From: an uncultured Candidatus Sumerlaeota bacterium
GTDB lineage: Bacteria; Sumerlaeota; Sumerlaeia; SLMS01
Direction: 5' to 3'
Assembly (NCBI GenBank): GCA_964420455.1
Contig: CAYQTO010000004.1
Coordinates: forward strand, 5,385-69,384
Length of the DNA stretch: 64,000 nt
Shown: in pieces, positions 1 through 64,000 of the stretch
Position numbering within the stretch: the stretch's first letter is position 1
Layout: every line of letters starts with the position of its first letter
The notes under the pieces: model-generated
The model's input: the letters and a program-made list of their open reading frames with translations, nothing else
What the model was told of the DNA's origin: nothing
The model's database searches: none
Translations under genes and position numbers: made by a program

Positions 1-28
1 CAGTGGCTATGTATCGCTCCGATGGTAC

Positions 29-1147
29 ATGCGCGAGGTGGTGCGCCGCAGCGAGAGCATCCTGTTGACCGTGGTGCCCGCGAGCGCCGTCTCCAGCCCG
101 GTCCTTCCGATGGTCGTGGCGGTTTGTATCGGGGCCGTCTCCGTCCCCCTCCATTTCGAACTCGAGTACTTCATGTCGTTCTACGGTTCGTTCTCCATCG
201 GCTACGCCATCGTGCTTCTCTTTCGGACGGCCTACCTGCCGGAATTCACGAGCTTCACGCAAACGGTGCTCTTTTCCGTGGCGGCCTTTTCCCTCGGCCT
301 CTTCGGGGTGGGTTACTTCGAGGAGATGTGGCCGCTGATGGCGTTGGGGGCGCTCACGCCGCTCGTTCACGGCATGGTCACCATTTCGGGCCGGGTGGTG
401 GTCGACGACCTCCAGAAGGCGTTTCCCCGACAGACCGATTCGACCGACGACGTGCCCATGGAAAGCGTCTCGGGACGCGCCGCCGAGCGCGCCATCGCCG
501 CCCTTCAGTCTGCTATCTCGCACATTGATCCCAAGACGGGCGATCGCTTCAAGGAAGCCTTCCAGAAGATCGAGCCCGCCGCCGCCCAGGCCCTCGCCTC
601 CCTCCTCAGTTCCGTGAATCCTGCCCACGCGGAGGGAACCCCGGGGACCTCCATTGTCGGGCTCGACGACACCTTTGCGGACGACCACGCGCGTGGTCAC
701 TTTGAAGGCAATTGGTTCTGCCATACCTTCATGATGACCTACAGCGACACCAACTCGGTGGGAAATGTGTACTTCGCAAACTATATTGTCTTCGTCGGAA
801 AGGTCCGCGAGATGTTCTTTCGCACCGCCATGCCGGAGTTTGACCTGAAGAAGACCGGGTTCTATATCCTCACGCGCCAGATCGAACACAAGTTCCAGAT
901 TGAGGCGAAAGAGTTCGATCTGTTGACGGTGCGTATCCGGGTGGCAGGCTTTAATCGCAAGTTCGCCACGCTCGAGCACCAGATTGTGAACCAGGCGCGT
1001 GAGATCCTCGGCCACGGTCGGCAGATTCTGATGTTCGTCAGCTCACAAGACTACCGCCTCGTGGATCTGCCGAACGAACTGAAGACGGCGTTCCTTCCCT
1101 ACACCGGGGCGGGCGGCGGTGAGGCTCGCGACTCGGCGGTGGGCTGA
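29..1147 (+). CDS. membrane-anchored hotdog-fold (4HBT/YbgC-like) acyl-CoA thioesterase; may extend 5' beyond the window
   Basis: 372-aa ORF. The N-terminal ~130 aa are hydrophobic with several TM-like segments. The C-terminal ~130 aa resemble hotdog thioesterases (YSDTNSVGNVYFANYIVFVGKVRE...). There is no in-frame stop between position 2 and the ATG at 29. Confidence 0.5.
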   Translation: MREVVRRSESILLTVVPASAVSSPVLPMVVAVCIGAVSVPLHFELEYFMSFYGSFSIGYAIVLLFRTAYLPEFTSFTQTVLFSVAAFSLGLFGVGYFEEMWPLMALGALTPLVHGMVTISGRVVVDDLQKAFPRQTDSTDDVPMESVSGRAAERAIAALQSAISHIDPKTGDRFKEAFQKIEPAAAQALASLLSSVNPAHAEGTPGTSIVGLDDTFADDHARGHFEGNWFCHTFMMTYSDTNSVGNVYFANYIVFVGKVREMFFRTAMPEFDLKKTGFYILTRQIEHKFQIEAKEFDLLTVRIRVAGFNRKFATLEHQIVNQAREILGHGRQILMFVSSQDYRLVDLPNELKTAFLPYTGAGGGEARDSAVG

Positions 1148-1178
1148 CCGGGTGGAGGATCCTTCGGCGGGGCCGCTC

Positions 1179-2102
1179 TCACCCGATGGCGGCCAGGAGC
1201 CGCCTCTCCGTTTGCCCAGCGACCAGGCGAAGAAGGTTTGCGATCTCCTTCTTGTCTTTCGTCCCGGCCCCGTAGCCGATCCGGCGGGGGATATATACGA
1301 GGGGGGACAGAACCGGCTTGGCCAGCGCGGCAATAATTGCCGCCCCGGTGGGTGTCGTCATCTCGCCCTCTGTCGTCGTCTTGCGCACGGGGTAGTCCCG
1401 GAGGATCGCGAGGGTGCCCGGCGCAGGGAGCGGCATCCGCCCATGGGCGCAGGCCACCGTTCCCGTCCCGACGGTCACCGGTCCACTCAGGATGTGGTCG
1501 ATCGCAAGCAGTTCCAGCCCGACACATGTCCCCACCACATCCACCAGGCAATCAAGCCCGCCGACCTCGTGCAGGTGCACCTTCTCGATGGGCATGCGAT
1601 GGGCCTGCGATTCCGCCTCGGCCAGCTTCGTCAGGACCGCCCGGGATCGCTCCTTCACGCGGGGGGCAAGGTCCGCCTTGTCGATGATTGCGAGCAGGTC
1701 CCCCAAGTGACGGTGGGGGTGGGGCACGTCCTCGACCACCACATCGACCTTGGTTCCTGCGATGGTGTGGCGCTTGGCTTCCGATCGCCTGAGGTCGAAT
1801 CCCTTCACGCCCAGTTTCCCGACCTCGTGGGTCAGCGCGTGGAAGTCGACGCCGAGGTCGACCAACGCGCCCAGGAACATGTCGCCGGACGCACCCGCAA
1901 CGGGATCGATGTACAACAGGTCGACAAGCTGGCGCCCAGCAACCAGCGCCTCCTCGCTGCCGGCTTCCTCGCCATGGCCGTGGCCATGATCGTGCTGGTG
2001 GTCGCCGTGACCATGGTCATGACCATGGTCGTGGTCATGGTGGTGCGTCGTGGGGGAACCGGTTTCCGTGTGGCCATGATGGAGCAGGGTGGGAAGGCGC
2101 AT
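1179..2102 (-). CDS. larC: LarC/DUF111-family nickel-insertion-like protein, N-terminal domain only, with an N-terminal His/Asp-rich tract
   Basis: ORF 1179..2219 trimmed to the ATG at 2102 (MRLPTLLHH...). The tract HHHDHDHGHDHGHGDHQHDHGHGHG is followed by the DUF111 signature YIDPVAGASGDMFLGALVDLG ... GYGAGTKD. The protein is ~307 aa and lacks the C-terminal LarC2 domain. Confidence 0.6.
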   Translation of the reverse strand: MRLPTLLHHGHTETGSPTTHHHDHDHGHDHGHGDHQHDHGHGHGEEAGSEEALVAGRQLVDLLYIDPVAGASGDMFLGALVDLGVDFHALTHEVGKLGVKGFDLRRSEAKRHTIAGTKVDVVVEDVPHPHRHLGDLLAIIDKADLAPRVKERSRAVLTKLAEAESQAHRMPIEKVHLHEVGGLDCLVDVVGTCVGLELLAIDHILSGPVTVGTGTVACAHGRMPLPAPGTLAILRDYPVRKTTTEGEMTTPTGAAIIAALAKPVLSPLVYIPRRIGYGAGTKDKKEIANLLRLVAGQTERRLLAAIG

Positions 2103-2112
2103 GATTTGTTTC

Positions 2113-2439
2113 CTAGTAGCGGGGGATGGAGGGGTCGGCCTTGATGGCGTAGGCATCGATGCCGCCGACAAGGTTGCGGACGTTGTCGAATCCGTGGTGC
2201 AGGAGGTAGCGCTGCACACTGGCGGAGCGAATGCCGTGGTGACAGATGACGACGACTTCCTCCTCGGCGTGAGCCTCCAGTTCAGTCAGCCGCGAGGGCA
2301 CGTCGCCCATGGGCACATGGAGTGAGCCGGGGATGTGACAGATCGCGAGTTCCTCATCCTCGCGCACGTCGATCATCACCGGCGCTTTCCCCACGTCGAG
2401 ACGCTGCTTCAGTTCCTCCGGGAGGATGGTTGGCTTCAT
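2113..2439 (-). CDS. single-domain rhodanese-like sulfurtransferase
   Basis: ORF trimmed to MKPTILPEELK... It has the rhodanese pattern VMIDVREDEELAICHIPGS ... VVVICHHGIRS (active-site Cys loop CHHGIRS). An ATGA overlap joins it to the upstream gene at 2436..2439. Confidence 0.8.
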   Translation of the reverse strand: MKPTILPEELKQRLDVGKAPVMIDVREDEELAICHIPGSLHVPMGDVPSRLTELEAHAEEEVVVICHHGIRSASVQRYLLHHGFDNVRNLVGGIDAYAIKADPSIPRY

Positions 2440-3518
2440 GTGGGGGTGGGTTCGCGGGCTGGTTCGGCGTGCAGTTGCGAGACGAAGTGGGCAGAAAGTA
2501 ATACGGCGTCGCGGAGGACGCGGGCCTGAGTACCCCACTCGACCGGTGTGACGCGGAAATCTTTCTCGAGCTGGCGGAGCGGCCGCTCGTCGCCCTGAAG
2601 GAGGGCCGCCCGGGCCTCGTCATATCTTGGGCGAAAGCGCTGGTAGGGGGTGTTGTCGTCCGGTGGGTCGCTGATTGGCTCGCCGACGCCGATGCGAAAG
2701 AGCGGCACTTCGCTCACCATGGCGAGGGGATCACCGCCGAGCGAGCGGACGTATTCCATGCTGCTGGGGAGGAAGAGCCGAGAGGTTTCGGTCTCGCCGC
2801 GGTCGAGGAAGAACTCGCGCATGGCAACAGACGTGGGAGTGGTGGAAAAGCCTCGCTGGATACGATGGAAGCCCTTCTCGCCCCTGCGGTCGATGTCGTG
2901 ATAGCCGAGGCCGGCGTGGAGGAAGAGCGAGGCGAGTTGGCGGCGGAGGTCCGCCGTGCGGTCGGCCCAGGAGGACTCGATGAGCCACCAGGCGCCCTCG
3001 GCGAAGGCCATTCCGTGGAGCGAAAGGTGGAGGTGGTAGGGGCCGCCATCGGCAAGGAAAGCGGCGGCGGCGGCGGACTCGGGCCGCGGTTCCGGATCGT
3101 CCTCGCCCTGCCCGGGGTAGTTGAACTCGAGATCATCCCCCGGACTTTCGCGAACGGAGGACAAGGCATAGCGGAGGAAGTTCGGTGGGTCCGTGAACCA
3201 TCGCTCGTTCCGGCGGGCGCCGTCGGGATTGATGTGGGGGATGATGCGCCAGGTGGCGGTTTCAAGCCAATCGGGCCCGGACTGGCCGTAGACAAAGAAA
3301 AGGAGCAGTTGCATGGCGGCCATGGGGCCTGCGGGCTCGTCTGCGTGGGCACCTGCCACGATGGAGATCTTGAGGGGCCCCGAACCCGCCTCGACGCCGA
3401 AGACCGAGCGGTCCTCCCGGGATGACCCGATCCGCACCAACTCCAGCGGCAGCTCGCGATCTCGCGCCCGCTGCGCGATGACTTCCAGTTCCTCTTCAGC
3501 GTAGGGCGACGTGATCAC
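2436..3518 (-). CDS. M14-like zinc carboxypeptidase / succinylglutamate desuccinylase-aspartoacylase family protein
   Basis: 360-aa ORF. It carries the zinc-ligand-like motif ISIVAGAHADEPAG and RIIPHINPDGARRNERW, typical of M14/AstE-AspA-type hydrolases. It overlaps the upstream gene by 4 bp. Confidence 0.55.
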   Translation of the reverse strand: MITSPYAEEELEVIAQRARDRELPLELVRIGSSREDRSVFGVEAGSGPLKISIVAGAHADEPAGPMAAMQLLLFFVYGQSGPDWLETATWRIIPHINPDGARRNERWFTDPPNFLRYALSSVRESPGDDLEFNYPGQGEDDPEPRPESAAAAAFLADGGPYHLHLSLHGMAFAEGAWWLIESSWADRTADLRRQLASLFLHAGLGYHDIDRRGEKGFHRIQRGFSTTPTSVAMREFFLDRGETETSRLFLPSSMEYVRSLGGDPLAMVSEVPLFRIGVGEPISDPPDDNTPYQRFRPRYDEARAALLQGDERPLRQLEKDFRVTPVEWGTQARVLRDAVLLSAHFVSQLHAEPAREPTPT

Positions 3519-4429
3519 TTGACCGTATTGTCCTCGCGCGGGGCGATTCGCTTGGAGGCAATGACCTCATTCCCGCGACCCACATACTCCACCGCATCGA
3601 AGTGGAGCCGGGCGAGGAAAATCCCCCTGCCGGAAAGCAGCTGGTCCGGCTCATAGGACATCGGGTCGGGAAGCGTCTTGTAGTCGAATCCCTTGCCATC
3701 GTCGAGGATGTGCCAGACGAGCGTGGCCTGGTCGTGATCGAGGGTGAGGGAGACCCGGACGCGGCGGCCCGCGTGGGCAGGATCGCCCTGCCGCTTGTGC
3801 ACGAGCGCCATGTAGGCGTCGTGAGACTCAGCCAGGAGGGCGTCCTTCTCCTCGTGGGTGATCTCGAGGTTACCGTGCTCGATCGCGTTGACGATGAGTT
3901 CGTGCAGTCCCACCTGGATGCCGAAGCGATCGCTGGCAGGAAGCCAGGGGCGTGTGAGATCCACAAAGAGTTCCACGACGCCGGAGACGTGAGTCAGCTG
4001 GTTGGGAATCTCGAGCCTGATGTCAAGCTGCTGGACGAAGCCGAGGGCGGCATCGCGCCGCGCCCGCAGTTGCAATTGGCTGTTGTACTTTGCGAGCAGC
4101 TTGCGGAGTTCGGTGATGTCGAGGGGCTTTTGGAGGTAGTTGTCCGCCTTGAGTTCGAGGGCGGCCCGTGCGACCTCCTCGGAACCGAAGCCGGTCATCA
4201 TGATCACGTAGACGTCGCGGCTTTCGGCGCGGATCCGGCGCAGGACCTCGAGCCCACCGATTCCCGGCAGGTGCAGGTCGCAGAAAACCAGGTGGGGGTC
4301 GCGCTCGTGAAAGAGGCTCATCGCCGTATCACCGTCGGACGCGGCAATCACCTCGTGGTTGTCCCGCTGCGCAACCTGGGTCAGGAAGTAGCGAACGGAT
4401 GGATCGTCTTCGATGACAAGAATGCGCAT
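3515..4429 (-). CDS. response-regulator receiver domain fused to an RsbW/SpoIIAB-like HATPase (anti-sigma-type Ser kinase) domain
   Basis: The N-terminus MRILVIEDDPSV...FCDLHLPGIGGLEVLRRIR...YLQKP is a REC domain. The C-terminus has LHELIVNAIEHGN and ILDDGKGFD, the N and G1 boxes of the HATPase_c_2 type. Confidence 0.75.
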   Translation of the reverse strand: MRILVIEDDPSVRYFLTQVAQRDNHEVIAASDGDTAMSLFHERDPHLVFCDLHLPGIGGLEVLRRIRAESRDVYVIMMTGFGSEEVARAALELKADNYLQKPLDITELRKLLAKYNSQLQLRARRDAALGFVQQLDIRLEIPNQLTHVSGVVELFVDLTRPWLPASDRFGIQVGLHELIVNAIEHGNLEITHEEKDALLAESHDAYMALVHKRQGDPAHAGRRVRVSLTLDHDQATLVWHILDDGKGFDYKTLPDPMSYEPDQLLSGRGIFLARLHFDAVEYVGRGNEVIASKRIAPREDNTVK

Positions 4430-4497
4430 GCAGCGCCGGTCACTCGCTCAGGTGGACTTGGTCAGGCAGGACGTTCCAGCGGAGAACATGCTGAAGC

Positions 4498-5679
4498 ATG
4501 ACAGAACATATCGGCATTAAGTCGGATGAGGCGCAACGGGGCAAGCCCACCTTTGCCTTTTCCGTCCAATCGTCACACGGCCTCGCACGCGCCGCGCATT
4601 TCACAACTCCCCACGGGTTGGTTCGCACACCCTGTTTCATGCCGGTGGGGACCCGGGCAACGGTCAAGGCGATCACGCCCCGGGACCTTCGGGAAATGGG
4701 TGCGCAGATCATTCTCGCGAACACCTTCCATCTTCACCTTCGCCCTGGCGAGGACGTCATCGAACGGCTTGGCGGCCTCCACGGCTTCATGCGTTACAAT
4801 GGACCCATCCTTACCGATTCCGGCGGCTTCCAGGTTTTTTCCCTCGCCGACCTGCGAAACCTTACCGAGGAGGGTGTCGCCTTTCGTTCGCCGATCGACG
4901 GCGCTCCCTGCTTCCTTTCTCCCGAGAAGGCCCTTCGGATCCAGCGCGCCCTCGGCGCCAATATCGTCATGGCCTTCGACGAATGCCCCGGGATCGAAGT
5001 TACCGGTGCCGCCCTCCGCGAGAGCACGGAGCGAACCCTGCGATGGCTCGAGCGTTCCCTTTCCGTCCCCCTCCAGGGGCACCAGTGTCTCTTCCCCATC
5101 GTCCAGGGGGGCATGGACGCGGCGCTTCGGGTGGACTCCGCCCGGCGCACCCTCGCCACGGCGCCTGATGCGGTTGGTTACGCGGTCGGCGGGCTCGCCG
5201 TCGGCGAGGGACGGGACACCACCTACCGCATGCTCGAGGTCTCCCTCGGGGAACTCCCCGAAAACCGGCCCCGCTACCTCATGGGCGTGGGCACTCCCGA
5301 GGACCTCGTCTGGGCGGTGGACCGTGGTGTGGATCTGTTCGACTGCGTCCTTCCTACGCGCAACGCCCGCAACGCCCGGGTCTTCACCGCCGAGGGGCAC
5401 CTGAACCTGCGCAACGCCCGTTATCGGGAGGACCCCCTCCCCATCCAGCCGGGCTGCGACTGCCACGCCTGCCGCGAGGGATTCAGCCGCGCCTACCTCC
5501 ATCACCTCCACCGCGCCGACGAGATCCTCGCATCAATGCTCGCGTCCTGGCACAATCTGCGGTTCCTCCTCCGCCAGTGCGAGGAGATGCGCACAGCGAT
5601 CACCGACGGGACCTGGGAGGATTGGAAAAGGCGATTCTTCGCCCCTCGCGAAGGGGTGGGGACGTCCACTGCTGGCTAG
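4498..5679 (+). CDS. tgt: tRNA-guanine transglycosylase (queuine tRNA-ribosyltransferase)
   Basis: 393 aa. Shows TPCFMPVGTRATVKAITPRDL, ILANTFHLHLRPG, LTDSGGFQVFSL and the zinc motif CDCHAC...H. Confidence 0.9.
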   Translation: MTEHIGIKSDEAQRGKPTFAFSVQSSHGLARAAHFTTPHGLVRTPCFMPVGTRATVKAITPRDLREMGAQIILANTFHLHLRPGEDVIERLGGLHGFMRYNGPILTDSGGFQVFSLADLRNLTEEGVAFRSPIDGAPCFLSPEKALRIQRALGANIVMAFDECPGIEVTGAALRESTERTLRWLERSLSVPLQGHQCLFPIVQGGMDAALRVDSARRTLATAPDAVGYAVGGLAVGEGRDTTYRMLEVSLGELPENRPRYLMGVGTPEDLVWAVDRGVDLFDCVLPTRNARNARVFTAEGHLNLRNARYREDPLPIQPGCDCHACREGFSRAYLHHLHRADEILASMLASWHNLRFLLRQCEEMRTAITDGTWEDWKRRFFAPREGVGTSTAG

Positions 5680-8600
5680 GCCTTCACGGAGGCTGCCTGA
5701 ATCTCCGCAAGGTAGTTGCGGATTTCCGACTCCGGTTCCGGCCGCCTCATCAGGAACCCCTGGACGAAGTCGCAGCCGTACTCCCTTACGCGGGCGAGTT
5801 GCTCCTCGTTCTCGATCCCCTCGGCGATGGTCGAAAGGCCGAGGGCGCTCGAGAGGCTGGCGACCGCGGGGAGGATCAGCGCCGACTTGTCCTCCGCCGA
5901 CAAGGCATCCACAAATGCCCGGTCGATCTTCACCGTGTCGAGCGGCAGCCGGTGCAGATAGTTCAGGGAGGAGTAGCCGGTCCCAAAGTCGTCTATACAG
6001 ATGGAGACACCCTGGTCGCGCAGTTGCCCGAGGATGGCGATGGAGACCTCCGGATGGGCCATGAGGACGGTTTCGGTGATCTCGAGCTTGAGTGCGCCGG
6101 GATTGCACCCGGTGCGCTCGATGATCGTGCGGAGGTCCTCCGCGAGCCCCGTCTGGTTGAGCTGGCGTCCGGAGATATTTACGGCCATGAACCGGCCGTG
6201 AATCAGGTCTGGAAACTCCTGTTCCCATCGGCGCAGGGCTGCGCAGGCTTTCTCGAGAACGAGGAGCCCCACCGGCAGGATGACGCCTGTTTCCTCGGCC
6301 AGGGCGATGAAGTCCGCGGGGGAGATGCGTCCCCGCTCGGGGTGGTTCCATCGGACGAGAGCCTCGAAGCCGGCCAGCTCCAGCGTGGCCGTGTGGTAGA
6401 GCGGCTGGAAGTGGACGTCGAACTCCTGGCGTTCGAGCGCCCGGTGGAGGTCCGACTCGAGATCGAGCAACTCCTGGACATCGTCGCGCATGGAGCGGTC
6501 GAAGACGATGTGGCGGGCCCGGCCACCGTCCTTCGCCCGATACATGGCCGTGTCCGCGTCCCGAAGGATTTCTTCAGGCCGCTCGTAGCCGGCGCTGCTG
6601 AAGGCGATCCCGATGCTTGCGCTCGTATAGATCTCCTTCCCTTCGACGAGGAAGGGGCGGGCAAGCTCCTTGTGGAGCCGTTCGGCGATCATGCGGGCCT
6701 CCCCCGGGAGCCGGAGGTCCTCCACCAGGATCGCGAACTCGTCGCCACCGAGGCGTGCAAACAGGTCGCTCGGCCGGAGGATCCGTTGGAGCCGTTCGGC
6801 GATCTCCACCAGCAGGCGGTCGCCCACGAGGTGACCGAGGCTGTCGTTCACGACCTTGAACCGATCAAGGTCGAGGAACAGCACCGCGAAGAGGTAGCCG
6901 GGAAGTCGGGCGGAGCGGTTGAGGGCGTGCTCGAGGTGCTCGAGAAAGAGCGAGCGGTTGGCAAGGTTCGTCAGGCTGTCGTGCATCGCCTCGTGGTAGA
7001 GGCGTTCCTCGGCGAGGCGCCTCTCGGTCACGTCACGGAGGGATCCGGCGATGCGCACCGGCTGGCCCGTGGGCGAGAAGACCGCCACCCCCCGGCAGAC
7101 CATCCAACGGTACTGGCCGTCGCCGCACCGGATGCGGTGCTCGCTCTCGAAGTGAGGGGTCTCCTTCGCCAGATGCTCCTGGAGCTTGTGGTCCACCTCG
7201 GGACGATCCTCCGGGTGGATGCGGTCGAGCCAGACTTCCGGCGGGGACCAGGCGTCCTCGTCGGTGAGGCCGATCATCTCCTGCCAACGGGGCGAGAAGT
7301 ACATGGAGTTGGTCTCGAGGTTCCAGTCCCAAAGACCATCGTTGGCGCCCCGTGCGGCGAGGGCATAGCGCTCCTCGCTGACACGAAGGCGGCGGTCCGC
7401 CCGCTTGCGGTCCGTCACGTCGTTGGCAATCAGCTGGAGTGCCGGTGCGCCCTCGTACAGGACCGGGATCGCAACAGCCTCGAGGTCGAGGGCCTGGCCA
7501 TCGCTCCGCACCAGTTGAAAATCCTCGAACTCGGGCCGGAGGACCGGGCTGGAGTTCGCCGCCCGCGCAAGGAACTGCTGCCATCGGTTGAGCGCCCCTT
7601 CCGATGGCCACCACTGCACCCGCGACAGGTCGAGTTCCTCGGGGCCGCCCACGCCAAAGAGGCGGTGGCCCGCTCCGTTCAGATAGACAAGGCGGCCGGC
7701 CTTCAGCACGGCGATGGCGAGGGGGGCCGCCTCCACGAGTTGGCGGTACCTGCGCTCGCTGATTTCCAAAGCCTCGCGGGCCGCCTCCAGCTCCGTCAGG
7801 TCCACATTCAGGCAGTAGAACTCGGGATCTCCCGAGGCGCCGGTCATCTTCAGGAAGTTGCTGAGGACGGTGACGCGGCGGCCGCTCTTGCCGACGATTT
7901 CCAGCCGCTCGCTCTGGATCGGCAGGTCGCGGTCCGCCCAGTCGCGAAGCGCTGAACGAAACACCTCGCGGTGCGTCCCCGGCAGGAGGAGCTCCTCAAA
8001 GGGGCGCCGCGAGGCCTCCTCCGCTGTATATCCATACAGCTCATGGCTGGCCTTGTTCCAGAAGGTCACGCGCCCCTCGCGATCCATTCCCTGGATGGCG
8101 ATGTTGGGCATCTGCTCGAAGAGCGTGCGGAAGCGGTTTTCGCTTTCCCGGAGGGCGGCGTTCGAGCGGAGCCGTTCGATTTCCGCGCCTGCCCTGTCGG
8201 CCAGCACCTCGAGGTACGGCAGGTAGTCCCTCGGCCGGGGGATTTCCTCGTCGTGCACAATGACCAGCAACCCATGCTTTTGGCCCTGGGAGTTCCAGAG
8301 TGGCATGCCCAGGTAGGCCTCCGCACCGAGATCCCTGAGCATCGCGTCGTGGGGGTAGAGCTTGCGGACGCCCCGCGGGTGGACACAAACGCCCCCCGTC
8401 AACACCGCCTGACAGGGGGTCCCTTCCAGATCGAACGAGAACGGCGGGAGCAACTCGTCGTTCGCGGCAAACGCGAGGACATTTACGCGGGTTCCCCCGA
8501 CGATCTCGCCCACCAGCCCGAACCGGGTTCCCACCGCGCGGGTTACCGCCACCACGAGGTTCTCGAAGAACTCCTTCCCGGTCGCCGCGGACGTGCTTTC

Positions 8601-8996
8601 GTAAAGCGCCTGGGTCATGCGTTCGCGGCGCCGCAACCGGGTCACGTCGCGATAGATCACCGCGTGGGACCCGTCCTCTTGGGAAAGGGGGAACATCCGG
8701 GCGGACACGAGCCTTTGGGTCCCATCCGGTCGCACGATGGTCTTTTCCGAGATCGGCCCGAGGCTGCTCGACAAGGTCTCCGTGCGCGACTCCTCCCTCC
8801 AGGCCTCCGGCGCCGTTCGCCCCACCAGGTCGCCAACCGACCGGCCGGTGATGAGCGCCATGCCCGGATTCGCCGACACGATGCGATTTTCGCCGTCGAA
8901 GAACACGACGCCGTCGGTCATCGATTCGTAGAGTTGCGCCAACACGCGGGGTGTGGGGTGCCAGTCGGAGGCGCTCACGTCGAAACCCGTTTCCAA
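5676..8996 (-). CDS. multidomain c-di-GMP signalling protein (PAS-GAF-PAS-PAS-GGDEF-EAL)
   Basis: 1106 aa. GGDEF region: ...RLGGDEFAILV. EAL region: EALVRWNHPERG...KLEITE...DDFGTGYSSL. Several PAS-like blocks and a GAF-like block lie upstream of these. Confidence 0.9.
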   Translation of the reverse strand: METGFDVSASDWHPTPRVLAQLYESMTDGVVFFDGENRIVSANPGMALITGRSVGDLVGRTAPEAWREESRTETLSSSLGPISEKTIVRPDGTQRLVSARMFPLSQEDGSHAVIYRDVTRLRRRERMTQALYESTSAATGKEFFENLVVAVTRAVGTRFGLVGEIVGGTRVNVLAFAANDELLPPFSFDLEGTPCQAVLTGGVCVHPRGVRKLYPHDAMLRDLGAEAYLGMPLWNSQGQKHGLLVIVHDEEIPRPRDYLPYLEVLADRAGAEIERLRSNAALRESENRFRTLFEQMPNIAIQGMDREGRVTFWNKASHELYGYTAEEASRRPFEELLLPGTHREVFRSALRDWADRDLPIQSERLEIVGKSGRRVTVLSNFLKMTGASGDPEFYCLNVDLTELEAAREALEISERRYRQLVEAAPLAIAVLKAGRLVYLNGAGHRLFGVGGPEELDLSRVQWWPSEGALNRWQQFLARAANSSPVLRPEFEDFQLVRSDGQALDLEAVAIPVLYEGAPALQLIANDVTDRKRADRRLRVSEERYALAARGANDGLWDWNLETNSMYFSPRWQEMIGLTDEDAWSPPEVWLDRIHPEDRPEVDHKLQEHLAKETPHFESEHRIRCGDGQYRWMVCRGVAVFSPTGQPVRIAGSLRDVTERRLAEERLYHEAMHDSLTNLANRSLFLEHLEHALNRSARLPGYLFAVLFLDLDRFKVVNDSLGHLVGDRLLVEIAERLQRILRPSDLFARLGGDEFAILVEDLRLPGEARMIAERLHKELARPFLVEGKEIYTSASIGIAFSSAGYERPEEILRDADTAMYRAKDGGRARHIVFDRSMRDDVQELLDLESDLHRALERQEFDVHFQPLYHTATLELAGFEALVRWNHPERGRISPADFIALAEETGVILPVGLLVLEKACAALRRWEQEFPDLIHGRFMAVNISGRQLNQTGLAEDLRTIIERTGCNPGALKLEITETVLMAHPEVSIAILGQLRDQGVSICIDDFGTGYSSLNYLHRLPLDTVKIDRAFVDALSAEDKSALILPAVASLSSALGLSTIAEGIENEEQLARVREYGCDFVQGFLMRRPEPESEIRNYLAEIQAASVKA

Positions 8997-9039
8997 GGCT
9001 GTCTTCAGTCAGTCAGCATCGAAACCGAGTCTGGTCGCT

Positions 9040-9879
9040 TCAAGCAAGGGTGAAGCGCCGGGTGACCACGCCTGTCGTGAAAAGGAAGGCGAAGAGGATC
9101 GCCTGGACGAGGATGATTGTCGCGCCGCTGGGCCAATCGAGATGGATGGAAAGCACGAGGCCGCCGAGGACGCTCGTGCATCCGAAAACCACCGAAAGAA
9201 CGGTCATGGTGGTGAAGCGACCGGCCACCAGGCGCGCCGTCGCCGCCGGCAGGATGGCGAACGCCCCCACAAGCACCACGCCGACAATCTTGACCGCGAG
9301 GATCACCGCGAGGGCAATCGCCACCGCGAGCAGGTCGTCGTCACGGGAAACCGGCAACCGGTCGGCCCGGGCCAACTCTCCGTCGAAGGTGGCATAGGCC
9401 CACCGGCCCCACAGACCGCCCCCCCACAGCAGCGCCACCGTCGCCGCCAGCAGACTCCCCGCAAGCCAGGCATCGTTTTCCCCCACGAACAGGATCGAAC
9501 CGAACAGGTAGGACATCGCGTCCGTGGAGAATCGTGGTGTCAGCGACAGCAGCACAATCCCCACGGCCATGGAGACACTGAGGAGGATCCCGATGATGGT
9601 GTCCGCAGCCAGCGGAGTGTGGCGCCGTAGCCACTGGATCGCGAGCGCCGCTGCCACCGTGTAGGGAATGCCCAGCCAGGTGGGATCTGTCAGGCCGGCA
9701 AAGATGCCGATGGCGACTCCGCCGAAGGCCGCGTGGCCGAGCCCGCTCGCCAGGAAGGCCATCCGCCGTTGCACCACGAACACTCCGAACAGGCTCGCGG
9801 TTGCCGCGATGCACAGTCCCGCGACCAAGGCATGGAGAAGAAAATCGAAGCCCCGGAAGGTTTCCAGCAGGTCACCCAT
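9040..9879 (-). CDS. znuB: metal (Zn/Mn) ABC transporter permease
   Basis: 279-aa polytopic membrane protein of the ABC-3 family pattern. It lies in an operon with an ATPase and a His-rich substrate-binding protein and overlaps the ATPase gene by 8 bp. Confidence 0.85.
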   Translation of the reverse strand: MGDLLETFRGFDFLLHALVAGLCIAATASLFGVFVVQRRMAFLASGLGHAAFGGVAIGIFAGLTDPTWLGIPYTVAAALAIQWLRRHTPLAADTIIGILLSVSMAVGIVLLSLTPRFSTDAMSYLFGSILFVGENDAWLAGSLLAATVALLWGGGLWGRWAYATFDGELARADRLPVSRDDDLLAVAIALAVILAVKIVGVVLVGAFAILPAATARLVAGRFTTMTVLSVVFGCTSVLGGLVLSIHLDWPSGATIILVQAILFAFLFTTGVVTRRFTLA

Positions 9880-10622
9880 GGTTGCCGATCATCGGATGGG
9901 GGTGCCCCGTATGGCCGTAGGCATCGCGGAGGGCCACATCGGTGAGGGTCTCGGCGGCGGGGCCGAATCCCCTGGGGGTGCGCGACAGAATGATCGCGTG
10001 GGTGGCGTGGTGCCGGGCGACGGACCAGTCGTGGGTGACCATGATGACGGTGCCTTGGCGTTCACGTTGGAACTGGTCGAGGATGCGATAAAGTTCCCCC
10101 TCGCCGGGACGATCCATCCCGGTGGCGGGTTCATCGAGGAGGAGCAGGTCCGGCCGGCGAACGAGCCCCCGGGCGATATAGACACGTTGGAGCTGGCCAC
10201 CGGACAGCTCCGCAACCGGGCGCCCTGCGAGCATCGGGGCTCCCACGGCCTCGAGCGCCTCCTGCGCCCGACGACGGTCCTCCTTCCCCAGCCGCCACGG
10301 CCAGCGTCGGTGCAGCCCGCTTGCCACCAGCTCGATCGCCAGCGCGGGAAAACGCCGGTCCAGCAGCTTCACCTGCGGGACGTAGCTGATACGGTGGGGG
10401 TCGCGTGCTTCCACCGGTGCGCCAAAGAGCCGGATCGTTCCCTGCCGTGGCGCGAGCAGCCCCCCCAGGGCCCGCACCAGCGTCGTCTTCCCACCGCCAT
10501 TTGGGCCCACCCCCCGCCAGCAGCGACTGCCGCCCGAGGCGAAAGGAAACATCGCTCACCGCCACCACCGAGCCGTAGGCCACCTCGAGCCCATCCACCT
10601 CCACCGCCATCTCCGCGGTCAC
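9872..10622 (-). pseudogene. znuC: metal ABC transporter ATP-binding protein, reading frame broken in a C6 (G6 on the coding strand) homopolymer just before the Walker A motif
   Basis: The N-terminus MTAEMAVEVDGLEVAYGSVVAVSDVSFRLGRQSLLAG is in one frame (ORF 10131..10622). VGPNGGGKTTLVRALGG...LSGGQLQRV...LLLLDEP is in another (ORF 9872..10552). Removing one C from the run at 10510..10515 restores ...SLLAGVGPNGGGKTT. Confidence 0.75.
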
Positions 10623-11557
10623 GGGGCAAGCGCCTCCGCCAGGGTCCTCGCGTTCAGCACCATCATCGATCGATATCCGGCGAGAGTCCCTTCCTGGCCA
10701 AGGGGATCCAGCGTATGCACATCCAGGCCGGCGGATTCCGCGATGGCCTCCGCGGCGGTCGGCGCCAACTGGGGCTCGATAAACAACGCCCGGATTCCAT
10801 CTGACTCGATGCGATCGAGGATGTCCCGCATCTGCCCGGGTGTCGGTGTACGACCAGGCGCCACCTCGATTGCCCCCGCATACTCGAGCCCATAGCGCGC
10901 CAGCATGTAGTTCATCGACGCGTGGAACAGGATGACCGGCTGGCCGCGGACAGGTTCCAGGATTTCCCCCAACTCCGCGTTGAGAGCCTCCATCGAGGTG
11001 ACGACATCTTGTGCGTTCCCTGTATAGACAGCGGCGTTTGCGGAATCCACCTGCCCGAGCGCCTGCGCCACCGCTGGGGCGAGTGCGGCCATCACCAACG
11101 GATCCGTCCAGAAATGCGGATCCATGTGGCCATGGTGATGGTGGTCGTGGTCATGGTGATGATGGTCATGGGCGGTGCAACTGCCGGGAAATGCCTGCTG
11201 GAGTTCGGCGGGTACGAGCGGGCCCAGGGCGGTGACTTTGCCGTCGGCAAGTCCCCCCGTCCAGCCGTCGAAGGCGGTGTCCACATGGAACACGTGGTCC
11301 GCCTCCCGGACCGCCCGGGCCACCGACGGAGTCGGTTCCCACGAGTGGGGGGAGGACCCGGCGGGGAGGAGCACCCGGACGTCCGCCGCCTCCCCGGCGA
11401 CAGCGCTGACCAGCGCCCCCACCGGCGGTATGGTCGCGATCAATTTCAGGCTCTCGGGCGGCGGGGGAGGAGTCGATCCGCTCTCGTCAGTCTGGGAGGA
11501 GCAGGCAGAAAATAGAAGGAGGGGGAGCAGCAGAAGAAGAGACAGGGCAGGGCGCAT
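10619..11557 (-). CDS. znuA: metal ABC transporter substrate-binding lipoprotein with His-rich loop (ZnuA-like)
   Basis: Trimmed to MRPALSLLLLLPLLLFSACSS (lipobox-like). It has the His-rich loop HDHHHHDHDHHHHGH typical of ZnuA and the TroA/ZnuA-fold pattern. It overlaps znuC by 4 bp. Confidence 0.85.
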   Translation of the reverse strand: MRPALSLLLLLPLLLFSACSSQTDESGSTPPPPPESLKLIATIPPVGALVSAVAGEAADVRVLLPAGSSPHSWEPTPSVARAVREADHVFHVDTAFDGWTGGLADGKVTALGPLVPAELQQAFPGSCTAHDHHHHDHDHHHHGHMDPHFWTDPLVMAALAPAVAQALGQVDSANAAVYTGNAQDVVTSMEALNAELGEILEPVRGQPVILFHASMNYMLARYGLEYAGAIEVAPGRTPTPGQMRDILDRIESDGIRALFIEPQLAPTAAEAIAESAGLDVHTLDPLGQEGTLAGYRSMMVLNARTLAEALAP

Positions 11558-11640
11558 GCGCGAAAGTCCATCCGGGGCAAATTGGAAGGACCACGATGAA
11601 GGTTTCCGGGTGTGACGGCAAGGGGAATGAGAATTTCTTC

Positions 11641-12858
11641 TCATCCCCCATCAGCGGTCTGGCTTGCGAAATACTCCTGATATTGCGGAAGGGACTTCTG
11701 AATCGCGCGGGCCAGTGCGCCACGGATGGATCCGATCGATTCCTTCTCCGAACGGTTCTGATCGTCGGGGAAGACCCGGTTGGTGAAGAAGACCATGTAG
11801 GTACCGCTGAGCCGGTCGAACCAGACGAGGGTGCCGGTGTAGCCGGAGTGGCCAAAGACGGCGGTCTCGGGCGTCTTGTTGAGCGGTGTCAGGTAGGGCT
11901 CCACCTCGTAGACGTCGAAGCCGAGGCCACGGTCCTCGCCGATGGAATCGGGAATCTGGTCCTGCGTGGCGGCGGCGAGCACATCGGGGTCGATGATCTG
12001 ACGGCCATGCCACTTCCCATCCTGGAGGATCATCTCGCACCAGTTGGCGATGTCGGGTGCCGAGGAGAACAGGCCTGCGTTGCCGGGACAGTGGTCCTCG
12101 AACCCGTGGTAGTTGGCGAGGGGGTCGTGGACCTCGCCGGCGAGCAGGCTGCCGTCGCCTTTCTCCAGCGTCGGCACCACGCGGTCCATCGCCTGGGAGG
12201 GAACCGTATAGAAGGTCGACGTCATCCCCAGAGGCGTATAGACACGATTGCGCAGCAGGTCCTCGAGGCGGATGCCCGACGCGTTCTCGACCACCCGGGC
12301 CAGTGTCTGGAAGTTGAGGCAGCTGTAGGTATAGCCTTCCTTGGGGGTGTAGGAGGGCTCGAGGGCCGCGTAGGTGCGGATGAGGGCGTCGGCCGGTGCC
12401 TCGTCCTCGGCGCGGGTCTCCTCGACCCGATCGCGGCTCTCGTAGGCCTTGAGCCCGGAGGTGTGTGTCATGAGGTCGTGAATGGTGACCGATTCCTTGC
12501 CGTTGCTGCCGAAGCGGGGGATATACGTATCGACCTCGTCGTCGGTGGAAAGCAGCCCATCGCCAAGGAGCAGAAACGCGGCGGTGGCGGTACCGGCGAC
12601 CTTGCTGACCGAGGCCAGGTCGAAGACCGCATCCGTCGTCATGGGGCGGCTTTCGGGATCGTAGGTAAACCGGCCGTAGGCGCGCTCGAAGCGGAAGCGG
12701 CCCGGCTGGCCGACGACAAGGACCGCGCCCGGGTAGACTTCCTCCTCCAGTCCCCGTTCCACGATCTCGTCCAGGGCGTCGAGATCGATTGGTGAACTGG
12801 CGGAAGCTTCAAGGGGCATGGCAAGAAGGGCGAGGAGGAGGGGAACAAAGACGCGCAT
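11641..12858 (-). CDS. secreted serine hydrolase of the beta-lactamase (class C / AmpH / EstB-like) family
   Basis: Trimmed to the signal peptide MRVFVPLLLALLAMPLEASA. SxxK motif in FDLASVSKVAGTA; YxN-like region present. Confidence 0.8.
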   Translation of the reverse strand: MRVFVPLLLALLAMPLEASASSPIDLDALDEIVERGLEEEVYPGAVLVVGQPGRFRFERAYGRFTYDPESRPMTTDAVFDLASVSKVAGTATAAFLLLGDGLLSTDDEVDTYIPRFGSNGKESVTIHDLMTHTSGLKAYESRDRVEETRAEDEAPADALIRTYAALEPSYTPKEGYTYSCLNFQTLARVVENASGIRLEDLLRNRVYTPLGMTSTFYTVPSQAMDRVVPTLEKGDGSLLAGEVHDPLANYHGFEDHCPGNAGLFSSAPDIANWCEMILQDGKWHGRQIIDPDVLAAATQDQIPDSIGEDRGLGFDVYEVEPYLTPLNKTPETAVFGHSGYTGTLVWFDRLSGTYMVFFTNRVFPDDQNRSEKESIGSIRGALARAIQKSLPQYQEYFASQTADGG

Positions 12859-12985
12859 GGATACCGTCCGAATGTGATGAACCAGCCATGGACCATCGAA
12901 CGGTCCGGTCTGCAACGTCCTTTTCCATGCTTGCGTGGAATCGGTCAAAAGGGAACAAGGAGGGCATTCTCCTCGGCGAGCTTCC

Positions 12986-14794
12986 ATGGTTTCCCCAGTC
13001 ACTCGCGCCGTCACCCTTGCCATCGCGCCACTTCTGGCCGTAGTTGCCGGCATGGCTCAGGCCCAGACACCGGTCGACTTTGCCCGCACCCAGCCGGTCT
13101 TCGAGGACACGCCCGCGCGGATCGTCGACGAGTCGCGATTCGCCAAGGGCGCGCCCCCGGCGCCGGGCATCCCCCTCCGTCCCCCGGATCTCGGGTGGGT
13201 CGACGCCACCCTCGGCTCCATGACCCTCGAACAGAAGGTCGGCCAAATGTTCATGGCCAGTCAGTCCGTCGACCGACTGACCCACGTGAACAATTACCAC
13301 ATTGGCGGGTTCATCTTCATCGGCAACGGCCAGGATGCGGCCGACATCGTATCTGTCGTGAATGCGCTGCAGGCCGAGGCCGACATCCCGCTTTGGTTTT
13401 CCCTCGACGCGGAGGCGGGCATCGGGGCGCGCGTGGGAAACGCCACCATTTTTCCCATGGCCATGGCCTTTGGCGCGGTGGAGGACCGCTCGCTCATCGA
13501 GGATCTCGGCCGCATCACCGCCCGCGAGTCCCAGGCCCTCGGCGTCCAGACCGTCCTCGGCCCGGTCGTCGACGTAAACTCCGAGCCCATTAACCCGATC
13601 ATCTCCACCCGGTCCTACGGCGATGTGCCTGCCCGCATTGCCGTCTCCGCGGGTCGATTCCTCCAAGGTGCCGCCGCCGAGGGGGCCCTCTGTACCCTCA
13701 AGCACTACCCCGGACACGGCGCCACCAAGGGCGACAGTCACAATGCGCTCCCCGGCGTCGACATCCCCCGCGCCGCCATCGAGCAGATTCACATCGGCCC
13801 CTATCGCCACCTTATCGCCGATCCCGGGGTGGACCTCGTCATGACCGCCCACGTCTGGTACAGCGACGTCTACCCGGACGCCCCCTTTCCCGCCACTCTG
13901 TCGCCCATCTTCAACGACGAGATTCTCCGCGGCGACCTCGGCTTCGAGGGCGTTCTCATCTCCGACGCTTTCGGCATGGCGGGTCTGGCGATTGCCGTTC
14001 CCGACGAGACGGAACGCGCCCTCCAGGCCATCGAGTCCGGTGTTGATGTCATCCTGGACACGGGCGACATCGGGACAATGTACAATGGTGTGCTTGCCGC
14101 GGTCCAGGCGGGCCGCCTCACTGTCGACCGTATAGACGAGTCCGCCCGCCGCGTGCTGATTGCCAAGAGCCGCGCGGGCCTCCCCGAGCGGGCCACAGTT
14201 GACCCCGTCGCCTGGCAGACAGTCCTCAACCATCCGGAACACCGCGCCGCTGTGCGCCGCGTCGCCGAGGCCGCCTTCACCGAAGCACGCAACAACATCG
14301 GCGCGCCCGTGATTCAGCCCGGCGACGACGTGCTCCTGCTCACGCTCAGCGCCCAGACACTCATCTTCTATCGCTTCTCTCCCCAGCCCCTCCGGGACGC
14401 CCTCGCGAGCCGCGTTGCCAGCCTCGACATGCGCCACGTCAGCCTTTCCGTCAGCACCGCCGAACGCACCGAGACCATTCTCGCCGCCGCCGCCGCCGAC
14501 AAGGTCATCATCGCCGGCTACGACTGGACGCGAATCTCCTCCTCCAGCCAGGTCGAACTTATCAATGCGCTCAGCACCGCCGACACTCCGGTCACGTACC
14601 TCAGTTTCGGCGCCCCATACCACTACCTGCAGATACCGAACGTCGACGCGTTCTTCTGCGGATACGCCACGGTCCCGCAAATGCAGGAGGTCGCGGCGGA
14701 GGTGTTGGTTGGCGAGCGCGCCGCGGTCGGCCGTCTTCCCGTCATCGTCGACGGCCTCCCGGTGACCGATTCGACGCACCTCCGGATTTACTGA
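12986..14794 (+). CDS. glycoside hydrolase family 3 protein (NagZ / beta-hexosaminidase-like N-domain plus C-terminal domain)
   Basis: Signal-like N-terminus. Shows KVGQMFMA and KHYPGHGATKGDSH (the GH3 KH(F/Y)PGHG motif). Confidence 0.85.
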   Translation: MVSPVTRAVTLAIAPLLAVVAGMAQAQTPVDFARTQPVFEDTPARIVDESRFAKGAPPAPGIPLRPPDLGWVDATLGSMTLEQKVGQMFMASQSVDRLTHVNNYHIGGFIFIGNGQDAADIVSVVNALQAEADIPLWFSLDAEAGIGARVGNATIFPMAMAFGAVEDRSLIEDLGRITARESQALGVQTVLGPVVDVNSEPINPIISTRSYGDVPARIAVSAGRFLQGAAAEGALCTLKHYPGHGATKGDSHNALPGVDIPRAAIEQIHIGPYRHLIADPGVDLVMTAHVWYSDVYPDAPFPATLSPIFNDEILRGDLGFEGVLISDAFGMAGLAIAVPDETERALQAIESGVDVILDTGDIGTMYNGVLAAVQAGRLTVDRIDESARRVLIAKSRAGLPERATVDPVAWQTVLNHPEHRAAVRRVAEAAFTEARNNIGAPVIQPGDDVLLLTLSAQTLIFYRFSPQPLRDALASRVASLDMRHVSLSVSTAERTETILAAAAADKVIIAGYDWTRISSSSQVELINALSTADTPVTYLSFGAPYHYLQIPNVDAFFCGYATVPQMQEVAAEVLVGERAAVGRLPVIVDGLPVTDSTHLRIY

Positions 14795-16263
14795 TCGAGA
14801 AGGGCTCTGATCTCCCGCGCGTAGAGCTCGTAGGCCTCCCGCGTCAGGTGGAGGCCGTCCCGTGTATACATCCCGGCAAAGAGCCCGTCCCCGTCGACCA
14901 GGAGCGGGTGGAGGTCGATCAGCGCGAGGTTCTCGTCGAGGGCCATCTCGCGGAGGCGGTCGTTCCACGAATTCACCGAATCGGTCAGGTGGGCGAAGCG
15001 GCCACCCACCGGCGGGCAGGTCGCGATCACCAGCCGCGTGTCCGGCGCGCGTTCCTTGATGCGGGCAACGATTCCGCGGAACTCCGCCACCATGCGTTCC
15101 TCTGTCGGGTTTCCATCATCCCCGCGTGCGCGGTCGCCAAGGTCATTGGTCCCCATCATGATCACAGCCATCTCGGGCTGCATGTCGAAGAGCGACAGCT
15201 CGAGCCGCCGGCTGAGGCCCTGCGGCTTGATCCCCAGGGTATCGGATGAAATCCCGCGGTTGAACACCCTCCAGTCAGGGAGCAACTCCGCGGGGAACGC
15301 CTCGGTCGTCGAGGACCCCAGGAGGGCGATGAGGGGCCGATCGTCCTCCCCAAGGGGGAGCCGGGCATTCTCCTCGGCAAAAAGCGAAAGGCGTTGGAAG
15401 TAGTGGCGGGGCCAGCGGTCGTCTTCCGGCCAGGTCTCGGCCATCGCCGCCATGTGAAAGTTCAAGTGCGAGGGCAGGTGTGCGGTCCAGTAGTCCCAGT
15501 TGTGGGTGCCGGGCAATTCGCGCCAGATGTGGGGGACGCCAAGTTCCGTGAGGCGCTCGTGGAGTTGGCGGGAATCGAAGATGGCGCCGGTCGCCGTGTC
15601 GTCCTCGCCGCAATCGAACATCAGCCGCACATCGGCATCGCGGAAGGTTTCCGCGCGGTCCCACACCGAGTAGTCCTTCCACCGCTCGGGGTAATCCTCC
15701 ATCGGGCCGAGCCGCGCGGCGACGTCCTCCATGTCGGGATGGTTCGTCAGCTTGAGGATCCCCGAGAGGGAACTCGCGGAGCCAAACCGTTCCGGATACC
15801 TGGACGCGAGCATTAGCGCGCCATGCCCCCCCATGCTGAGGCCCATGATTGCCCGTGCCGACCGGTCGCGGATCGTCGGGTAGGTCGCGTCTATATGGTC
15901 GACAAGCTCGACCGCAACGTAGCTCTCGTACTGGGATTCGGGCATCTCCGGCGCGTCGAGGTACCAGCTGTCTTCATCGCCGTCCGGAAACACGAGGATC
16001 GCACGGTAACGGCTCGCGACCTCGCCTGCATTCCCCTTTTCCGGCCAGTCGATGTGGCTGCCCCACTTGCCGTGCAACACATAAACAACCGGGAATTGCT
16101 CGCCGGGCGTGCGGTCTTCCGGCAGGTACACCGAGTAGCTCTTTTGAATCTCCAATACCCGGCTCTCATGGGTGACTTCGATCATTTCGGACATCCCCAA
16201 AGAAATCGTCAGGCCCAACACAAAGGAGACCAGGACAGACTGGAGGGCGATTCGCATCCTCAT
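14788..16263 (-). CDS. bifunctional-looking esterase: esterase-D/'putative esterase' alpha/beta-hydrolase domain plus C-terminal SGNH/GDSL hydrolase domain
   Basis: N-terminal half: VYVLHGKWGSHIDW...GLSMGGHGAL (nucleophile elbow GxSxG). C-terminal half: IALLGSSTTEAF...MMGTNDL...DGLHLT (SGNH blocks). Confidence 0.7.
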   Translation of the reverse strand: MRMRIALQSVLVSFVLGLTISLGMSEMIEVTHESRVLEIQKSYSVYLPEDRTPGEQFPVVYVLHGKWGSHIDWPEKGNAGEVASRYRAILVFPDGDEDSWYLDAPEMPESQYESYVAVELVDHIDATYPTIRDRSARAIMGLSMGGHGALMLASRYPERFGSASSLSGILKLTNHPDMEDVAARLGPMEDYPERWKDYSVWDRAETFRDADVRLMFDCGEDDTATGAIFDSRQLHERLTELGVPHIWRELPGTHNWDYWTAHLPSHLNFHMAAMAETWPEDDRWPRHYFQRLSLFAEENARLPLGEDDRPLIALLGSSTTEAFPAELLPDWRVFNRGISSDTLGIKPQGLSRRLELSLFDMQPEMAVIMMGTNDLGDRARGDDGNPTEERMVAEFRGIVARIKERAPDTRLVIATCPPVGGRFAHLTDSVNSWNDRLREMALDENLALIDLHPLLVDGDGLFAGMYTRDGLHLTREAYELYAREIRALLDQ

Positions 16264-16406
16264 TCGTTCGGTGCTTTCCAGGGACACGTATCAGGTGATC
16301 GTGACCCCTCCTTAAGTTGTGGAAAGAGCCGCAACTCTTCCTTGGAAGTAGCAACCCGTTTTCCCGTATTAGGATCTGACTCGCGGTAAGGAAGGAAACC
16401 TTCGTC

Positions 16407-16805
16407 GTGAAATGGCAGGCACTGTTCTTTGTTCTCCCCGTGGCTTTCGTGTTCGCGCTTCAGGTCGCCGTCCCTGTTATCGTGGATGACCATGTTGAAT
16501 ACACCGGCGACGAGTCAGGCGGCAGTTACGCAGCTCCGCTGAGCCACCCCATGGTCGAACACCTCCGCGCGGGTCACTACATGACCATTGGGGCGGACGA
16601 TCAGGGCGACATTCGCATCCGTCCGGTGGAGGGGACGATCGAGGTGACGGTCCTGCCGCGATTCCTCGAGCGGCTCCAGCCGGACGCCCTGGAGGTCCTC
16701 GAGATGCCCGCGGCCACCGAGCACATGTCGATCACCCGCTATCGGACGTGGCTGATGATGCTCCATAGCTACCTGACGGTGAAACCGCCAGCCAAAGCGG
16801 GGTAA
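16407..16805 (+). CDS. hypothetical secreted/membrane protein
   Basis: 132-aa ORF with a GTG start and an N-terminal hydrophobic segment (KWQALFFVLPVAFVFALQVAV). No family recognised. Confidence 0.4.
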   Translation: MKWQALFFVLPVAFVFALQVAVPVIVDDHVEYTGDESGGSYAAPLSHPMVEHLRAGHYMTIGADDQGDIRIRPVEGTIEVTVLPRFLERLQPDALEVLEMPAATEHMSITRYRTWLMMLHSYLTVKPPAKAG

Positions 16806-16811
16806 GGCCGT

Positions 16812-17156
16812 CTAGCCGAAGCGCTCCTGCAAATCCTCCACATGGCGGCGGACCTTCTCGATGGTCTCTCGCGCCTGGCGGGGGTCGCGCTCCGCAACCG
16901 GGAGGTATTGCCTCCAGGCCTTGAGGGCCGCCGGCCCCGGACCGTTCAGCTTCTCCGTCAATGCGGCGTAGTTGTAAAAGGCGCCGCCGAACTCAGGATC
17001 CAGCAGCCGCGCATGGGCGAAGGCAAGGCGGGCCCCTTCGTCGTCGCCTTCCTCCGACAGCAAGGAAGCCTGAAACCACAGCCCCTCTGCGGCGCGGGGA
17101 TCCCGGATCCGGAACATGATCTTGAACAGATGGCCCAACCGGGGGACGTAGGGCAT
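16812..17156 (-). CDS. small TPR-like repeat protein
   Basis: ORF trimmed to MPYVPRLG..., the first Met after the upstream gene's stop. Helical TPR-like repeats (ARLAFAHARLLDPEFGGAFYNYAALTEKL). Confidence 0.45.
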   Translation of the reverse strand: MPYVPRLGHLFKIMFRIRDPRAAEGLWFQASLLSEEGDDEGARLAFAHARLLDPEFGGAFYNYAALTEKLNGPGPAALKAWRQYLPVAERDPRQARETIEKVRRHVEDLQERFG

Positions 17157-17166
17157 AACGGCGCGG

Positions 17167-17508
17167 TTACTCGATCGCGCCTTCGACAACTCCCGGATTA
17201 TAGTCAATCGTCTTGTGATCGGGCTCGTAGGTCACGAACAACTCGTCGTACTCCTCGCCTTCGATCCCCAGGTCCTTGCGCAGCCGGTACCGAAACTGGT
17301 TGATCTCGCAATGGGCCCAGCCCTCGTCGTTCATGGCCTGGGCCACGCGCTGATAGCTGCCGGTTTCCTCAAAGATCGCCCGCATGGCCATGTAGCGCTG
17401 CTCGGCGATAAAGCACCGGTCGCGGCGAATGGTGGCACATGAAGTGCCCAGAACGGCCACAGTCATCAGGAGGGGCAGAAGGTAGCGCACGCGGGGGGCT
17501 CCTGGCAT
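17167..17508 (-). CDS. hypothetical small lipoprotein
   Basis: 113 aa. Signal with a lipobox-like LGTSC. No family recognised. Confidence 0.45.
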   Translation of the reverse strand: MPGAPRVRYLLPLLMTVAVLGTSCATIRRDRCFIAEQRYMAMRAIFEETGSYQRVAQAMNDEGWAHCEINQFRYRLRKDLGIEGEEYDELFVTYEPDHKTIDYNPGVVEGAIE

Positions 17509-17595
17509 GTCGGATGGGGGAATCGCTAATTCCCTTGGCCTGAAGCGTCAACCTGCGTGAGGACATCGAGGCAAGGGGAGTTCCCACCGCACGCC

Positions 17596-20500
17596 ATGTC
17601 GCTTTCCAGCTTCGCCGTCAACGCGCCTGTCAAGGTCTCGATGATCTTCCTCGGGGTCCTGCTGCTTGGGTGGATTTCCCTCTCGCGGCTGCCGACCAAC
17701 CTTTTTCCGGACATTCGGGCGCCCAAAGTCACCGTCACCGTCACGACAAATGGCCTCAGCCCCGGCGAGGTCGAGCGGCGCATCAACGAGGTCATCGAGC
17801 GGTCCCTTTACTCGATTCGCGGTGTCCTCGACGTCCAGTCGATCGCCCGCGCGGACACAGCGGTTATCGTCGTCAACTTCACTTGGGACTCGAACCTCGA
17901 CTATGCGTTCCTCGAGGTAAAGAAGGCGGCGTCGGATCTCGAGCGGGATCGTTCCGACGAGATCGAATCGATCTCGGTCCTGCGCTATGATCCGAACGCC
18001 ATGCCGGTGGTGACGGCGGCCCTCCGGGCACCCGAGAGCATCGATCTGGAGGACGTCTACAAGACCGCGGAGCGCACGCTCAAGCCGCGCTTCGAGCGAC
18101 TCGAGGGAGTCGCCAATGTCGTGGTAACCGGCGGCCTCGAGCGCGAGATCCGCATCGATCTCGACGAACCGCTGCTCCTCGCCTACGATCTCAACGTCAG
18201 CACCGTCGTCTCGGCGATCCAGAACGACAATTCGGACGCGACCGGTGGCTGGGTCGAGGAAGGGCCGCGGCGCTACCTTTTGAAAGCCGCCGGGGAGTTC
18301 CGCAACATCGACGACGTCCGACGGGTGGTGGTCACAAGGCGAGGGAATTCGCCAATCCTTCTGGGCGACGTTGCCAACGTTTACTTCGCGCCGCGGGAGC
18401 CGAAGTCGCTCGTCTATCTAGATGGGGAGGCGGCCGTCGCCCTCGCCTTCTACCGCAGCCCGGAAAGCAACACCGTCGCCGTCGCCGAAGCCATTCGGGC
18501 GGAAATCGAGAACTCTGCCCGTGTCCTTCCGGATACCTGGCAGATGACGGTTGCCAACGACCAATCGACCTTCATCAGCGCCGCCATCCGCGAGGTCCGC
18601 AACAATGCCATCATCGGCGGTGTCCTCGCCATCGTGGTGATCCTCCTCTTCCTTCGCGACATCATCAGCACGCTGATTGTGGCGATCGCGATCCCGATCT
18701 CCATCGTGGCCACCTTCAACCTGATGTATTTCCAAGGCTTGTCGCTCAACCTGATGACGTTGGGGGGGCTCGCGCTGGGGACGGGTATGCTCGTCGACAA
18801 CGCGATTGTGGTACTCGAGAATATTTATCGCCTTTTGCAGACAGGAAGGGACCGGCGCGAGGCGGCCCGTCTCGGCGTGCGTGAGGTCGGCGGGGCCCTC
18901 GTTGCCTCGACGCTGACCACCGTCGCCGTCTTCCTGCCCATCGTCTTCGTGCGCGGCGTGGCAGGACTGCTTTTCCAGGAGCAGGCCCTCACCGTCGCCT
19001 ACTCGCTCCTCGGCTCGCTCGTCGTCGCCCTGCTGCTGATTCCCATGTTGTGTGCGTTCTTCCTTAACCGGCGGGGAACAATGATCTCGCCGGGCGAATC
19101 CTTCGACGTTCCACGAAACCCTTACACGATGATCCTTCGGCTCGCCCTGCGGCTACGTCTCTTGGTCGTGTTGGCTGCGGCCGGTTCCCTATATCTCGTG
19201 TATGTCTTTGTGCGGGATATTCCCCAGGAGTTCCTCCCGGCGACGGAATCGGACCAGGTCGCTGTCCGGGTTGTTCTTCCAAACGGCACGCCTATCGAGG
19301 CCACCGATGATCTGGTCCAATCGATCAACGGGCAACTCCGGCGTTTTGAACCCGCCCTCGAGTCGGTCCTCTCCCGCGTGGGTGAGCCCGAGGGGGTTGT
19401 TAATCCCAACACCCAGGATCCCGACGGCCCGAACACCGCCGACATCTTCGTCCGGCTCTTCAGTGGCGACGAGCCGACGACCGCAATCATCGAGCAGGGG
19501 CTGGTCGGCTTCTCCTCCTCCGACCTCATTGCAGGGTTGAAGCCGATCCTGGACCGCGTGCCGGACGCGAAGGTGGAGTTTCGATCGAACGAGGGGACGC
19601 TGATGGACCTGGTGGGTTCCGCCCGTGCCCCGCTCATTTTGGAGATCAGCGGCCCCGAGCTGACGACCCTCAAGGGGCTGGCGGAGGAGGCCCAACGCCG
19701 CCTGTCCTCCCTTCCCGAGCTTCGAAACGTCCGGACGAACATCCTCGAGGGGGCGCCCGAGGTCATGATTCGGCTGGACAAGGCCCAGTTGTCCCGCCTC
19801 GGGCTCGACGTGAGCGGCGTCGGCGGTATTCTCCGCCAGCGCATCGAAGGCGAGGTCGCGTCCCAGATCACCCAGGAGGCGGGCGACGTGGACTTGCGCG
19901 TTCAGGTTGATTACGGACGTGAGTCGCTCGATACCCTTCGAAATATTCTCATCAAGTCGAGCACCGGCGCGCTGATTCGGCTCGAGGCGGTGGCGGAGTT
20001 CGAGATCGTGCGCGCCCCGCGCGAGATCGTCCGCCGTGGCCAGGAACGCGTCGCTTTCGTCCTGGCGGACCTCGCCCCGGGCCTGCGTCTCTCCGAGGGC
20101 ATCGCCGCAGCCCAGGCCTCCGTCGACGACCTCCCCCTCCCACCCCGCTATCTCCTTCGCTTCACCGGAGAGGAGGAGCAGCGCCGTGATGCCTTTGGCG
20201 ACCTCGCCTTTGCCCTTCTCCTCAGCATCGCCCTCGTCTATATGGTGATGGCCTCGATCTTCGAGAGCTTCATCCAGCCGTTGCTCATCATGCTGACGAT
20301 TCCCCTCGCGGGGCTCGGTGTCGTTGCCGCGCTGCTTTCCACCGGCCAGACGTTTAATGTCATGTCGATCATCGGTATTGTGATGTTGGGCGGGATCGTG
20401 GTGAACAACGCAATCGTGCTCCTGGATTGCGTGAACCAGGTGCGCAGTTCCGCTCGCGAGGCGGGGGTCGGGATCGACCCCACCGACAGCCTTGTGCTGG

Positions 20501-20778
20501 GCTGCAACCGCCGGTTCCGGCCGGTGCTGATGACGACGACAACGACGGTCTTTGGATTGCTGCCAATGGCGATCGGGTTCGGCGACGGGGCGGAACTGCG
20601 CCAGGCGATGGCCATCACCGTTCTTGGCGGTCTGATCTCCTCAACGGTGCTAACGCTGGTGATCATCCCCGTTTGCCAAAGCTACCTCGATTCAGCCACC
20701 CAGCTGCTGGGCCGGTTGTTCCGGACGGCGGTTTCGGCAGCCCCCCCGGAGCCTTCCCTCGCCCCCGCAAAACGCTGA
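17596..20778 (+). CDS. RND-family efflux transporter (AcrB/HAE1-like inner-membrane component)
   Basis: About 1060 aa from MSLSSFAVNAPV... It has the 12-TM/2-large-loop RND pattern, e.g. GLALGTGMLVDNAIVVLENI and VMLGGIVVNNAIVLLD. Confidence 0.9.
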   Translation: MSLSSFAVNAPVKVSMIFLGVLLLGWISLSRLPTNLFPDIRAPKVTVTVTTNGLSPGEVERRINEVIERSLYSIRGVLDVQSIARADTAVIVVNFTWDSNLDYAFLEVKKAASDLERDRSDEIESISVLRYDPNAMPVVTAALRAPESIDLEDVYKTAERTLKPRFERLEGVANVVVTGGLEREIRIDLDEPLLLAYDLNVSTVVSAIQNDNSDATGGWVEEGPRRYLLKAAGEFRNIDDVRRVVVTRRGNSPILLGDVANVYFAPREPKSLVYLDGEAAVALAFYRSPESNTVAVAEAIRAEIENSARVLPDTWQMTVANDQSTFISAAIREVRNNAIIGGVLAIVVILLFLRDIISTLIVAIAIPISIVATFNLMYFQGLSLNLMTLGGLALGTGMLVDNAIVVLENIYRLLQTGRDRREAARLGVREVGGALVASTLTTVAVFLPIVFVRGVAGLLFQEQALTVAYSLLGSLVVALLLIPMLCAFFLNRRGTMISPGESFDVPRNPYTMILRLALRLRLLVVLAAAGSLYLVYVFVRDIPQEFLPATESDQVAVRVVLPNGTPIEATDDLVQSINGQLRRFEPALESVLSRVGEPEGVVNPNTQDPDGPNTADIFVRLFSGDEPTTAIIEQGLVGFSSSDLIAGLKPILDRVPDAKVEFRSNEGTLMDLVGSARAPLILEISGPELTTLKGLAEEAQRRLSSLPELRNVRTNILEGAPEVMIRLDKAQLSRLGLDVSGVGGILRQRIEGEVASQITQEAGDVDLRVQVDYGRESLDTLRNILIKSSTGALIRLEAVAEFEIVRAPREIVRRGQERVAFVLADLAPGLRLSEGIAAAQASVDDLPLPPRYLLRFTGEEEQRRDAFGDLAFALLLSIALVYMVMASIFESFIQPLLIMLTIPLAGLGVVAALLSTGQTFNVMSIIGIVMLGGIVVNNAIVLLDCVNQVRSSAREAGVGIDPTDSLVLGCNRRFRPVLMTTTTTVFGLLPMAIGFGDGAELRQAMAITVLGGLISSTVLTLVIIPVCQSYLDSATQLLGRLFRTAVSAAPPEPSLAPAKR

Positions 20779-20880
20779 GAATCAACCCTTTCCGTCATTT
20801 CGGCTTGCGGCGTCTCTTAGCCCGACTGTCAACTCCGTACACATCGGCTCATAATTGACTTCGTCACGGGATTCTGCCCC

Positions 20881-21195
20881 ATGGTCAAGGCAGACATCGT
20901 AAAGCGGCTGGCCAACAGCCTCTTTATGAAGGACAAGGACGCGCTGTTCGTCGTCGATTCCATACTCGACAGCATGAAGCATATCATCTTGACGGAGGGG
21001 CGCCTGGAGATTCGGGACTTTGGCGTTTTTCAGGTGAAGGAGCGCAAGCCCCGCATCGGCCGGAACCCCAAGAACAAAGTCGCCTACCCGATCCCGCCAC
21101 ACAAGGTCGTCACCTTCAAATCCGGCAAGGAGTTGAAGGACTTGCAACACGTCACCGCGGACGGCGATGGCGATGACGACGCGGAGGACGCCTGA
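20881..21195 (+). CDS. HU/IHF-family nucleoid-associated DNA-binding protein with acidic C-terminal tail
   Basis: 104 aa. Shows RLEIRDFGVFQVKERKPRIGRNPKNKVAYPIPPHKVVTFKSGKELK (beta-arm motif RNPKT-like). The tail is TADGDGDDDAEDA. Confidence 0.85.
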   Translation: MVKADIVKRLANSLFMKDKDALFVVDSILDSMKHIILTEGRLEIRDFGVFQVKERKPRIGRNPKNKVAYPIPPHKVVTFKSGKELKDLQHVTADGDGDDDAEDA

Positions 21196-21201
21196 ACGGG
21201 G

Positions 21202-22422
21202 CTAGCGAGACCGCAACCGCCGCACCAGCTCCGCCAGCCGCACCCACCCATCCTGGTCCCCAACCAACGACGAGGCATTGACCAGCAGCACCCCTCCGAC
21301 GTCTTCGAGGCTCCTCTCCATCGCCCGGTCCCACCCCTCGGCACCCAGGTCCACCGCCGCCCAGATGCTTCCGCTCGGTCGCACCCGCCTCGCCGCGGCA
21401 AGGCTGCCTTCGACGGATGCCCACCATGCGTAGCCAGCTTCCTCCGCCTCTGCGGCCGTCGTGAATCGCGGCTCCCAGAAGCCCAGAGCCACCGCATCCA
21501 CCAGATGCCCGGAGGCGGTGATGCCATAGTCGCGTGGGAGCCAGGGGAAGTCCGCCGCGAGATCGGCTTGGGGCAGGGCCCAGTTAAAGCCCTCACGCTG
21601 GTGGAAGGTATAGGGCGCATCAACGAGCAGCACTAGGCCCGGCGGCGCCCCGGACGGATGCGCCAATAGGGTCGCCTCCCGCACCCGCATCAGCCAGGTC
21701 CTGAGCAACGCCGCCCGCCACGCGGTCCACGCGGGCCACAGCGGCCCGGCCCCTTCGCCCCCTACAGGATGGAGCCGGGGGGCGGTGCCGAACACGTCCG
21801 CCGGCCACGAGCGAACGGATCGCCCCGACCAGGCAGCAAAATCCCGACGCGCGCCCGCCCCGGCATCCGAGGCCAAATCCCCAAAACCAGCGTTGGCCAG
21901 CACCAGCATATCCACCCCGGGATCGCGGAGTACCTCGCGGATGAGGGCGAGGGCCCGCCGTCTTGCCTCGTCCGAGGCGGGGGAGTACCACCGCACCCCG
22001 TCTGTCGTGGGAGGAGCGACCTCGTAGCCGTCTTCCGTCCAGATCGCGGACTGCCGGAGGTGCTCGCCGGGGGCATCGGGCGGTGCCAGCCAGGGGGAGA
22101 CGACGGCGGCCAGGAAAACCCCGGCCTCGCGGGCGTCCGCATACTTTTCCAAGCGGGGTGCAACCATCGTCCGTCCGTCCCCATCCTGCACCTCCACGGC
22201 AAGGTGGGTAATCCCCGCGACTCGCGCTGCGCGATAGAGTGCCTGTCGCATGGCAGGGTCGTTGGTCTGGGGGCCGAGGGTCTCCTCGTTGATCCAGAGC
22301 ACAGCGGGCGTATCGACGAGGGAGGGCGGCCGGGCGGCCGGTTCCGGGCCCAACGGGGCGACCGTCCTGCAGCCTGTGAGGCACGCGACGGTCACCGCCG
22401 CCAGCAGCCAGCGCCCCGTCAT
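21202..22422 (-). CDS. hypothetical lipoprotein (possibly TIM-barrel glycosyl-hydrolase-like)
   Basis: Trimmed to MTGRWLLAAVTVACLTGC (lipobox). An ATGA overlap joins it to the upstream C25-like gene. The family assignment is tentative. Confidence 0.55.
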   Translation of the reverse strand: MTGRWLLAAVTVACLTGCRTVAPLGPEPAARPPSLVDTPAVLWINEETLGPQTNDPAMRQALYRAARVAGITHLAVEVQDGDGRTMVAPRLEKYADAREAGVFLAAVVSPWLAPPDAPGEHLRQSAIWTEDGYEVAPPTTDGVRWYSPASDEARRRALALIREVLRDPGVDMLVLANAGFGDLASDAGAGARRDFAAWSGRSVRSWPADVFGTAPRLHPVGGEGAGPLWPAWTAWRAALLRTWLMRVREATLLAHPSGAPPGLVLLVDAPYTFHQREGFNWALPQADLAADFPWLPRDYGITASGHLVDAVALGFWEPRFTTAAEAEEAGYAWWASVEGSLAAARRVRPSGSIWAAVDLGAEGWDRAMERSLEDVGGVLLVNASSLVGDQDGWVRLAELVRRLRSR

Positions 22423-25400
22423 GGCGTCCCGTCGTCGTCTGTCGCCGAGGAGACACGCATGAGGCTGCCCTTGAGGGCGACGGCGAAGCTCGGGGCGAAG
22501 GTTTCCGCCTCCCGGGTTTCCTTGGGTGCCTTCCACTCGATCACTGCGGTCTCGCTCCCTTCGCCAGGAATCTCGTCCACGAGCACCTCGCCGATGAACG
22601 TCTCGTCGTTCTGCTCCGGAGCGGAGTAGAAGTAGACGGCAACGCGCCGGGCGGGGGTCTGGCCGAGATTTCGGACGGTCCCCCGGAGCACCACCGTGCC
22701 CGGGTCGCGACCTGGCTCGGCGACGAGACCTCCGAGGGCCAGGCGGCTCTTGGTGCGGACCTTCATCGGGATGAACGCCCTTTGGTTGGATCGGTCACGA
22801 TCCGGCCGCTGGAGCTTCGGGTCGATCTCGAGGGCAATCTCGTACTCCCCCGCATTGTCCACTGGGTCCCACCGAAGGGTGACAAGGCGCGATTCGCCAG
22901 GTAGCAACGGGGCGATGGTGGTGGCCTGGCGGGCGGTAAGGTCCCGGAGGGTGCGCCGCCCGCCGCCGTCGTCGCGAAAAAGCGTCGCGTCCACCGGCTC
23001 GGAAATCGTCTCCCCACGGTTCTCGACCACCGCGTCGACGAACACCGTCACGCCATCGCTGTGGGGCTGCGGTCGCGTGGTGATCTCGCCGGTGAGAGCC
23101 ACATCGGGAAGTCGCGACCGCTCGAAAACCGGGATCGATTCGCTCACGAGGGCGGATTGCCTGTCCGACGACCAGCCGCCCTCGAACTCCACAACCGCGG
23201 TCCGTAACGTTTCCCGGTCAACCTCGCCCGCAACGGAGATCGATCGCGACACACCGCTCATCAGCTGCACCGGGCCAAAGGTCTGGGTTCCTTTCATCTC
23301 GCCGTCGACAATCAGGCGCAGCGTCCCGGTGGTGTCGAGGGTCTCCGGTGAGATGTTGGCCACATGGATTTCTCCCCGGGCCCGGCGGCCTTCCACCGCG
23401 GGAAGAACCAGCGAGGGTCGACTCTTGTCGACGACCAGGCCGCCCCCATCGTCCGTGACCACGGCATGGGTCGTGGCGCGTCGGCTCGGCAGCTGCGCAC
23501 CAAGAAAGACCCCGCTGTCCGAGGGGAGTTCGTGCGTGATGGTGAACAGGCCGGCGGAGGTCGGGGACCAGGCGAACCGTTCAAGCAAGGCGGTTCGCGG
23601 GCCCACGCGAACTGGGCGCTCATCCGTATAGACGGTGTTTCCATTCCCGTCGCGCACCGTCGTCACAAGGCGGTCCGCCGCCGGACGACCATCGTCATTC
23701 TGGAGGAGGACGGAGACCTCGACGGGTTGGCCGGCCAGTTGGATTGTCCCCCCGATAACGTTCACTTCCCGGATCAGCAGGGGAACCGCCCCGGCGTCGG
23801 GATCCGGCAGCGCTTCGGCCCCGTCGCCCACCGGCGCGGGTGGGAACCGCAGGGTTGGATCCCCAAGCAGTAGAAACATCCGCGAGTGGTCGTCCGGGCC
23901 AATCTCCGCCTGATAGGCCAGGCGGACCAACTCCGCCAGGACGCCATGATGGCGCACGCCGAGGAGCGAACGCGCCCGGTAAAACGCATCGGCGAGGACA
24001 CTGTGACGGGTGACGTACCCCGGGCCGGAGGGCATGAAGCAGGCCACCGCACCGGACCCTTCGTGCCGGAGGAAGTCTTCCGCCAACGAGATGTTCCAGG
24101 GCTCGAGCGGATAATCGATCACCGCGTTGTTGCAGGTGAACGAGGCGACGAAGGAGAGGCGCCCGTTCGGTTCGAGACGGATCAGGTCGCTGTTGGGCGT
24201 GCCGCCCCCAAACCAGAACCGATGATTGCTCCAAAGGTTCGGCGCCCCGTGGCCGAAGAAGGCCACGGTTCCGGTACCCTCATTGAAAGCGGACTCGATG
24301 GCCGCGGTCATGAGGGGACTAACCTTGGAATCCTCCACGCGCCGGATGCGGTCCGGCGGGAGATAGTAGTTGTCCTCCCAGGGAAAGGAATCGGCAAGGA
24401 GCACCTCGTGGGGCGCGCCGGGTTGGAGGTTCTCGATGATTCCCGGTTCGAGGGCGGGAGCGAATTCGCGCGTGTCGAAGATGGTAAGGATGCGCTGGGG
24501 CCAGGATGCCGGGACATCCTGGCCTTGTCTATACATGAGGACGTTCGCCGCCGCCGCCCGCGCGTCCTCCACGGAATGGGCGGAGATCCGCCCGACCACA
24601 AGGTCTGCCACCTCGTCCTCGCCCACGAGCCAGCTGTAGACAGAGTCGGTGGAGAACTGGTCGCCGGAGGCGCTCAGGGTGGATTCCACGAGGGGGATCG
24701 GGATGTCGTTGGGGAGGCCAAGGCGCGCCACGTCGCGGCCGTCGCTCGTTGCATCACCCAGCAGCAGGACCGCCTCCGGGCGCCGGCCCGTCCAGTCGTT
24801 CACGGCGAAGGCCAGATAGTTCCGGATCCCCTCCCAGGACGTCTCGCCGTGGGAAAAGGAGGCATAGACGGAGTCGACGGGAGTGCTCGCCACAACATAT
24901 CCGTCTGTCTCCATGGAGGCTGCAAGCTCCCTGGCGACTTCCTCGAAACGCGGATGATAGAGGACGATGGCGTCGGCACCGCGGTTGGGATCGTCGAGGG
25001 AAAGATAGGCGGCCGGGATGGGGGATGGTGCGCGGTCGATACGGCGGGTCTCGGCGGCAAGCCACACGCCAGCGGGATCGAGAGTTCCCGCGAGGACGAG
25101 GCGCCCCCGTTCGACCTCGGCAGGAAAGCGCGCGGGAAGGTCCGGGTTGGTCAGGTCCAGCGCGAGGACTTCCCCCCGCAGCCCCGTCAGCGCGAGAGCC
25201 TGCGCGCCCCGGTATTCCGGATTTCGCCGCCCTTCAAGGCGTACCACTCCATCCTTCGCCTGGAGGATGCCGGCGTATTCGATCTCGGCATGGTCCAGAT
25301 AGACGCGGCCACGCGCGCCATCGGAAGACTCCGCGGCCGTGCCCCCAATCCGAAGCTGCAGGCTGTTGCGGGCGGCGCGGAGGATCGCCGTCGGCAGGTC

Positions 25401-26696
25401 CACCGTATAGACGGTCTCCCGTGGCAGGAGCTGCAACTCCTCCAGTGTTTGCCCATTAAGCGTCGGCGCGAGCGTGGCTCCCCCGGGGGGTGGCTGTTCG
25501 TAATGCAGCGTGATGGTTGCTGTGGTGGTGGCGTCGCCGTCGCGGGGGACAAAGCCCGGCAGGTCGAACTCCACATTGACCGGCTCGAGCGGCGCCAGCG
25601 CCTTCCAAAGCCAGCGCATGTTGCGGATGGAAAGAAAGGCGCCGAGTTCCTTGAGGAATTCGTTGTCTTCTTCGAGGAGCACGGCGCGGCGGGCAAAAGC
25701 CGTGGGCGCGGGCGCCTCGTTGACGGGAGGAGCGACCCATGGCTCCGGACCTCCGCCTCCCGCCCGGCCCCCGAGGTAGTACACCCGGACCCGGGTCTCC
25801 GGGGAATCGTTGGCCTGAGCGTGGAAGACAAGCCGTGCCCCGTCGCCAAAGCCACCCTCCATCTCTCCCACACGAAACAGCGGAACACGGGTGCCGCGGG
25901 AGTAGAGGACAAGGTTGGCAGGGTCGATGGCGTCCGGGTCCAGGCCGGCCTCTGTCAGCCACGCAGCATCGATCGCCACGAGGCCGTCCTGTTCGATGCC
26001 GAGGCGCTGCCAGGGGATCAGTGGAGAGTCTTCCGGCCGCGGCTGCCATTGTGTGGGGCCTGGAAACGGATTGGGAGGCGGCGGCCTGAGGTGCGGGCGC
26101 CATGCCTCGGGGGAGGGGGCCGCAACGAGTCGCGACGCGATCCTTGGAAACAGGCGGTCGCCTAGCACAGGAGGGGTTAGGATCGTCTCGTTCGACGGGA
26201 CGGGGTCATGCCTCACATGGATCGTGTAGGAGGCGTATTCGAAGGACTCGTTGCCGACCGTAATGGAGCGGCGGGAGTCGACCGACAGTTTGGCAAGTGG
26301 CAGAGAGCGGAGCCAACCCATGGGCTCCAGGGTGACCGCGCGGCGGAAAGGGACGAGAACCGAGGGGATGAGGGCCTCGCCGTCCTCGATCGCAGGGCGC
26401 TCCTCGCCGGTCAGGCGATGGCGGAGAACAAGTTCACGAACCTCAAAGTCCAGTTCGCCCGGCGGGGCCGGAAAAACGAAGGTCTCCTTTTCCCGGTGCC
26501 GTGGGTCGAGCGCCTTGCGGATTTCGATCGAGGTGGGTGTCACCCGGACGAAGTCCGCTGGCGAAAGAACCGTCAGCGCGGGCCGTCCCTCGAACAGCGG
26601 CTCCGGGGGCGGCGCAACCACCGTCGTCCGGCGACAACCGGCGAGCAGGGCCACAAGGACAAGAGGTAGGAGCAGGAGGAGACGCGTCATACGCAT
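22419..26696 (-). CDS. giant lipoprotein with a peptidase C25 (gingipain/clan CD)-like domain and C-terminal CARDB/Ig-like repeats
   Basis: Trimmed to MRMTRLLLLLPLVLVALLAGC. C25-like blocks: VLLLGDATSDGRD...IPIPL...SDQFSTDSVY...ADLVVGRISAHSVEDA, then the His/Cys dyad context AFFGHGAPNLW ... FVASFTCNNAV. Confidence 0.75.
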   Translation of the reverse strand: MRMTRLLLLLPLVLVALLAGCRRTTVVAPPPEPLFEGRPALTVLSPADFVRVTPTSIEIRKALDPRHREKETFVFPAPPGELDFEVRELVLRHRLTGEERPAIEDGEALIPSVLVPFRRAVTLEPMGWLRSLPLAKLSVDSRRSITVGNESFEYASYTIHVRHDPVPSNETILTPPVLGDRLFPRIASRLVAAPSPEAWRPHLRPPPPNPFPGPTQWQPRPEDSPLIPWQRLGIEQDGLVAIDAAWLTEAGLDPDAIDPANLVLYSRGTRVPLFRVGEMEGGFGDGARLVFHAQANDSPETRVRVYYLGGRAGGGGPEPWVAPPVNEAPAPTAFARRAVLLEEDNEFLKELGAFLSIRNMRWLWKALAPLEPVNVEFDLPGFVPRDGDATTTATITLHYEQPPPGGATLAPTLNGQTLEELQLLPRETVYTVDLPTAILRAARNSLQLRIGGTAAESSDGARGRVYLDHAEIEYAGILQAKDGVVRLEGRRNPEYRGAQALALTGLRGEVLALDLTNPDLPARFPAEVERGRLVLAGTLDPAGVWLAAETRRIDRAPSPIPAAYLSLDDPNRGADAIVLYHPRFEEVARELAASMETDGYVVASTPVDSVYASFSHGETSWEGIRNYLAFAVNDWTGRRPEAVLLLGDATSDGRDVARLGLPNDIPIPLVESTLSASGDQFSTDSVYSWLVGEDEVADLVVGRISAHSVEDARAAAANVLMYRQGQDVPASWPQRILTIFDTREFAPALEPGIIENLQPGAPHEVLLADSFPWEDNYYLPPDRIRRVEDSKVSPLMTAAIESAFNEGTGTVAFFGHGAPNLWSNHRFWFGGGTPNSDLIRLEPNGRLSFVASFTCNNAVIDYPLEPWNISLAEDFLRHEGSGAVACFMPSGPGYVTRHSVLADAFYRARSLLGVRHHGVLAELVRLAYQAEIGPDDHSRMFLLLGDPTLRFPPAPVGDGAEALPDPDAGAVPLLIREVNVIGGTIQLAGQPVEVSVLLQNDDGRPAADRLVTTVRDGNGNTVYTDERPVRVGPRTALLERFAWSPTSAGLFTITHELPSDSGVFLGAQLPSRRATTHAVVTDDGGGLVVDKSRPSLVLPAVEGRRARGEIHVANISPETLDTTGTLRLIVDGEMKGTQTFGPVQLMSGVSRSISVAGEVDRETLRTAVVEFEGGWSSDRQSALVSESIPVFERSRLPDVALTGEITTRPQPHSDGVTVFVDAVVENRGETISEPVDATLFRDDGGGRRTLRDLTARQATTIAPLLPGESRLVTLRWDPVDNAGEYEIALEIDPKLQRPDRDRSNQRAFIPMKVRTKSRLALGGLVAEPGRDPGTVVLRGTVRNLGQTPARRVAVYFYSAPEQNDETFIGEVLVDEIPGEGSETAVIEWKAPKETREAETFAPSFAVALKGSLMRVSSATDDDGTP

Positions 26697-26723
26697 GGCC
26701 GGAGAGTATAGGGCGGTGCTACC

Positions 26724-26736
26724 GCAGTGACCGCAA
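26724..26736 (-). promoter_or_regulatory. TTGCGGTCACTGC box 27 nt upstream of the C25-like gene start (variant of the TTGCGTCACTG box)
   Basis: The minus strand reads TTGCGGTCACTGC, followed by ggtagcaccgccctatactctccggcc and then ATG (26696). It differs by one extra G from the boxes at 28215 and 57660. Confidence 0.3.
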
Positions 26737-26809
26737 GCGCCAACGTAAGGGCTCATCGCGTCTCAGAAGACACACGGTGAACGGCTGGGGTTTATCCGCG
26801 GGGGAGCGA

Positions 26810-28102
26810 TCAGGCGGTCGAAAGCATGTCCATCGAGCGGGAGACTTTCTCGATAGCTTCCAGGGCCTGCTCGAGCTGGGCACGCGCATGGGTCGCCATG
26901 ACGCTGAGCCGGATCAGCGACCGGGTGGAGGGCGTCGCCGGAGGGACGACCGGGTTGACGAACACACCCGCATCATGGAGTGCCCGCCAGAAACGGAAGC
27001 AGTCCTCGACGGATCCAATAACCAGAGGAATGATCGGCGACTGGGAGGCACCGGTATCGAGCCCCATCCCCTTGAGTTCGTGATGAAGAAACCGGGTATT
27101 TTCCCAGAGACGCTGGATACGTTCGGGCTCGCTGATCATGATTTCAATGGCGGCCCGGGCGGCGGCGACACAGGCGGGGGCCATCGAGGCGGAGAAAATC
27201 AACGCGCGGGCGTGGTGCTTCAGATAGTCGATCACGTCGCGGTCGGCGGCGACGAACCCGCCGATGGAGGCGAGGGACTTTGAGAAGGTCCCCCCGATCA
27301 AGTCCACCTGATCGCTGAGGCCAAAGTGATCCGCCGTGCCGTTGCCGGTCCGACCGAGAACGCCGATCGAATGCGCGTCGTCGACGAGGATCGCCGCCCG
27401 GTGCTTTTGGGCCACCTCCACAATCTCCGGAAGGCAGACGATGTCTCCCTCCATCGAGTAGACGCCGTCCACGACCACCATCTTCCCGCCGGAGGGGGCC
27501 TTCGCCATCATACGGTCCAAATCCTGGGCATCATTGTGCTGAAACTTGTGGACCTTGCCAAAGCCCAGGCGCGCTGCATCCACGATCGACGCGTGGTCCG
27601 TCCGATCGATAAAGAGGTGGTCCTCCCGGGAGGCCAGCGCGGCAATGGCTCCAAGGTTTGCCTGGTAGCCGGTTGTGAAGACAAGGGCGGCATCCTTTTC
27701 CATCAGGTCCGCGATCATCTCCTCCAGCTCGACGTGGATGCTCAGGGTACCGTTCAGGAACCGGGACCCGGCACAGCCGCTCCCGTACTCGTCGACGGCC
27801 CGCTTCGTGGCTTCCTTGATGCGCGGATCGTTCGTCAGGCCGAGGTAGCTGTTCGACCCCATCATGAGCATTGGCCGACCATCGATGACGACCTCGGTGT
27901 CCTGGGCCGATTCGATCGTGCGGAAGTACGGATACAGGCCGAGCGACCGCATCTCCTCCGCCCGGGTGAAACGGGCGCACTTCTCCAGAATCGGCGAGGT
28001 CGCCGCAGACTTTCCAACGGCTGCCGGGGTTACTTCGCCCTCCCAACGGGAATCGATAAACGAGGATCCGTTGTCGTTGGTCCCGTTGAGAATCTGACTC
28101 AT
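26810..28102 (-). CDS. PLP-dependent alpha-oxoamine synthase, serine-palmitoyltransferase-like
   Basis: 430 aa. Shows GSNSYLGL, DGVYSMEGD, VDDAHSIGVLG and the PLP-lysine block GGTFSKSLASIGGFVA. LIFSASMAP and the C-terminal PPATP... resemble bacterial SPT more than BioF/Kbl, judged from recalled sequences. Confidence 0.8.
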   Translation of the reverse strand: MSQILNGTNDNGSSFIDSRWEGEVTPAAVGKSAATSPILEKCARFTRAEEMRSLGLYPYFRTIESAQDTEVVIDGRPMLMMGSNSYLGLTNDPRIKEATKRAVDEYGSGCAGSRFLNGTLSIHVELEEMIADLMEKDAALVFTTGYQANLGAIAALASREDHLFIDRTDHASIVDAARLGFGKVHKFQHNDAQDLDRMMAKAPSGGKMVVVDGVYSMEGDIVCLPEIVEVAQKHRAAILVDDAHSIGVLGRTGNGTADHFGLSDQVDLIGGTFSKSLASIGGFVAADRDVIDYLKHHARALIFSASMAPACVAAARAAIEIMISEPERIQRLWENTRFLHHELKGMGLDTGASQSPIIPLVIGSVEDCFRFWRALHDAGVFVNPVVPPATPSTRSLIRLSVMATHARAQLEQALEAIEKVSRSMDMLSTA

Positions 28103-28204
28103 GAAAAAACAACCTTGTGGGTGGATTCGCCGGTTCGTTCAGCGGGGGTCGCCAGCGATCGGGTCTCTGCTTCGGTAAAACTCCACAACAGCGTTCCCTC
28201 TGAA

Positions 28205-28225
28205 TCCAGCGACTTTGCGTCACTG
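28205..28225 (+). promoter_or_regulatory. conserved intergenic box TCCAGCGACTTTGCGTCACTG (18/21 identical to 57650..57670)
   Basis: Direct comparison of two intergenic regions. The 11-mer TTGCGTCACTG is identical in both. Confidence 0.35.
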
Positions 28226-28418
28226 TCAAACCCTAACTGGTGCATCTTGGCCCAATGCGGTCTTGGTGGATACGCCGTGCACATTGGTCTCTCCCTACAG
28301 CCAACGAACCCAATGATGCAAGGTTTCCCGGCAGGGATCCGAATCAGGGGGTTGAGGAGGAGAGGATGGCCGGGCGCCAATTGTATCTCTCAACGCCTCA
28401 CTTGCCCTCGCCCCGACC

Positions 28419-29990
28419 ATGCGGGGAAACGTGACGCCCATGATGAGTGATGCCCACAGCCTCGTGCAACGCCCTCCCGACCGGGCAGCGCTGGTTGTCC
28501 TCGGGGCCGACAGCCCCCAGCTCCGTGCCGCCCCCCAGTGGTTCCTTCATCGCCTCGGCATCCGTGCAAAGTTGCCGATCCCGTTGCATGCGGGGCGCCC
28601 CGATGGACTCGGGGCACTTGGCGACCTTGCTTCCGACGTCGATCGCCTTAAATGCCCGATTTCCGATGCGATTGTTGAACTTCAAGGTGAGGGAGATCCA
28701 ACGCAGATAACCGTTCTGGTGCAGGCGCGCCCCTCCGCCGGCGGGACCTTCGACCGACGCGCCGCCGTGGAAATGTTGTTGGACGACGTCACCGATGTCG
28801 TCCGGGAACGCCGCCGTGCCCTTGGCGTGGGGTCCTTCCATGGCCTTGTCGGGCGCTCTTTCGCGATGATCGAGGTTTATCAGAAGATCGCCACCTACGG
28901 CCCCACGGAGGCGCCGATCCTCATCACCGGCGAGACGGGGACGGGAAAGGAACTGGTCGCCCGTGCCCTCCACGAGCGGTCCGCCCGCGCCGGCGGGCCC
29001 TTCGTCGCCGTCAACTGCAGTGCGCTTACTTCGGAACTCTTCGAAAGCGAACTGTTCGGCCACGAAAAGGGATCCTTCACCGGTGCCTATCGCCAGCACA
29101 AGGGGCGCTTCGAGCGGGCTGACGGAGGGACGTTGTTCCTCGACGAAATCGGGGACATGCCGCTGATGAGTCAGGCGAAGATGCTGCGGACTCTTGAGGA
29201 AGGGGTGATCGAGCGAGTCGGCGGCGAGGCCGAGCGCCATGTAGACGTTCGCGTCGTCGCCGCGACCAACGTCGCCCTCGAACAGGCGGTCACCATTCGG
29301 CGTTTTCGCGCAGACCTCTATCACCGCATTTCGGTTCTGCGGGTGCATGTGCCCCCCTTGCGCGAGCGGACCGACGACATCCCCCTGCTGGTCGATCACT
29401 TCCTCGCGACCTTCAACCGTCGCTACAACAAGACCATCCGCCGTGTCACACCCGAGGCGCTGCGGATTCTGTCCGAGTACTACTGGCCGGGTAACATCCG
29501 CGAGTTGCGCAATGTCATCGAGAGACTGGTTGTCGAGGCAAACTCCGACGCGATCGGGGGGCAGGCCTTGCGCGGCTGGCTCCGCGAGCGTGAGTACCTC
29601 ATGCCGGGTGCCTGGAACGCGGATTCCGCCGACACCCCCCGCCGGCCGATTTACACCTCCGGGCCCGATGAGGAAGAACTTGGCCCCGCGCTTTCCGGTT
29701 CACCCCGGTTTGGCAACGCGTTCTGGGGGACTGTCGCCGGGGCCCCGCCGCTGTTCTCCAAACCGGCGGAAATCGGCACCGATCCCGCCACGTCTCCGCG
29801 GACGACCCAGGAGACCAATCCTGAGGAAACCGTCGACCTCACCGTCGAGACAATCCGCACGGCCTATCGCAACGCCTCCGGCAACCTGACGAAGGCCGCC
29901 CGTCTCCTGGGGGTGCACAAGGCGACGCTTTACCGTCATATGAAGCGCCTCGGCCTCACGCGCGAGGCGCTCGAGGAGGAAGCGACGTGA
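28419..29990 (+). CDS. sigma-54-dependent transcriptional activator (bEBP): unassigned N-terminal domain, AAA+ core, long low-complexity linker, Fis-type HTH
   Basis: Walker A GETGTGKELVARALH; sigma-54 contact loop variant GHEKGSFTGA; Walker B GGTLFLDEIGDM; C-terminal HTH NLTKAARLLGVHKATLYRHMKRLGL. The start is uncertain (ATG at 28419, 28440 or 28443). Confidence 0.9.
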   Translation: MRGNVTPMMSDAHSLVQRPPDRAALVVLGADSPQLRAAPQWFLHRLGIRAKLPIPLHAGRPDGLGALGDLASDVDRLKCPISDAIVELQGEGDPTQITVLVQARPSAGGTFDRRAAVEMLLDDVTDVVRERRRALGVGSFHGLVGRSFAMIEVYQKIATYGPTEAPILITGETGTGKELVARALHERSARAGGPFVAVNCSALTSELFESELFGHEKGSFTGAYRQHKGRFERADGGTLFLDEIGDMPLMSQAKMLRTLEEGVIERVGGEAERHVDVRVVAATNVALEQAVTIRRFRADLYHRISVLRVHVPPLRERTDDIPLLVDHFLATFNRRYNKTIRRVTPEALRILSEYYWPGNIRELRNVIERLVVEANSDAIGGQALRGWLREREYLMPGAWNADSADTPRRPIYTSGPDEEELGPALSGSPRFGNAFWGTVAGAPPLFSKPAEIGTDPATSPRTTQETNPEETVDLTVETIRTAYRNASGNLTKAARLLGVHKATLYRHMKRLGLTREALEEEAT

Positions 29991-30316
29991 GCAGCTATTC
30001 GGCGGGGGAGCGTGAGCTGGTTGAATTGCTGGAAAACTCCGCAGGCCAATGGACCCTTGTTCTGCTTGGCGAGCCCTGGCACCCGGGCACCGGCACGATG
30101 TCGCAGCGCCTGCGCGAGCACGGCCGAGCCATGGAGGCGCGTCTCATCGAGCTCCCGCTTGCGTCGTACAGCGACTGGGCGCGCGGGCATGGTGTCGTGG
30201 CCGTACCGACAACGCTGGTCTTTCGAGGACCCCGTCTTGTTGGCCGCATCCCCGGTATTCTTGAGGAGCAGGAGGTCGGAGACATCCTGGCGCGGTTCGC
30301 TCTCGAATCCAGCTGA
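29987..30316 (+). CDS. thioredoxin-fold protein lacking the CxxC active site
   Basis: 109 aa with a GTG start in a GTGA overlap with the activator's stop. WHPGTG replaces WCGPC. The cis-Pro region VVAVPTTLVFRGPRLVGRIPG is conserved. Confidence 0.55.
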   Translation: MSSYSAGERELVELLENSAGQWTLVLLGEPWHPGTGTMSQRLREHGRAMEARLIELPLASYSDWARGHGVVAVPTTLVFRGPRLVGRIPGILEEQEVGDILARFALESS

Positions 30317-30349
30317 GCGAGCCGATCCCCTTCAACTCTCCGCGGAAGC

Positions 30350-30381
30350 AGAAAAGGGGGGCGACATCGCCGCCGCCCCCC
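30350..30381 (-). terminator. intrinsic terminator downstream of the hsp20 pair
   Basis: The minus strand reads GGGGGGCG-gcggcgatgt-CGCCCCCC followed by TTTTCTGCTT. The 8-bp GC stem is at 30356..30363 / 30374..30381. Confidence 0.65.
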
Positions 30382-30412
30382 TCCTCGCGCCACGATCAGG
30401 ATGGCTTGTCTG

Positions 30413-30862
30413 TCAGCTGACTGCGACGGTGATCTTGCGGGGCTTCGCCTCTTCGGCGAAGGGAAGGCTGACGTTGAGGACGCCATTGCGATACGCGGCG
30501 GCGACACGGGACTGGTCGATCTTGCGACCGAGGCGGAACTGGCGGAAATAGCCAACAGGCCGGTGTTCGCGATACAGGTAGTCCTCGTCTACGGTGGCCT
30601 TGGCGGGAGTGCCGCGCAAAGTCAGCACGTCGTTCTCGACCGACAGCTCCACGTGATCCTGCTCAAGGCCGGGCATGTCGGCGGCGATATAGAGACCGTC
30701 TTCCTTCTCATAGATGTCGACGGCGGGGCTGACGTAGCGCTCGGGCTCGTGGGTCTGCTCGGTCCGTTCGGCGATGGCGGTGTTCTGTTCGTTCGTCGTG
30801 GGGACGGTGTTCTCTGGCATGGGTCTGTCTACTTTGGTCGGGTTGATGGTGGAGGGGTTCAT
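30413..30862 (-). CDS. small heat-shock protein (Hsp20/alpha-crystallin family)
   Basis: 149 aa. Alpha-crystallin domain PAVDIYEKEDGLYIAADMPGLEQDHVELSVENDVLTLRG ... NGVLNVSLPF. Confidence 0.9.
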   Translation of the reverse strand: MNPSTINPTKVDRPMPENTVPTTNEQNTAIAERTEQTHEPERYVSPAVDIYEKEDGLYIAADMPGLEQDHVELSVENDVLTLRGTPAKATVDEDYLYREHRPVGYFRQFRLGRKIDQSRVAAAYRNGVLNVSLPFAEEAKPRKITVAVS

Positions 30863-30865
30863 GGT

Positions 30866-31318
30866 TCAGGCGACGGCTACGGTGATCTGGCGGGGCTTGG
30901 CCTTCTCGGCCTTGGACAGGTGAACCCGAAGGACGCCGTTTTTGTACTCGGCGGAGACTTTGGACTCGTCGATTTCGACAGGAAGCGTCAGCGTGCGAAC
31001 GAATTTGCCGGCGGCACGCTCGGAACGATGGACGTTTTCCCGCGCCACCTCCGAGGGGATGCCCGTCTTTTCGCCGCTGATCGTCAGTTGGTTGCGCTCG
31101 ACGCTGACGTCGAGGCTTTCAGGGTTCAGACCCGGAGCGACCGCCTCCACATGGAGAGCGTCGTTATCGCCGGTCATGTTCAGCAGCGGGTAGCTGCGGG
31201 GGTTTTGCCCGGGCAGAAAGCCGAGCGGGTTGCGGGAGCCACGGCGGACCGCGTCGAGGGCACGGTCGATATCGCGGCGGAGGGCGTCGAACTCGGTGAA
31301 GGGATCGAACTGGAACAT
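30866..31318 (-). CDS. small heat-shock protein (Hsp20/alpha-crystallin family)
   Basis: Trimmed to MFQFDPFTEFDALRRDIDR..., with GGAGGA 6 nt upstream. Shows LHVEAVAPGLNPESLDVSVERNQLTISGEK ... NGVLRVHLSK. Lies 3 nt upstream of the second hsp20. Confidence 0.9.
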   Translation of the reverse strand: MFQFDPFTEFDALRRDIDRALDAVRRGSRNPLGFLPGQNPRSYPLLNMTGDNDALHVEAVAPGLNPESLDVSVERNQLTISGEKTGIPSEVARENVHRSERAAGKFVRTLTLPVEIDESKVSAEYKNGVLRVHLSKAEKAKPRQITVAVA

Positions 31319-31377
31319 GGTCGTTCCTCCGGTTGGGGATGCGCCCACTCGGGGCGTTGCAGTCGCCAAAGGAGAAG

Positions 31378-31392
31378 TCAAAATGCCTGCCA
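31378..31392 (-). promoter_or_regulatory. candidate sigma-54 (-24/-12) promoter for the hsp20 operon
   Basis: The minus strand reads TGGCAG-GCATT-TTGA against the consensus TGGCAC-N5-TTGC. Spacing is correct, with two mismatches including the -12 C. It lies 60 nt upstream of the ATG at 31318. Confidence 0.4.
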
Positions 31393-31410
31393 GCACTGGG
31401 GCGGTGATTC

Positions 31411-31486
31411 GCGTCGCAATCGGCTGATAAAGCGTCGCAGAGGAGCGATTCGCACCGCTTCGACGTCGCAGGCGGACGTCGCAATG
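31411..31486. promoter_or_regulatory. array of four CGTCGCA repeats (candidate enhancer/UAS or operator) between divergent promoters
   Basis: The four copies are GCGTCGCAAT (31411), GCGTCGCAGA (31432), TTCGACGTCGCA (31459..31470, an 11/12 palindrome) and GACGTCGCAAT (31476). GATTCGC also occurs twice (31405, 31446). Confidence 0.45.
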
Positions 31487-31533
31487 CCGCCCTGAAGAGC
31501 AACGGAAGGCCCCACCTTCTTTTCAGATGAATA

Positions 31534-31549
31534 TGGCACGCATCTATCT
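31534..31549 (+). promoter_or_regulatory. candidate sigma-54 (-24/-12) promoter for the Zn-metallopeptidase gene
   Basis: TGGCACG-CATC-TATC. The -24 element is perfect and the -12 element is poor (no GC). It lies ~30 nt upstream of the ATG at 31579 and resembles the hsp20 element (TGGCAsGCATyT). Confidence 0.35.
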
Positions 31550-31578
31550 TTAAGGAAGGCAGCCGCAGAAGGCGGCCC

Positions 31579-32277
31579 ATGTCTGATGACGAGGTGACAA
31601 CAGCGATGCTTTACTTTGCCGGTCTTGGAATCCTGCTGATTTTCAGCCTTTGGGCGCAGTGGTCGGTAAAGTCTGCTTACGGCAAGTATTCGAAGATACG
31701 GGGGAGCAGCGGCCTGACAGGAGCAGAGGCGGCCCGGGAAATGTTGAGTCGTGCCGGCATTGCCAATGTTGGAATCGAGGCGACCCGTGGCATGCTGACG
31801 GACCACTACGACCCTCGCAAGAAGGTCATCCGCCTTTCGGAGGGCGTCTACAACTCGTCGAGCCTCGCCGCGGTTGGAATCGCCTGCCACGAGGCGGGAC
31901 ACGCGGTGCAGGACGCCCGCAACTATACTCCGCTCGTGATCCGCAACGCCGCGGTACCGATGGCGAGCTTCGGCTCGAACACCGCCTTCATCCTGATTTT
32001 CGTCGGCCTGCTGTTGAACTCGCTCGGGATGGCGGTGATCGGCCTCGTGCTGTTTGCAGGCGTGGTGTTCTTCCAGTTGGTAAACCTGCCGGTGGAGTTC
32101 AACGCTTCGGCGCGCGCCAAGGAAGCCCTGGTAAATTACGGGATCGTATCGCCCGGTCGGGAAGCCGAAGGCGTCTCGAGCGTGCTGAACGCCGCCGCGA
32201 TGACTTACGTTGCCGCGACCGCGACCGCGGTGTTCCAGCTCCTGTACTTTCTCATGATCGTTCTCAACCGGCGCTGA
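31579..32277 (+). CDS. membrane zinc metallopeptidase (YugP / Zn_peptidase_2 family)
   Basis: 232 aa. N-terminal TM segment, HEAGHAVQ zinc motif, C-terminal TM segments. Matches the pattern LWAQWSVKSAYGKYSKI...LTGAEAAREML typical of YugP-like proteins. Confidence 0.8.
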   Translation: MSDDEVTTAMLYFAGLGILLIFSLWAQWSVKSAYGKYSKIRGSSGLTGAEAAREMLSRAGIANVGIEATRGMLTDHYDPRKKVIRLSEGVYNSSSLAAVGIACHEAGHAVQDARNYTPLVIRNAAVPMASFGSNTAFILIFVGLLLNSLGMAVIGLVLFAGVVFFQLVNLPVEFNASARAKEALVNYGIVSPGREAEGVSSVLNAAAMTYVAATATAVFQLLYFLMIVLNRR

Positions 32278-32295
32278 AGCGGGGTGGATCGCACC

Positions 32296-32324
32296 TTGAC
32301 AGACACCCGGCTTCCTGACTGAAT
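32296..32324 (+). promoter_or_regulatory. candidate sigma-70-type promoter (TTGACA-17 nt-CTGAAT)
   Basis: Perfect -35 TTGACA at 32296..32301, a 17-nt spacer, and a -10-like CTGAAT at 32319..32324 (4/6 to TATAAT). Confidence 0.35.
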
Positions 32325-32462
32325 CGAATCTGCATCAGGAGCGAGCCCCCTCAACCGGGGCTCCGGCAACCGGACGAGGCAACACGGTGCCAAGGGCATT
32401 TTGCCCGATGTGCGGAGGCAACACCTCCGAATCGCCTCCCTCCCGCCGCCCAAGATCGCTCG

Positions 32463-32492
32463 CCCCGATGCGCCATTCATCGGGGCATTTTT
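32463..32492 (+). terminator. intrinsic terminator/attenuator hairpin 30 nt upstream of the next start codon
   Basis: CCCCGATG-cgccatt-CATCGGGG (8-bp stem) followed by CATTTTT. Confidence 0.6.
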
Positions 32493-32523
32493 AGTGGCCT
32501 CGAGTGCAAGAAGGTGATGTAAG

Positions 32524-33309
32524 TTGCAAATGCCACGAGATCTCTCCTTCGAGGGGACTCCGTTCCTCGTGAACGACGGGGGGCCACTCAGTGACGACGT
32601 TATTCTGCTGCCCAGTGGATTTGGTCGGGAGGTCCTGCTGGAGGTTGCTCGCCGCCGGGCCACCGCGTGCGGAGACGACGTTTTCCTCCACACCGGTGGG
32701 GAACGGCTCCGTGTCTCCCCCAATCCGGCCCTTCCTCCTCAGGCGACGACGGACTTCCGCGAGAAGGCTTACTACGCCGTCTTGCCGACAAGCATCGCCG
32801 GCGTGACGGAGACGGACGAGGTGTGGGACCGAGCCCGTTATTTCACCGCCTGGCACGCCGCGGAAAAAGGATTCGAGCCGTTTGTCAAGGGGTCCTGGGA
32901 CCCGCGCTGGCACCGGCTGTGCGGCCCCTCGGAGGTCACGCGATTCCTCCGGGCGGGGCACCGCAGCGCCCTGCGCAACGGTTTGCTCGCCGCCCCCGAT
33001 GGGGCGCCGGAAATGTACCGCCGCCTCTCGTGGTACCGCTCGATGCAGACAGCGTGGGAAGGTGGATGGCTCCGGACCGACTGGCGCGCCTGGCTCGCGG
33101 ACGTGGCCTGTGACGGGGCGCTGGTTCCCGAGGACGTCCGCCGCGTTGTCGGCCGGATTCACTCGGAGGAAACCGCCAAGTCCGGCACCAGCCCCATGAC
33201 CTACGGTCAGGCCCTCGAACTCCAACTGCCACACCTGTTCGATCGTCTGGACCGTCGGGCTCTCGACGCCGGCACCCGCGAGGCCTTCCTCGCCTTCCAC
33301 GTGGCCTGA
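32524..33309 (+). CDS. hypothetical protein (Trp/Arg-rich, no family recognised)
   Basis: 261-aa ORF (TTG at 32524 or ATG at 32530). Its composition is more protein-like than the competing antisense ORF 32491..33402. Confidence 0.4.
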   Translation: MQMPRDLSFEGTPFLVNDGGPLSDDVILLPSGFGREVLLEVARRRATACGDDVFLHTGGERLRVSPNPALPPQATTDFREKAYYAVLPTSIAGVTETDEVWDRARYFTAWHAAEKGFEPFVKGSWDPRWHRLCGPSEVTRFLRAGHRSALRNGLLAAPDGAPEMYRRLSWYRSMQTAWEGGWLRTDWRAWLADVACDGALVPEDVRRVVGRIHSEETAKSGTSPMTYGQALELQLPHLFDRLDRRALDAGTREAFLAFHVA

Positions 33310-33415
33310 CCCCGCCAGCGGCATCTCCCCGCTTGCGTTCCCCGGTGGCCGTCGCCATACACCGCCGCTCATTCGGCGGGCCACCCGCCACGCCCGCGAC
33401 AAAAGGACATCACCC

Positions 33416-35533
33416 GTGACCCAGGCTGTTACCGATTCGATCCCACTCGAGCACGCCCGCCGTTCCGCGCTGTGCGGTCAGGTCCGCGCCGCCCACATCG
33501 GCCAGGAACTGGTCCTCAAGGGATGGGTCCACCGACGCCGCGACCATGGCCGGCTCATGTTCATTGACCTCCGCGACCGCGAAGGCCTCATGCAGATTCG
33601 GATCAATCCCGATAGCCTGGAGAACGACCAGAAGGTCGGGGTGGATGCCACCCTCCGCTGGAGTGCCCCCGCGCCGGACCTCCTCGCGAAGATCCGCCAA
33701 TTCTCCCATCCCGGGTTCGAGCTGACCGCCCTTGTCCAGGGAGACATCAATCTTTGGCCTGACGGGCGCGACCCCAAGGAGGGTGCCGAGGAGTACCGTG
33801 CGCGCTTCCTCGCGATCGACGAGGCGCGAAACGTCAACGAAGGGGACCGCGACGGCGTTGCCGCAGCCCTCCGTTCCGCCGGCTTCACCGTTGAGGCGCT
33901 GCATTTCGTTTCCCAGACCCACCACATCCGCGAGGAATACGTGCTCGCCGTTCGTGGCACCGTCGAGCGTCGCCCCGACGGCATGGAGAACGACAAGCTC
34001 CCGACCGGCGAGACGGAGATGGCCGCCACGGAGATCCGCATCCTCAACACCTGCGACCCGCTCCCCTTCCGTATAGACGAGCACTGGAAGACAAACGAGG
34101 AGCTCCGCCTGCGTTACCGGTACCTTGATCTTCGGCGACCCGAGCTCCAGCGCAACTTCCTCATGCGCGACCGACTGTACAAAGCCACGCGGGACTACCT
34201 CGTCTCGCGCGGTTTCGTCGAGGTCGAAACGCCCATCCTCGCCAAGCCCACGCCCGAGGGAGCCCGCGATTTCCTCATCCCCTCCCGTCTCCATCCGGGC
34301 CTGAACTACGCGCTCCCCCAGTCGCCCCAGCTCTTCAAGCAGATCCTCATGGTGAGCGGCTTCGACCGTTACTTCCAGGTCGCCCGCTGCTTTCGCGACG
34401 AGGCCCTGCGGGCCAATCGCCAACCCGAGTTCACCCAGGTCGACATCGAGATGAGCTTCGTCACCGTCGACGACGTCATCGAGGAAATGGAGGGGCTGGC
34501 GGCTGCAATGTGGATGGGCACGCTCGGGATCGAGCTTCCCCGGCCTTTTGACCGCCTTCCGTACCGGGAGGCCGTGGAACGCTATGGCAGCGACAAGCCC
34601 GACCGCCGCTTCGCCATGGAACTCACTGATTTCACCGAGACCATCCGCAACCGCACCGAGTTCGGTGTGTTCAATACCATCCTTGGGAAGGGCGGCGCCA
34701 TCGTCGGCCTCGTCCACAAGGGCGGCGCGGACAAGTATAGCAACACCGAGCTGAAGCCGGACGGTGACTTCCAGAAACGTGCGTCACGCACGACCGAGTG
34801 CCGGGGCGTGGCCTGGTTCCGTGTCGGGGTCGACGGCAGCCTGGAATCGAGCATCGCCAAGTTCTTCACTGCCGAGGCCCTCGCGGATGTGCGCGCCCGT
34901 GCCGGAGCGGAGCCGGGGGACATGATCTTTCTGATCGCCGATGTGAAGCGGGCCCGGGCCCTCGACATGGCCGGCCGCCTCCGCCTCATGATCGCCCGGG
35001 AAAACGATCTCATCCCGCAGGGCGTCTTCAACTTCTGCTGGGTCGTGGACTTCCCCCTGTTCGAGTACAACGACGACGAGAAGCGTTGGGAACCGGCCCA
35101 CCACCCCTTCACCTCGCCGCACCCCGAGGACTTCGACAAGATCGAGTCGGACCCCGGCAATGTGCGATCGCTCGCCTACGACCTCGCGCTCAACGGCGAG
35201 GAGGCCGCCGGGGGCTCCATCCGTATCCATCGCCCCGAGCTCCAGTCGCGCCTCTTCAAGGCGATCGGTATCGACGAGCAGGAGGCGCGCGAGAAGTTCG
35301 GTTTCCTCCTCGACGCGTTACGCCTCGGTGCGCCCCCCCACGGCGGCATCGCCTTTGGCTTCGACCGCACCCTCATGTCCATCCTCAACGTTGATTCCAT
35401 CCGCGAGGTCATCGCCTTCCCCAAGACCCAGCAAGGCACCTGCCTCATGAGCGGCGCCCCGGGAGAAGTCACCGACGAACAACTGAAGGAGCTCCACATC
35501 AAGAGCCTTGCAAAGAACGAGAAGGGTTCCTAG
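33416..35533 (+). CDS. aspS: aspartate--tRNA ligase (bacterial type with GAD insertion domain) carrying an extra ~90-aa insertion in the N-terminal OB-fold domain
   Basis: 705 aa with a GTG start. Class II motifs: FRIDEHWKTNEELRLRYRYLDLRR, SPQLFKQILMVSGFDRYFQVARCFRDE, HHPFTSP, GGSIRIH, PPHGGIAFGFDR. Confidence 0.9.
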   Translation: MTQAVTDSIPLEHARRSALCGQVRAAHIGQELVLKGWVHRRRDHGRLMFIDLRDREGLMQIRINPDSLENDQKVGVDATLRWSAPAPDLLAKIRQFSHPGFELTALVQGDINLWPDGRDPKEGAEEYRARFLAIDEARNVNEGDRDGVAAALRSAGFTVEALHFVSQTHHIREEYVLAVRGTVERRPDGMENDKLPTGETEMAATEIRILNTCDPLPFRIDEHWKTNEELRLRYRYLDLRRPELQRNFLMRDRLYKATRDYLVSRGFVEVETPILAKPTPEGARDFLIPSRLHPGLNYALPQSPQLFKQILMVSGFDRYFQVARCFRDEALRANRQPEFTQVDIEMSFVTVDDVIEEMEGLAAAMWMGTLGIELPRPFDRLPYREAVERYGSDKPDRRFAMELTDFTETIRNRTEFGVFNTILGKGGAIVGLVHKGGADKYSNTELKPDGDFQKRASRTTECRGVAWFRVGVDGSLESSIAKFFTAEALADVRARAGAEPGDMIFLIADVKRARALDMAGRLRLMIARENDLIPQGVFNFCWVVDFPLFEYNDDEKRWEPAHHPFTSPHPEDFDKIESDPGNVRSLAYDLALNGEEAAGGSIRIHRPELQSRLFKAIGIDEQEAREKFGFLLDALRLGAPPHGGIAFGFDRTLMSILNVDSIREVIAFPKTQQGTCLMSGAPGEVTDEQLKELHIKSLAKNEKGS

Positions 35534-35587
35534 TTTATCTCTGCCGTCAGCCATTGCCGCGGCGGACACCTGTGGAAGAAAAGCCCC

Positions 35588-35878
35588 TTGTCCGACGACG
35601 TTTTCAACGACCGGGAGTTCGTAAAGGCGAACCTTCCCCTGCCCGGAGTGATTGAGTACAGCTTTGTGGGCGACAGCAGCCCGGCCTACCACGCGCGCCT
35701 CGAGGAAATCCTCCAGCGCGTGGCCGGCGAGGAAAACATCCGCCGCCGCAGTTACCGCGAGTCATCCGGTGGGTCCTACATGGCCTATCGCTTCAAGGTC
35801 TTTCACATGACCTTTGAGGATGTGGAGCAGGTCTATCGCGAGGTCTGCGCCCTCCCCGGCACGCGGTTCGTCATCTAG
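35588..35878 (+). CDS. DUF493 (YbeD-like) small protein
   Basis: 96 aa with a TTG start. Pattern FPLPGVIEYSFVG...GSYMAYRFKVFHMTFEDVEQVYREV resembles the YbeD family. Confidence 0.55.
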   Translation: MSDDVFNDREFVKANLPLPGVIEYSFVGDSSPAYHARLEEILQRVAGEENIRRRSYRESSGGSYMAYRFKVFHMTFEDVEQVYREVCALPGTRFVI

Positions 35879-35884
35879 TCCACC

Positions 35885-37651
35885 ATGACCAAGCGGCCGA
35901 CGGGAATGATCTTTGGCGCGGTTCCCGCCCTTGGGGTTGTCTACTTCGGCCTGCTCGCCCCCACCCCCTCACAGATCGTCGACACCGAAGAGTACCGCGA
36001 CCGCCTCCACGCCATGTGGATCGGCCAGACCATCGCCAACTGGACGGGGCTCCGCACGGAACTCCGCCGCAACCAGCCCCCCTTCTTCACCGATGGGGAC
36101 TGGGGTGGCGTCACCGATCGCGGCCCCATCGAATTCGTCCTCGACCAGGACCCCTGGGGCGCGGACGACGACACCGACATCGAGTACGTCTATACGCACC
36201 TGATCGAGACCCACCAAACCCTCGATCTCACTCCCGCCCAGATCGCCGATGGCTGGCGCCGCCATATCAACGACTTCATTTGGGTTTCGAACGCGCGCGC
36301 ACGGCAACTCATGGGCGAGGGGCTCCATCCTCCCGCCACCGGGATGGCCGCAACGAACCCCGACGGCCTCATGATCGACGCGCAGCTGACGACCGAGCTG
36401 TTTGGTGCTTACGCCCCGGGCATGCCCGAGGTCGCGCTCCGCATCAGCGCCCTCCCCATCCGGACCACCGCCCGCGGCCACGCCGCCCACGCCGCCCAAT
36501 TCCACGTGCTCCTCTACAGCCTTGCCGCTGTTGTCCCGGAGGATCTTTCCCGCCAGGAGCAGGTCCTCTGGCTCGTCGACCACGCCCGGGCCTACCTGCC
36601 GGACTCTTCCAAAGCCGCCGATATCATCGACTTCGTCCGCCAGGACTTCCTCGCAAATCCGGACAAGGACGACTGGGAACGAACGCGGGACCGTGTCCAT
36701 ACCCGGTACCAGCGCGACACGGCTGCGAACGGATTCGCCTATCGCGGCGCCTTCGAGTCGACGATCAATCTCGGCGCCGGGGTGATGGCTCTGCTCTACG
36801 GTGGGGGAGACTACCGTCGTACGGTCCGGATCGGCACCCTCGCCGGCTGGGACAGCGACAACCCAACGGCCACCATGGGGGGGCTCCTCGGCCTCCTGTA
36901 CGGAACCGCCGAAATCAGGGCGATGTTTCCCGAAGTGGCACTTTCGGATCGTTACCATAGCGCCCGCACCCGCGACAACCTGCCTGATTTTCTTCCCGGC
37001 GACCCGGCGGCCGAGGACACCTTCGCCCTCCTGGTGGATCGCATGATGCCCTGGGTGCATGTCGCGGTGGCCTCCGGAGGGGGACGCCTGGCTCCCGCTG
37101 GCCAGCTCTGGATTCTGCCCCCCACTCCCGATTCCCCGCCGGTCCAGCGCAATCCCCTCTGGCGACTCTTTGAACGGAGCGCCAACAATCGCGTGCGGCT
37201 CGACGGGGGCGTGCCCCTGGTCTATACGTCTGACGGGGTGAATGATCCCGCCGTGGCGGACGGCGTCACCTACGACTTTTCCGGTCGCGAGGTGTTCAGC
37301 GACTCGGAGCCGGTCTATACGTCTGCAAGGGGCTTGGACACTTTGTGGATCGCCGTAACGTATCCCGCGGCGGTGGAGGTAAGCAGTCTTCGCTTTGTCG
37401 AAGGCCCCCACGGCGGTGGCGGGGGCTGGTTCGAGGAGTTGACGTCGGTGAAGCTGCTGGTGGGAGGTCGCTGGATCGAGGCGGCGGAGTGGGGCCTTTC
37501 GGAGGCGCTCGATCCCGGGCGGGGATACCAGGAGGTGGAGATCTATCTGCCTGCCCCGCGATCGGTGGAGGGGATCTGGATCGAGGGCCGGCCCGGGGGG
37601 GATGGGGGATTCGTGACGTGCCTCGAACTGGATGGCTTTTCCCGGCCGTGA
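35885..37651 (+). CDS. ADP-ribosylglycohydrolase-family protein with a C-terminal discoidin/F5-8 type C-like domain
   Basis: 588 aa. ARH-like blocks GADDDTDIEYVY and GWDSDNPTATMGGLLGLLYG. The C-terminal ~130 aa are beta-rich (VSSLRFVEGPH...VEGIWIEG). Confidence 0.7.
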   Translation: MTKRPTGMIFGAVPALGVVYFGLLAPTPSQIVDTEEYRDRLHAMWIGQTIANWTGLRTELRRNQPPFFTDGDWGGVTDRGPIEFVLDQDPWGADDDTDIEYVYTHLIETHQTLDLTPAQIADGWRRHINDFIWVSNARARQLMGEGLHPPATGMAATNPDGLMIDAQLTTELFGAYAPGMPEVALRISALPIRTTARGHAAHAAQFHVLLYSLAAVVPEDLSRQEQVLWLVDHARAYLPDSSKAADIIDFVRQDFLANPDKDDWERTRDRVHTRYQRDTAANGFAYRGAFESTINLGAGVMALLYGGGDYRRTVRIGTLAGWDSDNPTATMGGLLGLLYGTAEIRAMFPEVALSDRYHSARTRDNLPDFLPGDPAAEDTFALLVDRMMPWVHVAVASGGGRLAPAGQLWILPPTPDSPPVQRNPLWRLFERSANNRVRLDGGVPLVYTSDGVNDPAVADGVTYDFSGREVFSDSEPVYTSARGLDTLWIAVTYPAAVEVSSLRFVEGPHGGGGGWFEELTSVKLLVGGRWIEAAEWGLSEALDPGRGYQEVEIYLPAPRSVEGIWIEGRPGGDGGFVTCLELDGFSRP

Positions 37652-37731
37652 GGGGTGGCTTTTAGTTGCGCTGGCGCAATCGCTTACATCAGCCTCCCTG
37701 CTGACGGTCCAAATCGCACAAAACCCATCAA

Positions 37732-39072
37732 ATGAGCGATTTCCTCGACAGCATCCCCTTTGGAAAGGCCCCCGCCCTCCTCCTCCTGTTGGCGGTTGCA
37801 AGCGGCCTCTATCTCCTCGCCAATCCGGTTCCGAACCCCGAGGCGGACATCACCGTCTGGACCTTCGAGCATTCCCGCAGCCAACTCTACGAGGAGCAGG
37901 AGGCAGACTTCGAGGCGGCCGTCGGCAACCGCCAACTGGTCGTCAACAACATCGCCTACGAGGCGCTTCAAAGCCGGCTGCGCTCCGCCCTCTGGGCGGC
38001 CCTCGACGTGCCCGACATTGTGGAGCTCGAAATCAGCGGCGCCGGCTCCTTCTTTCGCGGCGAGATCGAACATGTCGGCTTCCTCGATCTCACACCGTAT
38101 ATACAGAAAGACAACCTCGACGAGCTCATCGTGGCCACCCGGTTTACTCCCTATCGAAACCGCGGACGACAATTCGGCCTCCCCCTGGACATCCATCCGG
38201 TGATGGTTGCGTATAGACGCGACCTTTTCGAGGAGCTCGGAATCAATCCGGAGGACCTGGAGACCTGGGACGACTTCCTGCGCATCGGCCGGAACGTGAC
38301 CGTCCCCGGCGAGCGGTACATGATCCAGCTTTCCGAGTCGAACCCCTTCCAGTTCGAGATGCTCCTTTTCCAGAACGGCGGTGGTTACTTTAGCGCGGAT
38401 GGTGATCTCATCATCGACAGCGAGGAGACGATCGAGGCGCTGATGACGTACGTGCCCATGGTGGCGGGGGAGGGACGCATCAGCATCGACCTCGGCGGGG
38501 ATGCGTTTACCCAGGCGATCGAGAACGGCACGATCCTTTGCGTGCTGGCGCCGGACTGGCTCGCGCACTTTATCACTCTGATCGCGCCCCAGGTGGAAGG
38601 CCGCATGGCGCTGATGCCGATGCCCGCGTTCGAACCGGGCGGCCGGCGGACGAGCACCGCGGGCGGGTCGATGATCGCCATTACCGAGGCGTCGCCGAAC
38701 CCGGACCTCGCCTGGGAGTTCATCCGCTACTTCTGGCTGAACGAGGAGGCGGCGGAGGAACGCTTTCGTGAAACAGGTATCCTGCCGCCCTTCAAAGAGG
38801 CGTGGTCGCTGCCGGCCTTTTCCGAGCCCGATCCGTTCTGGTCGAACCAGCGCGTCGGCCAGTTGTTCGCCTCTGTCGCCGAGGACGTCCCCCCTCAGCA
38901 CGCGAGTCCCTTTGTCGAGGTGGCCAAGGCCGAAATGGGTAACGTTTTGTCGGCTTGTTCGAGGTACTATCGGGACAACGGCGAGGAGGGATTCGAGGAA
39001 TTCGCCCGCCGTCGCCTTGCCCGCGCTGCGGAGGACATTCGCCGCCTGATGTCGAGGGACCCCTTCCGATGA
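37732..39072 (+). CDS. ABC sugar transporter substrate-binding protein (family 1 SBP)
   Basis: 446 aa. N-terminal TM/signal segment and typical SBP_bac_1 layout. Followed by two permease genes with overlapping starts and stops. Confidence 0.85.
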   Translation: MSDFLDSIPFGKAPALLLLLAVASGLYLLANPVPNPEADITVWTFEHSRSQLYEEQEADFEAAVGNRQLVVNNIAYEALQSRLRSALWAALDVPDIVELEISGAGSFFRGEIEHVGFLDLTPYIQKDNLDELIVATRFTPYRNRGRQFGLPLDIHPVMVAYRRDLFEELGINPEDLETWDDFLRIGRNVTVPGERYMIQLSESNPFQFEMLLFQNGGGYFSADGDLIIDSEETIEALMTYVPMVAGEGRISIDLGGDAFTQAIENGTILCVLAPDWLAHFITLIAPQVEGRMALMPMPAFEPGGRRTSTAGGSMIAITEASPNPDLAWEFIRYFWLNEEAAEERFRETGILPPFKEAWSLPAFSEPDPFWSNQRVGQLFASVAEDVPPQHASPFVEVAKAEMGNVLSACSRYYRDNGEEGFEEFARRRLARAAEDIRRLMSRDPFR

Positions 39073-39965
39073 TGGCCGAGGCTTTTTTCCGGTTCCAGCG
39101 GCGCTCCGCCCCGTATCTCTTCGTGGCACCGTTCCTGGTCACTTTCGCCGTCTTCTGGCTCTACCCCCTCATCAAGAGCCTGATCCTTTCCACCTACATC
39201 ACCAGCGGCCCCCAGTCGCAGGCGTTTGTCGGGTTCGACAACTTCCTGTTTCTGCTGACCGACGGCAATTTCCACCGGGCGGTGATCAATACCGCCGTCT
39301 TCACGCTGTTCTCCCTGTTGCTCCAGGTGCCCGTGAGCCTTGGCCTGGCGCTGCTCCTGAACGACGCGGCGGTCAAGGGGCGGAATTTCTTCCGCTTCGC
39401 GTTCTTCTCGCCGCACCTGTTCGGCCAGGTGTTCGTCGCGCTGCTGTTCACGGTCATCTTCCTGCCGCAATACGGCCTGCTCAACGTCGCGCTTCACACG
39501 CTCTTTGGGGCGGACCTCGACCGCAACTGGCTCGGCAACGCGCAACTGGTTATGCCATCGCTGGTTCTGACGGCGCTTTGGATGAATCTCGGGTTTAACA
39601 TGATCTATTTCCTGGCGGCGCTCCAGTCCATCGACCGGGTGTTATACGAAGCCGCGGCGGTGGACGGGGCGAGCGCGGTCCAGCGCTTTCGCCATGTAAC
39701 CCTCCCGGGTATCCGCCCCGTCCTCGTCTTCGTCCTGGTCATCATCACGATCGGCTCCTTCCAACTTTACGAATTGCCGTTCGTGATGCTCGATGGACCC
39801 GGGCCCGAGAACGCCGGCCTCACCGTGGTCATGATGCTTTATCGCGAAGGGTTCGAGGCGGGTGATCTCGGTTATGCCTCGGCGATCGGCTGGACACTGG
39901 CCCTGATCGTCATGGCCGCCTCGCTGCTCCAGGTCGTCCTGAGTGGAGCCTTGAAACATGAATAG
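39069..39965 (+). CDS. ABC sugar transporter permease (MalF/UgpA-like)
   Basis: Trimmed to MMAEAFFRFQRRSAPYLFVAPF..., with an ATGA overlap with the SBP stop. EAA-loop region YEAAAVDGASAVQRFRHVTLPGIRP. Confidence 0.85.
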   Translation: MMAEAFFRFQRRSAPYLFVAPFLVTFAVFWLYPLIKSLILSTYITSGPQSQAFVGFDNFLFLLTDGNFHRAVINTAVFTLFSLLLQVPVSLGLALLLNDAAVKGRNFFRFAFFSPHLFGQVFVALLFTVIFLPQYGLLNVALHTLFGADLDRNWLGNAQLVMPSLVLTALWMNLGFNMIYFLAALQSIDRVLYEAAAVDGASAVQRFRHVTLPGIRPVLVFVLVIITIGSFQLYELPFVMLDGPGPENAGLTVVMMLYREGFEAGDLGYASAIGWTLALIVMAASLLQVVLSGALKHE

Positions 39966-41136
39966 GCCCCGTTCCGGAAGGGCAGTTGGCTGGCTTCTGA
40001 TCCACCTGGTGCTGCTCGTGGTGGCGCTGGTCACGCTCACGCCGATGGTGTGGCTGATCGCGGCAACGTTCAAGAGCCCCCGGTATATCTTCAGCTATAC
40101 GTTCTTCGGACCTGCGTACGAGGAACCGGCCGGGCGCAATGTGGTCGCGTGGGAATTCTGGGAGACCTTCGACGATGTCTATACAGGCCCCGGGACGGCG
40201 AACGATGCCCTTGCCGCCGCTCTCGACGAGGTTGGTGTCACGCCACCGCCCGGATTCGCCGCGGACTGGAATGTTGAAGAGTTCCCCGACGACTTCACCG
40301 CCGAGGACCTCCGTGAGACCGCTGCTCTCATCCACGGGCAGACCGGCCTGGCCGACGACGAGCGCGATCTCTTTGGCCGTATCTTCTTCGAAACCTTCGC
40401 CCAGCGCTTTCAGGACAACTACACGGGCATCCCCCACGAGGAACCCCGTGCCGTCCTTCCCACCCTGTCGCTTCAGAATTTCGCCAACCTGAACGCAAGC
40501 ATCCCCTTTCCCCGCTACGTCATCAATTCCTTCTTCGTGACCTGCGTCACGGTGCTGATCCAGCTGTTCCTCGCGTCTCTCGGTGGGTTTGCCCTCGCCA
40601 AGTACAGCTTCCGCTTCAAACAGCCGATCATGATCCTCATGTTGCTTACGATGATGATCCCAGGCCACGTCATGCTCGCACCTTTGTACGAGCTCATCTA
40701 CCACATGGGCTTTGTTGACACCTACACCGGGCTGATCATCCCCGGCGCCGTGAACGTGTTTGGGATGTTCCTCTTTCGCCAGTCGATGTTGCAGATACCG
40801 AACGACCTGGTGGAGGCAGGCCGCGTGGATGGCTGCACGGAATTCCGAATCTACTGGAGCATCGCCCTCCCCGTTTCTCGCCCGATGATCGGCGCGTTCA
40901 CCCTCATCTCCTTCATGATGGCGTGGAACAACTTCCTGTGGCCACAGATCATCCTCCAGACGCAGGAGCGCTTTACGCTGCCGATTGGGCTGAACCAAAT
41001 GGTCAGCGTGTACGCGGGAAACTACGGTGCGTTGATGGCGGGAACCTTTCTGTCGGTTCTGCCGGTGGTGGTGCTCTTTTTCCTGCTCCAGCGCGAGTTC
41101 ATCAGTGGCCTGACCGCCGGCGCGGTAAAAGGCTGA
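39958..41136 (+). CDS. ABC sugar transporter permease (MalG/UgpE-like) with an enlarged first periplasmic loop
   Basis: 392 aa. EAA loop VEAGRVDGCTEFRIYWSIALPVSRP. About 150 aa lie between TM1 and TM2. Confidence 0.85.
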   Translation: MNRPRSGRAVGWLLIHLVLLVVALVTLTPMVWLIAATFKSPRYIFSYTFFGPAYEEPAGRNVVAWEFWETFDDVYTGPGTANDALAAALDEVGVTPPPGFAADWNVEEFPDDFTAEDLRETAALIHGQTGLADDERDLFGRIFFETFAQRFQDNYTGIPHEEPRAVLPTLSLQNFANLNASIPFPRYVINSFFVTCVTVLIQLFLASLGGFALAKYSFRFKQPIMILMLLTMMIPGHVMLAPLYELIYHMGFVDTYTGLIIPGAVNVFGMFLFRQSMLQIPNDLVEAGRVDGCTEFRIYWSIALPVSRPMIGAFTLISFMMAWNNFLWPQIILQTQERFTLPIGLNQMVSVYAGNYGALMAGTFLSVLPVVVLFFLLQREFISGLTAGAVKG

Positions 41137-41156
41137 CCGCCGCGGGTGCGCCGCCG

Positions 41157-41170
41157 GTGCGACGTCGCAC
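41157..41170. promoter_or_regulatory. perfect 14-bp palindrome GTGCGACGTCGCAC upstream of clpB (candidate operator/UAS)
   Basis: The sequence is self-complementary. A further half-site CGTCGCA lies at 41202..41208, and an inverted repeat GGATTC-N5-GAATCC at 41186..41202. Confidence 0.5.
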
Positions 41171-41213
41171 GGGCCAGAGCGGGGTGGATTCCCTTCGAAT
41201 CCGTCGCATACTC

Positions 41214-41228
41214 GGGCACGTTTTTCGG
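41214..41228 (+). promoter_or_regulatory. weak sigma-54-like element upstream of clpB
   Basis: GGGCACG-TTTT-TCGG. The -24 half is good and the -12 half is poor. It lies 40 nt upstream of the ATG at 41268. Confidence 0.25.
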
Positions 41229-41267
41229 TCCTCCTTTTTTCATCCAATTCCTTGAGTGAGGTGGAGA

Positions 41268-43901
<2,634 letters not shown>

Positions 43902-43913
43902 GCCGGCCTTCGA

Positions 43914-43957
43914 GGCGGCGGGGCATCGTCCCCCGGTCCCCGCCGCCCCATTTCTTT
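43914..43957 (+). terminator. intrinsic terminator after clpB
   Basis: GGCGGCGGGG-N14-CCCCGCCGCC (10-bp stem) followed by CCATTTCTTTCC. Confidence 0.6.
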
Positions 43958-44031
43958 CCGAAAACGCTCGCCTTTTCCGTCATACTTTCCTTTCCTCCTG
44001 GCTCGTTGCGATGCCACCGGGAGGTGACGCC

Positions 44032-45381
44032 ATGGGCCGGGTGTTGTTTCGTGGAGGAAGGGCGGTGCTGCCGTCGGGCACGGAGGAGGTGAATGTGCTG
44101 GTGGACGGCGGCCGGATCGTGGGCGTTGGCGTGGATGCAAATACTCCCGCGGACGAGATCGTGGATGCGCGCGGGCTGGTGCTCCTGCCGGGAGTTGTTG
44201 ACGACCAGGTGCATTTCCGTGAGCCGGGCCTAACGCACAAGGAGGACCTCGTCCACGCGACGCGGGCCTGCGCCAAGGGGGGCGTCACGAGCTTCCTCGA
44301 GATGCCCAACACGAACCCGACGACGACCACCGTCGCCCGTCTCCACGACAAGCTGGCCCTCGCCCAGGGGCGCTGCACGGTGAATTACGGGTTCTACATG
44401 GGGGCGACGCCGGGTAATGTGGAGGAACTCCGGGTGGCGGACCGCACCCCGGGCATCAAGATCTTCATCGGGTCCAGCACCGGCGAACTGCTCGTGGACG
44501 ACCAGGACGCGCTCGAACGCATCTTCGCCGAGACAACACTTCCCATCTGTGCCCACTGCGAGGACGAGTCGACGATTCGTGCCAATGCGGCCGCCATCGG
44601 CACCCCCGCGTCGGTGGCGGACCACTCCAGCATCCGCGACGAGCAGGCGGCGGTCATCGCAACCCGTCGGGCCTTCGATCTCGCGGCGCGCCACAACCAC
44701 CGGTTTCATCTCCTGCATGTGTCGACTGCGGCGGAGGCGGAGATGCTCCGCGGTCGTCCCCGCGGCGTCACCGCCGAGGTCTGCCCCCACCACCTCCTGT
44801 TCTGTATAGACGACTACGAGCGCCTTGGGTCGCTGGTGCAGATGAATCCGTCGATCAAGACGCGGGCGGACAACGAGGGGCTCTGGCGGGCCCTCGCCGA
44901 GGGTATCATCGAGGTCGTGGCGACGGACCACGCGCCCCACACGCGCGAAGAGAAATCGCGCCCCTACCCCGAATCCCCCTCGGGGCTTCCGGCGATCGAG
45001 AACTCCCTCGTGCTGATGCTGGACGCGGTCAACGCGGGGCGGCTGACTCTCCAACGGCTGGTGGAGGCCATGTGCGATGCCCCCGCGCGGGTGTGGGGAA
45101 TCGTGGGCAAGGGTCGCATCACCGAGGGCTATGACGCCGATCTGGTGCTCGTTGACCTGGAGCGGGAGCAGACGATTCGCGACGAGGAGCAGTTGGCCAA
45201 GTGCGGGTGGACTCCCTGGAACGGGACGACCGTGCGCGGCGCCGTTGTCCAGACCTGGCTTGGTGGCGTATGCGTCTATAAGGACAGCCGCGTGGTCCTG
45301 GAAGGCACCGGCGGCGAACTCGTGTTCGACCACGCCCGGGGCGGATTCGCCGCAACACCGGATGGCATCGGCACCGCTTAG
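44032..45381 (+). CDS. pyrC: dihydroorotase-type cyclic amidohydrolase
   Basis: Trimmed to [14 protein letters not shown]..., with RBS GGAGGTG. Shows [29 protein letters not shown] and ATDHAPH. Confidence 0.75.
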
Positions 45382-46250
45382 AAGCGGACGCCGTCGACCT
45401 TGGTCATTTCCGCGAAGCGAGCCGCGAGTTTGCGGTAAATGGGCCCCGGCTTGCCGTCGCTCACAATCCGCTGGTCGATGTCGATGACGGGAACGACCTC
45501 TGCCGCCGTGCCCGTGAGGAAGACCTCGTCCGCCTCGTAGCATTCATAGAGCGTGAAGGGCTGCTCCTGGACGGTGTATCCCGCCTCGCGGGCGATTTCG
45601 ATCACGGCATCGCGCGTGATGCCCTTCAGCGCGCCCATGTACGCCGGCGGCGTCGTCAGCACACCGTCCTTGACGATGAAGATGTTGTCGCCCGTGCATT
45701 CGACGACATAGCCCTGCGCGTCCAGCATGAGGGCTTCGAGGACACCGGCATGAATCGCCTCGACCTTGGCCATGATGTTGTTGAGATAGTTGAGTGACTT
45801 GACCCGCGGCGAGAGCGAGTCGGCGGAAAAACGCCGTGTGGCCGCCACGATGATCGGCAGGCCGTTCTCGTAGTACTCGTTCGGATACAGCCGCACTTCG
45901 GTCACGATGATAATGACCGACGGGTTCGAGCACTTGAAGGGGCTCAGGCTCATCTCCCCAACCCCCCGCGTGAGCACCAGGCGTATATACCCGTTCTCCA
46001 GCCCGGACCGGCGACAGGTCTCGAGGATCGCCTCGGTCATTTTCTCGCGCCCAAGGGGCGGCTTCAGCATGATGTACTTTGCCGAGCTCTCCAGCCGTTC
46101 CAGATGCTGCTCGAGACGGAACACGTTGCGGTCATAGAAGCGAATGCCCTCAAACACCCCGTCGCCATAGAGCACGGCGTGGTCGAGGACGCTGATCTTT
46201 GCGTCCTCCTTCGAGTAATACTCTCCATCGATATAGACGCAAACGGCCAT
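45378..46250 (-). CDS. ilvE: branched-chain amino acid aminotransferase (fold-type IV PLP enzyme)
   Basis: Trimmed to [12 protein letters not shown]... Shows [18 protein letters not shown], and [15 protein letters not shown] (PLP Lys region). Confidence 0.8.
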
Positions 46251-46331
46251 GGTTGGAATGCCTCCGCGAGACTTGAGCAGTGAAGCTGCGGTTTCCTTGT
46301 GCACGGGCAAGCCCAGTTGCGCGGGGCCTTC

Positions 46332-47846
46332 TCAAGTCTCGCGGATTTCAATCTCGTGGAATTTGTGTCCGATGCCCTTCAGTTCATCGAACCCTTCCGG
46401 CTCCTTGTAGTCCTTCAACTCGTGAGCCATGAATCGGGCTAGGTGGCCAAAGTTGAGTTCATAGATTTCCTTTTCCCGTTCCTTGTTTTCCTTCTGTCTG
46501 GCCTCGTCGGCGGCTTTCAGGACTTCCTTCACGTAAACGCCGTAGCCAAGGTTCTTGTCGCGGATGGAGAAGCCGGGGGTGCGATGCAAGGTCTGGAATG
46601 CTTCGCTGATGGAGGCCTCGTTGAGGGGGGTGCGAAGGATTGGGGCGCGAGTGAGGCGCTCGGCGGACTGGAGGGCGTGCCCGTCGGCCTGTGGGCTCTG
46701 CACAAAGATCATGGCGATGTGGGACAGGCGAGGGTTACTCCGGAGAAGTTGCGCCAACTGCAGCCCCGAATAGCGCGGCGTAATGATCGACGCCACCACC
46801 ACGTCGGGCTGGAACCGGGCGATGAGTTCGATCGCGTGGACGGGATCCTCGAGAGGGAGAAACTCGGCCAGACCTTTGAGCGCGCGGTGGAAGACTTCGA
46901 GGTGCTCGACCCGGTCGATGAGAACAAGAACGCGGGGCTGCGTGGGGCGGGCGCGCTTGGCGGCGGATTTCCCCAGGGCGCCAAGGCGGCGTTGCGCCAG
47001 AATCTCGGCCGGACTGGGTGCTCGCGGTGACGGGGCCTTCGGGCGAAGGTCCGGTGTGGCACCCGCGGGCGAAGATGCCTTTTCCTTCGGCGGTGTTTCC
47101 CTTCGCGGCGGGTGTGGAGGCTCGGGGGCGGGTTCCTCGCGCTGGCGTCCAAAGACCACCTGGCGCTGCTGGGCCTCCCGGGTCGCCCGTTGGTAGTCGG
47201 GTTCCGGCGGGGGAGGGAGATCGACCGTGTCGCGGTCGGGCTTCTCCTCCGCTGGGGGGACGGCGACTTCCGGGGTTGACTTGCGGCCAAAGAGGCGACG
47301 CACCCGCTTGGTCTCGCGCGATGGTTCCTCCGCCCGATGGAGGATGTCGCGCCGCGGGTCCGCCGGGACCGCCGGAATATCGCCAACAGTCTCGGGGCAA
47401 TCCACCGCCTCCAGCGGTGTGGCGTCGATTACGGCGATCTCTCCGGGGGTGAACGCCTTCTCACGAGGGGTGGCGCCGTTCCTTTCGAAGATGGCGGCCA
47501 GCCGGGCGATCACATCCGCGCTGTCAAAGGGCTTCTCGATATAGTCCTGTGCCCCGGTGGCGGTTGCCCTCTCGCGCACTTCCTTGCTGGAAAGGGCGGT
47601 GAGGAAGACAAACGGCAGGTCCGCCGCTGTGGGGTTGCGCCGCAGCGCCTCCGCGCAGTCGATGCCGCTCATGATCGGCATGTTGATGTCCAGCACCAGA
47701 AGGTCGGGCTCGTAGCGGTCGATCTTCTCGAGGGCATCCAGGCCGTTGTGGGCTTCGACTGTCTCGAATTCCGACGCGAGGAGCGTGGTGATGACGAACC
47801 GGACATCCGGATCGTCGTCGACGACCATGACGCGAAAGCGACTCAT
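46332..47846 (-). CDS. atypical response regulator: canonical REC, Pro/Arg-rich linker, second degenerate receiver-like domain, conserved C-terminal tail
   Basis: N-terminus MSRFRVMVVDDDPDVRF...LLVLDINMPIMSG...YIEKPF. The linker of ~170 aa is rich in P/R/E/A. The second domain RVLVLIDRVEHL...PDVVVASIITPRYSG lacks the acidic pocket. Confidence 0.75.
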   Translation of the reverse strand: MSRFRVMVVDDDPDVRFVITTLLASEFETVEAHNGLDALEKIDRYEPDLLVLDINMPIMSGIDCAEALRRNPTAADLPFVFLTALSSKEVRERATATGAQDYIEKPFDSADVIARLAAIFERNGATPREKAFTPGEIAVIDATPLEAVDCPETVGDIPAVPADPRRDILHRAEEPSRETKRVRRLFGRKSTPEVAVPPAEEKPDRDTVDLPPPPEPDYQRATREAQQRQVVFGRQREEPAPEPPHPPRRETPPKEKASSPAGATPDLRPKAPSPRAPSPAEILAQRRLGALGKSAAKRARPTQPRVLVLIDRVEHLEVFHRALKGLAEFLPLEDPVHAIELIARFQPDVVVASIITPRYSGLQLAQLLRSNPRLSHIAMIFVQSPQADGHALQSAERLTRAPILRTPLNEASISEAFQTLHRTPGFSIRDKNLGYGVYVKEVLKAADEARQKENKEREKEIYELNFGHLARFMAHELKDYKEPEGFDELKGIGHKFHEIEIRET

Positions 47847-47947
47847 AGGCGGACCTCGGGCGTTGCTACAGTGACGTTACCTTCGCCGATACGGCCGAAT
47901 GCAATGGGAACAAAGCCAGACCTGAGACACGGGGAAGGGTGGGGACC

Positions 47948-48955
47948 ATGAAACCGGACGCGCGCACACCGGCGGAGGTCGCCGCCGACTTGATCGCCAG
48001 CGACCCACCCTCCGGCCACGCCCTGGTCGTGGACGAGCCCCACGACATTGTGGCGGGCGCCCTCGGGCGACACGGCATTCAGGTCCTCCGGTGGGAGACG
48101 AGACGTGTCGAGGATCGCGAGGCTCACCCGTGGCAGCAGGCAATGGCGGTCAGCACGGTGTTTCTCCGGCTGCCCCCCTCCCGGGAGTTTCTGGATTTCC
48201 AGCTCCACGCCATCGCGGGCCGGCTACTTCCCGGTGGACGTCTTTACGTGTTTGGTTCCAACGCGGAAGGCGCGCGGTCCGCCGGGGGCTCGCTCGAGGG
48301 CTTGTTCGGCGAGGCCGAAACGATCGAGTCGCGGCGCCATTGCCGTGTGTGGGAGGCAACGCGGCCTGCCCACATTACCGGCCTGCGCCCGGCCCTCGAG
48401 GACTGGGCAACGTCCTTCGCCTTCACCCTCGCTGGCGTCGACTATACGGCGACGACGCTGCCCGGCTGCTTCGCCGCGGGACGCCTCGATGGGGGCACCC
48501 GGCTTCTTCTCGAGGCGCTCCTCCATCGCCCTGCCGTCGGCAACCTCCTGGATTTTGGGTGTGGTGTCGGGGTGATCGGTCTGGTGCTCGGGAGAACGTG
48601 GCCCGGGTGCCGGATCGTCGGGATCGACAATTTTTCCCCGGCTGTCGAGGCGGCCCGCCAGAATGTTCCCGCCATGGAGGTCCACCTGGCGGATGGCTGG
48701 AGGGGTGCGCCCGCGGGGCCCTTCGACCTTGTTGTGAGCAACCCGCCGATCCATTCGGGAAAGGCGGAAGACCATCGGGTGCTGGGCGAGTTGCTGCGCG
48801 GCGCGCCCGGGCGGCTCAGGCCCGGGGGGCGGCTCGTGATCGTTGTCCAGTCGAGGATTCGCCTCGCCGACCGGCTTCGCGACGTCTATACGGACACGGA
48901 GTTGCTCGCCCGCGACGGGACCTACGAGGTATGGTCCGCCATTGCCCCGGCCTAG
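47948..48955 (+). CDS. class I SAM-dependent methyltransferase, RsmC/RsmD-like (rRNA m2G type)
   Basis: Shows LLDFGCGVGVIGLVL (motif I) and LVVSNPPIHSG (the NPPxH motif IV typical of RsmC-like enzymes). An alternative GTG start lies at 47939. Confidence 0.65.
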   Translation: MKPDARTPAEVAADLIASDPPSGHALVVDEPHDIVAGALGRHGIQVLRWETRRVEDREAHPWQQAMAVSTVFLRLPPSREFLDFQLHAIAGRLLPGGRLYVFGSNAEGARSAGGSLEGLFGEAETIESRRHCRVWEATRPAHITGLRPALEDWATSFAFTLAGVDYTATTLPGCFAAGRLDGGTRLLLEALLHRPAVGNLLDFGCGVGVIGLVLGRTWPGCRIVGIDNFSPAVEAARQNVPAMEVHLADGWRGAPAGPFDLVVSNPPIHSGKAEDHRVLGELLRGAPGRLRPGGRLVIVVQSRIRLADRLRDVYTDTELLARDGTYEVWSAIAPA

Positions 48956-50736
48956 GCGGACTCCGCCAGCGCCGGGATCTCGATGCCCCGCCGCCGGCCC
49001 GCGTGGAGCCCCACCATATAGACGACCGCCTCGACGATCATCCAAACCTCGAGCGCCAGCACCGCCAGCCCGATAAAGAACAAGAGCCAGTTGCGCGAGT
49101 CCGGATTCGCAAAGGTCTCGAGCAACAGCACCAGACCCCAACCGGTCATCACCAGCATGAACACCATGGGAATCGCGGTGATGACGACCGGCTTGCCCTT
49201 GCGGTAGAGCCAGACCGTCGCAACAAGGAGCGCGAGGCCCGCCAGCAGCTGATTGGTGGTGCCGAACAGCGGCCAGAGTATCATCGCTCCCATGCCGCCG
49301 GTCTTCAGCCCCTCAAGGATCGAGTCCGCCAGAAACACATCGTTGAAGGCCAGTACGAAGCCGCTGAGCACCGCGATGGCGGTGGCGACAAAGCGATTTG
49401 AAAGGACGGGCACGCGGATCGTGTTGCCCAACTCGCTGATGACGTAGCGCTGGAGGCGGGTGGTACTGTCCAGGGTCGTTGCGGCAAAGCTGGCAACGAA
49501 GACTCCCATAATCGCGGTGGCAAAGGCCAGGGGAACACCAATCCCCTGCATCAGGTTGGCCGCGCCGGGGATCACCGCTCGCATTGCATTGCCGAGGCCC
49601 TGGGCCTCGCCCCAGTTAAGGTACTTTGCCTGCCAGGCCGCCGACCCCGTCAGCATCCCTTCCGGTGTCGACATGCCAAGGCCAAGCCCCGCGCAGCACG
49701 CCACGATCACGAGCACCGCCAACATGCCCTCGAGAAGCATGGCGCCGTAACCCACGTACTGCGCGTCCGCCTCGCTCCGCAGTTGCTTGGAACTCGTGCC
49801 GCTCGAAACAAGACAATGAAACCCGCTGCACGCGCCACAGGCAACCGTGATAAACAGGAAGGGCAGAACGGGAAAAGGGGCGCCGATGTCCGAATCGAAA
49901 TTGGTCGCGGGCGCCACCAGCGCGGGTTGCGACACCAGCACCCCCATGAAGAGGAGCCCCATTGCGAACATCAACTGGTACGAATTGATGTAATCGCGGG
50001 GCTGGAGCAGCCACTGAACCGGGAGCGTGCTGGCAACAAAGCAATACGCCAGCAGGAGCACGGTCCAGAAGGCGACGGGGCTCAACCACCCCAGGTTCAC
50101 CGAGAACTGGAACGCCTCGAACGTGCTCGAAAGCCAGATCGTCGCGTACATCAGGACGACGGACACGATGGTCCCCGCGACGAGGTTGCCCCCGCGCAGC
50201 ACCCAGATGCCGAGTCCAACAGCGATCGGGATCTGGAGCCAGACCGGCAGGACGGAACTGGGGAACTGGGCAAAGACCACCGCGATCACGAGTCCGAAAA
50301 TCGCGATCACGATCCAAAGTGCGAACATGATGATCAGCAGAAACAGGATCCGCACGCGGCGGTTGATGATATCGCCGCAGTAATCGCCGATCGTCCGGCC
50401 CTGGTTGCGCAGGCTCATGACGAGGGCGGCGAAATCGTGCACTGCCCCGACGAGGACGCTCCCGACGAGCACCCAGATCAGCGCCGGGAGCCATCCCCAG
50501 ATAACGGCGATCGCCGGGCCGACGATCGGCCCCGTGCCGGCGATGCTGGTGAAGTGGTGGCCAAAGACGATCGAGCGGTCGCTCGGGACGTAATCACAGC
50601 CATCCTCGCGCACCACCGCTGGCGTCTGCCGCGACGGATCGAGCTGGAAGATCTTTCGCCCAAGCCAACGACCATATGTGTGGTAGGCCACCAGGTACAG
50701 CACGGCGGCGCCAACGACGATCAGGACGGTTTCCAT
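48952..50736 (-). CDS. cstA: carbon starvation protein A (peptide/pyruvate transporter family)
   Basis: 594-aa polytopic membrane protein. Shows FGHHFTSIAGTGPIVGPAIAVIWGWLPA and ACGACSGFHCLVSSGTSSKQL. Confidence 0.9.
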   Translation of the reverse strand: METVLIVVGAAVLYLVAYHTYGRWLGRKIFQLDPSRQTPAVVREDGCDYVPSDRSIVFGHHFTSIAGTGPIVGPAIAVIWGWLPALIWVLVGSVLVGAVHDFAALVMSLRNQGRTIGDYCGDIINRRVRILFLLIIMFALWIVIAIFGLVIAVVFAQFPSSVLPVWLQIPIAVGLGIWVLRGGNLVAGTIVSVVLMYATIWLSSTFEAFQFSVNLGWLSPVAFWTVLLLAYCFVASTLPVQWLLQPRDYINSYQLMFAMGLLFMGVLVSQPALVAPATNFDSDIGAPFPVLPFLFITVACGACSGFHCLVSSGTSSKQLRSEADAQYVGYGAMLLEGMLAVLVIVACCAGLGLGMSTPEGMLTGSAAWQAKYLNWGEAQGLGNAMRAVIPGAANLMQGIGVPLAFATAIMGVFVASFAATTLDSTTRLQRYVISELGNTIRVPVLSNRFVATAIAVLSGFVLAFNDVFLADSILEGLKTGGMGAMILWPLFGTTNQLLAGLALLVATVWLYRKGKPVVITAIPMVFMLVMTGWGLVLLLETFANPDSRNWLLFFIGLAVLALEVWMIVEAVVYMVGLHAGRRRGIEIPALAESA

Positions 50737-50955
50737 TTACGCGCCCGCCATGCCGCGACGGGTGGTCTCCTTTCCCATGATTGAGGGAACTGGGAATCAC
50801 CATTGTTTGATAAATTGTCAAGGCGGGGATTTGGACCGGGGGGCACCCCCGCCCGTTCTTCGTTGACGTCCGAACAAGCCCTGTCGCTTTCTCCTTGGCC
50901 CGTGCGGCCTCCCGCAGAGGTCCAGCCCTCCATTCCCGACCGGATTTCCAACCAC

Positions 50956-52989
50956 GTGATTTCCATCCAGAAGCTTCGCAATCCCTACTTCATGCGGTGG
51001 TTTCTTTGGGTCATCCTTATCGTGACCATCCCCGCTTTCGTCCTCTTCTATGCGGGAGGGCCCAGCGCCGGCGGCGGGCTTTACTTTGGCCCCTATGCCA
51101 CCATCGAGACCGAGGATGGGGAAATCGAGTTAACCGGCGCCGATCTGGAGGCCTCGCGCAATCGCGCCGCCAACTACTACATCAACTTCGCTGTCGCTTC
51201 GGGCCAATTGCCACCCCAGCAATCTTTCCAGGCGGCCGCCAATATCCAGAACCGCCTCGACCCTCTGGACGTCGCCAAGTTCGCCGTTAGCGAGGTGGCC
51301 TTTGAGGAACGCCTCCGCCGCCAGGGAATTCGCGTAACCGATCGTCAGGTGTCCCGGTACCTCTCGGAGCAGGGCCTCACCCGCGAGCAGCTTCGCAATA
51401 TTCTCCAGACTCGACGCATTACCGAGGCCGACTACGCCGCCATCCAGCGCCGCGACCTGAAGAACGCCCTCGCCACCGATACCGTCTCTCGTACCGCACG
51501 CACCTCGCTTCTCGAGCTCTGGAACCAGTACCGTCTCGAAAACGAAATGATCACCGCCGAGAGCGTCCGGATCAACATCCAGCCCGATCCCAATCTCGAG
51601 GTTTCCGGTGAACTCGTCCGGACAAAGTACGATGAACTTGTCGAGGCCAGGGACACGACCGTGATCGATCCTCCTCGGCGCGTGTACGAATACGTGGCCC
51701 TCAATCTTCCCGCACTCGATTCCGTCGAGCCAACGGAGGAGGAGTTGCGCGAAGCCTACGAGAACGCGCCAGCGGAGGATGGGGAACTTGTCGACCGGGG
51801 CGGGCTCAGCGTCCGCCAAGTCTTCGTCGAAGTCCCCGCTGACGCCAGCGACGAGGCGCGTGCCGAGGCCCGCGCCGACATCGAGGAAGCTCGCGCCCGC
51901 ATCGAAGCAGGCGAGCCGTTTGCCCAGGTCGCCAACGAGGTGACCGACGATCCCGCAAACATTGTCATCACCGACGGTGATGCCCCGCCGACCCAGCGCG
52001 GCGGCCTCATCCCCGGAGAACTCGTCGGCGACGAGATCGACACCTACGGCGTCGACTTCATCACGTTCATTAATGAGTCGGACGCCAACGTCCTTTCGGG
52101 AATTCTGGAGGTCCCCGGCGGGTTCGCCATCGCCGAGGTGCTGTCGCGCCGCGAGCCGGGGCGTCTTTCATTCGATCGCGCACGGCCAGTCCTTCGCGAG
52201 CGACTCGTGGAGGAGAAGACCGCCCTGCGCGAAGCAGAACGGACGGACCTCATTCGCGACAATCTCACCCGGCTGCGGAGCGCCGCCGCCAGCAACACCA
52301 CACTCGACGGCGTCGCGGCAGAACTCGGCGTCGAAGTGGAACGCACGTCACCCACCCTGGCCAGTTCGACCAGCATCACCGGAATCGGCAATCTCCAGGA
52401 AGAGCGCGAGGCCTTGGTGGGCCTTATTCCCGGACGCATGACCCCCGTCCTCCAGGCCAGCAATGGTACCGTAGCCGTCCTCAAGCTGGTGGAATTTATC
52501 GACGAGCGGGTCCGTGACCTTGAGGAGGTGGAAACGCGGGTTGCGGACCTGGTGCGCCGGGACATGGCCCGTGACGAAGCCATGGCCCAGGCCAGCGAAC
52601 TCCGCACTCGTGTCGTCGAGGGTGGCGACTCCTTCACCAGCGTGGTTCTCGAAATGGGTCTGGAGGCGAACCCGGTGGAACCCTTCCCCCGGGCGGAGCC
52701 CCCCGCCTTTGTCCAGCGTATTCCCGCCATGGTTCAGGACACCTATACCGCCGAGGCCGGCGACGTCCTCATGGAGGAATTCTCCCTCTTCAACATCACC
52801 AGCCAGGTGGTCATCCTGCACCTGCTGCAGGTCGATTCTCCAAGCCGCGAGACATTCCTCGAGGACCTTGGCAACCTGGAGGCGGGGATGCTCCTCGCCA
52901 AGCAGTCCGGCTTTATCGAAGAGTATCGCCGCGAGGCCCTGATGGAAATGGACGCGGAATTCAACGAAGTGCTCTTGGATACGGAATAG
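50956..52989 (+). CDS. PpiD/SurA-like periplasmic chaperone with a single N-terminal TM anchor and a degenerate parvulin domain
   Basis: TM segment WFLWVILIVTIPAFVLFYAG, then long helical chaperone-like regions and a parvulin-like block (LSVRQVFVEV...GGFAIAEVL). The start is uncertain (GTG 50956 or ATG 50992). Confidence 0.6.
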   Translation: MISIQKLRNPYFMRWFLWVILIVTIPAFVLFYAGGPSAGGGLYFGPYATIETEDGEIELTGADLEASRNRAANYYINFAVASGQLPPQQSFQAAANIQNRLDPLDVAKFAVSEVAFEERLRRQGIRVTDRQVSRYLSEQGLTREQLRNILQTRRITEADYAAIQRRDLKNALATDTVSRTARTSLLELWNQYRLENEMITAESVRINIQPDPNLEVSGELVRTKYDELVEARDTTVIDPPRRVYEYVALNLPALDSVEPTEEELREAYENAPAEDGELVDRGGLSVRQVFVEVPADASDEARAEARADIEEARARIEAGEPFAQVANEVTDDPANIVITDGDAPPTQRGGLIPGELVGDEIDTYGVDFITFINESDANVLSGILEVPGGFAIAEVLSRREPGRLSFDRARPVLRERLVEEKTALREAERTDLIRDNLTRLRSAAASNTTLDGVAAELGVEVERTSPTLASSTSITGIGNLQEEREALVGLIPGRMTPVLQASNGTVAVLKLVEFIDERVRDLEEVETRVADLVRRDMARDEAMAQASELRTRVVEGGDSFTSVVLEMGLEANPVEPFPRAEPPAFVQRIPAMVQDTYTAEAGDVLMEEFSLFNITSQVVILHLLQVDSPSRETFLEDLGNLEAGMLLAKQSGFIEEYRREALMEMDAEFNEVLLDTE

Positions 52990-53279
52990 CGCCAATGGTG
53001 TTGTTCGTGTCCCGTCCGGACGGCTCTTTCTTCTCCGTAAAGGGCTCCCCCGGGGGAAAACACACCTTTACGCGAACCATCTCCCCAATAAGCCCTTTAC
53101 CGGGGGCATAAATCGTTTGTGTGGACGTGCAAGGGCTCGTGCAAACCCAGTAGCCATCGGGATTGCCAAAGAATCCGGTGGAAAGCTCGGCGGTTTCCCG
53201 GCGGAATGCGCGCCTCGCAAGCACCTCTCCCATGGCGGGGGATTCCAATCAACAGCACGGGGTAGGAGACAGGGCCCAC

Positions 53280-54602
53280 ATGGCGAAGAAGGAAGAAAAG
53301 AAGCCAACGCGGACGACCAAAAAGGCAACGGGCGACGAAAAGCCCAAGGCCAAGGGGAAGGCGTCGGGTAGCAAAACTCCGACGACCGCAAAGGCGTCCT
53401 CGTCCAAGTCCGCCACTCCCGCAAAGACGGCTTCAAAAAAGGGCGCTCCTCCGAGAACGAGCCCGGCCAGCGGCGGACCCGTCAAGGTCAAGAGAGCGAC
53501 CGACGGGACGAAGAGCGACTCGTCCAAGCCACGCACTTCCGTTGAGAAGGCCACGGTCGCGACGGCACCGACCTCCGCCCCCAAGCGCGCCAAGGCCCCG
53601 GAGGCTCCCCCTTCCGCCAAGACCGCCGTGCCCCGCATCCCCCAGGCCGCCGTCGTTGAGGACAAGCTGCCCCACGAATACGGCCGCACCAAGATTGTCC
53701 TTCTCCTCCGCGATCCCGAATGGCTGTTCGCCTACTGGGAAATTGACGCGGAAACGCGCCGCTCCGCGGGAATCGTCCGTGGAAAGCACGAACGCAAACT
53801 GGTCCTCCGCGTCTACGAGGACGGCCCCAATTCCGCCCTCTCACCGTACTTCGACATCGAGGCCAGCGACGAAACCTCCTCGTGGTATATCCATGCCCGG
53901 AACCCGAACTCGCGCGTCACCGTCGCTTTGGGGCTCTATGATTCCACCGGTGAGTTCCGAGAGATCACCCGGTCGAGCGCGGTGCAGCTCCCCCGAATGG
54001 GTATCGCGGAGAGTGCCGACCTTCAGTTCGCGGAAATCACCGACGAGATCTACGGGCAAATCGTCGAGCTTTCCGGGGGCGCCCGCATCGGCGACCGCCT
54101 CGGCAGCGACGAGTTCCTGCGCTCGCTCCAGAGCCGCATCCTCGAAAGCCTTCACGAAGGCCCGCTTTCCAGTGGCGTCCTTTCCTCCGGCGAATTCTTC
54201 GGCCTGTCGTCCGTCGGCCTGTCGTCCGGCTTGTTCAGCGGCCAGTTCGGCGGCGCCAGCGAGTTCCTCAGCAGCTGGCTGCTGCCGTCCTCCCTGTCTT
54301 CCATCGGCGAAGGTGGCGAGGACTCGGCCAAGAGGGGGCTCGAACGCGACCGGCGCTTCTGGCTCGAGGTCGGTGTCGACGTCATCGTTTACGGCGCGAC
54401 AGAGCCCAACGCCCGGGTGACCTTCATGGGCAAGCCGATCGCCCTCACGCCGGACGGAACCTTCCGGTTCCGCATGGTCCTGCCCGACACGGAGGTGGAG
54501 TTCCCCGTCGAGGCCGTCAGCGCCGACGGCGCCGAGACCCGCCGCGTCAAGCCGGTGGTCAAGCGCCACACCGAGGGGAACCCCCACGAACCGGTGGAGT
54601 GA
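53280..54602 (+). CDS. DUF4912-domain protein with Lys/Ala/Pro/Thr-rich (histone-H1-like) N-terminal tail
   Basis: Trimmed to MAKKEEKKPTRTTKKATGDEKPKAKGKASG..., with RBS AGGAGA. DUF4912-like core LPHEYGRTKIVLLLRDPEWLFAYWEI...KLVLRVYE. Confidence 0.6.
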   Translation: MAKKEEKKPTRTTKKATGDEKPKAKGKASGSKTPTTAKASSSKSATPAKTASKKGAPPRTSPASGGPVKVKRATDGTKSDSSKPRTSVEKATVATAPTSAPKRAKAPEAPPSAKTAVPRIPQAAVVEDKLPHEYGRTKIVLLLRDPEWLFAYWEIDAETRRSAGIVRGKHERKLVLRVYEDGPNSALSPYFDIEASDETSSWYIHARNPNSRVTVALGLYDSTGEFREITRSSAVQLPRMGIAESADLQFAEITDEIYGQIVELSGGARIGDRLGSDEFLRSLQSRILESLHEGPLSSGVLSSGEFFGLSSVGLSSGLFSGQFGGASEFLSSWLLPSSLSSIGEGGEDSAKRGLERDRRFWLEVGVDVIVYGATEPNARVTFMGKPIALTPDGTFRFRMVLPDTEVEFPVEAVSADGAETRRVKPVVKRHTEGNPHEPVE

Positions 54603-54619
54603 TTCCCACCCCTGCGACT

Positions 54620-54627
54620 GTATAGAC
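54620..54627 (+). repeat. the only intergenic copy of the over-represented octamer GTATAGAC (20 exact copies in the window; see findings)
   Basis: Read directly. It sits 2 nt upstream of the terminator hairpin that follows the DUF4912 gene. Confidence 0.9.
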
Positions 54628-54629
54628 AT

Positions 54630-54667
54630 GCCCCCGGGTTTCCCTTGCTTTCCGGGGGCGCTTTTCT
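54630..54667 (+). terminator. intrinsic terminator after the DUF4912 gene
   Basis: GCCCCCGG-N14-CCGGGGGC followed by GCTTTTCT. Confidence 0.6.
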
Positions 54668-54702
54668 GATCACCACTTCAGCGGCCTCCTGCGACGTTGG
54701 TT

Positions 54703-54914
54703 GGGAGAGACAGCCCTGGAGCCGATGCGACAATACTGGGAGCCTTTTGTTCCGGCGGCGGCCATGCCCCTTCGGGGGATGCTTCCAGGCTGGAATGCGG
54801 GCGCCCACTTGTGAGACCCAGGGTTTCACGAGGCTGTCTGCTCCGACGGCGAAGCGGGAGGCTGTAGCATCTTTCACCGCCCGGGCCCCGCAGGGACCCG
54901 GGCGCTTTCTTTTT
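54703..54914 (+). ncRNA. candidate structured non-coding RNA (unassigned class) ending in a strong intrinsic terminator
   Basis: No credible ORF. A long-range helix pairs GGGAGAGACAGCC (54703..54715) with GGCTGTCTGCTCC (54832..54844). There is a UUCG-tetraloop hairpin CAUGCCCC-UUCG-GGGGAUG (54763..54781). The terminator CGCCCGGGCCC-cgca-GGGaCCCGGGCG plus CTTTCTTTTT lies at 54878..54914. Confidence 0.45.
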
Positions 54915-55032
54915 CCCGCATCTCGCGCTTGATTCTCCCCCCCGCGGCGGCGAATCTACCCCGTTCATCAGCACCGATCCAGCCCCCCGGGTCCCTTCCG
55001 GCCCACGCCCACAACGAGGTTCCACACCGCCC

Positions 55033-57582
55033 ATGGACGAAATTCGCGAGAACATCCGCCCGATCGCCATCGAAGAGGAGATGCGCAGCGCCTTCCTCGA
55101 CTACTCGATGTCGGTGATCGTCAGCCGGGCACTGCCCGACGTGCGCGACGGCCTCAAGCCCGTCCACCGGCGGATCCTCTACGCGATGTACACGGGCGGG
55201 TTCCGATCCAACCGCCCTCCGTCCAAGTCCGGCCGCATCGTTGGGGACGTCCTCGGAAAGTACCACCCCCACGGCGACACCGCCGTCTACGACGCCATGG
55301 TCCGCATGGCCCAGAGCTGGTCCATGCGCGAGATGCTCATCGAGGGCCAGGGCAACTACGGCTCCATGGACGGCGATCCCCCCGCGGCGATGCGTTACAC
55401 CGAGGCGCGCCTGCGCTCCATCGGCGAGGCGATGCTGACCGACATCGATAAGGACACGGTCAACTTCGTCCCCAACTACGACGGCAAGGACCTCGAGCCG
55501 GTCGTCCTCCCCAGCGCCTTTCCCAACCTCCTCGTCAATGGGTCCGAGGGCATCGCCGTCGGCATGGCCACCAAGATTCCGCCCCACAACCTGGGCGAGT
55601 GTATAGACGCCTTGGTCCTCCTCATCGACAAGCCGAAGGCCACCCTCGAGGAGGTCATGGCACTGATGCCCGGGCCGGACTTTCCCACCGGCGGCTATAT
55701 CCTGGGCCGCGAGGGCATCCGCTCCGCCTATTCCACCGGCCGAGGCCGTGTCGTCATGCGCGCCCGATGCATGACCGAGCAGCTCAAGAATGGCAAGGAA
55801 GCGGTCATCGTCAGCGAGCTGCCCTATCAGACCAACAAGGCGACCCTTATCGCGAATATCGCCGGCCTCGTCCGCGAGAAGAAGCTCCTCGGCATCACCG
55901 ACATCCGCGACGAGTCGGACCGCGACGGCATGCGCATCGTTATCGAGCTGCGCCGCGGCGAGGAAGCCGAGGTCGTCATCAACAACCTTTACAAGAAGAC
56001 GGGGATGCAGGCGACCTTTGGCGTGATCCTCCTCGCCATCGTCAACAACCAGCCGCGCTATTTGTCGCTCCTGCGCATCCTGCACCTGTATATCCAGCAC
56101 CGGCGCGAGGTGCTCCTGCGGGCGACGCGCTTCGACCTCAACAAGGCCCAGGAACGCCTCCACATCGTCGAGGGCCTCCTTACCGCCCTCGCCAACATCG
56201 ACGAGGTGGTACGCATCATCCGCGAGAGCGCCGATACGGACGGGGCCCGCACCGCCCTGATGGAAAACTTCGTCCTCTCGCGCCGCCAGGCCGACGCCAT
56301 CCTCGAGATGCGCCTGCGCACCCTCACCGCCCTCGAAGTCCACAAGCTCGAGGACGAACGCACCGAACTCAAGGCCCTCATCGAGCGCCTCGAGGCCATC
56401 CTCGCCTCCGAGAAAAGACAGTACGAGGTCATCCGCGAAGACCTCCTCGACGTGAAAAAGCGCTACGCCAATCGGCGCCTCTCCGAGATCATTAACGATC
56501 CCGGCGAGATGACCGTCGAGGACCTCATCGCCGAGGAACGCATGGTCATTACCATCAGCCATGCGGGCTACATCAAGCGCACCGACATGAACCTTTACCG
56601 CAAACAGAAGCGTGGCGGGAAGGGGACCATCGGCGCCGAGACGCGCGACGAGGACTGGGTCGAGCACCTTTTCGTGGGCACGACCCACGACTACATGATG
56701 TTCTTCACCAATCTGGGGAAGGCCTACTGGCTGAAGGTCTGGGAGCTTCCCCAGGCGGGACGTGCATCGAAGGGGCGCCCGATCGTGAACCTCCTCGAGG
56801 CCCTCGAGAAGGACGAGAGAATCCAGGCGGTTGTCGCCGTCTCCGAGTTCCGCGACGACCACTTCCTCGTCTTCTGCACCCGCAAGGGCCAGGTGCAGAA
56901 GAACGCCCTCTCCCTTTACAGCAATCCGCTGAAGCGCGGCATCAAGGCCTTCAACATCGGGGAGGACGACGAGCTCATCACCGTGAAGCTCGCCGCCGAC
57001 GACCAGGACATCCTCATCGCCACGCGCAAGGGCATGGCCGTCCGCATGAAGACGGCGGACATCCGCGCCGCCGGACGCTTTACCCAGGGCGTGCGCGGCA
57101 TCACCCTTACCGAAGGCGACCGCGTCATCGGCATGGAGTCGCTCCGGCCCGACGGCACGATCCTCACCGTGTCCGAAAAGGGCATGGGCAAGCGGTCGGA
57201 AATCGAGGACTATCGCCGGATCAGCCGCGGCGGGAAGGGCGTGATCAACATGCGCCTCACGGATCGCACCGGCGAGATTGTTGGCATCAACGAGGTCCTC
57301 GATACGGACGAAATGATCATCATCACCGCCAAGGGCCAGACGATCCGCTTCCGCGTGTCGGACCTGCGGGTGATCGGTCGCGCGACCCAGGGGGTGAAGC
57401 TGTTCTCCCTCGACGAGGGCGACCGCATCGTTGCCGTCTCCCGCGTCGCCGAGGACGAGGAAAAGGACGACGAGTCCCAGTCCTCGGCCACCGGCGAGTC
57501 GCCCGCCGAAGGCGCCCCGGAGGCCGAATCTGAAGACACCGGCATCCAGGGCGAAGAGACGGATACCCCCCCCGAGGCTTAA
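55033..57582 (+). CDS. gyrA: DNA gyrase subunit A
   Basis: 849 aa. Shows [32 protein letters not shown], the active-site region [10 protein letters not shown], and C-terminal beta-pinwheel repeats with an acidic tail. Confidence 0.95.
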
Positions 57583-57649
57583 CGACCCTCCGAATCTGAA
57601 AAGCGACTCGAGCATCGCCAACTTTCCTTGCGTTGCCCAGCCCCCATGG

Positions 57650-57670
57650 TCCAAAGACGTTGCGTCACTG
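57650..57670 (+). promoter_or_regulatory. conserved intergenic box TCCAAAGACGTTGCGTCACTG, 30 nt upstream of the next start codon
   Basis: 18/21 identical to 28205..28225. It is embedded in a 6-bp-stem inverted repeat, CGTTGC-gtcact-GCAACG. Confidence 0.35.
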
Positions 57671-57699
57671 CAACGCTCCCCCATTTTCAGGAGGATTCC

Positions 57700-58566
57700 A
57701 TGATTCGGAACCTTGCCCTTTGCATGCTGGCGGCCGGCCTTGCCGCACCCGCCACGGCCCAGATCTCTGCGTCGGACTTCAGCGCCACCGCTGCCTTCCG
57801 CGAAGACTTTGCCGGCTCCCTCACCGGCCAGTGGGAAATCAATCCGGACAACACGGCCGCCGTTATCGACGTCCTGACGCCATCGATCTCCACCAGCGGC
57901 AATGCCGTTATCGACGCCACAGACGGCGTTTTGGTGATGGGGAACAATTCGAGCACGTATTCCGGAAACTTTGGCCTTCAATACTACCAGTGCATCAACT
58001 CGGCGAACGACGGTTCGGGCGACGACTTCACGAACCTCGACAGTTGTTACATCCTTGCCCGGATTTACGTGCTCGCCCCTGGGGAAGTCAGTGCGAACAT
58101 TGCGGGGGCCAATGGCCGGTGGCAGGTGGGTCCCTATATCCACGGTGAGTCGAATGTGAGCGGGCCCCTGTTCCGTGCGGCGCCGTTCTACAACAATGAC
58201 GGTACCGGTGGCGGCCCCGGCGCGGGCTGGCGCGGTATGAACGGCCCGGATGGCCTCTTCACCAACACAGGCACGATCGCGTCCTCTGCCTGGCGCCTCT
58301 TCTCGATCATGACCCTGGTCGATGGTGACACAGAGACCGTCGACCCGGTCGCGGTTGGCTTCGACGCCAACGGCGACGGCACCATCGACGAGGGCACCAC
58401 CGACGAGTTCAACATCGTCCAGCGCGACCAGACCGATGATCCCTTTGGCCCCTTCGGCATCTTTACCGTTGGCGACGTCAACATTGACAATAACCCACTC
58501 CTCATTGACTGGATCGAGCTGCGGCTCCCAGCCGGTACCAGCGAGAAGGATTGGCACCTCTACTGA
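57700..58566 (+). CDS. secreted hypothetical protein (beta-rich, possibly concanavalin/LamG-like)
   Basis: Trimmed to MIRNLALCMLAAGLAAPATAQ (signal peptide), with RBS GGAGGA. No family recognised with confidence. Confidence 0.55.
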   Translation: MIRNLALCMLAAGLAAPATAQISASDFSATAAFREDFAGSLTGQWEINPDNTAAVIDVLTPSISTSGNAVIDATDGVLVMGNNSSTYSGNFGLQYYQCINSANDGSGDDFTNLDSCYILARIYVLAPGEVSANIAGANGRWQVGPYIHGESNVSGPLFRAAPFYNNDGTGGGPGAGWRGMNGPDGLFTNTGTIASSAWRLFSIMTLVDGDTETVDPVAVGFDANGDGTIDEGTTDEFNIVQRDQTDDPFGPFGIFTVGDVNIDNNPLLIDWIELRLPAGTSEKDWHLY

Positions 58567-58596
58567 TTCACGTCCTTCAGGGCACGGTCATTCCTC

Positions 58597-58633
58597 GGGG
58601 CGTCGCGTTGATCGCGGCGCCCCGCTTCTTTTT
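58597..58633 (+). terminator. intrinsic terminator after the secreted-protein gene
   Basis: GGGGCGtCGCG-ttgat-CGCGgCGCCCC followed by GCTTCTTTTT. Confidence 0.7.
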
Positions 58634-58702
58634 GCTTCCTCGCCGGATGCCCGGTTGCAACGCGACCTCCAGCGTCAGTAATCTCCTGTCCGGAGGTGGC
58701 AC

Positions 58703-60259
58703 TTGAAAGTAGACCTTACGGACTTCGAACGCCGGATGAGGATCCGCCAGCTGGCTGCGGGCGACTACGAGCAACTCGTCGACCTCCAGCGCCAGTGTTT
58801 CCCCAAGATGGCCCCCTGGGACCGCGAGCATTTCGACACCTTTGTCCAAAAGTTCCCCGAAGGCCAGATCGGTCTCGAGATCGACGGTCAGCTGATTGGC
58901 TCCTGCTCCAGCCTCATTGTCGACTACGACCTCTACTCGGACTGGCACGACTGGCAGACGATCTCGAGCGGTGGCATGCTCGAGAACCACAACCCCAACG
59001 GCGACATGCTCTATGGCATCGAGATCATGGTGCACCCGGAGTTTCGGGGGATGAAGCTCGCCCGGCGGCTCTATGACGCCCGGAAGGAATTGGTCCGCGA
59101 GCGCAACCTCAAGGGCATCGTCATCGGCGGCCGCATCCCCGGATATGCGAATCATCGCGACGAGATGTCGCCCTATGAATACGTCCAGAAGGTCCAGGAG
59201 AAGCAGATGTTCGACCCGGTGCTGACGGCGCAGCTGGCGAACGGGTTCGAGGTCAAGCGGCTGCTGCCCGATTACCTCCCGAGCGACGAGGACAGCGCCG
59301 GATGGGCCACCCACATGGAGTGGCTGAACCTCGACTTCCGCCCGTTCAAGAAGCGCTCCATTCGTCCCGTCCAGCTGGTCCGTATCGCCGCCGTCCAGTA
59401 CCAGATGCGCCAGATCCACCGCTTCGAGGACCTCCAGGAGCAGGTCGACTTTTTTGTCTCCACCGCCTCCGACTACCACGCCGATTTCGTCGTCTTTCCC
59501 GAGCTGATCACCGTCCAGCTCCTTTCCATCATGAAGATCACCCGGGCGAGCGAGGGGGCCCGTCGCCTGACCGAGCACACGCCCCGCTACATGGAGATGT
59601 TCCGCGAGCTCGCCCTCGGCTATAACATCAACATCATTGGCGGGTCCCAGTTCGTGCTCCTCGACGACCGTCTTTACAATGTGGCCTTCCTCTTTCGCCG
59701 TGATGGCACCATCGAGGAGCAGTTCAAGCTCCACATCACGCCGGCCGAGTGGAAGTGGTGGGGGGTCCAGGGCGGCGACCGCGTGCGCGTCTTCGATACC
59801 GACAGTGGCCGCGTCGCCATCCTCATCTGCTACGATATCGAGTTCCCTGAGCTGGCCCGCATCGCCACCAAGAAGGGCGCCCAGATCATCTTCTGCCCCT
59901 TCAACACCGACGAGCGGAACGGATACCTCCGCGTGCGCAATTGCGCACTGGCCCGCTGCATCGAAAACCACCTCTACGTGGTTGCCGCCGGCTGCACCGG
60001 CAACCTTCCCCAGGCGCCCGTCGCCGACCTCCATTACGCCCAGTCCGGCATCTATACACCCTCCGACGTGCCCTTCAGCCGCGACGGCATCGCCGCCGAG
60101 TGCACGCCGAACGTCGAGACCATGATCGTCCAGGACCTCGACCTCGAGCAGCTCCGCCGTCACCGTTACACGGGCACCACGCGCAACTGGCTCGACCGCC
60201 GCCGCGACCTCTACGAGGTCCGCTTTCGCGAAGGCGATGGCCCCGACCAGATCGTCTAG
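58703..60259 (+). CDS. GNAT N-acetyltransferase fused to a carbon-nitrogen hydrolase (nitrilase-superfamily) domain
   Basis: 518 aa with a TTG start 4 nt after the RBS GGAGGTGG. GNAT block: YGIEIMVHPEFRGMKLARRLY. CN-hydrolase Glu/Lys/Cys context: VVFPEL..., VAILICYDIEFPE. Confidence 0.8.
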   Translation: MKVDLTDFERRMRIRQLAAGDYEQLVDLQRQCFPKMAPWDREHFDTFVQKFPEGQIGLEIDGQLIGSCSSLIVDYDLYSDWHDWQTISSGGMLENHNPNGDMLYGIEIMVHPEFRGMKLARRLYDARKELVRERNLKGIVIGGRIPGYANHRDEMSPYEYVQKVQEKQMFDPVLTAQLANGFEVKRLLPDYLPSDEDSAGWATHMEWLNLDFRPFKKRSIRPVQLVRIAAVQYQMRQIHRFEDLQEQVDFFVSTASDYHADFVVFPELITVQLLSIMKITRASEGARRLTEHTPRYMEMFRELALGYNINIIGGSQFVLLDDRLYNVAFLFRRDGTIEEQFKLHITPAEWKWWGVQGGDRVRVFDTDSGRVAILICYDIEFPELARIATKKGAQIIFCPFNTDERNGYLRVRNCALARCIENHLYVVAAGCTGNLPQAPVADLHYAQSGIYTPSDVPFSRDGIAAECTPNVETMIVQDLDLEQLRRHRYTGTTRNWLDRRRDLYEVRFREGDGPDQIV

Positions 60260-60289
60260 ATAACCGCACGCGCCGGATGGTGGCGGGAA

Positions 60290-60904
60290 TCAGCCGGTAT
60301 CTGGTCTGCGTGCACGGACACGGTAATGATGGTCGTCCTCGCTCGCCATGACGTGGGCGAACCCCGCCGCCTGAACAAGCCGTCCCACCTCCTCCACCGG
60401 CGGCAGCATATCCTCGGCAACGGCCGACTTCGACCGATGGAGGTCGTTCAGCTCGGCCCGGCTGGAGAAGTGCACAATATCGAGCATCCCACCGGGTAGC
60501 AGCAGGTCGCGGCATGCTGCCAAGGTCGCCGCCCAGGGCCGAAGGTGGGGAAAGGTGTTAATGATCAGAAGTTGGTTGAGGAGACCGGGGGAAAACGGGC
60601 TGGCCTGAACGGTCGAGCGCACCAGTGCCACATTTTCCAAACCGGCCAATCGTGCACGGGCTACGCCAAGCATCCCACGGGAAGGATCCATCCCCACGGC
60701 AAGCCCGTCCTTTCCCACCGTCCTTGCGAGCAACTGTGTATATCTGCCGGTTCCGCACCCGGCGTCGAGGACGCGGTCGCCGAGCCGGATGGTGAGGCTC
60801 GCGAGCCAGGGCCCGTAGTAGGGAAACGCGTCCGGCGGCGGGACCTGATCGTCCCACCGCGTGGCCAGGTCGTCAAAGAAGGAGGAGGCGGCGGCGTCCG
60901 TCAG
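60290..60904 (-). CDS. class I SAM-dependent methyltransferase (UbiE/COQ5-like) with no canonical start codon upstream of its SAM-binding motif; putative CTG start overlapping the upstream stop (CTGA)
   Basis: The open frame reads ...LTDAAASSFFDDLATRWDD...RVLDAGCGTGRYTQLLARTVG.... The in-frame stop is at 60922..60920. There is no ATG, GTG or TTG before the TTG at 60733, which lies after motif I. Confidence 0.65.
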   Translation of the reverse strand: MTDAAASSFFDDLATRWDDQVPPPDAFPYYGPWLASLTIRLGDRVLDAGCGTGRYTQLLARTVGKDGLAVGMDPSRGMLGVARARLAGLENVALVRSTVQASPFSPGLLNQLLIINTFPHLRPWAATLAACRDLLLPGGMLDIVHFSSRAELNDLHRSKSAVAEDMLPPVEEVGRLVQAAGFAHVMASEDDHHYRVRARRPDTG

Positions 60905-61461
60905 GCCGCCGAATCCGGGTCAAAATCGCGAAAGAACCTAAGGAGAACCGGCAGCACCAACAGGTTGACCGACAGGCCGACGATGCCCAAGGAGGCCCCG
61001 GCCACCGCCGCCGAGGTGCCCGCGCCGAGGACCGCCATCAGGAGCACGACGGCCACCGCGCGGTTCGCCACGATGCCGGCAAGGACCAGACCCCAAAGGG
61101 GAAGCGCGGTCGTCCGGTTCAGCAGGCGCACCGCCAGCACCGTCGCGAGGCCCTCGGCCACGAGGATCGGCAGAATCGGTGGGGCCATCGGCGGCATGCC
61201 GGTGATCAGGAACGAGGAGACGGGGAGGACGACCGCCGCGCCGAGGGCGAGCGGGAGCGGCAACAGGAACGCACCGAGAAAGACGGGAATCGCGAGGGGC
61301 ATCAACACGGGCCCCAGGTTGCCCCAGGGCAGCAGGTGCACCAGGGCGGGAAGGAGGAAGGCGAGACCTGCCAAGGCCACGGCACGGATCAGTGCATCCG
61401 CCGAGGAGGGCTTGGCCAGTGGCAGGATGGAGGGGGCATTCATGCGGGCCGCATGGGACAT
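60901..61461 (-). CDS. polytopic membrane protein (ECF-transporter S-component-like; tentative)
   Basis: Trimmed to MSHAARMNAPS..., with GGAGG 10 nt upstream. About 6 hydrophobic segments; LLPWGNLGPVLMPLAIPVFLGAFLL resembles S-component patterns. Confidence 0.45.
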   Translation of the reverse strand: MSHAARMNAPSILPLAKPSSADALIRAVALAGLAFLLPALVHLLPWGNLGPVLMPLAIPVFLGAFLLPLPLALGAAVVLPVSSFLITGMPPMAPPILPILVAEGLATVLAVRLLNRTTALPLWGLVLAGIVANRAVAVVLLMAVLGAGTSAAVAGASLGIVGLSVNLLVLPVLLRFFRDFDPDSAA

Positions 61462-61489
61462 TTGGATCGGACCTCCAATGGGTAAATTT

Positions 61490-62095
61490 TCAGGGTGCGT
61501 CCGGGTTGATCGCGTTGTCCGCAAACCGCTGGCTGCGGACGATGTCGCCATCGCTGACAGTTCCGTTGGTCGGGTCGTAAGCGATGTTGAGCTTGATGTC
61601 TGTGCCGCGGTCGCGGTCGGGGCCAGCAGAAACAAGGCGCCATTCGCCCCACGCGGGGAGCAACTGCGCGGCGAAGGGCGGCCCGGGGGAAGGGAAATTG
61701 CCGACGTGCTGGCGCATGTTCAGGTACTCGATGAGCCGAAGCTCTGAAAGTCCGGCAAAATCCGTCGCAAAAACGTCCGGCAGGCGGGTGGTCAGGTAGG
61801 CGATCGGGGTGCTGATGCGGGGACTGACGAAAGCCATCTGGTCGTTGAAGTCGTTCACGGTGGCGGGAATCTCCGGGATGCCCGCGCTTGAGATGCGACC
61901 GTAGACCGGATAGACGTTGTTGTCGAGGGCGTAGGCCTCGAGGGCGGTGGCGAAGCTCCGCATGTCCGCCTGGGCGCGGCTGACCTTCGACCGGGTCTGC
62001 GCCTCAAGGAAGTTCGGCACCGCAATGGCCGCAAGGATCGCAATGATCGCCACGACGATCAACAGCTCGATGAGAGTAAAGGCGCGTGCCGACAC
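61490..62095 (-). CDS. type II secretion/type IV pilin-like pseudopilin (GspG-like, prepilin-type N-terminal methylation domain)
   Basis: MSARAFTLIELLIVVAIIAILAAIAVPNFLEAQTRSKVSRAQADMRS.... The C-terminal LVSAGPDRDRGTD...SDGDIV is GspG-like. Position -1 of the cleavage site is Ala rather than Gly. Confidence 0.8.
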   Translation of the reverse strand: MSARAFTLIELLIVVAIIAILAAIAVPNFLEAQTRSKVSRAQADMRSFATALEAYALDNNVYPVYGRISSAGIPEIPATVNDFNDQMAFVSPRISTPIAYLTTRLPDVFATDFAGLSELRLIEYLNMRQHVGNFPSPGPPFAAQLLPAWGEWRLVSAGPDRDRGTDIKLNIAYDPTNGTVSDGDIVRSQRFADNAINPDAP

Positions 62096-62171
62096 TTGGT
62101 TCCCCTATGTGAAAATCGGGCAGAGGAGACAGCAGCTGGGCGATTGTGGTCAAGTGCCACAATGGTGACGC

Positions 62172-63539
62172 TCAGCGCGTGATGGCGAGGCGAAATCCGA
62201 GGTTGCTGCCCCGGCTGAAGGGGAGTCCCTCGAGCCGTTGGGCAGAGCGGCAGTTTCCCGCCTCGGAGAACCATCCACCGCCCCGCAGGGTTCGCGTGTC
62301 CCCCATTGCCGGTCCCGTGGGATTGGTCTTCGGCTGTGCCGTGTACGGACCCCCGCGGTCGTGGCACCACTCCCAAACGTTGCCCGCCATGTCATAAGCC
62401 CCCACCGGCGATGGCGAATCCACCGTGGCCTGGCCGGTGAGGGTGAGCGTCGTTGACCCGTCGAAGAAGCCCACCGGCGAAGTGAAGGGCGGCGCCGCGA
62501 GCCCCACCGGATTGTTGTTCAGGAGACACGCCCGCGTCGTCGGCAGGTCGTCTGCCACCACGCCATAGATCCAGTGGCGGCTTCCGTCCCAGGCCGCGGC
62601 GCGTTCCCACTCCGATTCCGTGGGCAGGCGATACCCGGCGGCGTACTGAACGCCCGGCGTCCCGGGTTCCGCGTCCACGAGTTCCCACGCGCCGAGATCA
62701 TAGGCCCGGGGGCGCCCCTCGCGTTCCGACAGAAAGTTGCAGAACGCCACCGCGCCATACCAGGTCACGTTATGGACCGGGTGATCGCCGAGGTCCTCGA
62801 GGCCGGCGGCGGCTGGCCGTGTCACCGGCAGGAAACCGGCCGGCGTCCACTCCACATCCGACGTTCCGTCCGCGATGAAGGCGAGCGGCTGGGGATCGCC
62901 GGCCGTTGGCGCCAGCACCAGCGTCCCCGTTGTGTTATACACGTCCCCCTCCGCCGAGGCCACAATACGCCCCCGCGCCAGCGCCCAATTCATCACCTCC
63001 GCGAACTGTGCGTTGGTTACTTCGAAACGCCCAATTTCGTAAGCCGAGAGGGTGACCTCGTGGCGGGGATCCTCGAAGTCCGTTCCGAAAGTGGCATCGT
63101 CGCCCGTGTCTGTTCGACCCATGGTGAAGGTCGACGCCGGGACGCTGACGAATTCGGCAAAGGCCCCCGGCGGGGGAGGAGGCGCCTCGGTTGCGGTGAG
63201 CACAACGGTCGCCTCGGGCCAGACAACTTCCCCGAGGTCCGCACGCGCGTCCCAGGTGATCGTCCTGCCTTCGCCGGGAAGGATGCCGCCCCCAACATCG
63301 CCGGAAAGGAACGACCCATCGGGGTAATGGAGATTCTCGTCGGTGGGCCCATCGGCGACGCCCATCGAGAGATACACCGGATTGTCCGCGCCGGTCAGGT
63401 CGTAGGTCACGTCGACCAGCCCCGAGTCGTCCGGCCGCTGGGACGCGACCACATTCGAGACGAGCGGCTGCGTATAGACGTTTCGTACCAGGCCGAGGCA
63501 GGCCAGGGCAGCTAGCGCGATGATCCGGAGGCGCGTCAT
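62172..63539 (-). CDS. secreted FGE-sulfatase (SUMF1/formylglycine-generating enzyme-like) domain protein with N-terminal Ig-like domain
   Basis: Trimmed to MTRLRIIALAALACLGLV. Shows HEVTLSAYEIGRFEVTNAQF, HPVHNVTWYGAVAFCNFLS, GYRLPTESEWERAA, GNVWEWCHD, RGGGW and LGFRLA. Confidence 0.8.
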   Translation of the reverse strand: MTRLRIIALAALACLGLVRNVYTQPLVSNVVASQRPDDSGLVDVTYDLTGADNPVYLSMGVADGPTDENLHYPDGSFLSGDVGGGILPGEGRTITWDARADLGEVVWPEATVVLTATEAPPPPPGAFAEFVSVPASTFTMGRTDTGDDATFGTDFEDPRHEVTLSAYEIGRFEVTNAQFAEVMNWALARGRIVASAEGDVYNTTGTLVLAPTAGDPQPLAFIADGTSDVEWTPAGFLPVTRPAAAGLEDLGDHPVHNVTWYGAVAFCNFLSEREGRPRAYDLGAWELVDAEPGTPGVQYAAGYRLPTESEWERAAAWDGSRHWIYGVVADDLPTTRACLLNNNPVGLAAPPFTSPVGFFDGSTTLTLTGQATVDSPSPVGAYDMAGNVWEWCHDRGGPYTAQPKTNPTGPAMGDTRTLRGGGWFSEAGNCRSAQRLEGLPFSRGSNLGFRLAITR

Positions 63540-63541
63540 GC

Positions 63542-63754
63542 CTAACGGAGCCTCCACTGGGTGGTCTGGTTGCCCCCGCGCGTATCCAACCGAAAGGCGG
63601 GGGAGGTCTCGCTCGTGCCTGGGCCGATGACGACCTTCGCGACCGGCTCCCGGGACACCCCCGCGGTCTCCGCTACCGAAAGCACCGCAATCGATCCCCC
63701 CGACAGGACGAGAAAACCGAGCAGCAGCATTCTCCACTTGTTCTCTTTCATCAC
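63542..63754 (-). CDS. small hypothetical membrane/secreted protein
   Basis: 70-aa ORF (MMKENKWRMLLLGFLVLSGGSIAVLSVAE...) ending 2 nt before the FGE-like gene start. Confidence 0.35.
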   Translation of the reverse strand: MMKENKWRMLLLGFLVLSGGSIAVLSVAETAGVSREPVAKVVIGPGTSETSPAFRLDTRGGNQTTQWRLR

Positions 63755-63823
63755 TCCGCCTCCGGCCGGGATTTCTCAAGCCAAGCTGGGATGTGGTGAT
63801 GTGTGACCGGACATTGACAAGCT

Positions 63824-64000
63824 CTATCGCAGGGCGGCGTTCCAGTCGGACTCGCGGAGGTGACGCTGGAGCGCCTCGAGGGCCGACTCGATCTGGCGCC
63901 GGTCCTCCGTCTCGGCCAGGGGCACATCGTTCCGGCCCAACGCATCGAGTCGCGCAATCACCTCGCCGATCTTTAGATGTTGGGCCTCCGCCGCCGGTTG
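63824..64000 (-). CDS. 3' end of a gene running off the window (helical C-terminus; identity unknown, faintly Hsp70-lid-like)
   Basis: The open frame to the window edge reads ...AEAQHLKIGEVIARLDALGRNDVPLAETEDRRQIESALEALQRHLRESDWNAALR*. It is too short for assignment. Confidence 0.3.
   Translation of the reverse strand, partial: QPAAEAQHLKIGEVIARLDALGRNDVPLAETEDRRQIESALEALQRHLRESDWNAALR

Follow-up and report, generated by a model that had tools for sequence, protein, structure and literature searches.

A short asymmetric word, TATAGAC, is hyper-abundant in genes of a Candidatus Sumerlaeota subclade and may serve as a recognition signal in DNA

Why would a G+C-rich bacterial genome write the same AT-rich octamer into so many of its genes? 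The window analyzed here, a 64-kb stretch of DNA from a Candidatus Sumerlaeota MAG, holds 20 exact copies of GTATAGAC, 13 on the plus and 7 on the minus strand. A preliminary description of this DNA had listed these copies, and all 20 coordinates and strands match our count. Its estimates also held: the G+C content, put at roughly two-thirds, is 64.6%; base composition predicts 0.75 copies, where about one had been estimated; and 20 of the 61 TATA tetranucleotides (33%), the third that it had reported, lie within the octamer. A dinucleotide shuffle gives an expectation of only 0.19 copies, with a shuffle maximum of 2.

The octamer had been regarded as the unit. Its hyper-abundance stands; the selected core, however, is the 7-mer TATAGAC, of which the octamer is a lineage-specific extension. 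The core occurs 26 times in the window, and DTATAGACV fits all 26 against 0.45 expected. Five ATATAGAC variants keep the core intact. Three are on the plus strand, at 10176–10183 in an ABC ATPase gene (9872–10552, −), 46231–46238 in a class IV aminotransferase gene (45378–46310, −) and 49016–49023 in cstA (48952–50736, −); two are on the minus strand, at 15889–15896 in an esterase/GDSL gene (14788–16287, −) and 20236–20243 in an AcrB-family gene (17557–20778, +). The last had been placed one base off, at 20235, and a single TTATAGAC variant at 45274–45281 (−) in an amidohydrolase gene (43864–45381, +) is to be added.

The flanks of the core obey a rule without exception: the base just 5′ of it is never C, and the base just 3′ of it is never T. 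The window and six motif-positive relatives together have 67 sites, all of which follow this rule, whereas in unrelated genomes 14% of the TATAGAC sites have C at −1 and 19% have T at +1. Around the octamer, the 5′ neighbor is C in 13 and T in 7 copies, never A or G, and the 3′ neighbor is a purine in 18 (12 G and 6 A) and C in the other 2, just as described earlier. The extended form in the window genome is C-Y-G-TATAGAC-R. The relative L165 prefers D...A in place of CYG...R, which resembles a dialect. The copies at 37220 and 37313 have 14 nt in common (GGTCTATACGTCTG), for which a small internal duplication is a possible source.

Could codon usage by itself account for the word? A codon-preserving shuffle, named beforehand in the preliminary description as a means of refutation, did not reproduce the count: synonymous shuffling within genes gave 1.6 to 1.7 copies on average and never more than 6 in 500 trials, where the called CDS hold 18, and codon bias is thereby ruled out as the cause. 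When all 7- and 8-mers were scored under the codon-aware null, only the TATAGAC word family stood out strongly, at a log10 P of −12 to −13; the next unrelated word reached −5.7. In genes, the word is 10 to 27 times more frequent than chance or codon usage allows.

Nineteen of the 20 copies lie in CDS, in the three reading frames that had been reported (10, 7, and 2 copies), 9 in sense and 10 in antisense orientation to the gene. The frame GTC-TAT-ACR (Val-Tyr-Thr) accounts for 10. Plus-strand copies, antisense to minus-strand genes, are found at 11022–11029 in a ZnuA-family gene (10619–11644; GTC-TAT-ACA), 12236–12243 in a beta-lactamase-family gene (11641–13053), which is a real gene, 23626–23633 and 25405–25412 in a peptidase C25 gene (22419–26756), and 63472–63479 in an FGE-sulfatase-family gene (62172–63779). 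Minus-strand copies in plus-strand genes are found at 36188–36195, 37220–37227, and 37313–37320 in an ADP-ribosylglycohydrolase-family gene (35885–37651; the latter two read Val-Tyr-Thr-Ser), 40177–40184 in an ABC permease gene (39958–41136; GTC-TAT-ACA), and 48884–48891 in a small-domain (rRNA-type) methyltransferase gene (47939–48955).

The frame YGT-ATA-GAC accounts for 7 copies. It reads Cys-Ile-Asp (TGT-ATA-GAC) at 5991–5998 (−) in a PAS/GGDEF/EAL gene (5676–8996, −; sense), 44804–44811 (+) in the amidohydrolase gene, and 55601–55608 (+) in gyrA (55033–57582, +). It reads Arg-Ile-Asp (CGT-ATA-GAC) at 14130–14137 (+) in a glycoside hydrolase 3 gene (12935–14794, +), 34071–34078 (+) in the aspartyl-tRNA synthetase gene (33416–35533, +), and twice on the plus strand in clpB (41256–43901, +), at 43180–43187 in the universally conserved RIDMSEY segment and at 43828–43835 near the 3′ end, a poorly conserved position. 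The frame TAT-AGA-C occurs twice, at 24527–24534 (−) in sense in the peptidase C25 gene (ATG-TAT-AGA-CAA, Met-Tyr-Arg-Gln) and at 38211–38218 (+) in a solute-binding protein gene (37732–39072, +; GCG-TAT-AGA-CGC, Ala-Tyr-Arg-Arg). The only intergenic copy, at 54620–54627 (+), stands 18 nt past the stop codon of a DUF4912 gene (53163–54602), upstream of gyrA.

The peptides compatible with the word (Val-Tyr-Thr, Arg/Cys-Ile-Asp, and Tyr-Arg) are spelled in rare codons, namely ATA, AGA, TAT, CGT, TGT, and ACG/ACA. All 10 Val-Tyr-Thr tripeptides are encoded by the word, as had been noticed, and so are 7 of the 10 Arg/Cys-Ile-Asp tripeptides, but none of the 8 Gly/Ser-Ile-Asp tripeptides. Therefore, the Y at −2 is read in two unrelated frames. 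Orthologues without the motif have identical amino acids in common codons. At the GyrA, ClpB, and AspRS sites, motif-free relatives use TGC/CGC-ATC-GAC for the same residues; the gyrA site at 55601 is TGC-ATC-GAC in L001 and L003, and the AspRS site at 34071 keeps the motif in L162/L163 and is CGC-ATC-GAC in L164 and L166. Of 80 other ClpB loci, 62 encode Arg-Ile-Asp at the site at 43180, for example as CGC-ATC-GAC or CGT-ATT-GAT, and none has TATAGAC there. Thus, the word is created and kept by a force on the DNA string itself and not by protein need, and the central inference made earlier, that the DNA string is selected or driven in the face of codon preference, is borne out by the three frames, both orientations, the saturation of compatible peptides, the skewed tripeptides, and the common codons of motif-free orthologues. 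The amino acid sequences are also shifted toward word-compatible peptides: Val-Tyr-Thr is five-fold more frequent than amino acid composition predicts (10 versus 2.0), Cys-Ile-Asp occurs 3 times against 0.38 expected, and control tripeptides are at expectation.

The preliminary description had also called for a test of conservation in relatives. Six independent relatives (L002, L162, L165, L166, L170, and L171; 48 to 65% G+C) together hold 41 copies of TATAGAC in 82 kb, where 5.8 would be expected, and in each of the five motif-positive relatives with database gene calls, to which this shuffle was limited (all but L002), the count exceeds all 1000 synonymous shuffles. Three word sites, in AspRS, Wzz, and Wzy, are retained at orthologous positions. 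Between 80%-identical genomes, sites turn over by synonymous recoding (TAC-CGA to TAT-AGA). Other close relatives (L001, L003, and L164) do not have this enrichment; 144 kb of their DNA contains 3 copies, where 9 would be expected. Across the DNA examined, 64 kb from the window genome and about 82 kb from relatives with the motif, TATAGAC is a signature word in the genomes of a single Candidatus Sumerlaeota subclade. Our literature search found no published description of it.

That the pattern is an artefact, a dispersed repeat, a mobile element, or a synthetic watermark is barely credible, and nothing but its oddness speaks for this. The motif-positive assemblies come independently from NCBI, ENA, and Logan, from different samples and projects. 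Copies are in frame within conserved proteins, and sequence farther than ±3 nt from the word carries no information. An assembly artefact, a dispersed repeat, and a mobile element are ruled out. The earlier suggestion of a watermark or deliberate recoding is likewise rejected, as at least six environmental assemblies of independent origin show the enrichment.

It is also highly improbable that the word has no function and is a by-product of context-dependent mutation, biased mismatch repair, or a codon-pair or translational preference. Vsr of E. coli is an example of a repair system that does give rise to few-fold biases in short words. However, the excess here is 11- to 27-fold at a specificity of 9 to 10 nt, each site requires two or three specific changes against G+C and codon bias, and the core is identical across genomes of 48% to 65% G+C. 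Translational explanations are excluded since one and the same string recurs in each of three frames and on either strand. The hyper-abundance probably marks a genome-wide recognition signal of the general kind of DNA-uptake sequences, Chi, or cyanobacterial HIP1.

Orientation and spacing bear on what would read such a signal. Four-fold-site GC skew indicates that the window is a single replichore, in which the core favors the C-rich strand 16:10 (62%); the preference is 7:1 in L162, where the skew is very strong. The orientation bias of the octamer noted previously (13:7) is not significant alone, and the preference of 62 to 65% in the window and pooled relatives is not significant either: pooling gives 23:11 for the window and L162 and 24:13 with L170, which is close to L162 and contributes sites in the opposite orientation (P of about 0.06 to 0.10). 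The word lies about once per 2.5 to 3 kb with random-like gaps (CV 0.97), and no quasi-periodicity was found in the window. A Chi-like signal, read one-sidedly by a RecBCD/AddAB-type helicase-nuclease that then stops degrading and loads RecA, thereby protecting and repairing self DNA, would suit an asymmetric 7- to 8-mer at this spacing in housekeeping genes (clpB, gyrA, and aspS) and the favored C-rich strand. Nevertheless, this reading is rather unlikely, for the polarization is weak, and known Chi words are built from common codons. Here, the word stands against the codon and G+C bias of the genome and distorts tripeptide usage, which is typical of uptake sequences and HIP1.

An abundant nucleoid-associated or chromosome-organizing protein, with sites selected for occupancy along the chromosome, would fit the independence of sites from orientation and frame, the sharp specificity of a 9- to 10-bp footprint, and a TATA step that is presumably deformable. 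Still, this is quite improbable. Known site-specific organizers, with the parS, matS, Noc, and SlmA sites, have tens of mostly palindromic sites, unlike roughly a thousand asymmetric copies of the word; moreover, the spacing is irregular, and there is no evident reason why such a protein would have nearly every compatible peptide recoded.

An orphan or restriction-linked methyltransferase could also target the word and make it HIP1-like, its abundance being kept through methylation-dependent efficiency of recombination, repair, or transformation. Intragenic hyper-abundance against codon usage and retention of orthologous sites are shared with HIP1, which exceeds expectation 15- to 300-fold and is selected (PMC5861425). 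That the word is lost patchily, in L001, L003, and L164, recalls the loss of HIP1 in cyanobacteria without cognate methyltransferases (PMC4390886). On the other hand, the word is strictly asymmetric (its palindromic cousins GTCTAGAC and GTATATAC occur 0 and 2 times in the window), it lacks quasi-periodicity, and the window encodes no DNA methyltransferase gene, all of which make this reading unlikely. Furthermore, Vsr-type repair restores C, while the word arises from common-codon precursors by C-to-T and C-to-A changes; a very-short-patch mechanism therefore cannot generate it.

We favor, with a probability of about 0.4, the view that the word tags DNA as self for uptake or recombination, as the DUS/USS do. 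Both orientations, random-like spacing, flank dialects, and loss in some relatives make this the most likely role. The pattern suggests that a sequence-specific DNA-handling protein, conserved in the subclade, would read the word and favor uptake and/or recombination of conspecific DNA. Word-bearing fragments, being preferred, might replace alleles without the word, and the word would spread by molecular drive. Uptake sequences leave the same imprint on reading frames and proteome (PMC2817400) and form the same lineage dialects (PMC3630211). Type IV pili, a prerequisite for uptake, are reported for all Sumerlaeota MAGs (PMC8092238); such pili are generic. Against the uptake tag, the density of 0.3 to 0.7 per kb is below that of classical DUS/USS (about 1 per kb). 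About half of DUS/USS are intergenic or inverted-pair terminators (bioRxiv 10.1101/2025.10.24.684340), whereas the window has no terminator-forming inverted pairs of the word and 1 of 20 copies is intergenic. A moderate preference for the C-rich strand, if real, would speak more for a Chi-like signal, and the loss in three relatives could equally reflect a mobile methyltransferase.

Among known systems, KOPS/SRS of FtsK/SpoIIIE are likewise over-represented asymmetric octamers. KOPS show a strong skew to the leading strand (PMC3384302), in contrast to the split of 13:7 (octamer) or 16:10 (core) within one replichore. Chi is an asymmetric 5- to 8-mer occurring about once per 3 to 5 kb with enrichment in core genes, and its strand preference is possibly shared in mild form; yet Chi is G-rich and follows common codons, while the word is AT-rich, weakly polarized, and at odds with both codon usage and base composition. 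The role of HIP1 (GCGATCGC) was long obscure and has recently been linked to transformation and methylation. It too is an octamer hyper-abundant within genes whatever their codon preference, with copies kept at orthologous positions, and is missing from some clade members; unlike the asymmetric, randomly spaced word, it is a perfect, quasi-periodic palindrome overlapping known methyltransferase sites. Compared with the DUS of Neisseriaceae and USS of Pasteurellaceae, the word belongs to a different phylum, the uncultivated Sumerlaeota, is unrelated in sequence and AT-rich in genomes rich in G+C, is two to three times less dense with nearly no intergenic copies or inverted terminator pairs, is missing in several close relatives, and is not known to have a ComP/ComN-type receptor or an uptake bias. 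Nonetheless, it shares with them asymmetry, a length of about 9 to 12 nt in which the core is strict and the flanks are looser, massive and mostly intragenic over-representation in both orientations, few tolerated reading frames with an imprint on tripeptide usage, lineage dialects around a conserved core, and turnover in which some orthologous sites are retained.

A pattern search of the window returned the same 20 copies of the octamer GTATAGAC that the preliminary description had listed, of which 13 lie on the + and 7 on the − strand. The expectation from base composition is 0.75 copies at 64.6% G+C, and dinucleotide-preserving shuffles of the window gave a mean of 0.19 copies and never more than 2. 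The octamer is the top-scoring 8-mer of the window and, as had been noticed, takes up one third of its 61 TATA tetranucleotides. The described flank rule was also reproduced, the 5′ neighbor being C (13 copies) or T (7) and the 3′ neighbor G (12), A (6), or C (2). The only window copies with C at +1 (positions are counted from the core TATAGAC) lie within one gene, 93 nt from each other, at 37219–37232 and 37312–37325, and share 14 identical nucleotides (GGTCTATACGTCTG, Val-Tyr-Thr-Ser). This pair may represent a small internal duplication, in which case the independent copies number 19 and not 20. The gaps between copies look random, with a CV of 0.97 against a random expectation of 0.96 to 0.97, which rules out a regular spacing of the word.

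All 26 copies of the 7-mer TATAGAC in the window fit the pattern DTATAGACV. The −1 base is G in 20, A in 5, and T in 1, and both C at −1 and T at +1 are absent from all 26; upstream, C is preferred at −3 and C/T at −2. Single-base variants of the octamer (positions 2 to 8) occur at background frequency. Beyond ±3 nt, the flanks hold only about 0.1 bit of information, and the word is therefore not part of a longer repeat. This lack of an extended conserved flank, along with the location of 19 of the 20 copies in CDSs, rules out a dispersed repeat of the REP/MITE type. The octamer differs from its own reverse complement and is truly asymmetric; its palindromic cousins GTCTAGAC and GTATATAC have 0 and 2 copies in the window, respectively. 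The absence of GTCTAGAC also rules out a dimer site built from palindromic half-sites, GTMTAKAC, of which the word would be one form.

Gene calls in the window were based on G+C at the third codon position and checked against Pfam. Apart from the one intergenic copy, every octamer lies in coding sequence, and the three reading frames claimed earlier were recovered, namely GTC-TAT-ACR (10 copies), YGT-ATA-GAC (7), and TAT-AGA-C (2), i.e., three of the five stop-free frames. Relative to gene direction, 9 copies are sense and 10 antisense. As a null model, synonymous codons were shuffled gene by gene; the rare codons contributed by the word itself are thereby kept, which makes this null generous. 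The codon-aware shuffles, a check proposed in the preliminary description, yielded a mean of 1.6 to 1.7 copies and a maximum of 6, against 18 observed in called genes. With every 7- and 8-mer under the same null, the only strong outliers were TATAGAC, GTATAGAC, and words overlapping them (log10 P of −12 to −13 for this word family). The enrichment of the word is not a codon effect. The next unrelated outlier in the whole window, CGGGATCG/CGATCCCG, has 24 copies against 7.7 expected (log10 P −5.7).

The spelling of tripeptides reveals the same constraint. Each of the 10 Val-Tyr-Thr sites in the window is spelled with GTATAGAC, just as had been remarked, and so are 7 of the 10 Arg/Cys-Ile-Asp sites. 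None of the 8 Gly/Ser-Ile-Asp sites is spelled in this way, which would place a purine at −2. The −2 pyrimidine comes from CGT/TGT in one frame; in the other, it comes from ACG/ACA and not once from ACC, the preferred codon. Thus, it is read alike in two unrelated frames and on opposite strands, which is explicable only by a constraint on the DNA string. Together with the codon-aware excess, this common pyrimidine bears out the earlier claim of selection at the DNA level. The imprint extends to the proteins of the window, where Val-Tyr-Thr occurs 10 times (2.0 expected) and Cys-Ile-Asp 3 times (0.38 expected); the control tripeptides VYS, VYA, VFT, GID, and SID match expectation.

Judged by its GyrA and AspRS, the window, which is a section of a 72.6 kb contig of an NCBI MAG, belongs to Candidatus Sumerlaeota (formerly BRC1). 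Its closest counterparts in public collections share 77 to 82% amino-acid identity in GyrA and 72 to 74% in AspRS, and no relative closer than about 74% (AspRS) or 82% (GyrA) was found in these collections. Among 173 fetched loci, only a group of Sumerlaeota assemblies, which come from different projects, is enriched in TATAGAC; an artefact or a watermark is extremely improbable. The positive relatives are L002 (65% G+C; 3 copies in 8.8 kb), L162/L163 (62%; 8 in 13.5 kb), L165 (48.5%; 15 in 22 kb), L166 (59%; 6 in 17 kb), L170 (63%; 4 in 7.8 kb), and L171/L172 (65%; 5 in 12.4 kb). Motif-positive MAGs include GCA_964437365.1, GCA_020831705.1, and SLOM01. Together, these six hold 41 copies in 82 kb against 5.8 expected and, with the three orthologous sites described below, they answer positively the question of conservation in relatives raised by the preliminary description. 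With database gene calls, L162, L165, L166, L170, and L171 each lie above all 1000 synonymous shuffles. In 2.3 Mb of unrelated bacteria, TATAGAC is under-represented (102 copies against 239 expected from base composition), and the enrichment inside the positive clade therefore stands out more. A metagenome scan with ClpB gave distant relatives only (≤72% identity), in which the word stays at background level (13 copies in 1.02 Mb).

The window and all positive relatives share one and the same core, TATAGAC, and the flank preferences differ by lineage: the window favors CYG...R, and L165 favors D...A, with A, T, and G about equally frequent at −1 and A prevailing at +1. The L165 flanks constitute a "dialect" of their own around an unchanged core. 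Both C at −1 and T at +1 are likewise missing from the 41 copies in the positive relatives; in unrelated bacteria, 14% of TATAGAC copies have C at −1 and 19% T at +1. Motif-negative Sumerlaeota loci hold 3 copies in 144 kb against 9 expected and include L001 and L003, the nearest to the window by GyrA, and L164, which lies inside the AspRS clade. L168 also represents a negative lineage. Enrichment across 48 to 65% G+C and near absence from some Sumerlaeota indicate a trait that is old, independent of composition, and patchy. Two other candidate words, CTTCGCGC in the motif-free L001 and CGCGATCA in the motif-free L164, vanish under the codon-aware null; the 11 copies of CTTCGCGC in 10 kb of L001 (1–10187) are accounted for by codon usage. 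The best codon-aware words of L001 (CCTGCGAA, 5 copies against 0.26 expected) and L003 (1–22430; GCCTGCG, 23 against 7.5) are weak and both contain CCTGCG, which could be a different lineage-specific word.

At conserved residues, the window differs from its relatives only by synonymous changes toward rare codons. Cys-Ile-Asp in GyrA is TGT-ATA-GAC in the window, where L001 and L003 use TGC-ATC-GAC. In the conserved ClpB segment RIDMSEY, the window spells Arg-Ile-Asp as CGT-ATA-GAC; TATAGAC is found at this site in none of 80 other ClpB loci, 62 of which spell Arg-Ile-Asp otherwise. Three orthologous sites are common to diverged genomes: an Arg-Ile-Asp in AspRS (window and L162, with CGC-ATC-GAC in L164 and L166), one in Wzz (L162 and L170), and one in Wzy (L162 and L171). 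Site turnover is also seen: the 4.1 kb common to L162 and L170 (80% nucleotide identity) holds one shared and two L170-only sites, one of the latter arising from a Tyr-Arg recoding, TAC-CGA to TAT-AGA. The changes creating the word (C to T and C to A) oppose the G+C bias and run opposite to the T-to-C very-short-patch repair of the Vsr type, which argues against a simple repair by-product; a functionless mutational bias is very improbable.

The 13:7 orientation bias that had been pointed out did not hold up statistically (P = 0.26; 16:10 for the core, P = 0.33). GC skew at four-fold sites was separated into a coding and a replication component. Both halves of the window have a C-rich + strand, and the window is probably a single replichore. 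No flip of orientation was found at about 31 kb, where the gene strand changes. The 16:10 ratio favors the C-rich + strand; L162, which has a very strong skew, shows 7:1 in the same sense, and its close relative L170 adds two sites the opposite way, giving 24:13 when pooled (P about 0.1). In L162 (1–13528), genes on the + and − strands have an extreme four-fold-site skew of −0.59 and +0.23, respectively, which implies about −0.41 for the replication-strand component, a far stronger value than the −0.07 of the window. KOPS/SRS, the FtsK/SpoIIIE orienting sequences, are strongly skewed to the leading strand, whereas the word reaches only 62 to 65%, and KOPS-like polarity is excluded. A polarity of Chi-like level, about 70 to 75%, may exist. 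Like the word (one octamer per 3.2 kb, with clpB, gyrA, and aspS among its carriers), Chi is over-represented in core genes, at roughly one per 5 kb. However, Chi words normally ride on common codons. Chi is also asymmetric and strongly polarised with the leading strand (bioRxiv 10.1101/2020.08.13.249359). RecBCD or AddAB recognizes Chi, and their nuclease activity is attenuated in response. A Chi-like signal is an unlikely explanation.

TATAGAC with its flanks is a DNA-level recognition word of about 9 to 10 bp, which selection or drive maintains in one subclade of Sumerlaeota. A conserved sequence-specific protein would be its reader; that the word is a nucleoid-protein site is improbable. 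By analogy with DUS/USS, the DNA uptake sequences of Neisseriaceae and Pasteurellaceae, we favor an uptake or recombination "self" tag, at a probability of roughly 40%. This reading fits best because the word is orientation-neutral, restricted to few frames, imprinted on the proteome, dialect-like in its flanks, and lost in some lineages; a density below that of classical DUS/USS and the near absence of terminator-type inverted pairs count against it. More tentatively, and with some doubt, the word may be part of an uptake-sequence-like "self-recognition" system, the first outside Proteobacteria. In the Sumerlaeota subclade, a DNA receptor or processing enzyme would read DTATAGACV and would have driven it to about a thousand copies per genome, the same core being long kept from 48% to 65% G+C, and lineages losing the reader would have lost the word.

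The genes of the window are ordinary housekeeping and transport genes, and no restriction, competence, rec, or add genes were found in its 64 kb. Type IV pili, which are generic, are reported for all Sumerlaeota MAGs (PMC8092238). AspRS (33416–35533) is about 700 aa long, and its anticodon-binding region has an insertion of about 100 aa (residues about 73 to 142) with a weak match to PF18324, the bacterial isocitrate dehydrogenase C-terminal domain. This long form marks one Sumerlaeota clade; AspRS of other Sumerlaeia is about 610 aa. Two tandem HSP20 genes on the − strand (30413–31396) lie downstream of a + strand sigma-54 activator gene (28419–29990), and a peptidase C25/CARDB protein of 1445 aa (22419–26756) carries three motif copies.

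DUS/USS, Chi, KOPS, HIP1, and other genome-wide signature words give a rare view of how self and foreign DNA are discriminated and recombination is managed. To our knowledge, only a handful are known, nearly all from cultivated Proteobacteria, Firmicutes, and cyanobacteria, and we know of no cultured member of Sumerlaeota; here, a word strong enough to recode proteins occurs in such a phylum. A full-text literature search with both strands (GTATAGAC and GTCTATAC) gave nothing relevant, GTCTATAC appearing in unrelated papers only, and we found no mention of the word in the Sumerlaeota paper PMC8092238. The word belongs to an already known class of feature, hyper-abundant genomic signature words; its phylum is new to this class, and its AT-rich, asymmetric sequence is unusual. 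Since close relatives split into word-bearing and word-free ones, phylogenetic profiling could reveal the reader gene with no need for cultures. As a lineage flag, the word could aid binning and the spotting of recently acquired DNA and, if these organisms are ever cultured, the design of transformable constructs.

The word is here assigned to none of the known families. HIP1, the cyanobacterial iterated palindrome, is over-represented against codon usage and kept at orthologous sites, as is the word. In contrast to HIP1, however, the word is not palindromic. The abundance of HIP1 goes with the presence of cognate DNA methyltransferases; no DNA methyltransferase gene was found in the 64 kb window. 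A HIP1-like, methylation-linked word is quite unlikely. HIP1 (PMC5861425, PMC4390886) and uptake sequences (PMC2817400, PMC3630211) are the known systems in which a genome rewrites its genes in this way. DUS/USS, words of 9 to 12 nt, reach about one copy per kb genome-wide; the word is strongly enriched, to a lower density of 0.31 to 0.68 per kb (octamer 0.31 and core 0.41 in the 64 kb window; core 0.35 to 0.68 in motif-positive relatives). DUS/USS are defined by preferential uptake or transformation via a dedicated receptor, e.g., ComP in Neisseria. Many of them form inverted pairs in transcription terminators, but the window has no inverted pairs of the word and a single intergenic copy among 20. 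The word nevertheless shares several of their defining features: the two orientations are about equally frequent (13:7 and 16:10 by strand; 9 sense and 10 antisense), the frames are restricted with an imprint on the proteome, and the word-bearing Sumerlaeota lineages, like the bearers of DUS/USS, use dialects around a conserved core.

Follow-up and report, generated by a model that had tools for sequence, protein, structure and literature searches.

Divergent sigma-54 promoters with common activator sites in a short spacer are known from zraP and zraSR of Escherichia coli, where ZraR, a sigma-54 activator (bEBP) of the two-component response regulator type (REC), responds to Zn and envelope stress and ZraP resides in the periplasm. 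The PspF, HsfA and Chlamydia systems are further cases in which a bEBP and sigma-54 control genes for stress protection or heat shock; PspF is restrained by PspA and has no sensor domain of its own, HsfA belongs to the response regulators, and in Chlamydia HrcA exerts the main control and sigma-54 a secondary one. For the small heat-shock gene ibpB of E. coli, a sigma-54 promoter has been described (Kuczynska-Wisnik et al. 2001, cited in PMC2831329), which is a canonical TGGTAA-N5-TTGCT element, accompanied by sigma-32 control of the operon and by no known dedicated enhancer. More broadly, in-silico PSSM scans of Planctomycetota and Bacteroidota showed an enrichment of sigma-54-type promoters at GroEL, IbpA/COG0071, DnaK/DnaJ/GrpE, COG0542 (Clp ATPases) and Lon (PMC12316311, 2025); this study does not cover Sumerlaeota, and in the passages searched it predicts canonical promoters and names no activator, enhancer motif or YugP-like peptidase.

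Here we describe a Sumerlaeota locus that resembles these systems in several respects and departs from them in others. We refer to the whole 64-kb stretch of DNA analysed as the window. As in zraP-zraSR, two divergent promoters of sigma-54 type share repeats in a short spacer, a stress chaperone occupies one arm, and an activator gene lies in the neighbourhood; in contrast to that system, the candidate activator is a PAS-fold protein without a REC domain, its putative targets are ClpB, a membrane peptidase and cytoplasmic small heat-shock proteins (sHSPs), the repeats bear no relation to the ZraR site motif, and GC is missing from the -12 elements. Unlike at ibpB, the sigma-54-type elements are the only recognisable promoters here, and they extend to clpB and the peptidase gene. 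None of the PspF, HsfA and Chlamydia systems is known to have CGTCGCA sites or an sHSP-peptidase-ClpB module as its target, as this locus does. The first-pass annotation of the window did not recognise a module of this form, an impression to be tempered by the sigma-54 promoters already predicted in silico at chaperone genes of Planctomycetota and Bacteroidota (PMC12316311). Compared with the passages of that study that were searched, the present analysis defines an enhancer motif, proposes an activator and shows that the -12 element is systematically non-GC.

Table 1. Features of the locus, with positions in the window. Promoters and transcription start sites (TSS) are predicted.
Feature	Position	Strand	Details
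Candidate activator (bEBP) gene	28419..29990	+	N-terminal PAS-fold, AAA+ sigma-54 interaction domain, C-terminal Fis-type HTH
Small thioredoxin-like ORF	29987..30316	+	no CxxC; overlaps bEBP stop codon; weak Thioredoxin_2 match, E 0.018
Terminator-like hairpin, directly 3' of hspB	30360..30374	-	consensus scan; GGCGGCGATGTCGCC then T-rich tail
hspB, second small heat-shock protein gene	30413..30862	-	Pfam HSP20, E 2.7e-18
hspA, first small heat-shock protein gene	30866..31318	-	Pfam HSP20, E 4.7e-23
Spacer between hspA and peptidase gene	31319..31578		260 bp
Sigma-54-type promoter, hspA-hspB	31377..31392	-	TGGCAG-GCATT-TTGA-C; TSS ~31366, leader ~48 nt
Enhancer-like array	31412..31483	+	CGTCGCA at 31412, 31433, 31464, 31477; partial TCGCA at 31450; near-palindrome TTCGACGTCGCA at 31459..31470
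Sigma-54-type promoter, peptidase gene	31534..31549	+	TGGCACG-CATC-TATC-T; TSS ~31560
YugP-like membrane Zn-metallopeptidase gene	31579..32277	+	Pfam Zn_peptidase_2, E 1.1e-85
Second enhancer-like site, upstream of clpB	41158..41208	+	perfect palindrome TGCGACGTCGCA at 41158..41169; CGTCGCA at 41202..41208
Sigma-54-type promoter, clpB	41214..41229	+	GGGCACG-TTTT-TCGG-T; TSS ~41240
clpB disaggregase gene	41268..43901	+	Pfam Clp_N, AAA, AAA_lid_9, AAA_2, ClpB_D2-small

An hsp20 pair and a Zn-metallopeptidase gene had been placed on either side of a 260-bp divergent spacer, and Pfam profile searches bear out this arrangement, with two minus-strand HSP20 genes facing a plus-strand Zn_peptidase_2 gene (Table 1). 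The true start of hspA is the ATG at 31318, which has a GGAGGA Shine-Dalgarno sequence; start codon, Shine-Dalgarno sequence and an MxxxFDP N-terminus are kept across relatives. For the peptidase, an alternative ATG at 31606 with GAGGTG in front of it is perhaps the truer start, and alignments with homologs begin at residue 11 or 20. Within the 64-kb window clpB lies 9.7 kb from the spacer, and rpoN was not found. A search for an identical hspA on other contigs returned solely a 2-kb fragment with the same sequence.

Both promoter-like elements can be read where they had been reported, as TGGCAGGCATTTTGAC on the minus strand (31392..31377) and as TGGCACGCATCTATCT on the plus strand (31534..31549). 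The accompanying caveat that their -12 elements lack the canonical GC is true of both sites and extends to all 16 promoters collected in this clade: all have GG at -25/-24 within a TGGCAC-like element (TGGCAG for hsp, TGGCAC for peptidase and GGGCAC for clpB promoters), and none has GC at -13/-12 (TTGCW, 10 nt after the GG), so that the absence of the -12 GC is itself conserved. The -13/-12 bases differ by gene class (GA or GT for hsp; CC or TC for peptidase; GG, GT or GA for clpB), with one of the two bases and a T at -15/-14 kept within each class. An alternative -12 motif of this kind has been described, with TTGAAT standing beside TTGCAT for the sigma-54 RNA polymerase of P. putida in vitro (PMC11997794). 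With the -24 GG kept, the -12 GC missing and TTGAAT a described variant, the sites behave like sigma-54 promoters without being canonical members of the class.

We scanned the window with a sigma-54 position weight matrix (PWM), as the first-pass annotation had suggested, using a rough, generic matrix. The two spacer sites rank second and third in 128 kb of strand, at a score of only ~10.8 bits because the -12 GC is missing. The best match (41374) lies inside clpB and another (17433) within a minus-strand ORF; both were judged spurious, leaving no canonical sigma-54 promoter elsewhere in the window. Absolute scores are modest; in L088, L089, L091 and L215 the equivalent sites are the top match of the whole locus. 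The pattern TGGCASGCATYT, defined post hoc from the two spacer sites, occurs twice in the window, both times in the spacer, against 0.03 expected occurrences.

The repeats between the promoters are likewise concentrated at heat-shock genes. Four CGTCGCA copies had been reported, of which those at 31412, 31433 and 31464 stand on the plus strand as given and the fourth, placed at 31478, begins at 31477; the 11/12 palindrome said to hold one of them is present and is one mismatch away from TGCGACGTCGCA. On both strands of the window CGTCGCA occurs 11 times, fewer than the 18.3 expected, and 7 of these 11 copies fall in two clusters, in the hsp20/peptidase spacer and upstream of clpB. Similarly, the 64-kb window contains 2 matches to TGCGACGTCGCA at up to 2 mismatches, where 6.3 would be expected, and each of the two heat-shock promoter regions accounts for one of them. 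Tight clusters of at least three CGTCGC/GCGACG hexamers are found at these promoter regions in every Sumerlaeota module locus, with wider spacing in L213 and L215, and the sole other such cluster in these loci is inside the window's AcrB-family transporter gene (18435..18485). In the spacer, repeat centres lie at -48 to -113 from the predicted hsp TSS and at -80 to -145 from the predicted peptidase TSS; over all the promoters compared they are mostly at -59 to -145, a typical geometry for enhancer sites, which stand about 70-150 bp from the start site.

Conservation among relatives provides the decisive support for these elements beyond chance. The closest relatives are Sumerlaeota metagenome-assembled genomes with 76-80% identical ClpB and the gene order hsp20-hsp20 divergent from YugP-like peptidase-clpB, with clpB directly downstream of the peptidase gene in L087-L090. 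Related assemblies are GCA_020848155.1, GCA_964269675.1 and GCA_020444065.1. We aligned the spacer with its counterparts in four further Sumerlaeota loci, of which three are independent; across the five orthologous spacers mean column identity is 54%, and invariant columns cluster in TCAA-N5-CTGCCA, CGTCGC and TGAAT-TGGCAC. Exactly three blocks are kept in the relatives' spacers, which have diverged elsewhere, and both TGGCA elements stand at a fixed distance from a T-rich element downstream of them: TGGCAG-N5-TTGA towards hsp20, a cluster of GCGACGTCGC/TGCGACG in the centre, at the position orthologous to the window array, and GAATATGGCAC-N5-TTCC towards the peptidase. In individual loci, TGGCA(G/A)-N5-TTGA is kept on the hsp side of L087, L088, L089 and L090, and GAAT(A/G)TGGCAC-N5-T(T/A)(C/T)C on the peptidase side of L087-L090 and of L001, the closest peptidase locus, from another Sumerlaeota genome, in which GGCACG-N4-TTTC has no repeats nearby. 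The repeat sites themselves are conserved in L087-L090, L212, L213 and L215.

The window and three relatives have the composite of palindrome or repeat plus promoter at clpB as well: palindromes equivalent to TGCGACGTCGCA lie upstream of clpB in L088, L212 and L213, and the clpB promoter aligns with GGGCACGATTCTGGTC, TGGCATGAATTTCGTC and TGGCATGTTTCTCGAC of these loci, respectively. In L215 the composite, with four direct CGTCGCA repeats, stands upstream of hsp20-hsp20-clpB. The elements recur at three heat-shock transcription units and are conserved, and their presence before clpB and in relatives makes the arrangement look like a control switch of the protein-damage response.

Sigma-54-type elements also accompany these genes in other lineages. 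In a second lineage the whole module forms one operon behind a canonical TGGCACGC-N4-CTGCT promoter (GG-N10-GC), and in L002-L006 and L019 the sequence TGGCACGC-N4-(C/G)TGCT lies 60-110 nt upstream of the first hsp20 gene, which heads a co-directional hsp20-(hsp20)-peptidase(-clpB) operon. Eight Planctomycetota loci have YGGCRCR-N4-TTGC 65-115 nt upstream of the peptidase gene, in agreement with the prediction for that phylum in PMC12316311. In all, 15 loci reach at least 10 bits in the sigma-54 scan (4.3 expected). We also considered the window's TGGCAG...TTGAC as a half-site of the TGCCA-N3-TGACA dyads of L002-L019, and rejected this because only 7 of 10 positions match and the element is kept as a -24/-12 pair in Sumerlaeota.

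The reported sigma-54 activator gene 1.4 kb from the module does encode such a protein, with matches to Sigma54_activat (PF00158, E 1.5e-67), AAA_lid_14 and HTH_8 (E 3.4e-5), the HTH spanning residues ~470-523. Its L1 loop is GSFTGA, of the GAFTGA type and invariant in 20 orthologs; full-length orthologs are 53-60% identical, and the recognition helix GVHKATLYRHMK is near-invariant across them. Residues 1-140 are modelled by AF2 with a pLDDT of 86.8, and the best Foldseek matches of this N-terminal model are short LOV/PAS proteins (E 6e-6, TM 0.62). The thioredoxin-like ORF directly follows the bEBP ortholog in L081, L083, L084 and L091, and is therefore a conserved partner of the bEBP.

It is plausible that this PAS-AAA+-HTH protein is the cognate activator of the repeats. 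A possible, if somewhat unlikely, alternative is that promoters and enhancer are real and answer to another bEBP, the neighbouring one controlling something else and its proximity being inherited synteny. The constant neighbours of the bEBP are a C25 peptidase, an aminotransferase and the thioredoxin-like ORF rather than hsp20; orthologs in L081 and L084 have unrelated neighbours, and in GCA_964269675.1 bEBP and module are on different contigs. Nor is there a sign of autoregulation: ahead of the bEBP gene, neither a repeat cluster nor a conserved TGGCA element is present in the window, L081, L083, L084 and L091. Against this, the window and L091, although diverged, both have the bEBP beside the module, PLDc is found next to hsp20 in L087 and L089 and next to the bEBP operon in L083, as if all had once belonged to a single ancestral block, and the recognition helix is conserved in the same genomes that keep the repeat motif. 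Fis-type HTH dimers usually bind a dyad of 14-20 bp, unlike the 12-bp palindrome or 7-bp direct repeats here. The repeats might instead be operators, on whatever promoter, for a dedicated heat-shock regulator outside the bEBP class, be it a repressor or a classical activator, in the manner of HrcA-CIRCE or HspR-HAIR. We consider this unlikely. A short perfect palindrome is common to all the heat-shock units, as with CIRCE and HAIR, the direct repeats are irregularly spaced (21, 31 and 13 bp), and the clpB copies in the window and L088, at -35 to -47, abut the -24 element, closer than a looping enhancer normally works, so that they would suit an operator as well. Across loci, however, most copies lie at -59 to -145 from the predicted start site without overlapping the promoter, the sites in L087 and L089 are equidistant from both divergent promoters, and none of the loci shows an evident repressor gene close to the module. 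CIRCE and HAIR themselves are absent: the CIRCE search gave no match at up to 3 mismatches, and the HAIR search one match, inside a gene and at chance level.

On the hsp20 side, TTGACT, TTGAAA or TTGAGA could in principle be the -35 element of a sigma-70 or sigma-32-type heat-shock promoter, with TGGCA as a regulator site. TTGACT matches 5 of 6 positions of TTGACA, and the CTTGAAA of L087 equals the E. coli sigma-32 -35 consensus; yet no -10-like hexamer (TATAAT or CCCCATNT) lies 13-18 bp from TTGA in any of four genomes, a sigma-70 scan of 29900..32400 found no promoter, the peptidase and clpB promoters keep TGGCAC without TTGA, and the spacing from TGGCA to TTGA is invariant, as -24/-12 geometry needs, all of which makes this reading very improbable. 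Chance resemblance in a GC-rich spacer could be argued from the weak PWM scores in the window and from the abundance of CGTCGC hexamers in GC-rich DNA; a metagenome scan with the 17-base core GCGACGTCGCNTGCGACG returned at least 120 GC-rich unrelated loci, and among the matches listed none had hsp20, peptidase or clpB. At least four independent genomes keep the elements at orthologous positions, and this, the recurrence at clpB and the clustering statistics of CGTCGCA, TGCGACGTCGCA and TGGCASGCATYT argue against it; we regard chance as effectively refuted. Separately, we considered an RNA thermometer in the hsp20 and clpB leaders. Hairpins that occlude the Shine-Dalgarno sequence do fold, with weak z-scores (-1.6 and -2.2) and no evident conservation, and the clpB hairpin is largely upstream of the predicted TSS; at gathering thresholds Rfam found only 6S RNA, and no ROSE or other thermometer. 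This candidate was rejected.

The conserved blocks, the recurrence at clpB, the PWM ranks and the canonical promoter of the other lineage all favour the proposed layout, in which two divergent promoters of sigma-54 type have one upstream array of repeats in common, and both sites are in all likelihood sigma-54 promoters that a single enhancer serves. We think it fairly probable, judging from sequence comparison, that the spacer controls a Sumerlaeota protein-damage (heat-shock) regulon, acting in both directions and through an enhancer. That the promoters depend on sigma-54 and that the repeats act as an enhancer is inferred from these patterns, as are the activator's identity and the signal that induces the module. 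Sigma-54 RNA polymerase would wait in closed complexes at the two -24/-12-type promoters, TGGCAG-N5-TTGA directing transcription leftward into hspA-hspB and TGGCACG-N4-TATC rightward into the peptidase gene. A bEBP, most likely the PAS-AAA+-HTH protein encoded nearby and possibly modulated by its co-transcribed, redox-inactive thioredoxin-like partner, would bind the CGTCGCA/GCGACGTCGC repeats, with centres ~50-145 bp from each start site, assemble into an AAA+ ring, loop to both polymerases and open the promoters by ATP hydrolysis. An identical enhancer-plus-promoter unit would drive clpB; since the peptidase gene and clpB form one operon in relatives, clpB appears to have been displaced in the window and to have kept its own copy of the signal. 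A bolder and rather improbable extension is that the core disaggregation module of Sumerlaeota, two sHSPs, YugP-like peptidase and ClpB, has neither sigma-32 nor repressor control and is run entirely by sigma-54, the PAS bEBP and the thioredoxin-like partner, with a deliberately impaired -12 element (one of G and C retained, but not the two together) whose weak fork-junction lock would make open-complex formation sensitive to temperature or melting, and the promoter a part of the thermosensor.

The promoters of this clade, consistently without the -12 GC, form a natural series that is useful for studying the influence of the -12 element on basal leakage and on the need for an activator. For Sumerlaeota, the locus offers a testable model of the protein-damage switch of an uncultured candidate phylum, in which CGTCGCA/GCGACGTCGC is the enhancer word, the targets are three transcription units and the PAS-bEBP is a candidate for a one-component sensor. 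It would also place the YugP-like membrane Zn-peptidase, itself poorly understood, beside sHSPs and ClpB in a conserved, co-regulated module found in at least two deep lineages, with sigma-54-type promoters at the peptidase gene alone in Planctomycetota too.

The hsp20 pair, the YugP-like peptidase gene, the candidate sigma-54 activator gene (bEBP) and both TGGCA elements were all found, by sequence and domain matches, where the first-pass annotation had placed them. Three of its four CGTCGCA copies were likewise correct and the fourth was off by one (31477, not 31478), and the 11/12 palindrome reported within the array is TTCGACGTCGCA, one mismatch from perfect. An ORF list instead starts hspA at GTG 31396 (30866..31396, 176 aa), which would put the promoter inside the coding sequence. 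We rejected this start and take ATG 31318 to be the real one because of its GGAGGA Shine-Dalgarno sequence and an MxxxFDP N-terminus conserved in relatives. The 150-aa form seems not to be used in the public record, as the exact protein was carried by a Logan fragment only.

Features of the module, its candidate activator and the second-lineage promoters (window coordinates unless a comparison locus is named)
Feature	Position	Strand	Annotation or location
bEBP gene	28419..29990	+	Sigma54_activat, AAA_lid_14, HTH_8 domains
hspB	30413..30862	-	HSP20 family
hspA	30866..31318	-	HSP20 family
hsp-side promoter element TGGCAGGCATTTTGAC	31392..31377	-	within 260-bp spacer
CGTCGCA x4	31412, 31433, 31464, 31477	+	spacer
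Near-palindrome TTCGACGTCGCA	31459..31470		spacer array
Peptidase-side promoter element TGGCACGCATCTATCT	31534..31549	+	within 260-bp spacer
YugP-like peptidase gene	31579..32277	+	Zn_peptidase_2
Perfect palindrome TGCGACGTCGCA	41158..41169		upstream of clpB
CGTCGCA	41202..41208		upstream of clpB
clpB	ATG 41268	+	Clp_N, AAA_2, ClpB_D2-small (Pfam)
Second-lineage promoter and dyads	about 4700..5200 in each of L002-L006, L019		

A second repeat cluster occupies the 130-bp region upstream of clpB in the window, with GGGCACG-TTTT-TCGG six nt beyond its CGTCGCA. As clpB has a copy of both elements, three transcription units bear this two-part signature, and each encodes proteostasis functions. Across the whole window CGTCGCA is under-represented (11 observed versus 18.3 expected), with 7 of the 11 copies in the two clusters, and the 12-mer palindrome, allowing up to 2 mismatches, occurs twice versus 6.3 times expected. 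A metagenome scan used a pattern that proved too frequent in GC-rich DNA to be specific. The two spacer promoter elements ranked second and third over both strands of the window with a hand-made sigma-54 PWM that approximates the published consensus and yields relative scores only; both reached only ~10.8 bits because GC is missing at -12. The promoter calls had been offered as tentative, and on window evidence alone they would stay so.

The window's ClpB shares 76-80% identity with its counterparts in Candidatus Sumerlaeota MAGs, and the best identity for the peptidase and bEBP is ~60%, with none closer found. The order hsp20-hsp20 (-) <> Zn_peptidase_2 (+) - clpB (+) recurs in four related loci from other genomes (L087/L091; L088, with a methyltransferase gene inserted ahead of clpB; L089; and L090); L089 and L090 are near-identical, leaving three independent relatives. 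Because clpB follows the peptidase gene in these loci, it has been displaced in the window, retaining its own control region. Orthologous spacers have diverged (mean column identity 54%) apart from three blocks common to the alignment: TGGCA(G/A)-N5-TTGA on the hsp20 side; in the centre, GCGACGTCGC and then TGCGACG, which is present five to six times in L088, together with one copy of AAAGCGT(T/C)GCA; and GAAT(A/G)TGGCAC-N5-TTCC on the peptidase side. The promoter and repeat elements are both present and conserved. Where clpB stands alone (L212, L213, and L088 after the methyltransferase gene), GCGACGTCGC(A) precedes TGGCATG or GGGCACG by 40-65 nt, and in L215, where hsp20-hsp20-clpB are co-directional, four direct CGTCGCA repeats stand ahead of TGGCACAAACCCTGTA. 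Tight hexamer clusters sit at orthologous promoter positions in module loci, the sole other cluster in these loci being inside the window's AcrB-family transporter gene (18435..18485). The closest Sumerlaeota peptidase gene by sequence (59%, L001) lacks an hsp20 neighbour and CGTCGC repeats in its 130-bp spacer; AGGCACG-ACTC-TTTC-T is kept 60 nt upstream (5885..5900, +).

All 16 promoters collected keep the exact -24/-12 spacing between TGGCA and a downstream T-rich element, and a generic sigma-54 PWM places these sites first in the locus as a whole in L088, L089, L091 and L215. Predicted leaders are consistent per gene class (hsp20 ~47-71 nt, clpB ~26-37 nt), and no sigma-70 or sigma-32 -10 element was found downstream in a window scan or in relatives' spacers. 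None of the 16 has GC at positions 13-14 after GG; hsp promoters read GA there (GT in L215), peptidase promoters CC or TC, and clpB promoters GG, GT or GA. That the deviation is conserved within each class argues that the non-GC -12 is under constraint rather than decaying. A 2025 in-vitro library with P. putida sigma-54 RNAP gave TTGAAT as well as TTGCAT as -12 motif, TTGCAT dominating the strongest templates (PMC11997794); given the former, the hsp-type TTGA, at least, counts as an accepted if weaker variant. We infer from sequence that the promoters depend on sigma-54. Elsewhere in the window, TGGCACCTCTACTGAT (58552..58567, +; GG-N10-GA, the hsp20 promoter type) precedes a GNAT/CN_hydrolase gene (58703..60259) by ~150 nt, with no CGTCGCA repeats nearby, and a 6S (SsrS) RNA gene (54683..54864, +) is a full-length match to Rfam RF00013 (69.9 bits).

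Other lineages lend the sigma-54 reading independent support. Six loci from unclassified and 'Gemmatimonadota'-labelled MAGs (L002-L006, L019) encode hsp20-(hsp20)-peptidase(-clpB) as a single co-directional operon, and the top PWM match of each is a canonical TGGCACGC-N4-(C/G)TGCT that precedes the first hsp20 by 60-110 nt. This promoter is preceded by a dyad pair of another type, TGCCA-N3-TGGCA/TGACA, which suggests that the module is served there by a different bEBP. Eight Planctomycetota peptidase loci have YGGCRCR-N4-TTGC 65-115 nt upstream, and among all 80 loci, 15 reach 10 bits or more within the 430 nt upstream (4.3 expected).

Measured from the predicted start sites, the repeats of the window are centred at -48 to -113 for hsp and -80 to -145 for the peptidase. 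The corresponding ranges in L087 and L089, where one cluster is almost equidistant from both -24 elements, are -76 to -88 and -59 to -71, and for clpB of the window, of L212 and of L213 the range is -65 to -93. These distances are the usual enhancer range, and the repeats probably function as enhancers. Two clpB cases fit this range less well and keep alive a reading of the repeats as repressor or operator sites: one CGTCGCA lies at -35 in the window and the palindrome at -35 to -47 in L088. In the hsp20 (31310..31376, -) and clpB (41220..41278, +) leaders, CUCCUUU-type stretches can pair with the Shine-Dalgarno sequence in thermometer-like hairpins with weak z-scores (-1.6 and -2.2); the clpB stretch is mostly upstream of the predicted TSS.

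Regarding the activator, bEBP lacks a receiver domain and its residues 1-140 had no match in a Pfam search, and the model of this region (pLDDT 86.8) confidently predicts a PAS fold that carries a J-alpha-like helix at its C-terminal end. In structure it is matched best by short LOV proteins (E 6e-6, TM ~0.62, 13-16% identity); no flavin-binding LOV signature (GxNCRFL) was seen in the sequence. Twenty full-length orthologs at 53-60% identity were compared; common to them are the PAS domain, marked by an APRWL motif, the GSFTGA loop, a distinctive segment reading W-x2-ERE(Y/F)-x2-PG-x-W, and a recognition helix, GVHKATLYRHMK, that is almost invariant. A small overlapping ORF follows every ortholog examined (L081, L083, L084, L091) and is thus possibly a regulatory partner; in the window (29987..30316, +) it overlaps the bEBP stop codon, and it shows a thioredoxin-like fold signal with W/F-H-P-G replacing CxxC and no conserved cysteine. 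Synteny is mixed: the window order (C25 peptidase, aminotransferase <> bEBP, small ORF, hsp20-hsp20 <> peptidase) recurs in L091 with a PLD gene between small ORF and hsp20, versus separate contigs for the bEBP block (PLD gene included) and hsp module in GCA_964269675.1 and unrelated downstream genes in L081 and L084. Given this and the ortholog conservation, bEBP is a plausible candidate for the cognate activator, at even chances or marginally better. Its constant neighbours across Sumerlaeota loci (window, L081, L083, L091) are a Peptidase_C25/CARDB protein (1445 aa in the window) and a class I/II aminotransferase, divergent from the bEBP operon (22419..28102, -). In GCA_964269675.1, TGGCAATGCTTTTCCA (L083 5719..5734, +), with a peptidase-type TTCC -12, precedes the bEBP ortholog by 280 nt; the bEBP genes of the window, L081 and L091 have no counterpart upstream.

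E-sigma54 would wait in closed complexes at the divergent promoters until the presumed inducing signal, heat or proteotoxic stress, let PAS-bEBP, the putative activator, oligomerise on the CGTCGCA sites, released perhaps via its thioredoxin-like partner or titrated chaperones. It would then loop to both polymerases, ATP hydrolysis yielding open complexes, and the same repeat and promoter unit would drive clpB.

Divergent sigma-54 promoters that share activator sites and serve a chaperone target are known from zraP <> zraSR. A sigma-54 promoter of ibpB is cited in PMC2831329, and in a 2025 PSSM survey covering Planctomycetota and Bacteroidota, predicted sigma-54 promoters were enriched at genes for GroEL, IbpA, DnaK, Clp ATPases and Lon (PMC12316311). 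A literature search found nothing on heat-shock regulation in Sumerlaeota. New here are the enhancer word with its regulon core (sHSP pair, YugP-like peptidase and ClpB), the candidate regulator formed by PAS-bEBP and its thioredoxin-like partner, and a -12 element that consistently lacks GC and could set these promoters apart as a variant.

Follow-up and report, generated by a model that had tools for sequence, protein, structure and literature searches.

A candidate sigma-54 activator-enhancer pair at the clpB and hsp20 genes of an uncultured Sumerlaeota bacterium

Heat-shock control by sigma-32, HrcA/CIRCE, HspR/HAIR and CtsR is textbook knowledge for a few cultured phyla, and to our knowledge almost nothing has been described for uncultured lineages. 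HrcA, HspR and CtsR act by repression. In E. coli, NtrC at glnAp2, PspF at pspA and ZraR at the divergent genes zraP<>zraSR use a dyad upstream activating sequence (UAS) located ~70-150 bp upstream of a sigma-54 promoter (GG-N10-G[C]). Precedents for sigma-54-dependent heat-shock genes are lonD of Myxococcus xanthus, which is activated by HsfA/HsfB and hence has a dedicated NtrC-type activator, and ibpB of E. coli, which has a sigma-54 promoter. Furthermore, for Planctomycetota and Bacteroidota, the available part of a recent study reports sigma-54 promoters that were predicted in front of IbpA/HSP20 (COG0071), Clp ATPase (COG0542) and GroES/EL genes (PMC12316311, PLoS One 2025). In our literature search, no publication came up that assigns a dedicated activator or an enhancer sequence to sigma-54-dependent HSP20, Clp or GroESL genes.

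Here we analysed a window of 64,000 nucleotides from an uncultured Candidatus Sumerlaeota bacterium, to which all coordinates without a contig label refer. The assembly carrying the window (3.73 Mb) is called G000 and its relatives are labelled G001 onward; the activator, ClpB and HSP20 were searched in 40 of these relatives. We consider it likely, with a probability of roughly 0.75, that a palindrome (41158-41169) and a half-site (41203-41208) upstream of clpB serve as the UAS of a predicted sigma-54 activator encoded at 28419-29990, which would drive a regulon of small heat-shock proteins (sHSPs), ClpB and a Zn-peptidase. This would represent a new activator-enhancer pair of an already known type of switch in an uncultured lineage. 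As in the predictions for Planctomycetota and Bacteroidota, hsp20, clpB and groES carry sigma-54-type promoters here. In its available part, that study gives promoter predictions and names no activator or enhancer, whereas we propose a specific pair of both in another lineage.

The clpB gene (41268-43901, plus strand) encodes 877 amino acids from an ATG at 41268 that is preceded by GAGGTGGAG; the frame is open from a GTG at 41256, and the product matches the Pfam families Clp_N, AAA, AAA_lid_9, AAA_2 and ClpB_D2-small. Upstream, a gene for a sugar ABC permease, confirmed as such by Pfam, ends at 41136. The perfect palindrome GTGCGACGTCGCAC, which belongs to neither strand, follows after 20 nt at 41157-41170; its core TGCGAC|GTCGCA covers 41158-41169 and forms the distal part of the predicted UAS. 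A sigma-54-type promoter, GGGCACG-TTTT-TCGG, lies on the plus strand at 41214-41228, with the -24 GG at 41215-41216 and a weak -12 that reads TCGG instead of TTGC. The centre of the palindrome is situated ~52 bp 5' of this GG, or at about -76 relative to the predicted transcription start, which is the near end of the usual UAS range; no IHF-like site was evident here. A second, promoter-proximal half-site, CGTCGCA (41202-41208, plus strand; GTCGCA at 41203-41208, or -36 to -31), is found 33 nt from the palindrome and is separated from the -24 element by the five nucleotides TACTC. A sigma-70-like promoter was not found in 40900-41400. The stretch from the distal site to the promoter contains the strandless inverted repeat GGATTC-CCTTC-GAATCC (41186-41202), for which we saw no evidence of a function; it was rejected as a functional element, being one of 30 perfect inverted repeats of 6 bp with a 5-nt spacer in the window, a frequency at chance level, and not being conserved in relatives. 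A preliminary description of this DNA had listed the palindrome, the half-site, this repeat and a sigma-54-like element, all of which were recovered where it had placed them.

With CIRCE/HrcA, HAIR/HspR, the CtsR box and sigma-32, this arrangement has in common that one cis-element is shared by chaperone genes. The sequences of CIRCE and HAIR differ from the motif at clpB and hsp20, as the preliminary description had already proposed, and the control proposed here is positive, whereas HrcA, HspR and CtsR repress. CIRCE half-sites (TTAGCACTC-N9-GAGTGCTAA) were absent upstream of clpB, hsp20, dnaK and groES, and hrcA (PF01628) was missing in 21 of 21 relatives, in which control profiles were detected. 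The HAIR sequence (CTTGAGT-N7-ACTCAAG) is represented upstream of clpB by a lone CTTGAGT at 41251-41257, just 5' of the ribosome-binding site, which is probably a chance occurrence since the inverted partner ACTCAAG is absent. In these 21 genomes, which come from the family and order, no sigma factor reached the cut-off for RpoH. Each of these genomes encodes a sigma-70-family protein of ~300 amino acids that reaches 130-150 bits against the RpoH model.

On its own, a perfect 14-bp palindrome is unremarkable; the window contains 4 and the assembly 697 of them. The 12-mer TGCGACGTCGCA has a single exact copy genome-wide (0.64 expected) and one-mismatch copies number 8 (21 expected), so that by both counts the full palindrome is not enriched in the 3.73-Mb assembly. 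The heptamer CGTCGCA is under-represented in the assembly (523 copies, ~1079 expected), and single heptamers are not more common in its intergenic than in its coding sequence. Its clustering, however, exceeds chance: 7 of the 11 copies in the window belong to the hsp20 and clpB regions, and groups of at least three heptamers with gaps of at most 60 bp occur at just two loci in 3.73 Mb, one upstream of hsp20 and the other upstream of clpB. Other intergenic one-mismatch sites of G000 (on contigs C111, C65, C87 and C91) were discarded, as stress genes nearby or convincing promoters are absent.

The hsp20 cluster lies in a 260-bp spacer between two tandem hsp20 genes (30866-31321 and 30413-30862, together 30413-31321, minus strand; Pfam HSP20) and the divergent gene of a Zn_peptidase_2 membrane metallopeptidase (31579-32277, plus strand; PF04298, E = 1e-85). 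All four half-sites of this strandless array (31412-31483; starts at 31412, 31433, 31464 and 31477) fall into the spacer, which agrees with the fourfold heptamer noted earlier for this region. The exact 12-mer of clpB was, as also noted earlier, found nowhere else in the window; a one-mismatch version of it, TTCGACGTCGCA, is located within the array at 31459-31470. The array is flanked by TGGCAGGCATTTTGA toward hsp20 and by TGGCACGCATCTATC toward the peptidase gene. The former is a sigma-54-type promoter of the hsp20 operon (31378-31392, minus strand) that reads TTGA at -12 in G000 and is conserved in relatives; the sigma-54-type promoter of the peptidase gene, TGGCACG-CATC-TATC (31534-31548, plus strand), combines a strong -24 with a degenerate -12. 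TGGCACG occupies the same divergent position at the peptidase gene in G001, G002, G003, G005, G007, G009, G010 and G022. We treat the array as a predicted enhancer common to the divergent hsp20 and Zn-peptidase promoters. In G000 and its relatives, the Zn-peptidase promoters have a perfect TGGCACG and a -12 of TYCC or TATC without the usual G, and the clpB promoters read TCGG or TCGA at -12. Sigma-54 promoters of this lineage seem to tolerate an unusually degenerate -12.

The promoters recur in the relatives, whose ClpB orthologs share 57-80% identity. TGGCA-N7-TTG(A/C/T) was present 57-162 nt before the hsp20 ATG in 27 of 27 recovered upstream regions, and nGGCAYG-N4-TYGR was present 51-100 nt before the clpB ATG in G002, G010, G007, G008, G021, G014, G017, G032 and G038. 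Examples of clpB promoters are TGGCACGGATTTCGG (G010), TGGCATGTTTCTCGA (G007), GGGCACGACTCTCGA (G021), TGGCATGGCAATTGA (G038) and TGGCACAGGCGTTGCT (G027). Because the same element is found at the same position in at least nine relatives, what had been described as a weak sigma-54-like element behind the half-site (41214-41228) can be regarded as a conserved sigma-54-type promoter. The degenerate -12 of the clpB promoter is a genuine weakness. In genus g3 (G002 and G010; loci L121 and L122), a tRNA-like sequence lies on the opposite strand ~200 nt upstream of clpB. This genus has kept the sigma-54-type clpB promoter TGGCACGGATTTCGG and has neither the GCGAC motif nor an activator ortholog.

The comparison also placed the palindrome family 5' of these conserved hsp20 and clpB promoters. 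An identical CTGCGACGTCGCAC is found upstream of clpB in G007, related palindromic sites lie upstream of clpB in G006, G008, G014, G017, G032 and G038, and every genome with an activator ortholog has palindromes of the form TGCRACGTYGCA together with extra half-sites upstream of hsp20. The 33 sites from 18 genomes yield the consensus cnTGCRACGTYGCAng with an invariant central CG. Motif centres in the relatives are 50-125 bp 5' of the -24 GG, which is the usual range of enhancers. The additional half-site at 41202-41208, listed in the preliminary description, proved to be a conserved promoter-proximal site: GTYGCA is situated exactly 5 nt 5' of nGGCAY in the clpB promoters of four genomes (G000, G006, G008 and G017), a number that was reached in 0 of 2000 shuffles.

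The candidate gene for a sigma-54 enhancer-binding protein (28419-29990, plus strand; Pfam Sigma54_activat, AAA_lid_14 and HTH_8) encodes an N-terminal PAS-fold and an AAA+ sigma-54 interaction domain, which a long linker connects to a Fis-type helix-turn-helix (HTH). None of the named NCBIfam activator models was matched by the protein above its cut-off. Its N-terminal 145 residues (28419-28865) had no Pfam match and are conserved among orthologs; they were modelled as a PAS domain with a long C-terminal helix (AF2 pLDDT 83, pTM 0.72), for which the best Foldseek matches were short LOV proteins (E = 1e-5, TM ~0.6). In our reading of the alignment, APRWL would occupy the place of the LOV flavin-binding cysteine motif. 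A word-based homolog search with the N-terminal domain recovered the query alone, and a homology search with the activator gave only generic AAA+ paralogs, spread over many phyla, the orthologs having come from the genome search of relatives. The recognition helix of the HTH is HKATLYRHMKRLG. Its variants YRHM and YRNM loosely track sites of the GCGAC type and the GCAAC type, respectively, the N-for-H variants being found mostly in genomes with GCAAC-type sites; this may be taken as a weak hint that is phylogenetically confounded. A 109-aa ORF (29987-30316, plus strand) overlaps the activator stop codon (ATGA) and is translationally coupled to the activator gene. It shows a weak similarity to Thioredoxin_2 (E = 0.018), has no CxxC, and lies directly 3' of the activator gene in seven relatives (G001, G009, G014, G012, G008, G022 and G021), and its product may be a partner or modulator of the activator. 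Both genes converge on the hsp20 pair. The assembly has a complete rpoN (G000 C21:1637-3625, with Sigma54_AID, Sigma54_CBD and Sigma54_DBD) and ~15 activators. Thus, a downstream promoter, a sigma-54 gene, a dyad site at a distance and a linked activator gene, the parts that a sigma-54 enhancer calls for at the level of sequence, are all present.

Among 75 genomes of the phylum, 17 contain a full-length activator ortholog (52-59% identity), and G038 has an activator fragment at a contig end that was detected with a profile of the N-terminal domain. A MAG labelled Sumerlaeota that is outside this set of 75 (L037, G041) has no ortholog. At least three half-sites upstream of hsp20 were found in 16 of 16 genomes with an ortholog, compared to 1 of the 11 others (Fisher p = 1.3e-6, with no correction for phylogeny although the genomes are not independent of one another). 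The exception is G016, which has the motif and no detected ortholog; this MAG is 85% complete, and the other member of its genus does have an ortholog. The motif family is therefore present at both clpB and hsp20 in relatives and co-occurs with the activator, which supports the earlier suggestion of a chaperone-regulon enhancer linking the two genes. Genomes without an activator ortholog have retained sigma-54-type promoters and do not have the motif. Presumably a different activator serves these genomes, and it could in principle act in G000 as well. Directly upstream of clpB, the palindrome is missing in half of the ortholog-bearing genomes.

Gene order ties the same components together. The activator gene adjoins the hsp20 array in G000, G001 and G009. 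In G001, the Zn-peptidase gene, immediately followed by clpB, is oriented divergently from hsp20 beside the 109-aa ORF and the activator gene, so that the shared enhancer immediately precedes the peptidase gene and clpB. The hsp20 gene lies directly upstream of clpB in G012, in tandem with it, and in G025, G026 and G035. The permease gene as a neighbour of clpB is unique to G000, which indicates that the palindrome goes with clpB rather than with the transporter.

Like NtrC, PspF and ZraR, the 28419-29990 activator combines an AAA+ sigma-54 interaction domain with a Fis-type HTH at the C-terminus. The single enhancer between divergent promoters at zraP<>zraSR corresponds to the arrangement at hsp20 and the peptidase gene, and the Psp and Zra systems likewise have a stress or chaperone response as output. 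The differences concern the site (TGCRACGTYGCA), the half-site that abuts the -24 element, the PAS-fold sensor without a receiver domain, the proposed targets, which are cytoplasmic sHSPs and ClpB, and the scores below all named NCBIfam cut-offs. HsfA of M. xanthus is a response regulator that receives its phosphoryl group from a kinase, whereas the activator described here has a PAS-fold and no receiver domain; targets and lineage differ as well.

Other explanations of the palindrome have to be weighed against an activator site. It could be the operator of another factor whose phyletic distribution happens to resemble that of the activator, for instance a heat-shock repressor or a LacI-type regulator, with the activator binding elsewhere. 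LacI-type operators are palindromes with a central CG; the palindrome has such a centre and is found 20 nt past a sugar permease gene, the identity of the binding protein is drawn from co-occurrence, and sigma-54-type promoters persist where the activator ortholog is lacking. Nevertheless, the permease neighbour is specific to G000, yet in other genomes the palindrome is again found at clpB and hsp20, and with the exception of the proximal half-site the sites are at enhancer distance and do not overlap promoters. HrcA is missing in 21 of 21 relatives, and the activator is encoded beside the hsp20 array in G000, G001 and G009. An operator of the LacI or another type fits geometry and phyletic pattern less well, and we regard it as unlikely. 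That the clpB palindrome is a functionless chance sequence and the hsp20 array alone is real appears very unlikely to us. The 697 perfect 14-bp palindromes in the assembly and the single 12-mer against an expectation of 0.64 are what chance would produce; it would not readily account for the identical 14-mer at clpB of G007, the related sites at clpB in five further genera, the extra heptamer 33 nt away that creates one of only two clusters genome-wide, or the conserved layout of half-site, N5 and promoter.

We give hardly any credence to an element acting at the RNA level, either as a terminator or processing hairpin of the ABC-transporter operon or as a thermosensing clpB leader. The position 20 nt past the permease stop codon would suit the former, and a stem of TGCGAC (41158) and GTCGCA (41203) can form outside the GGATTC/GAATCC hairpin and enclose it. 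However, the only terminator-like match lies at 41059-41071 inside the permease gene, with none at the palindrome and no U-run after it, the region 41137-41275 folds no better than its shuffles (z = -0.58), and the predicted transcription start is 3' of the palindrome, the GGATTC repeat and the half-site. An RNA thermometer in the leaders was rejected, since the predicted 5'UTRs of clpB and hsp20 (16 cases) had no consistent stable structure and z-scores were mostly between -1 and +1. A tRNA-like reading of GGATTC...GAATCC-GTCGCA was dismissed as well, as there is neither a tRNA nor an Rfam family at this position. The sole Rfam match in the window is a 6S RNA gene at 54683-54864 (RF00013, 69.9 bits).

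If the palindrome and half-site are activator sites, the regulon would be narrow, comprising the hsp20 pair, the Zn-peptidase gene and clpB as well as clpC in one relative. In G000, clusters are present at hsp20 and clpB, and no copy of the motif was found in the upstream regions of dnaK, groESL, lon, clpP, dnaJ and ftsH. As the regulon is narrow, an enrichment test at dnaK, groEL and lon, as proposed in the preliminary description, would fail for those genes without speaking against the link between clpB and hsp20. In seven better-assembled relatives, exact TGCRACGTYGCA sites numbered 13, compared to 4 for a reversed control. The intergenic ones whose neighbours could be identified are located at hsp20, clpB and mcsB-clpC; one more intergenic site, in G014, is beside an unrelated gene, and the remainder is in coding sequence. 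The mcsB-clpC spacer of G001 (L183, G001:C50, 1350-1575) has a perfect TGCGACGTCGCA 5' of a TGGACGGATTCTTGCA element. In G000, clpC (C80, upstream of 9561) is preceded by ATGGCAGGAAACTTGAC, which closely resembles the hsp20 promoter. It may be that clpC belongs to the same or a sister regulon. Canonical sigma-54 promoters are few in G000. One of them, TGGCACCGCGATTGCC, lies outside the window on C23 (~14170-14260), ~60 nt before the groES ATG. GCGAC-type sites are absent beside this groES promoter of G000, and groESL may be sigma-54-dependent via a different activator.

Based on these comparisons, the 28419-29990 activator would work as follows. Dimers of its Fis-type HTH would occupy two sites, the palindrome (about -76) and the half-site (-36 to -31), and its AAA+ ring would contact sigma-54 RNA polymerase in the closed complex on GGGCACG-N4-TCGG (41214-41228), where ATP hydrolysis would open the promoter and allow transcription of clpB. 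The same activator would use the 31412-31483 array to switch on both divergent promoters, that of hsp20 and that of the Zn-peptidase gene, and since one activator would act at both loci, sHSPs, ClpB and the peptidase would form a single protein-damage regulon. The elements, their uniqueness in the genome, their conservation, the fixed promoter geometry and the co-occurrence with the activator were observed directly; we infer from them that the 28419-29990 product is the binding protein and that sigma-54 uses these promoters. The nature of the signal is likewise a matter of inference: it would probably enter via the N-terminal PAS-fold, possibly together with the coupled 109-aa thioredoxin-like protein. 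It may be speculated, as a tentative extension that we hold to be possible rather than probable, that the protein-damage response of this lineage is run mainly by sigma-54, with an undescribed PAS-fold activator and its Cys-less thioredoxin-like partner directly sensing heat or misfolded protein and binding TGCRACGTYGCA enhancers of the sHSP, ClpB and Zn-peptidase genes, and in some genomes of the ClpC gene.

If this is true, the sigma-32, HrcA, HspR and CtsR systems would be joined by a distinct heat-shock circuit under positive control. The predicted circuit is legible from sequence, with a PAS-fold activator, an enhancer, three sigma-54-type promoters and a disaggregation regulon, and it would add a concrete candidate activator to the purely promoter-based predictions of sigma-54-driven chaperone genes. 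It also offers a defined pair of DNA and protein that lends itself to tests in E. coli and requires no culture of the source organism.
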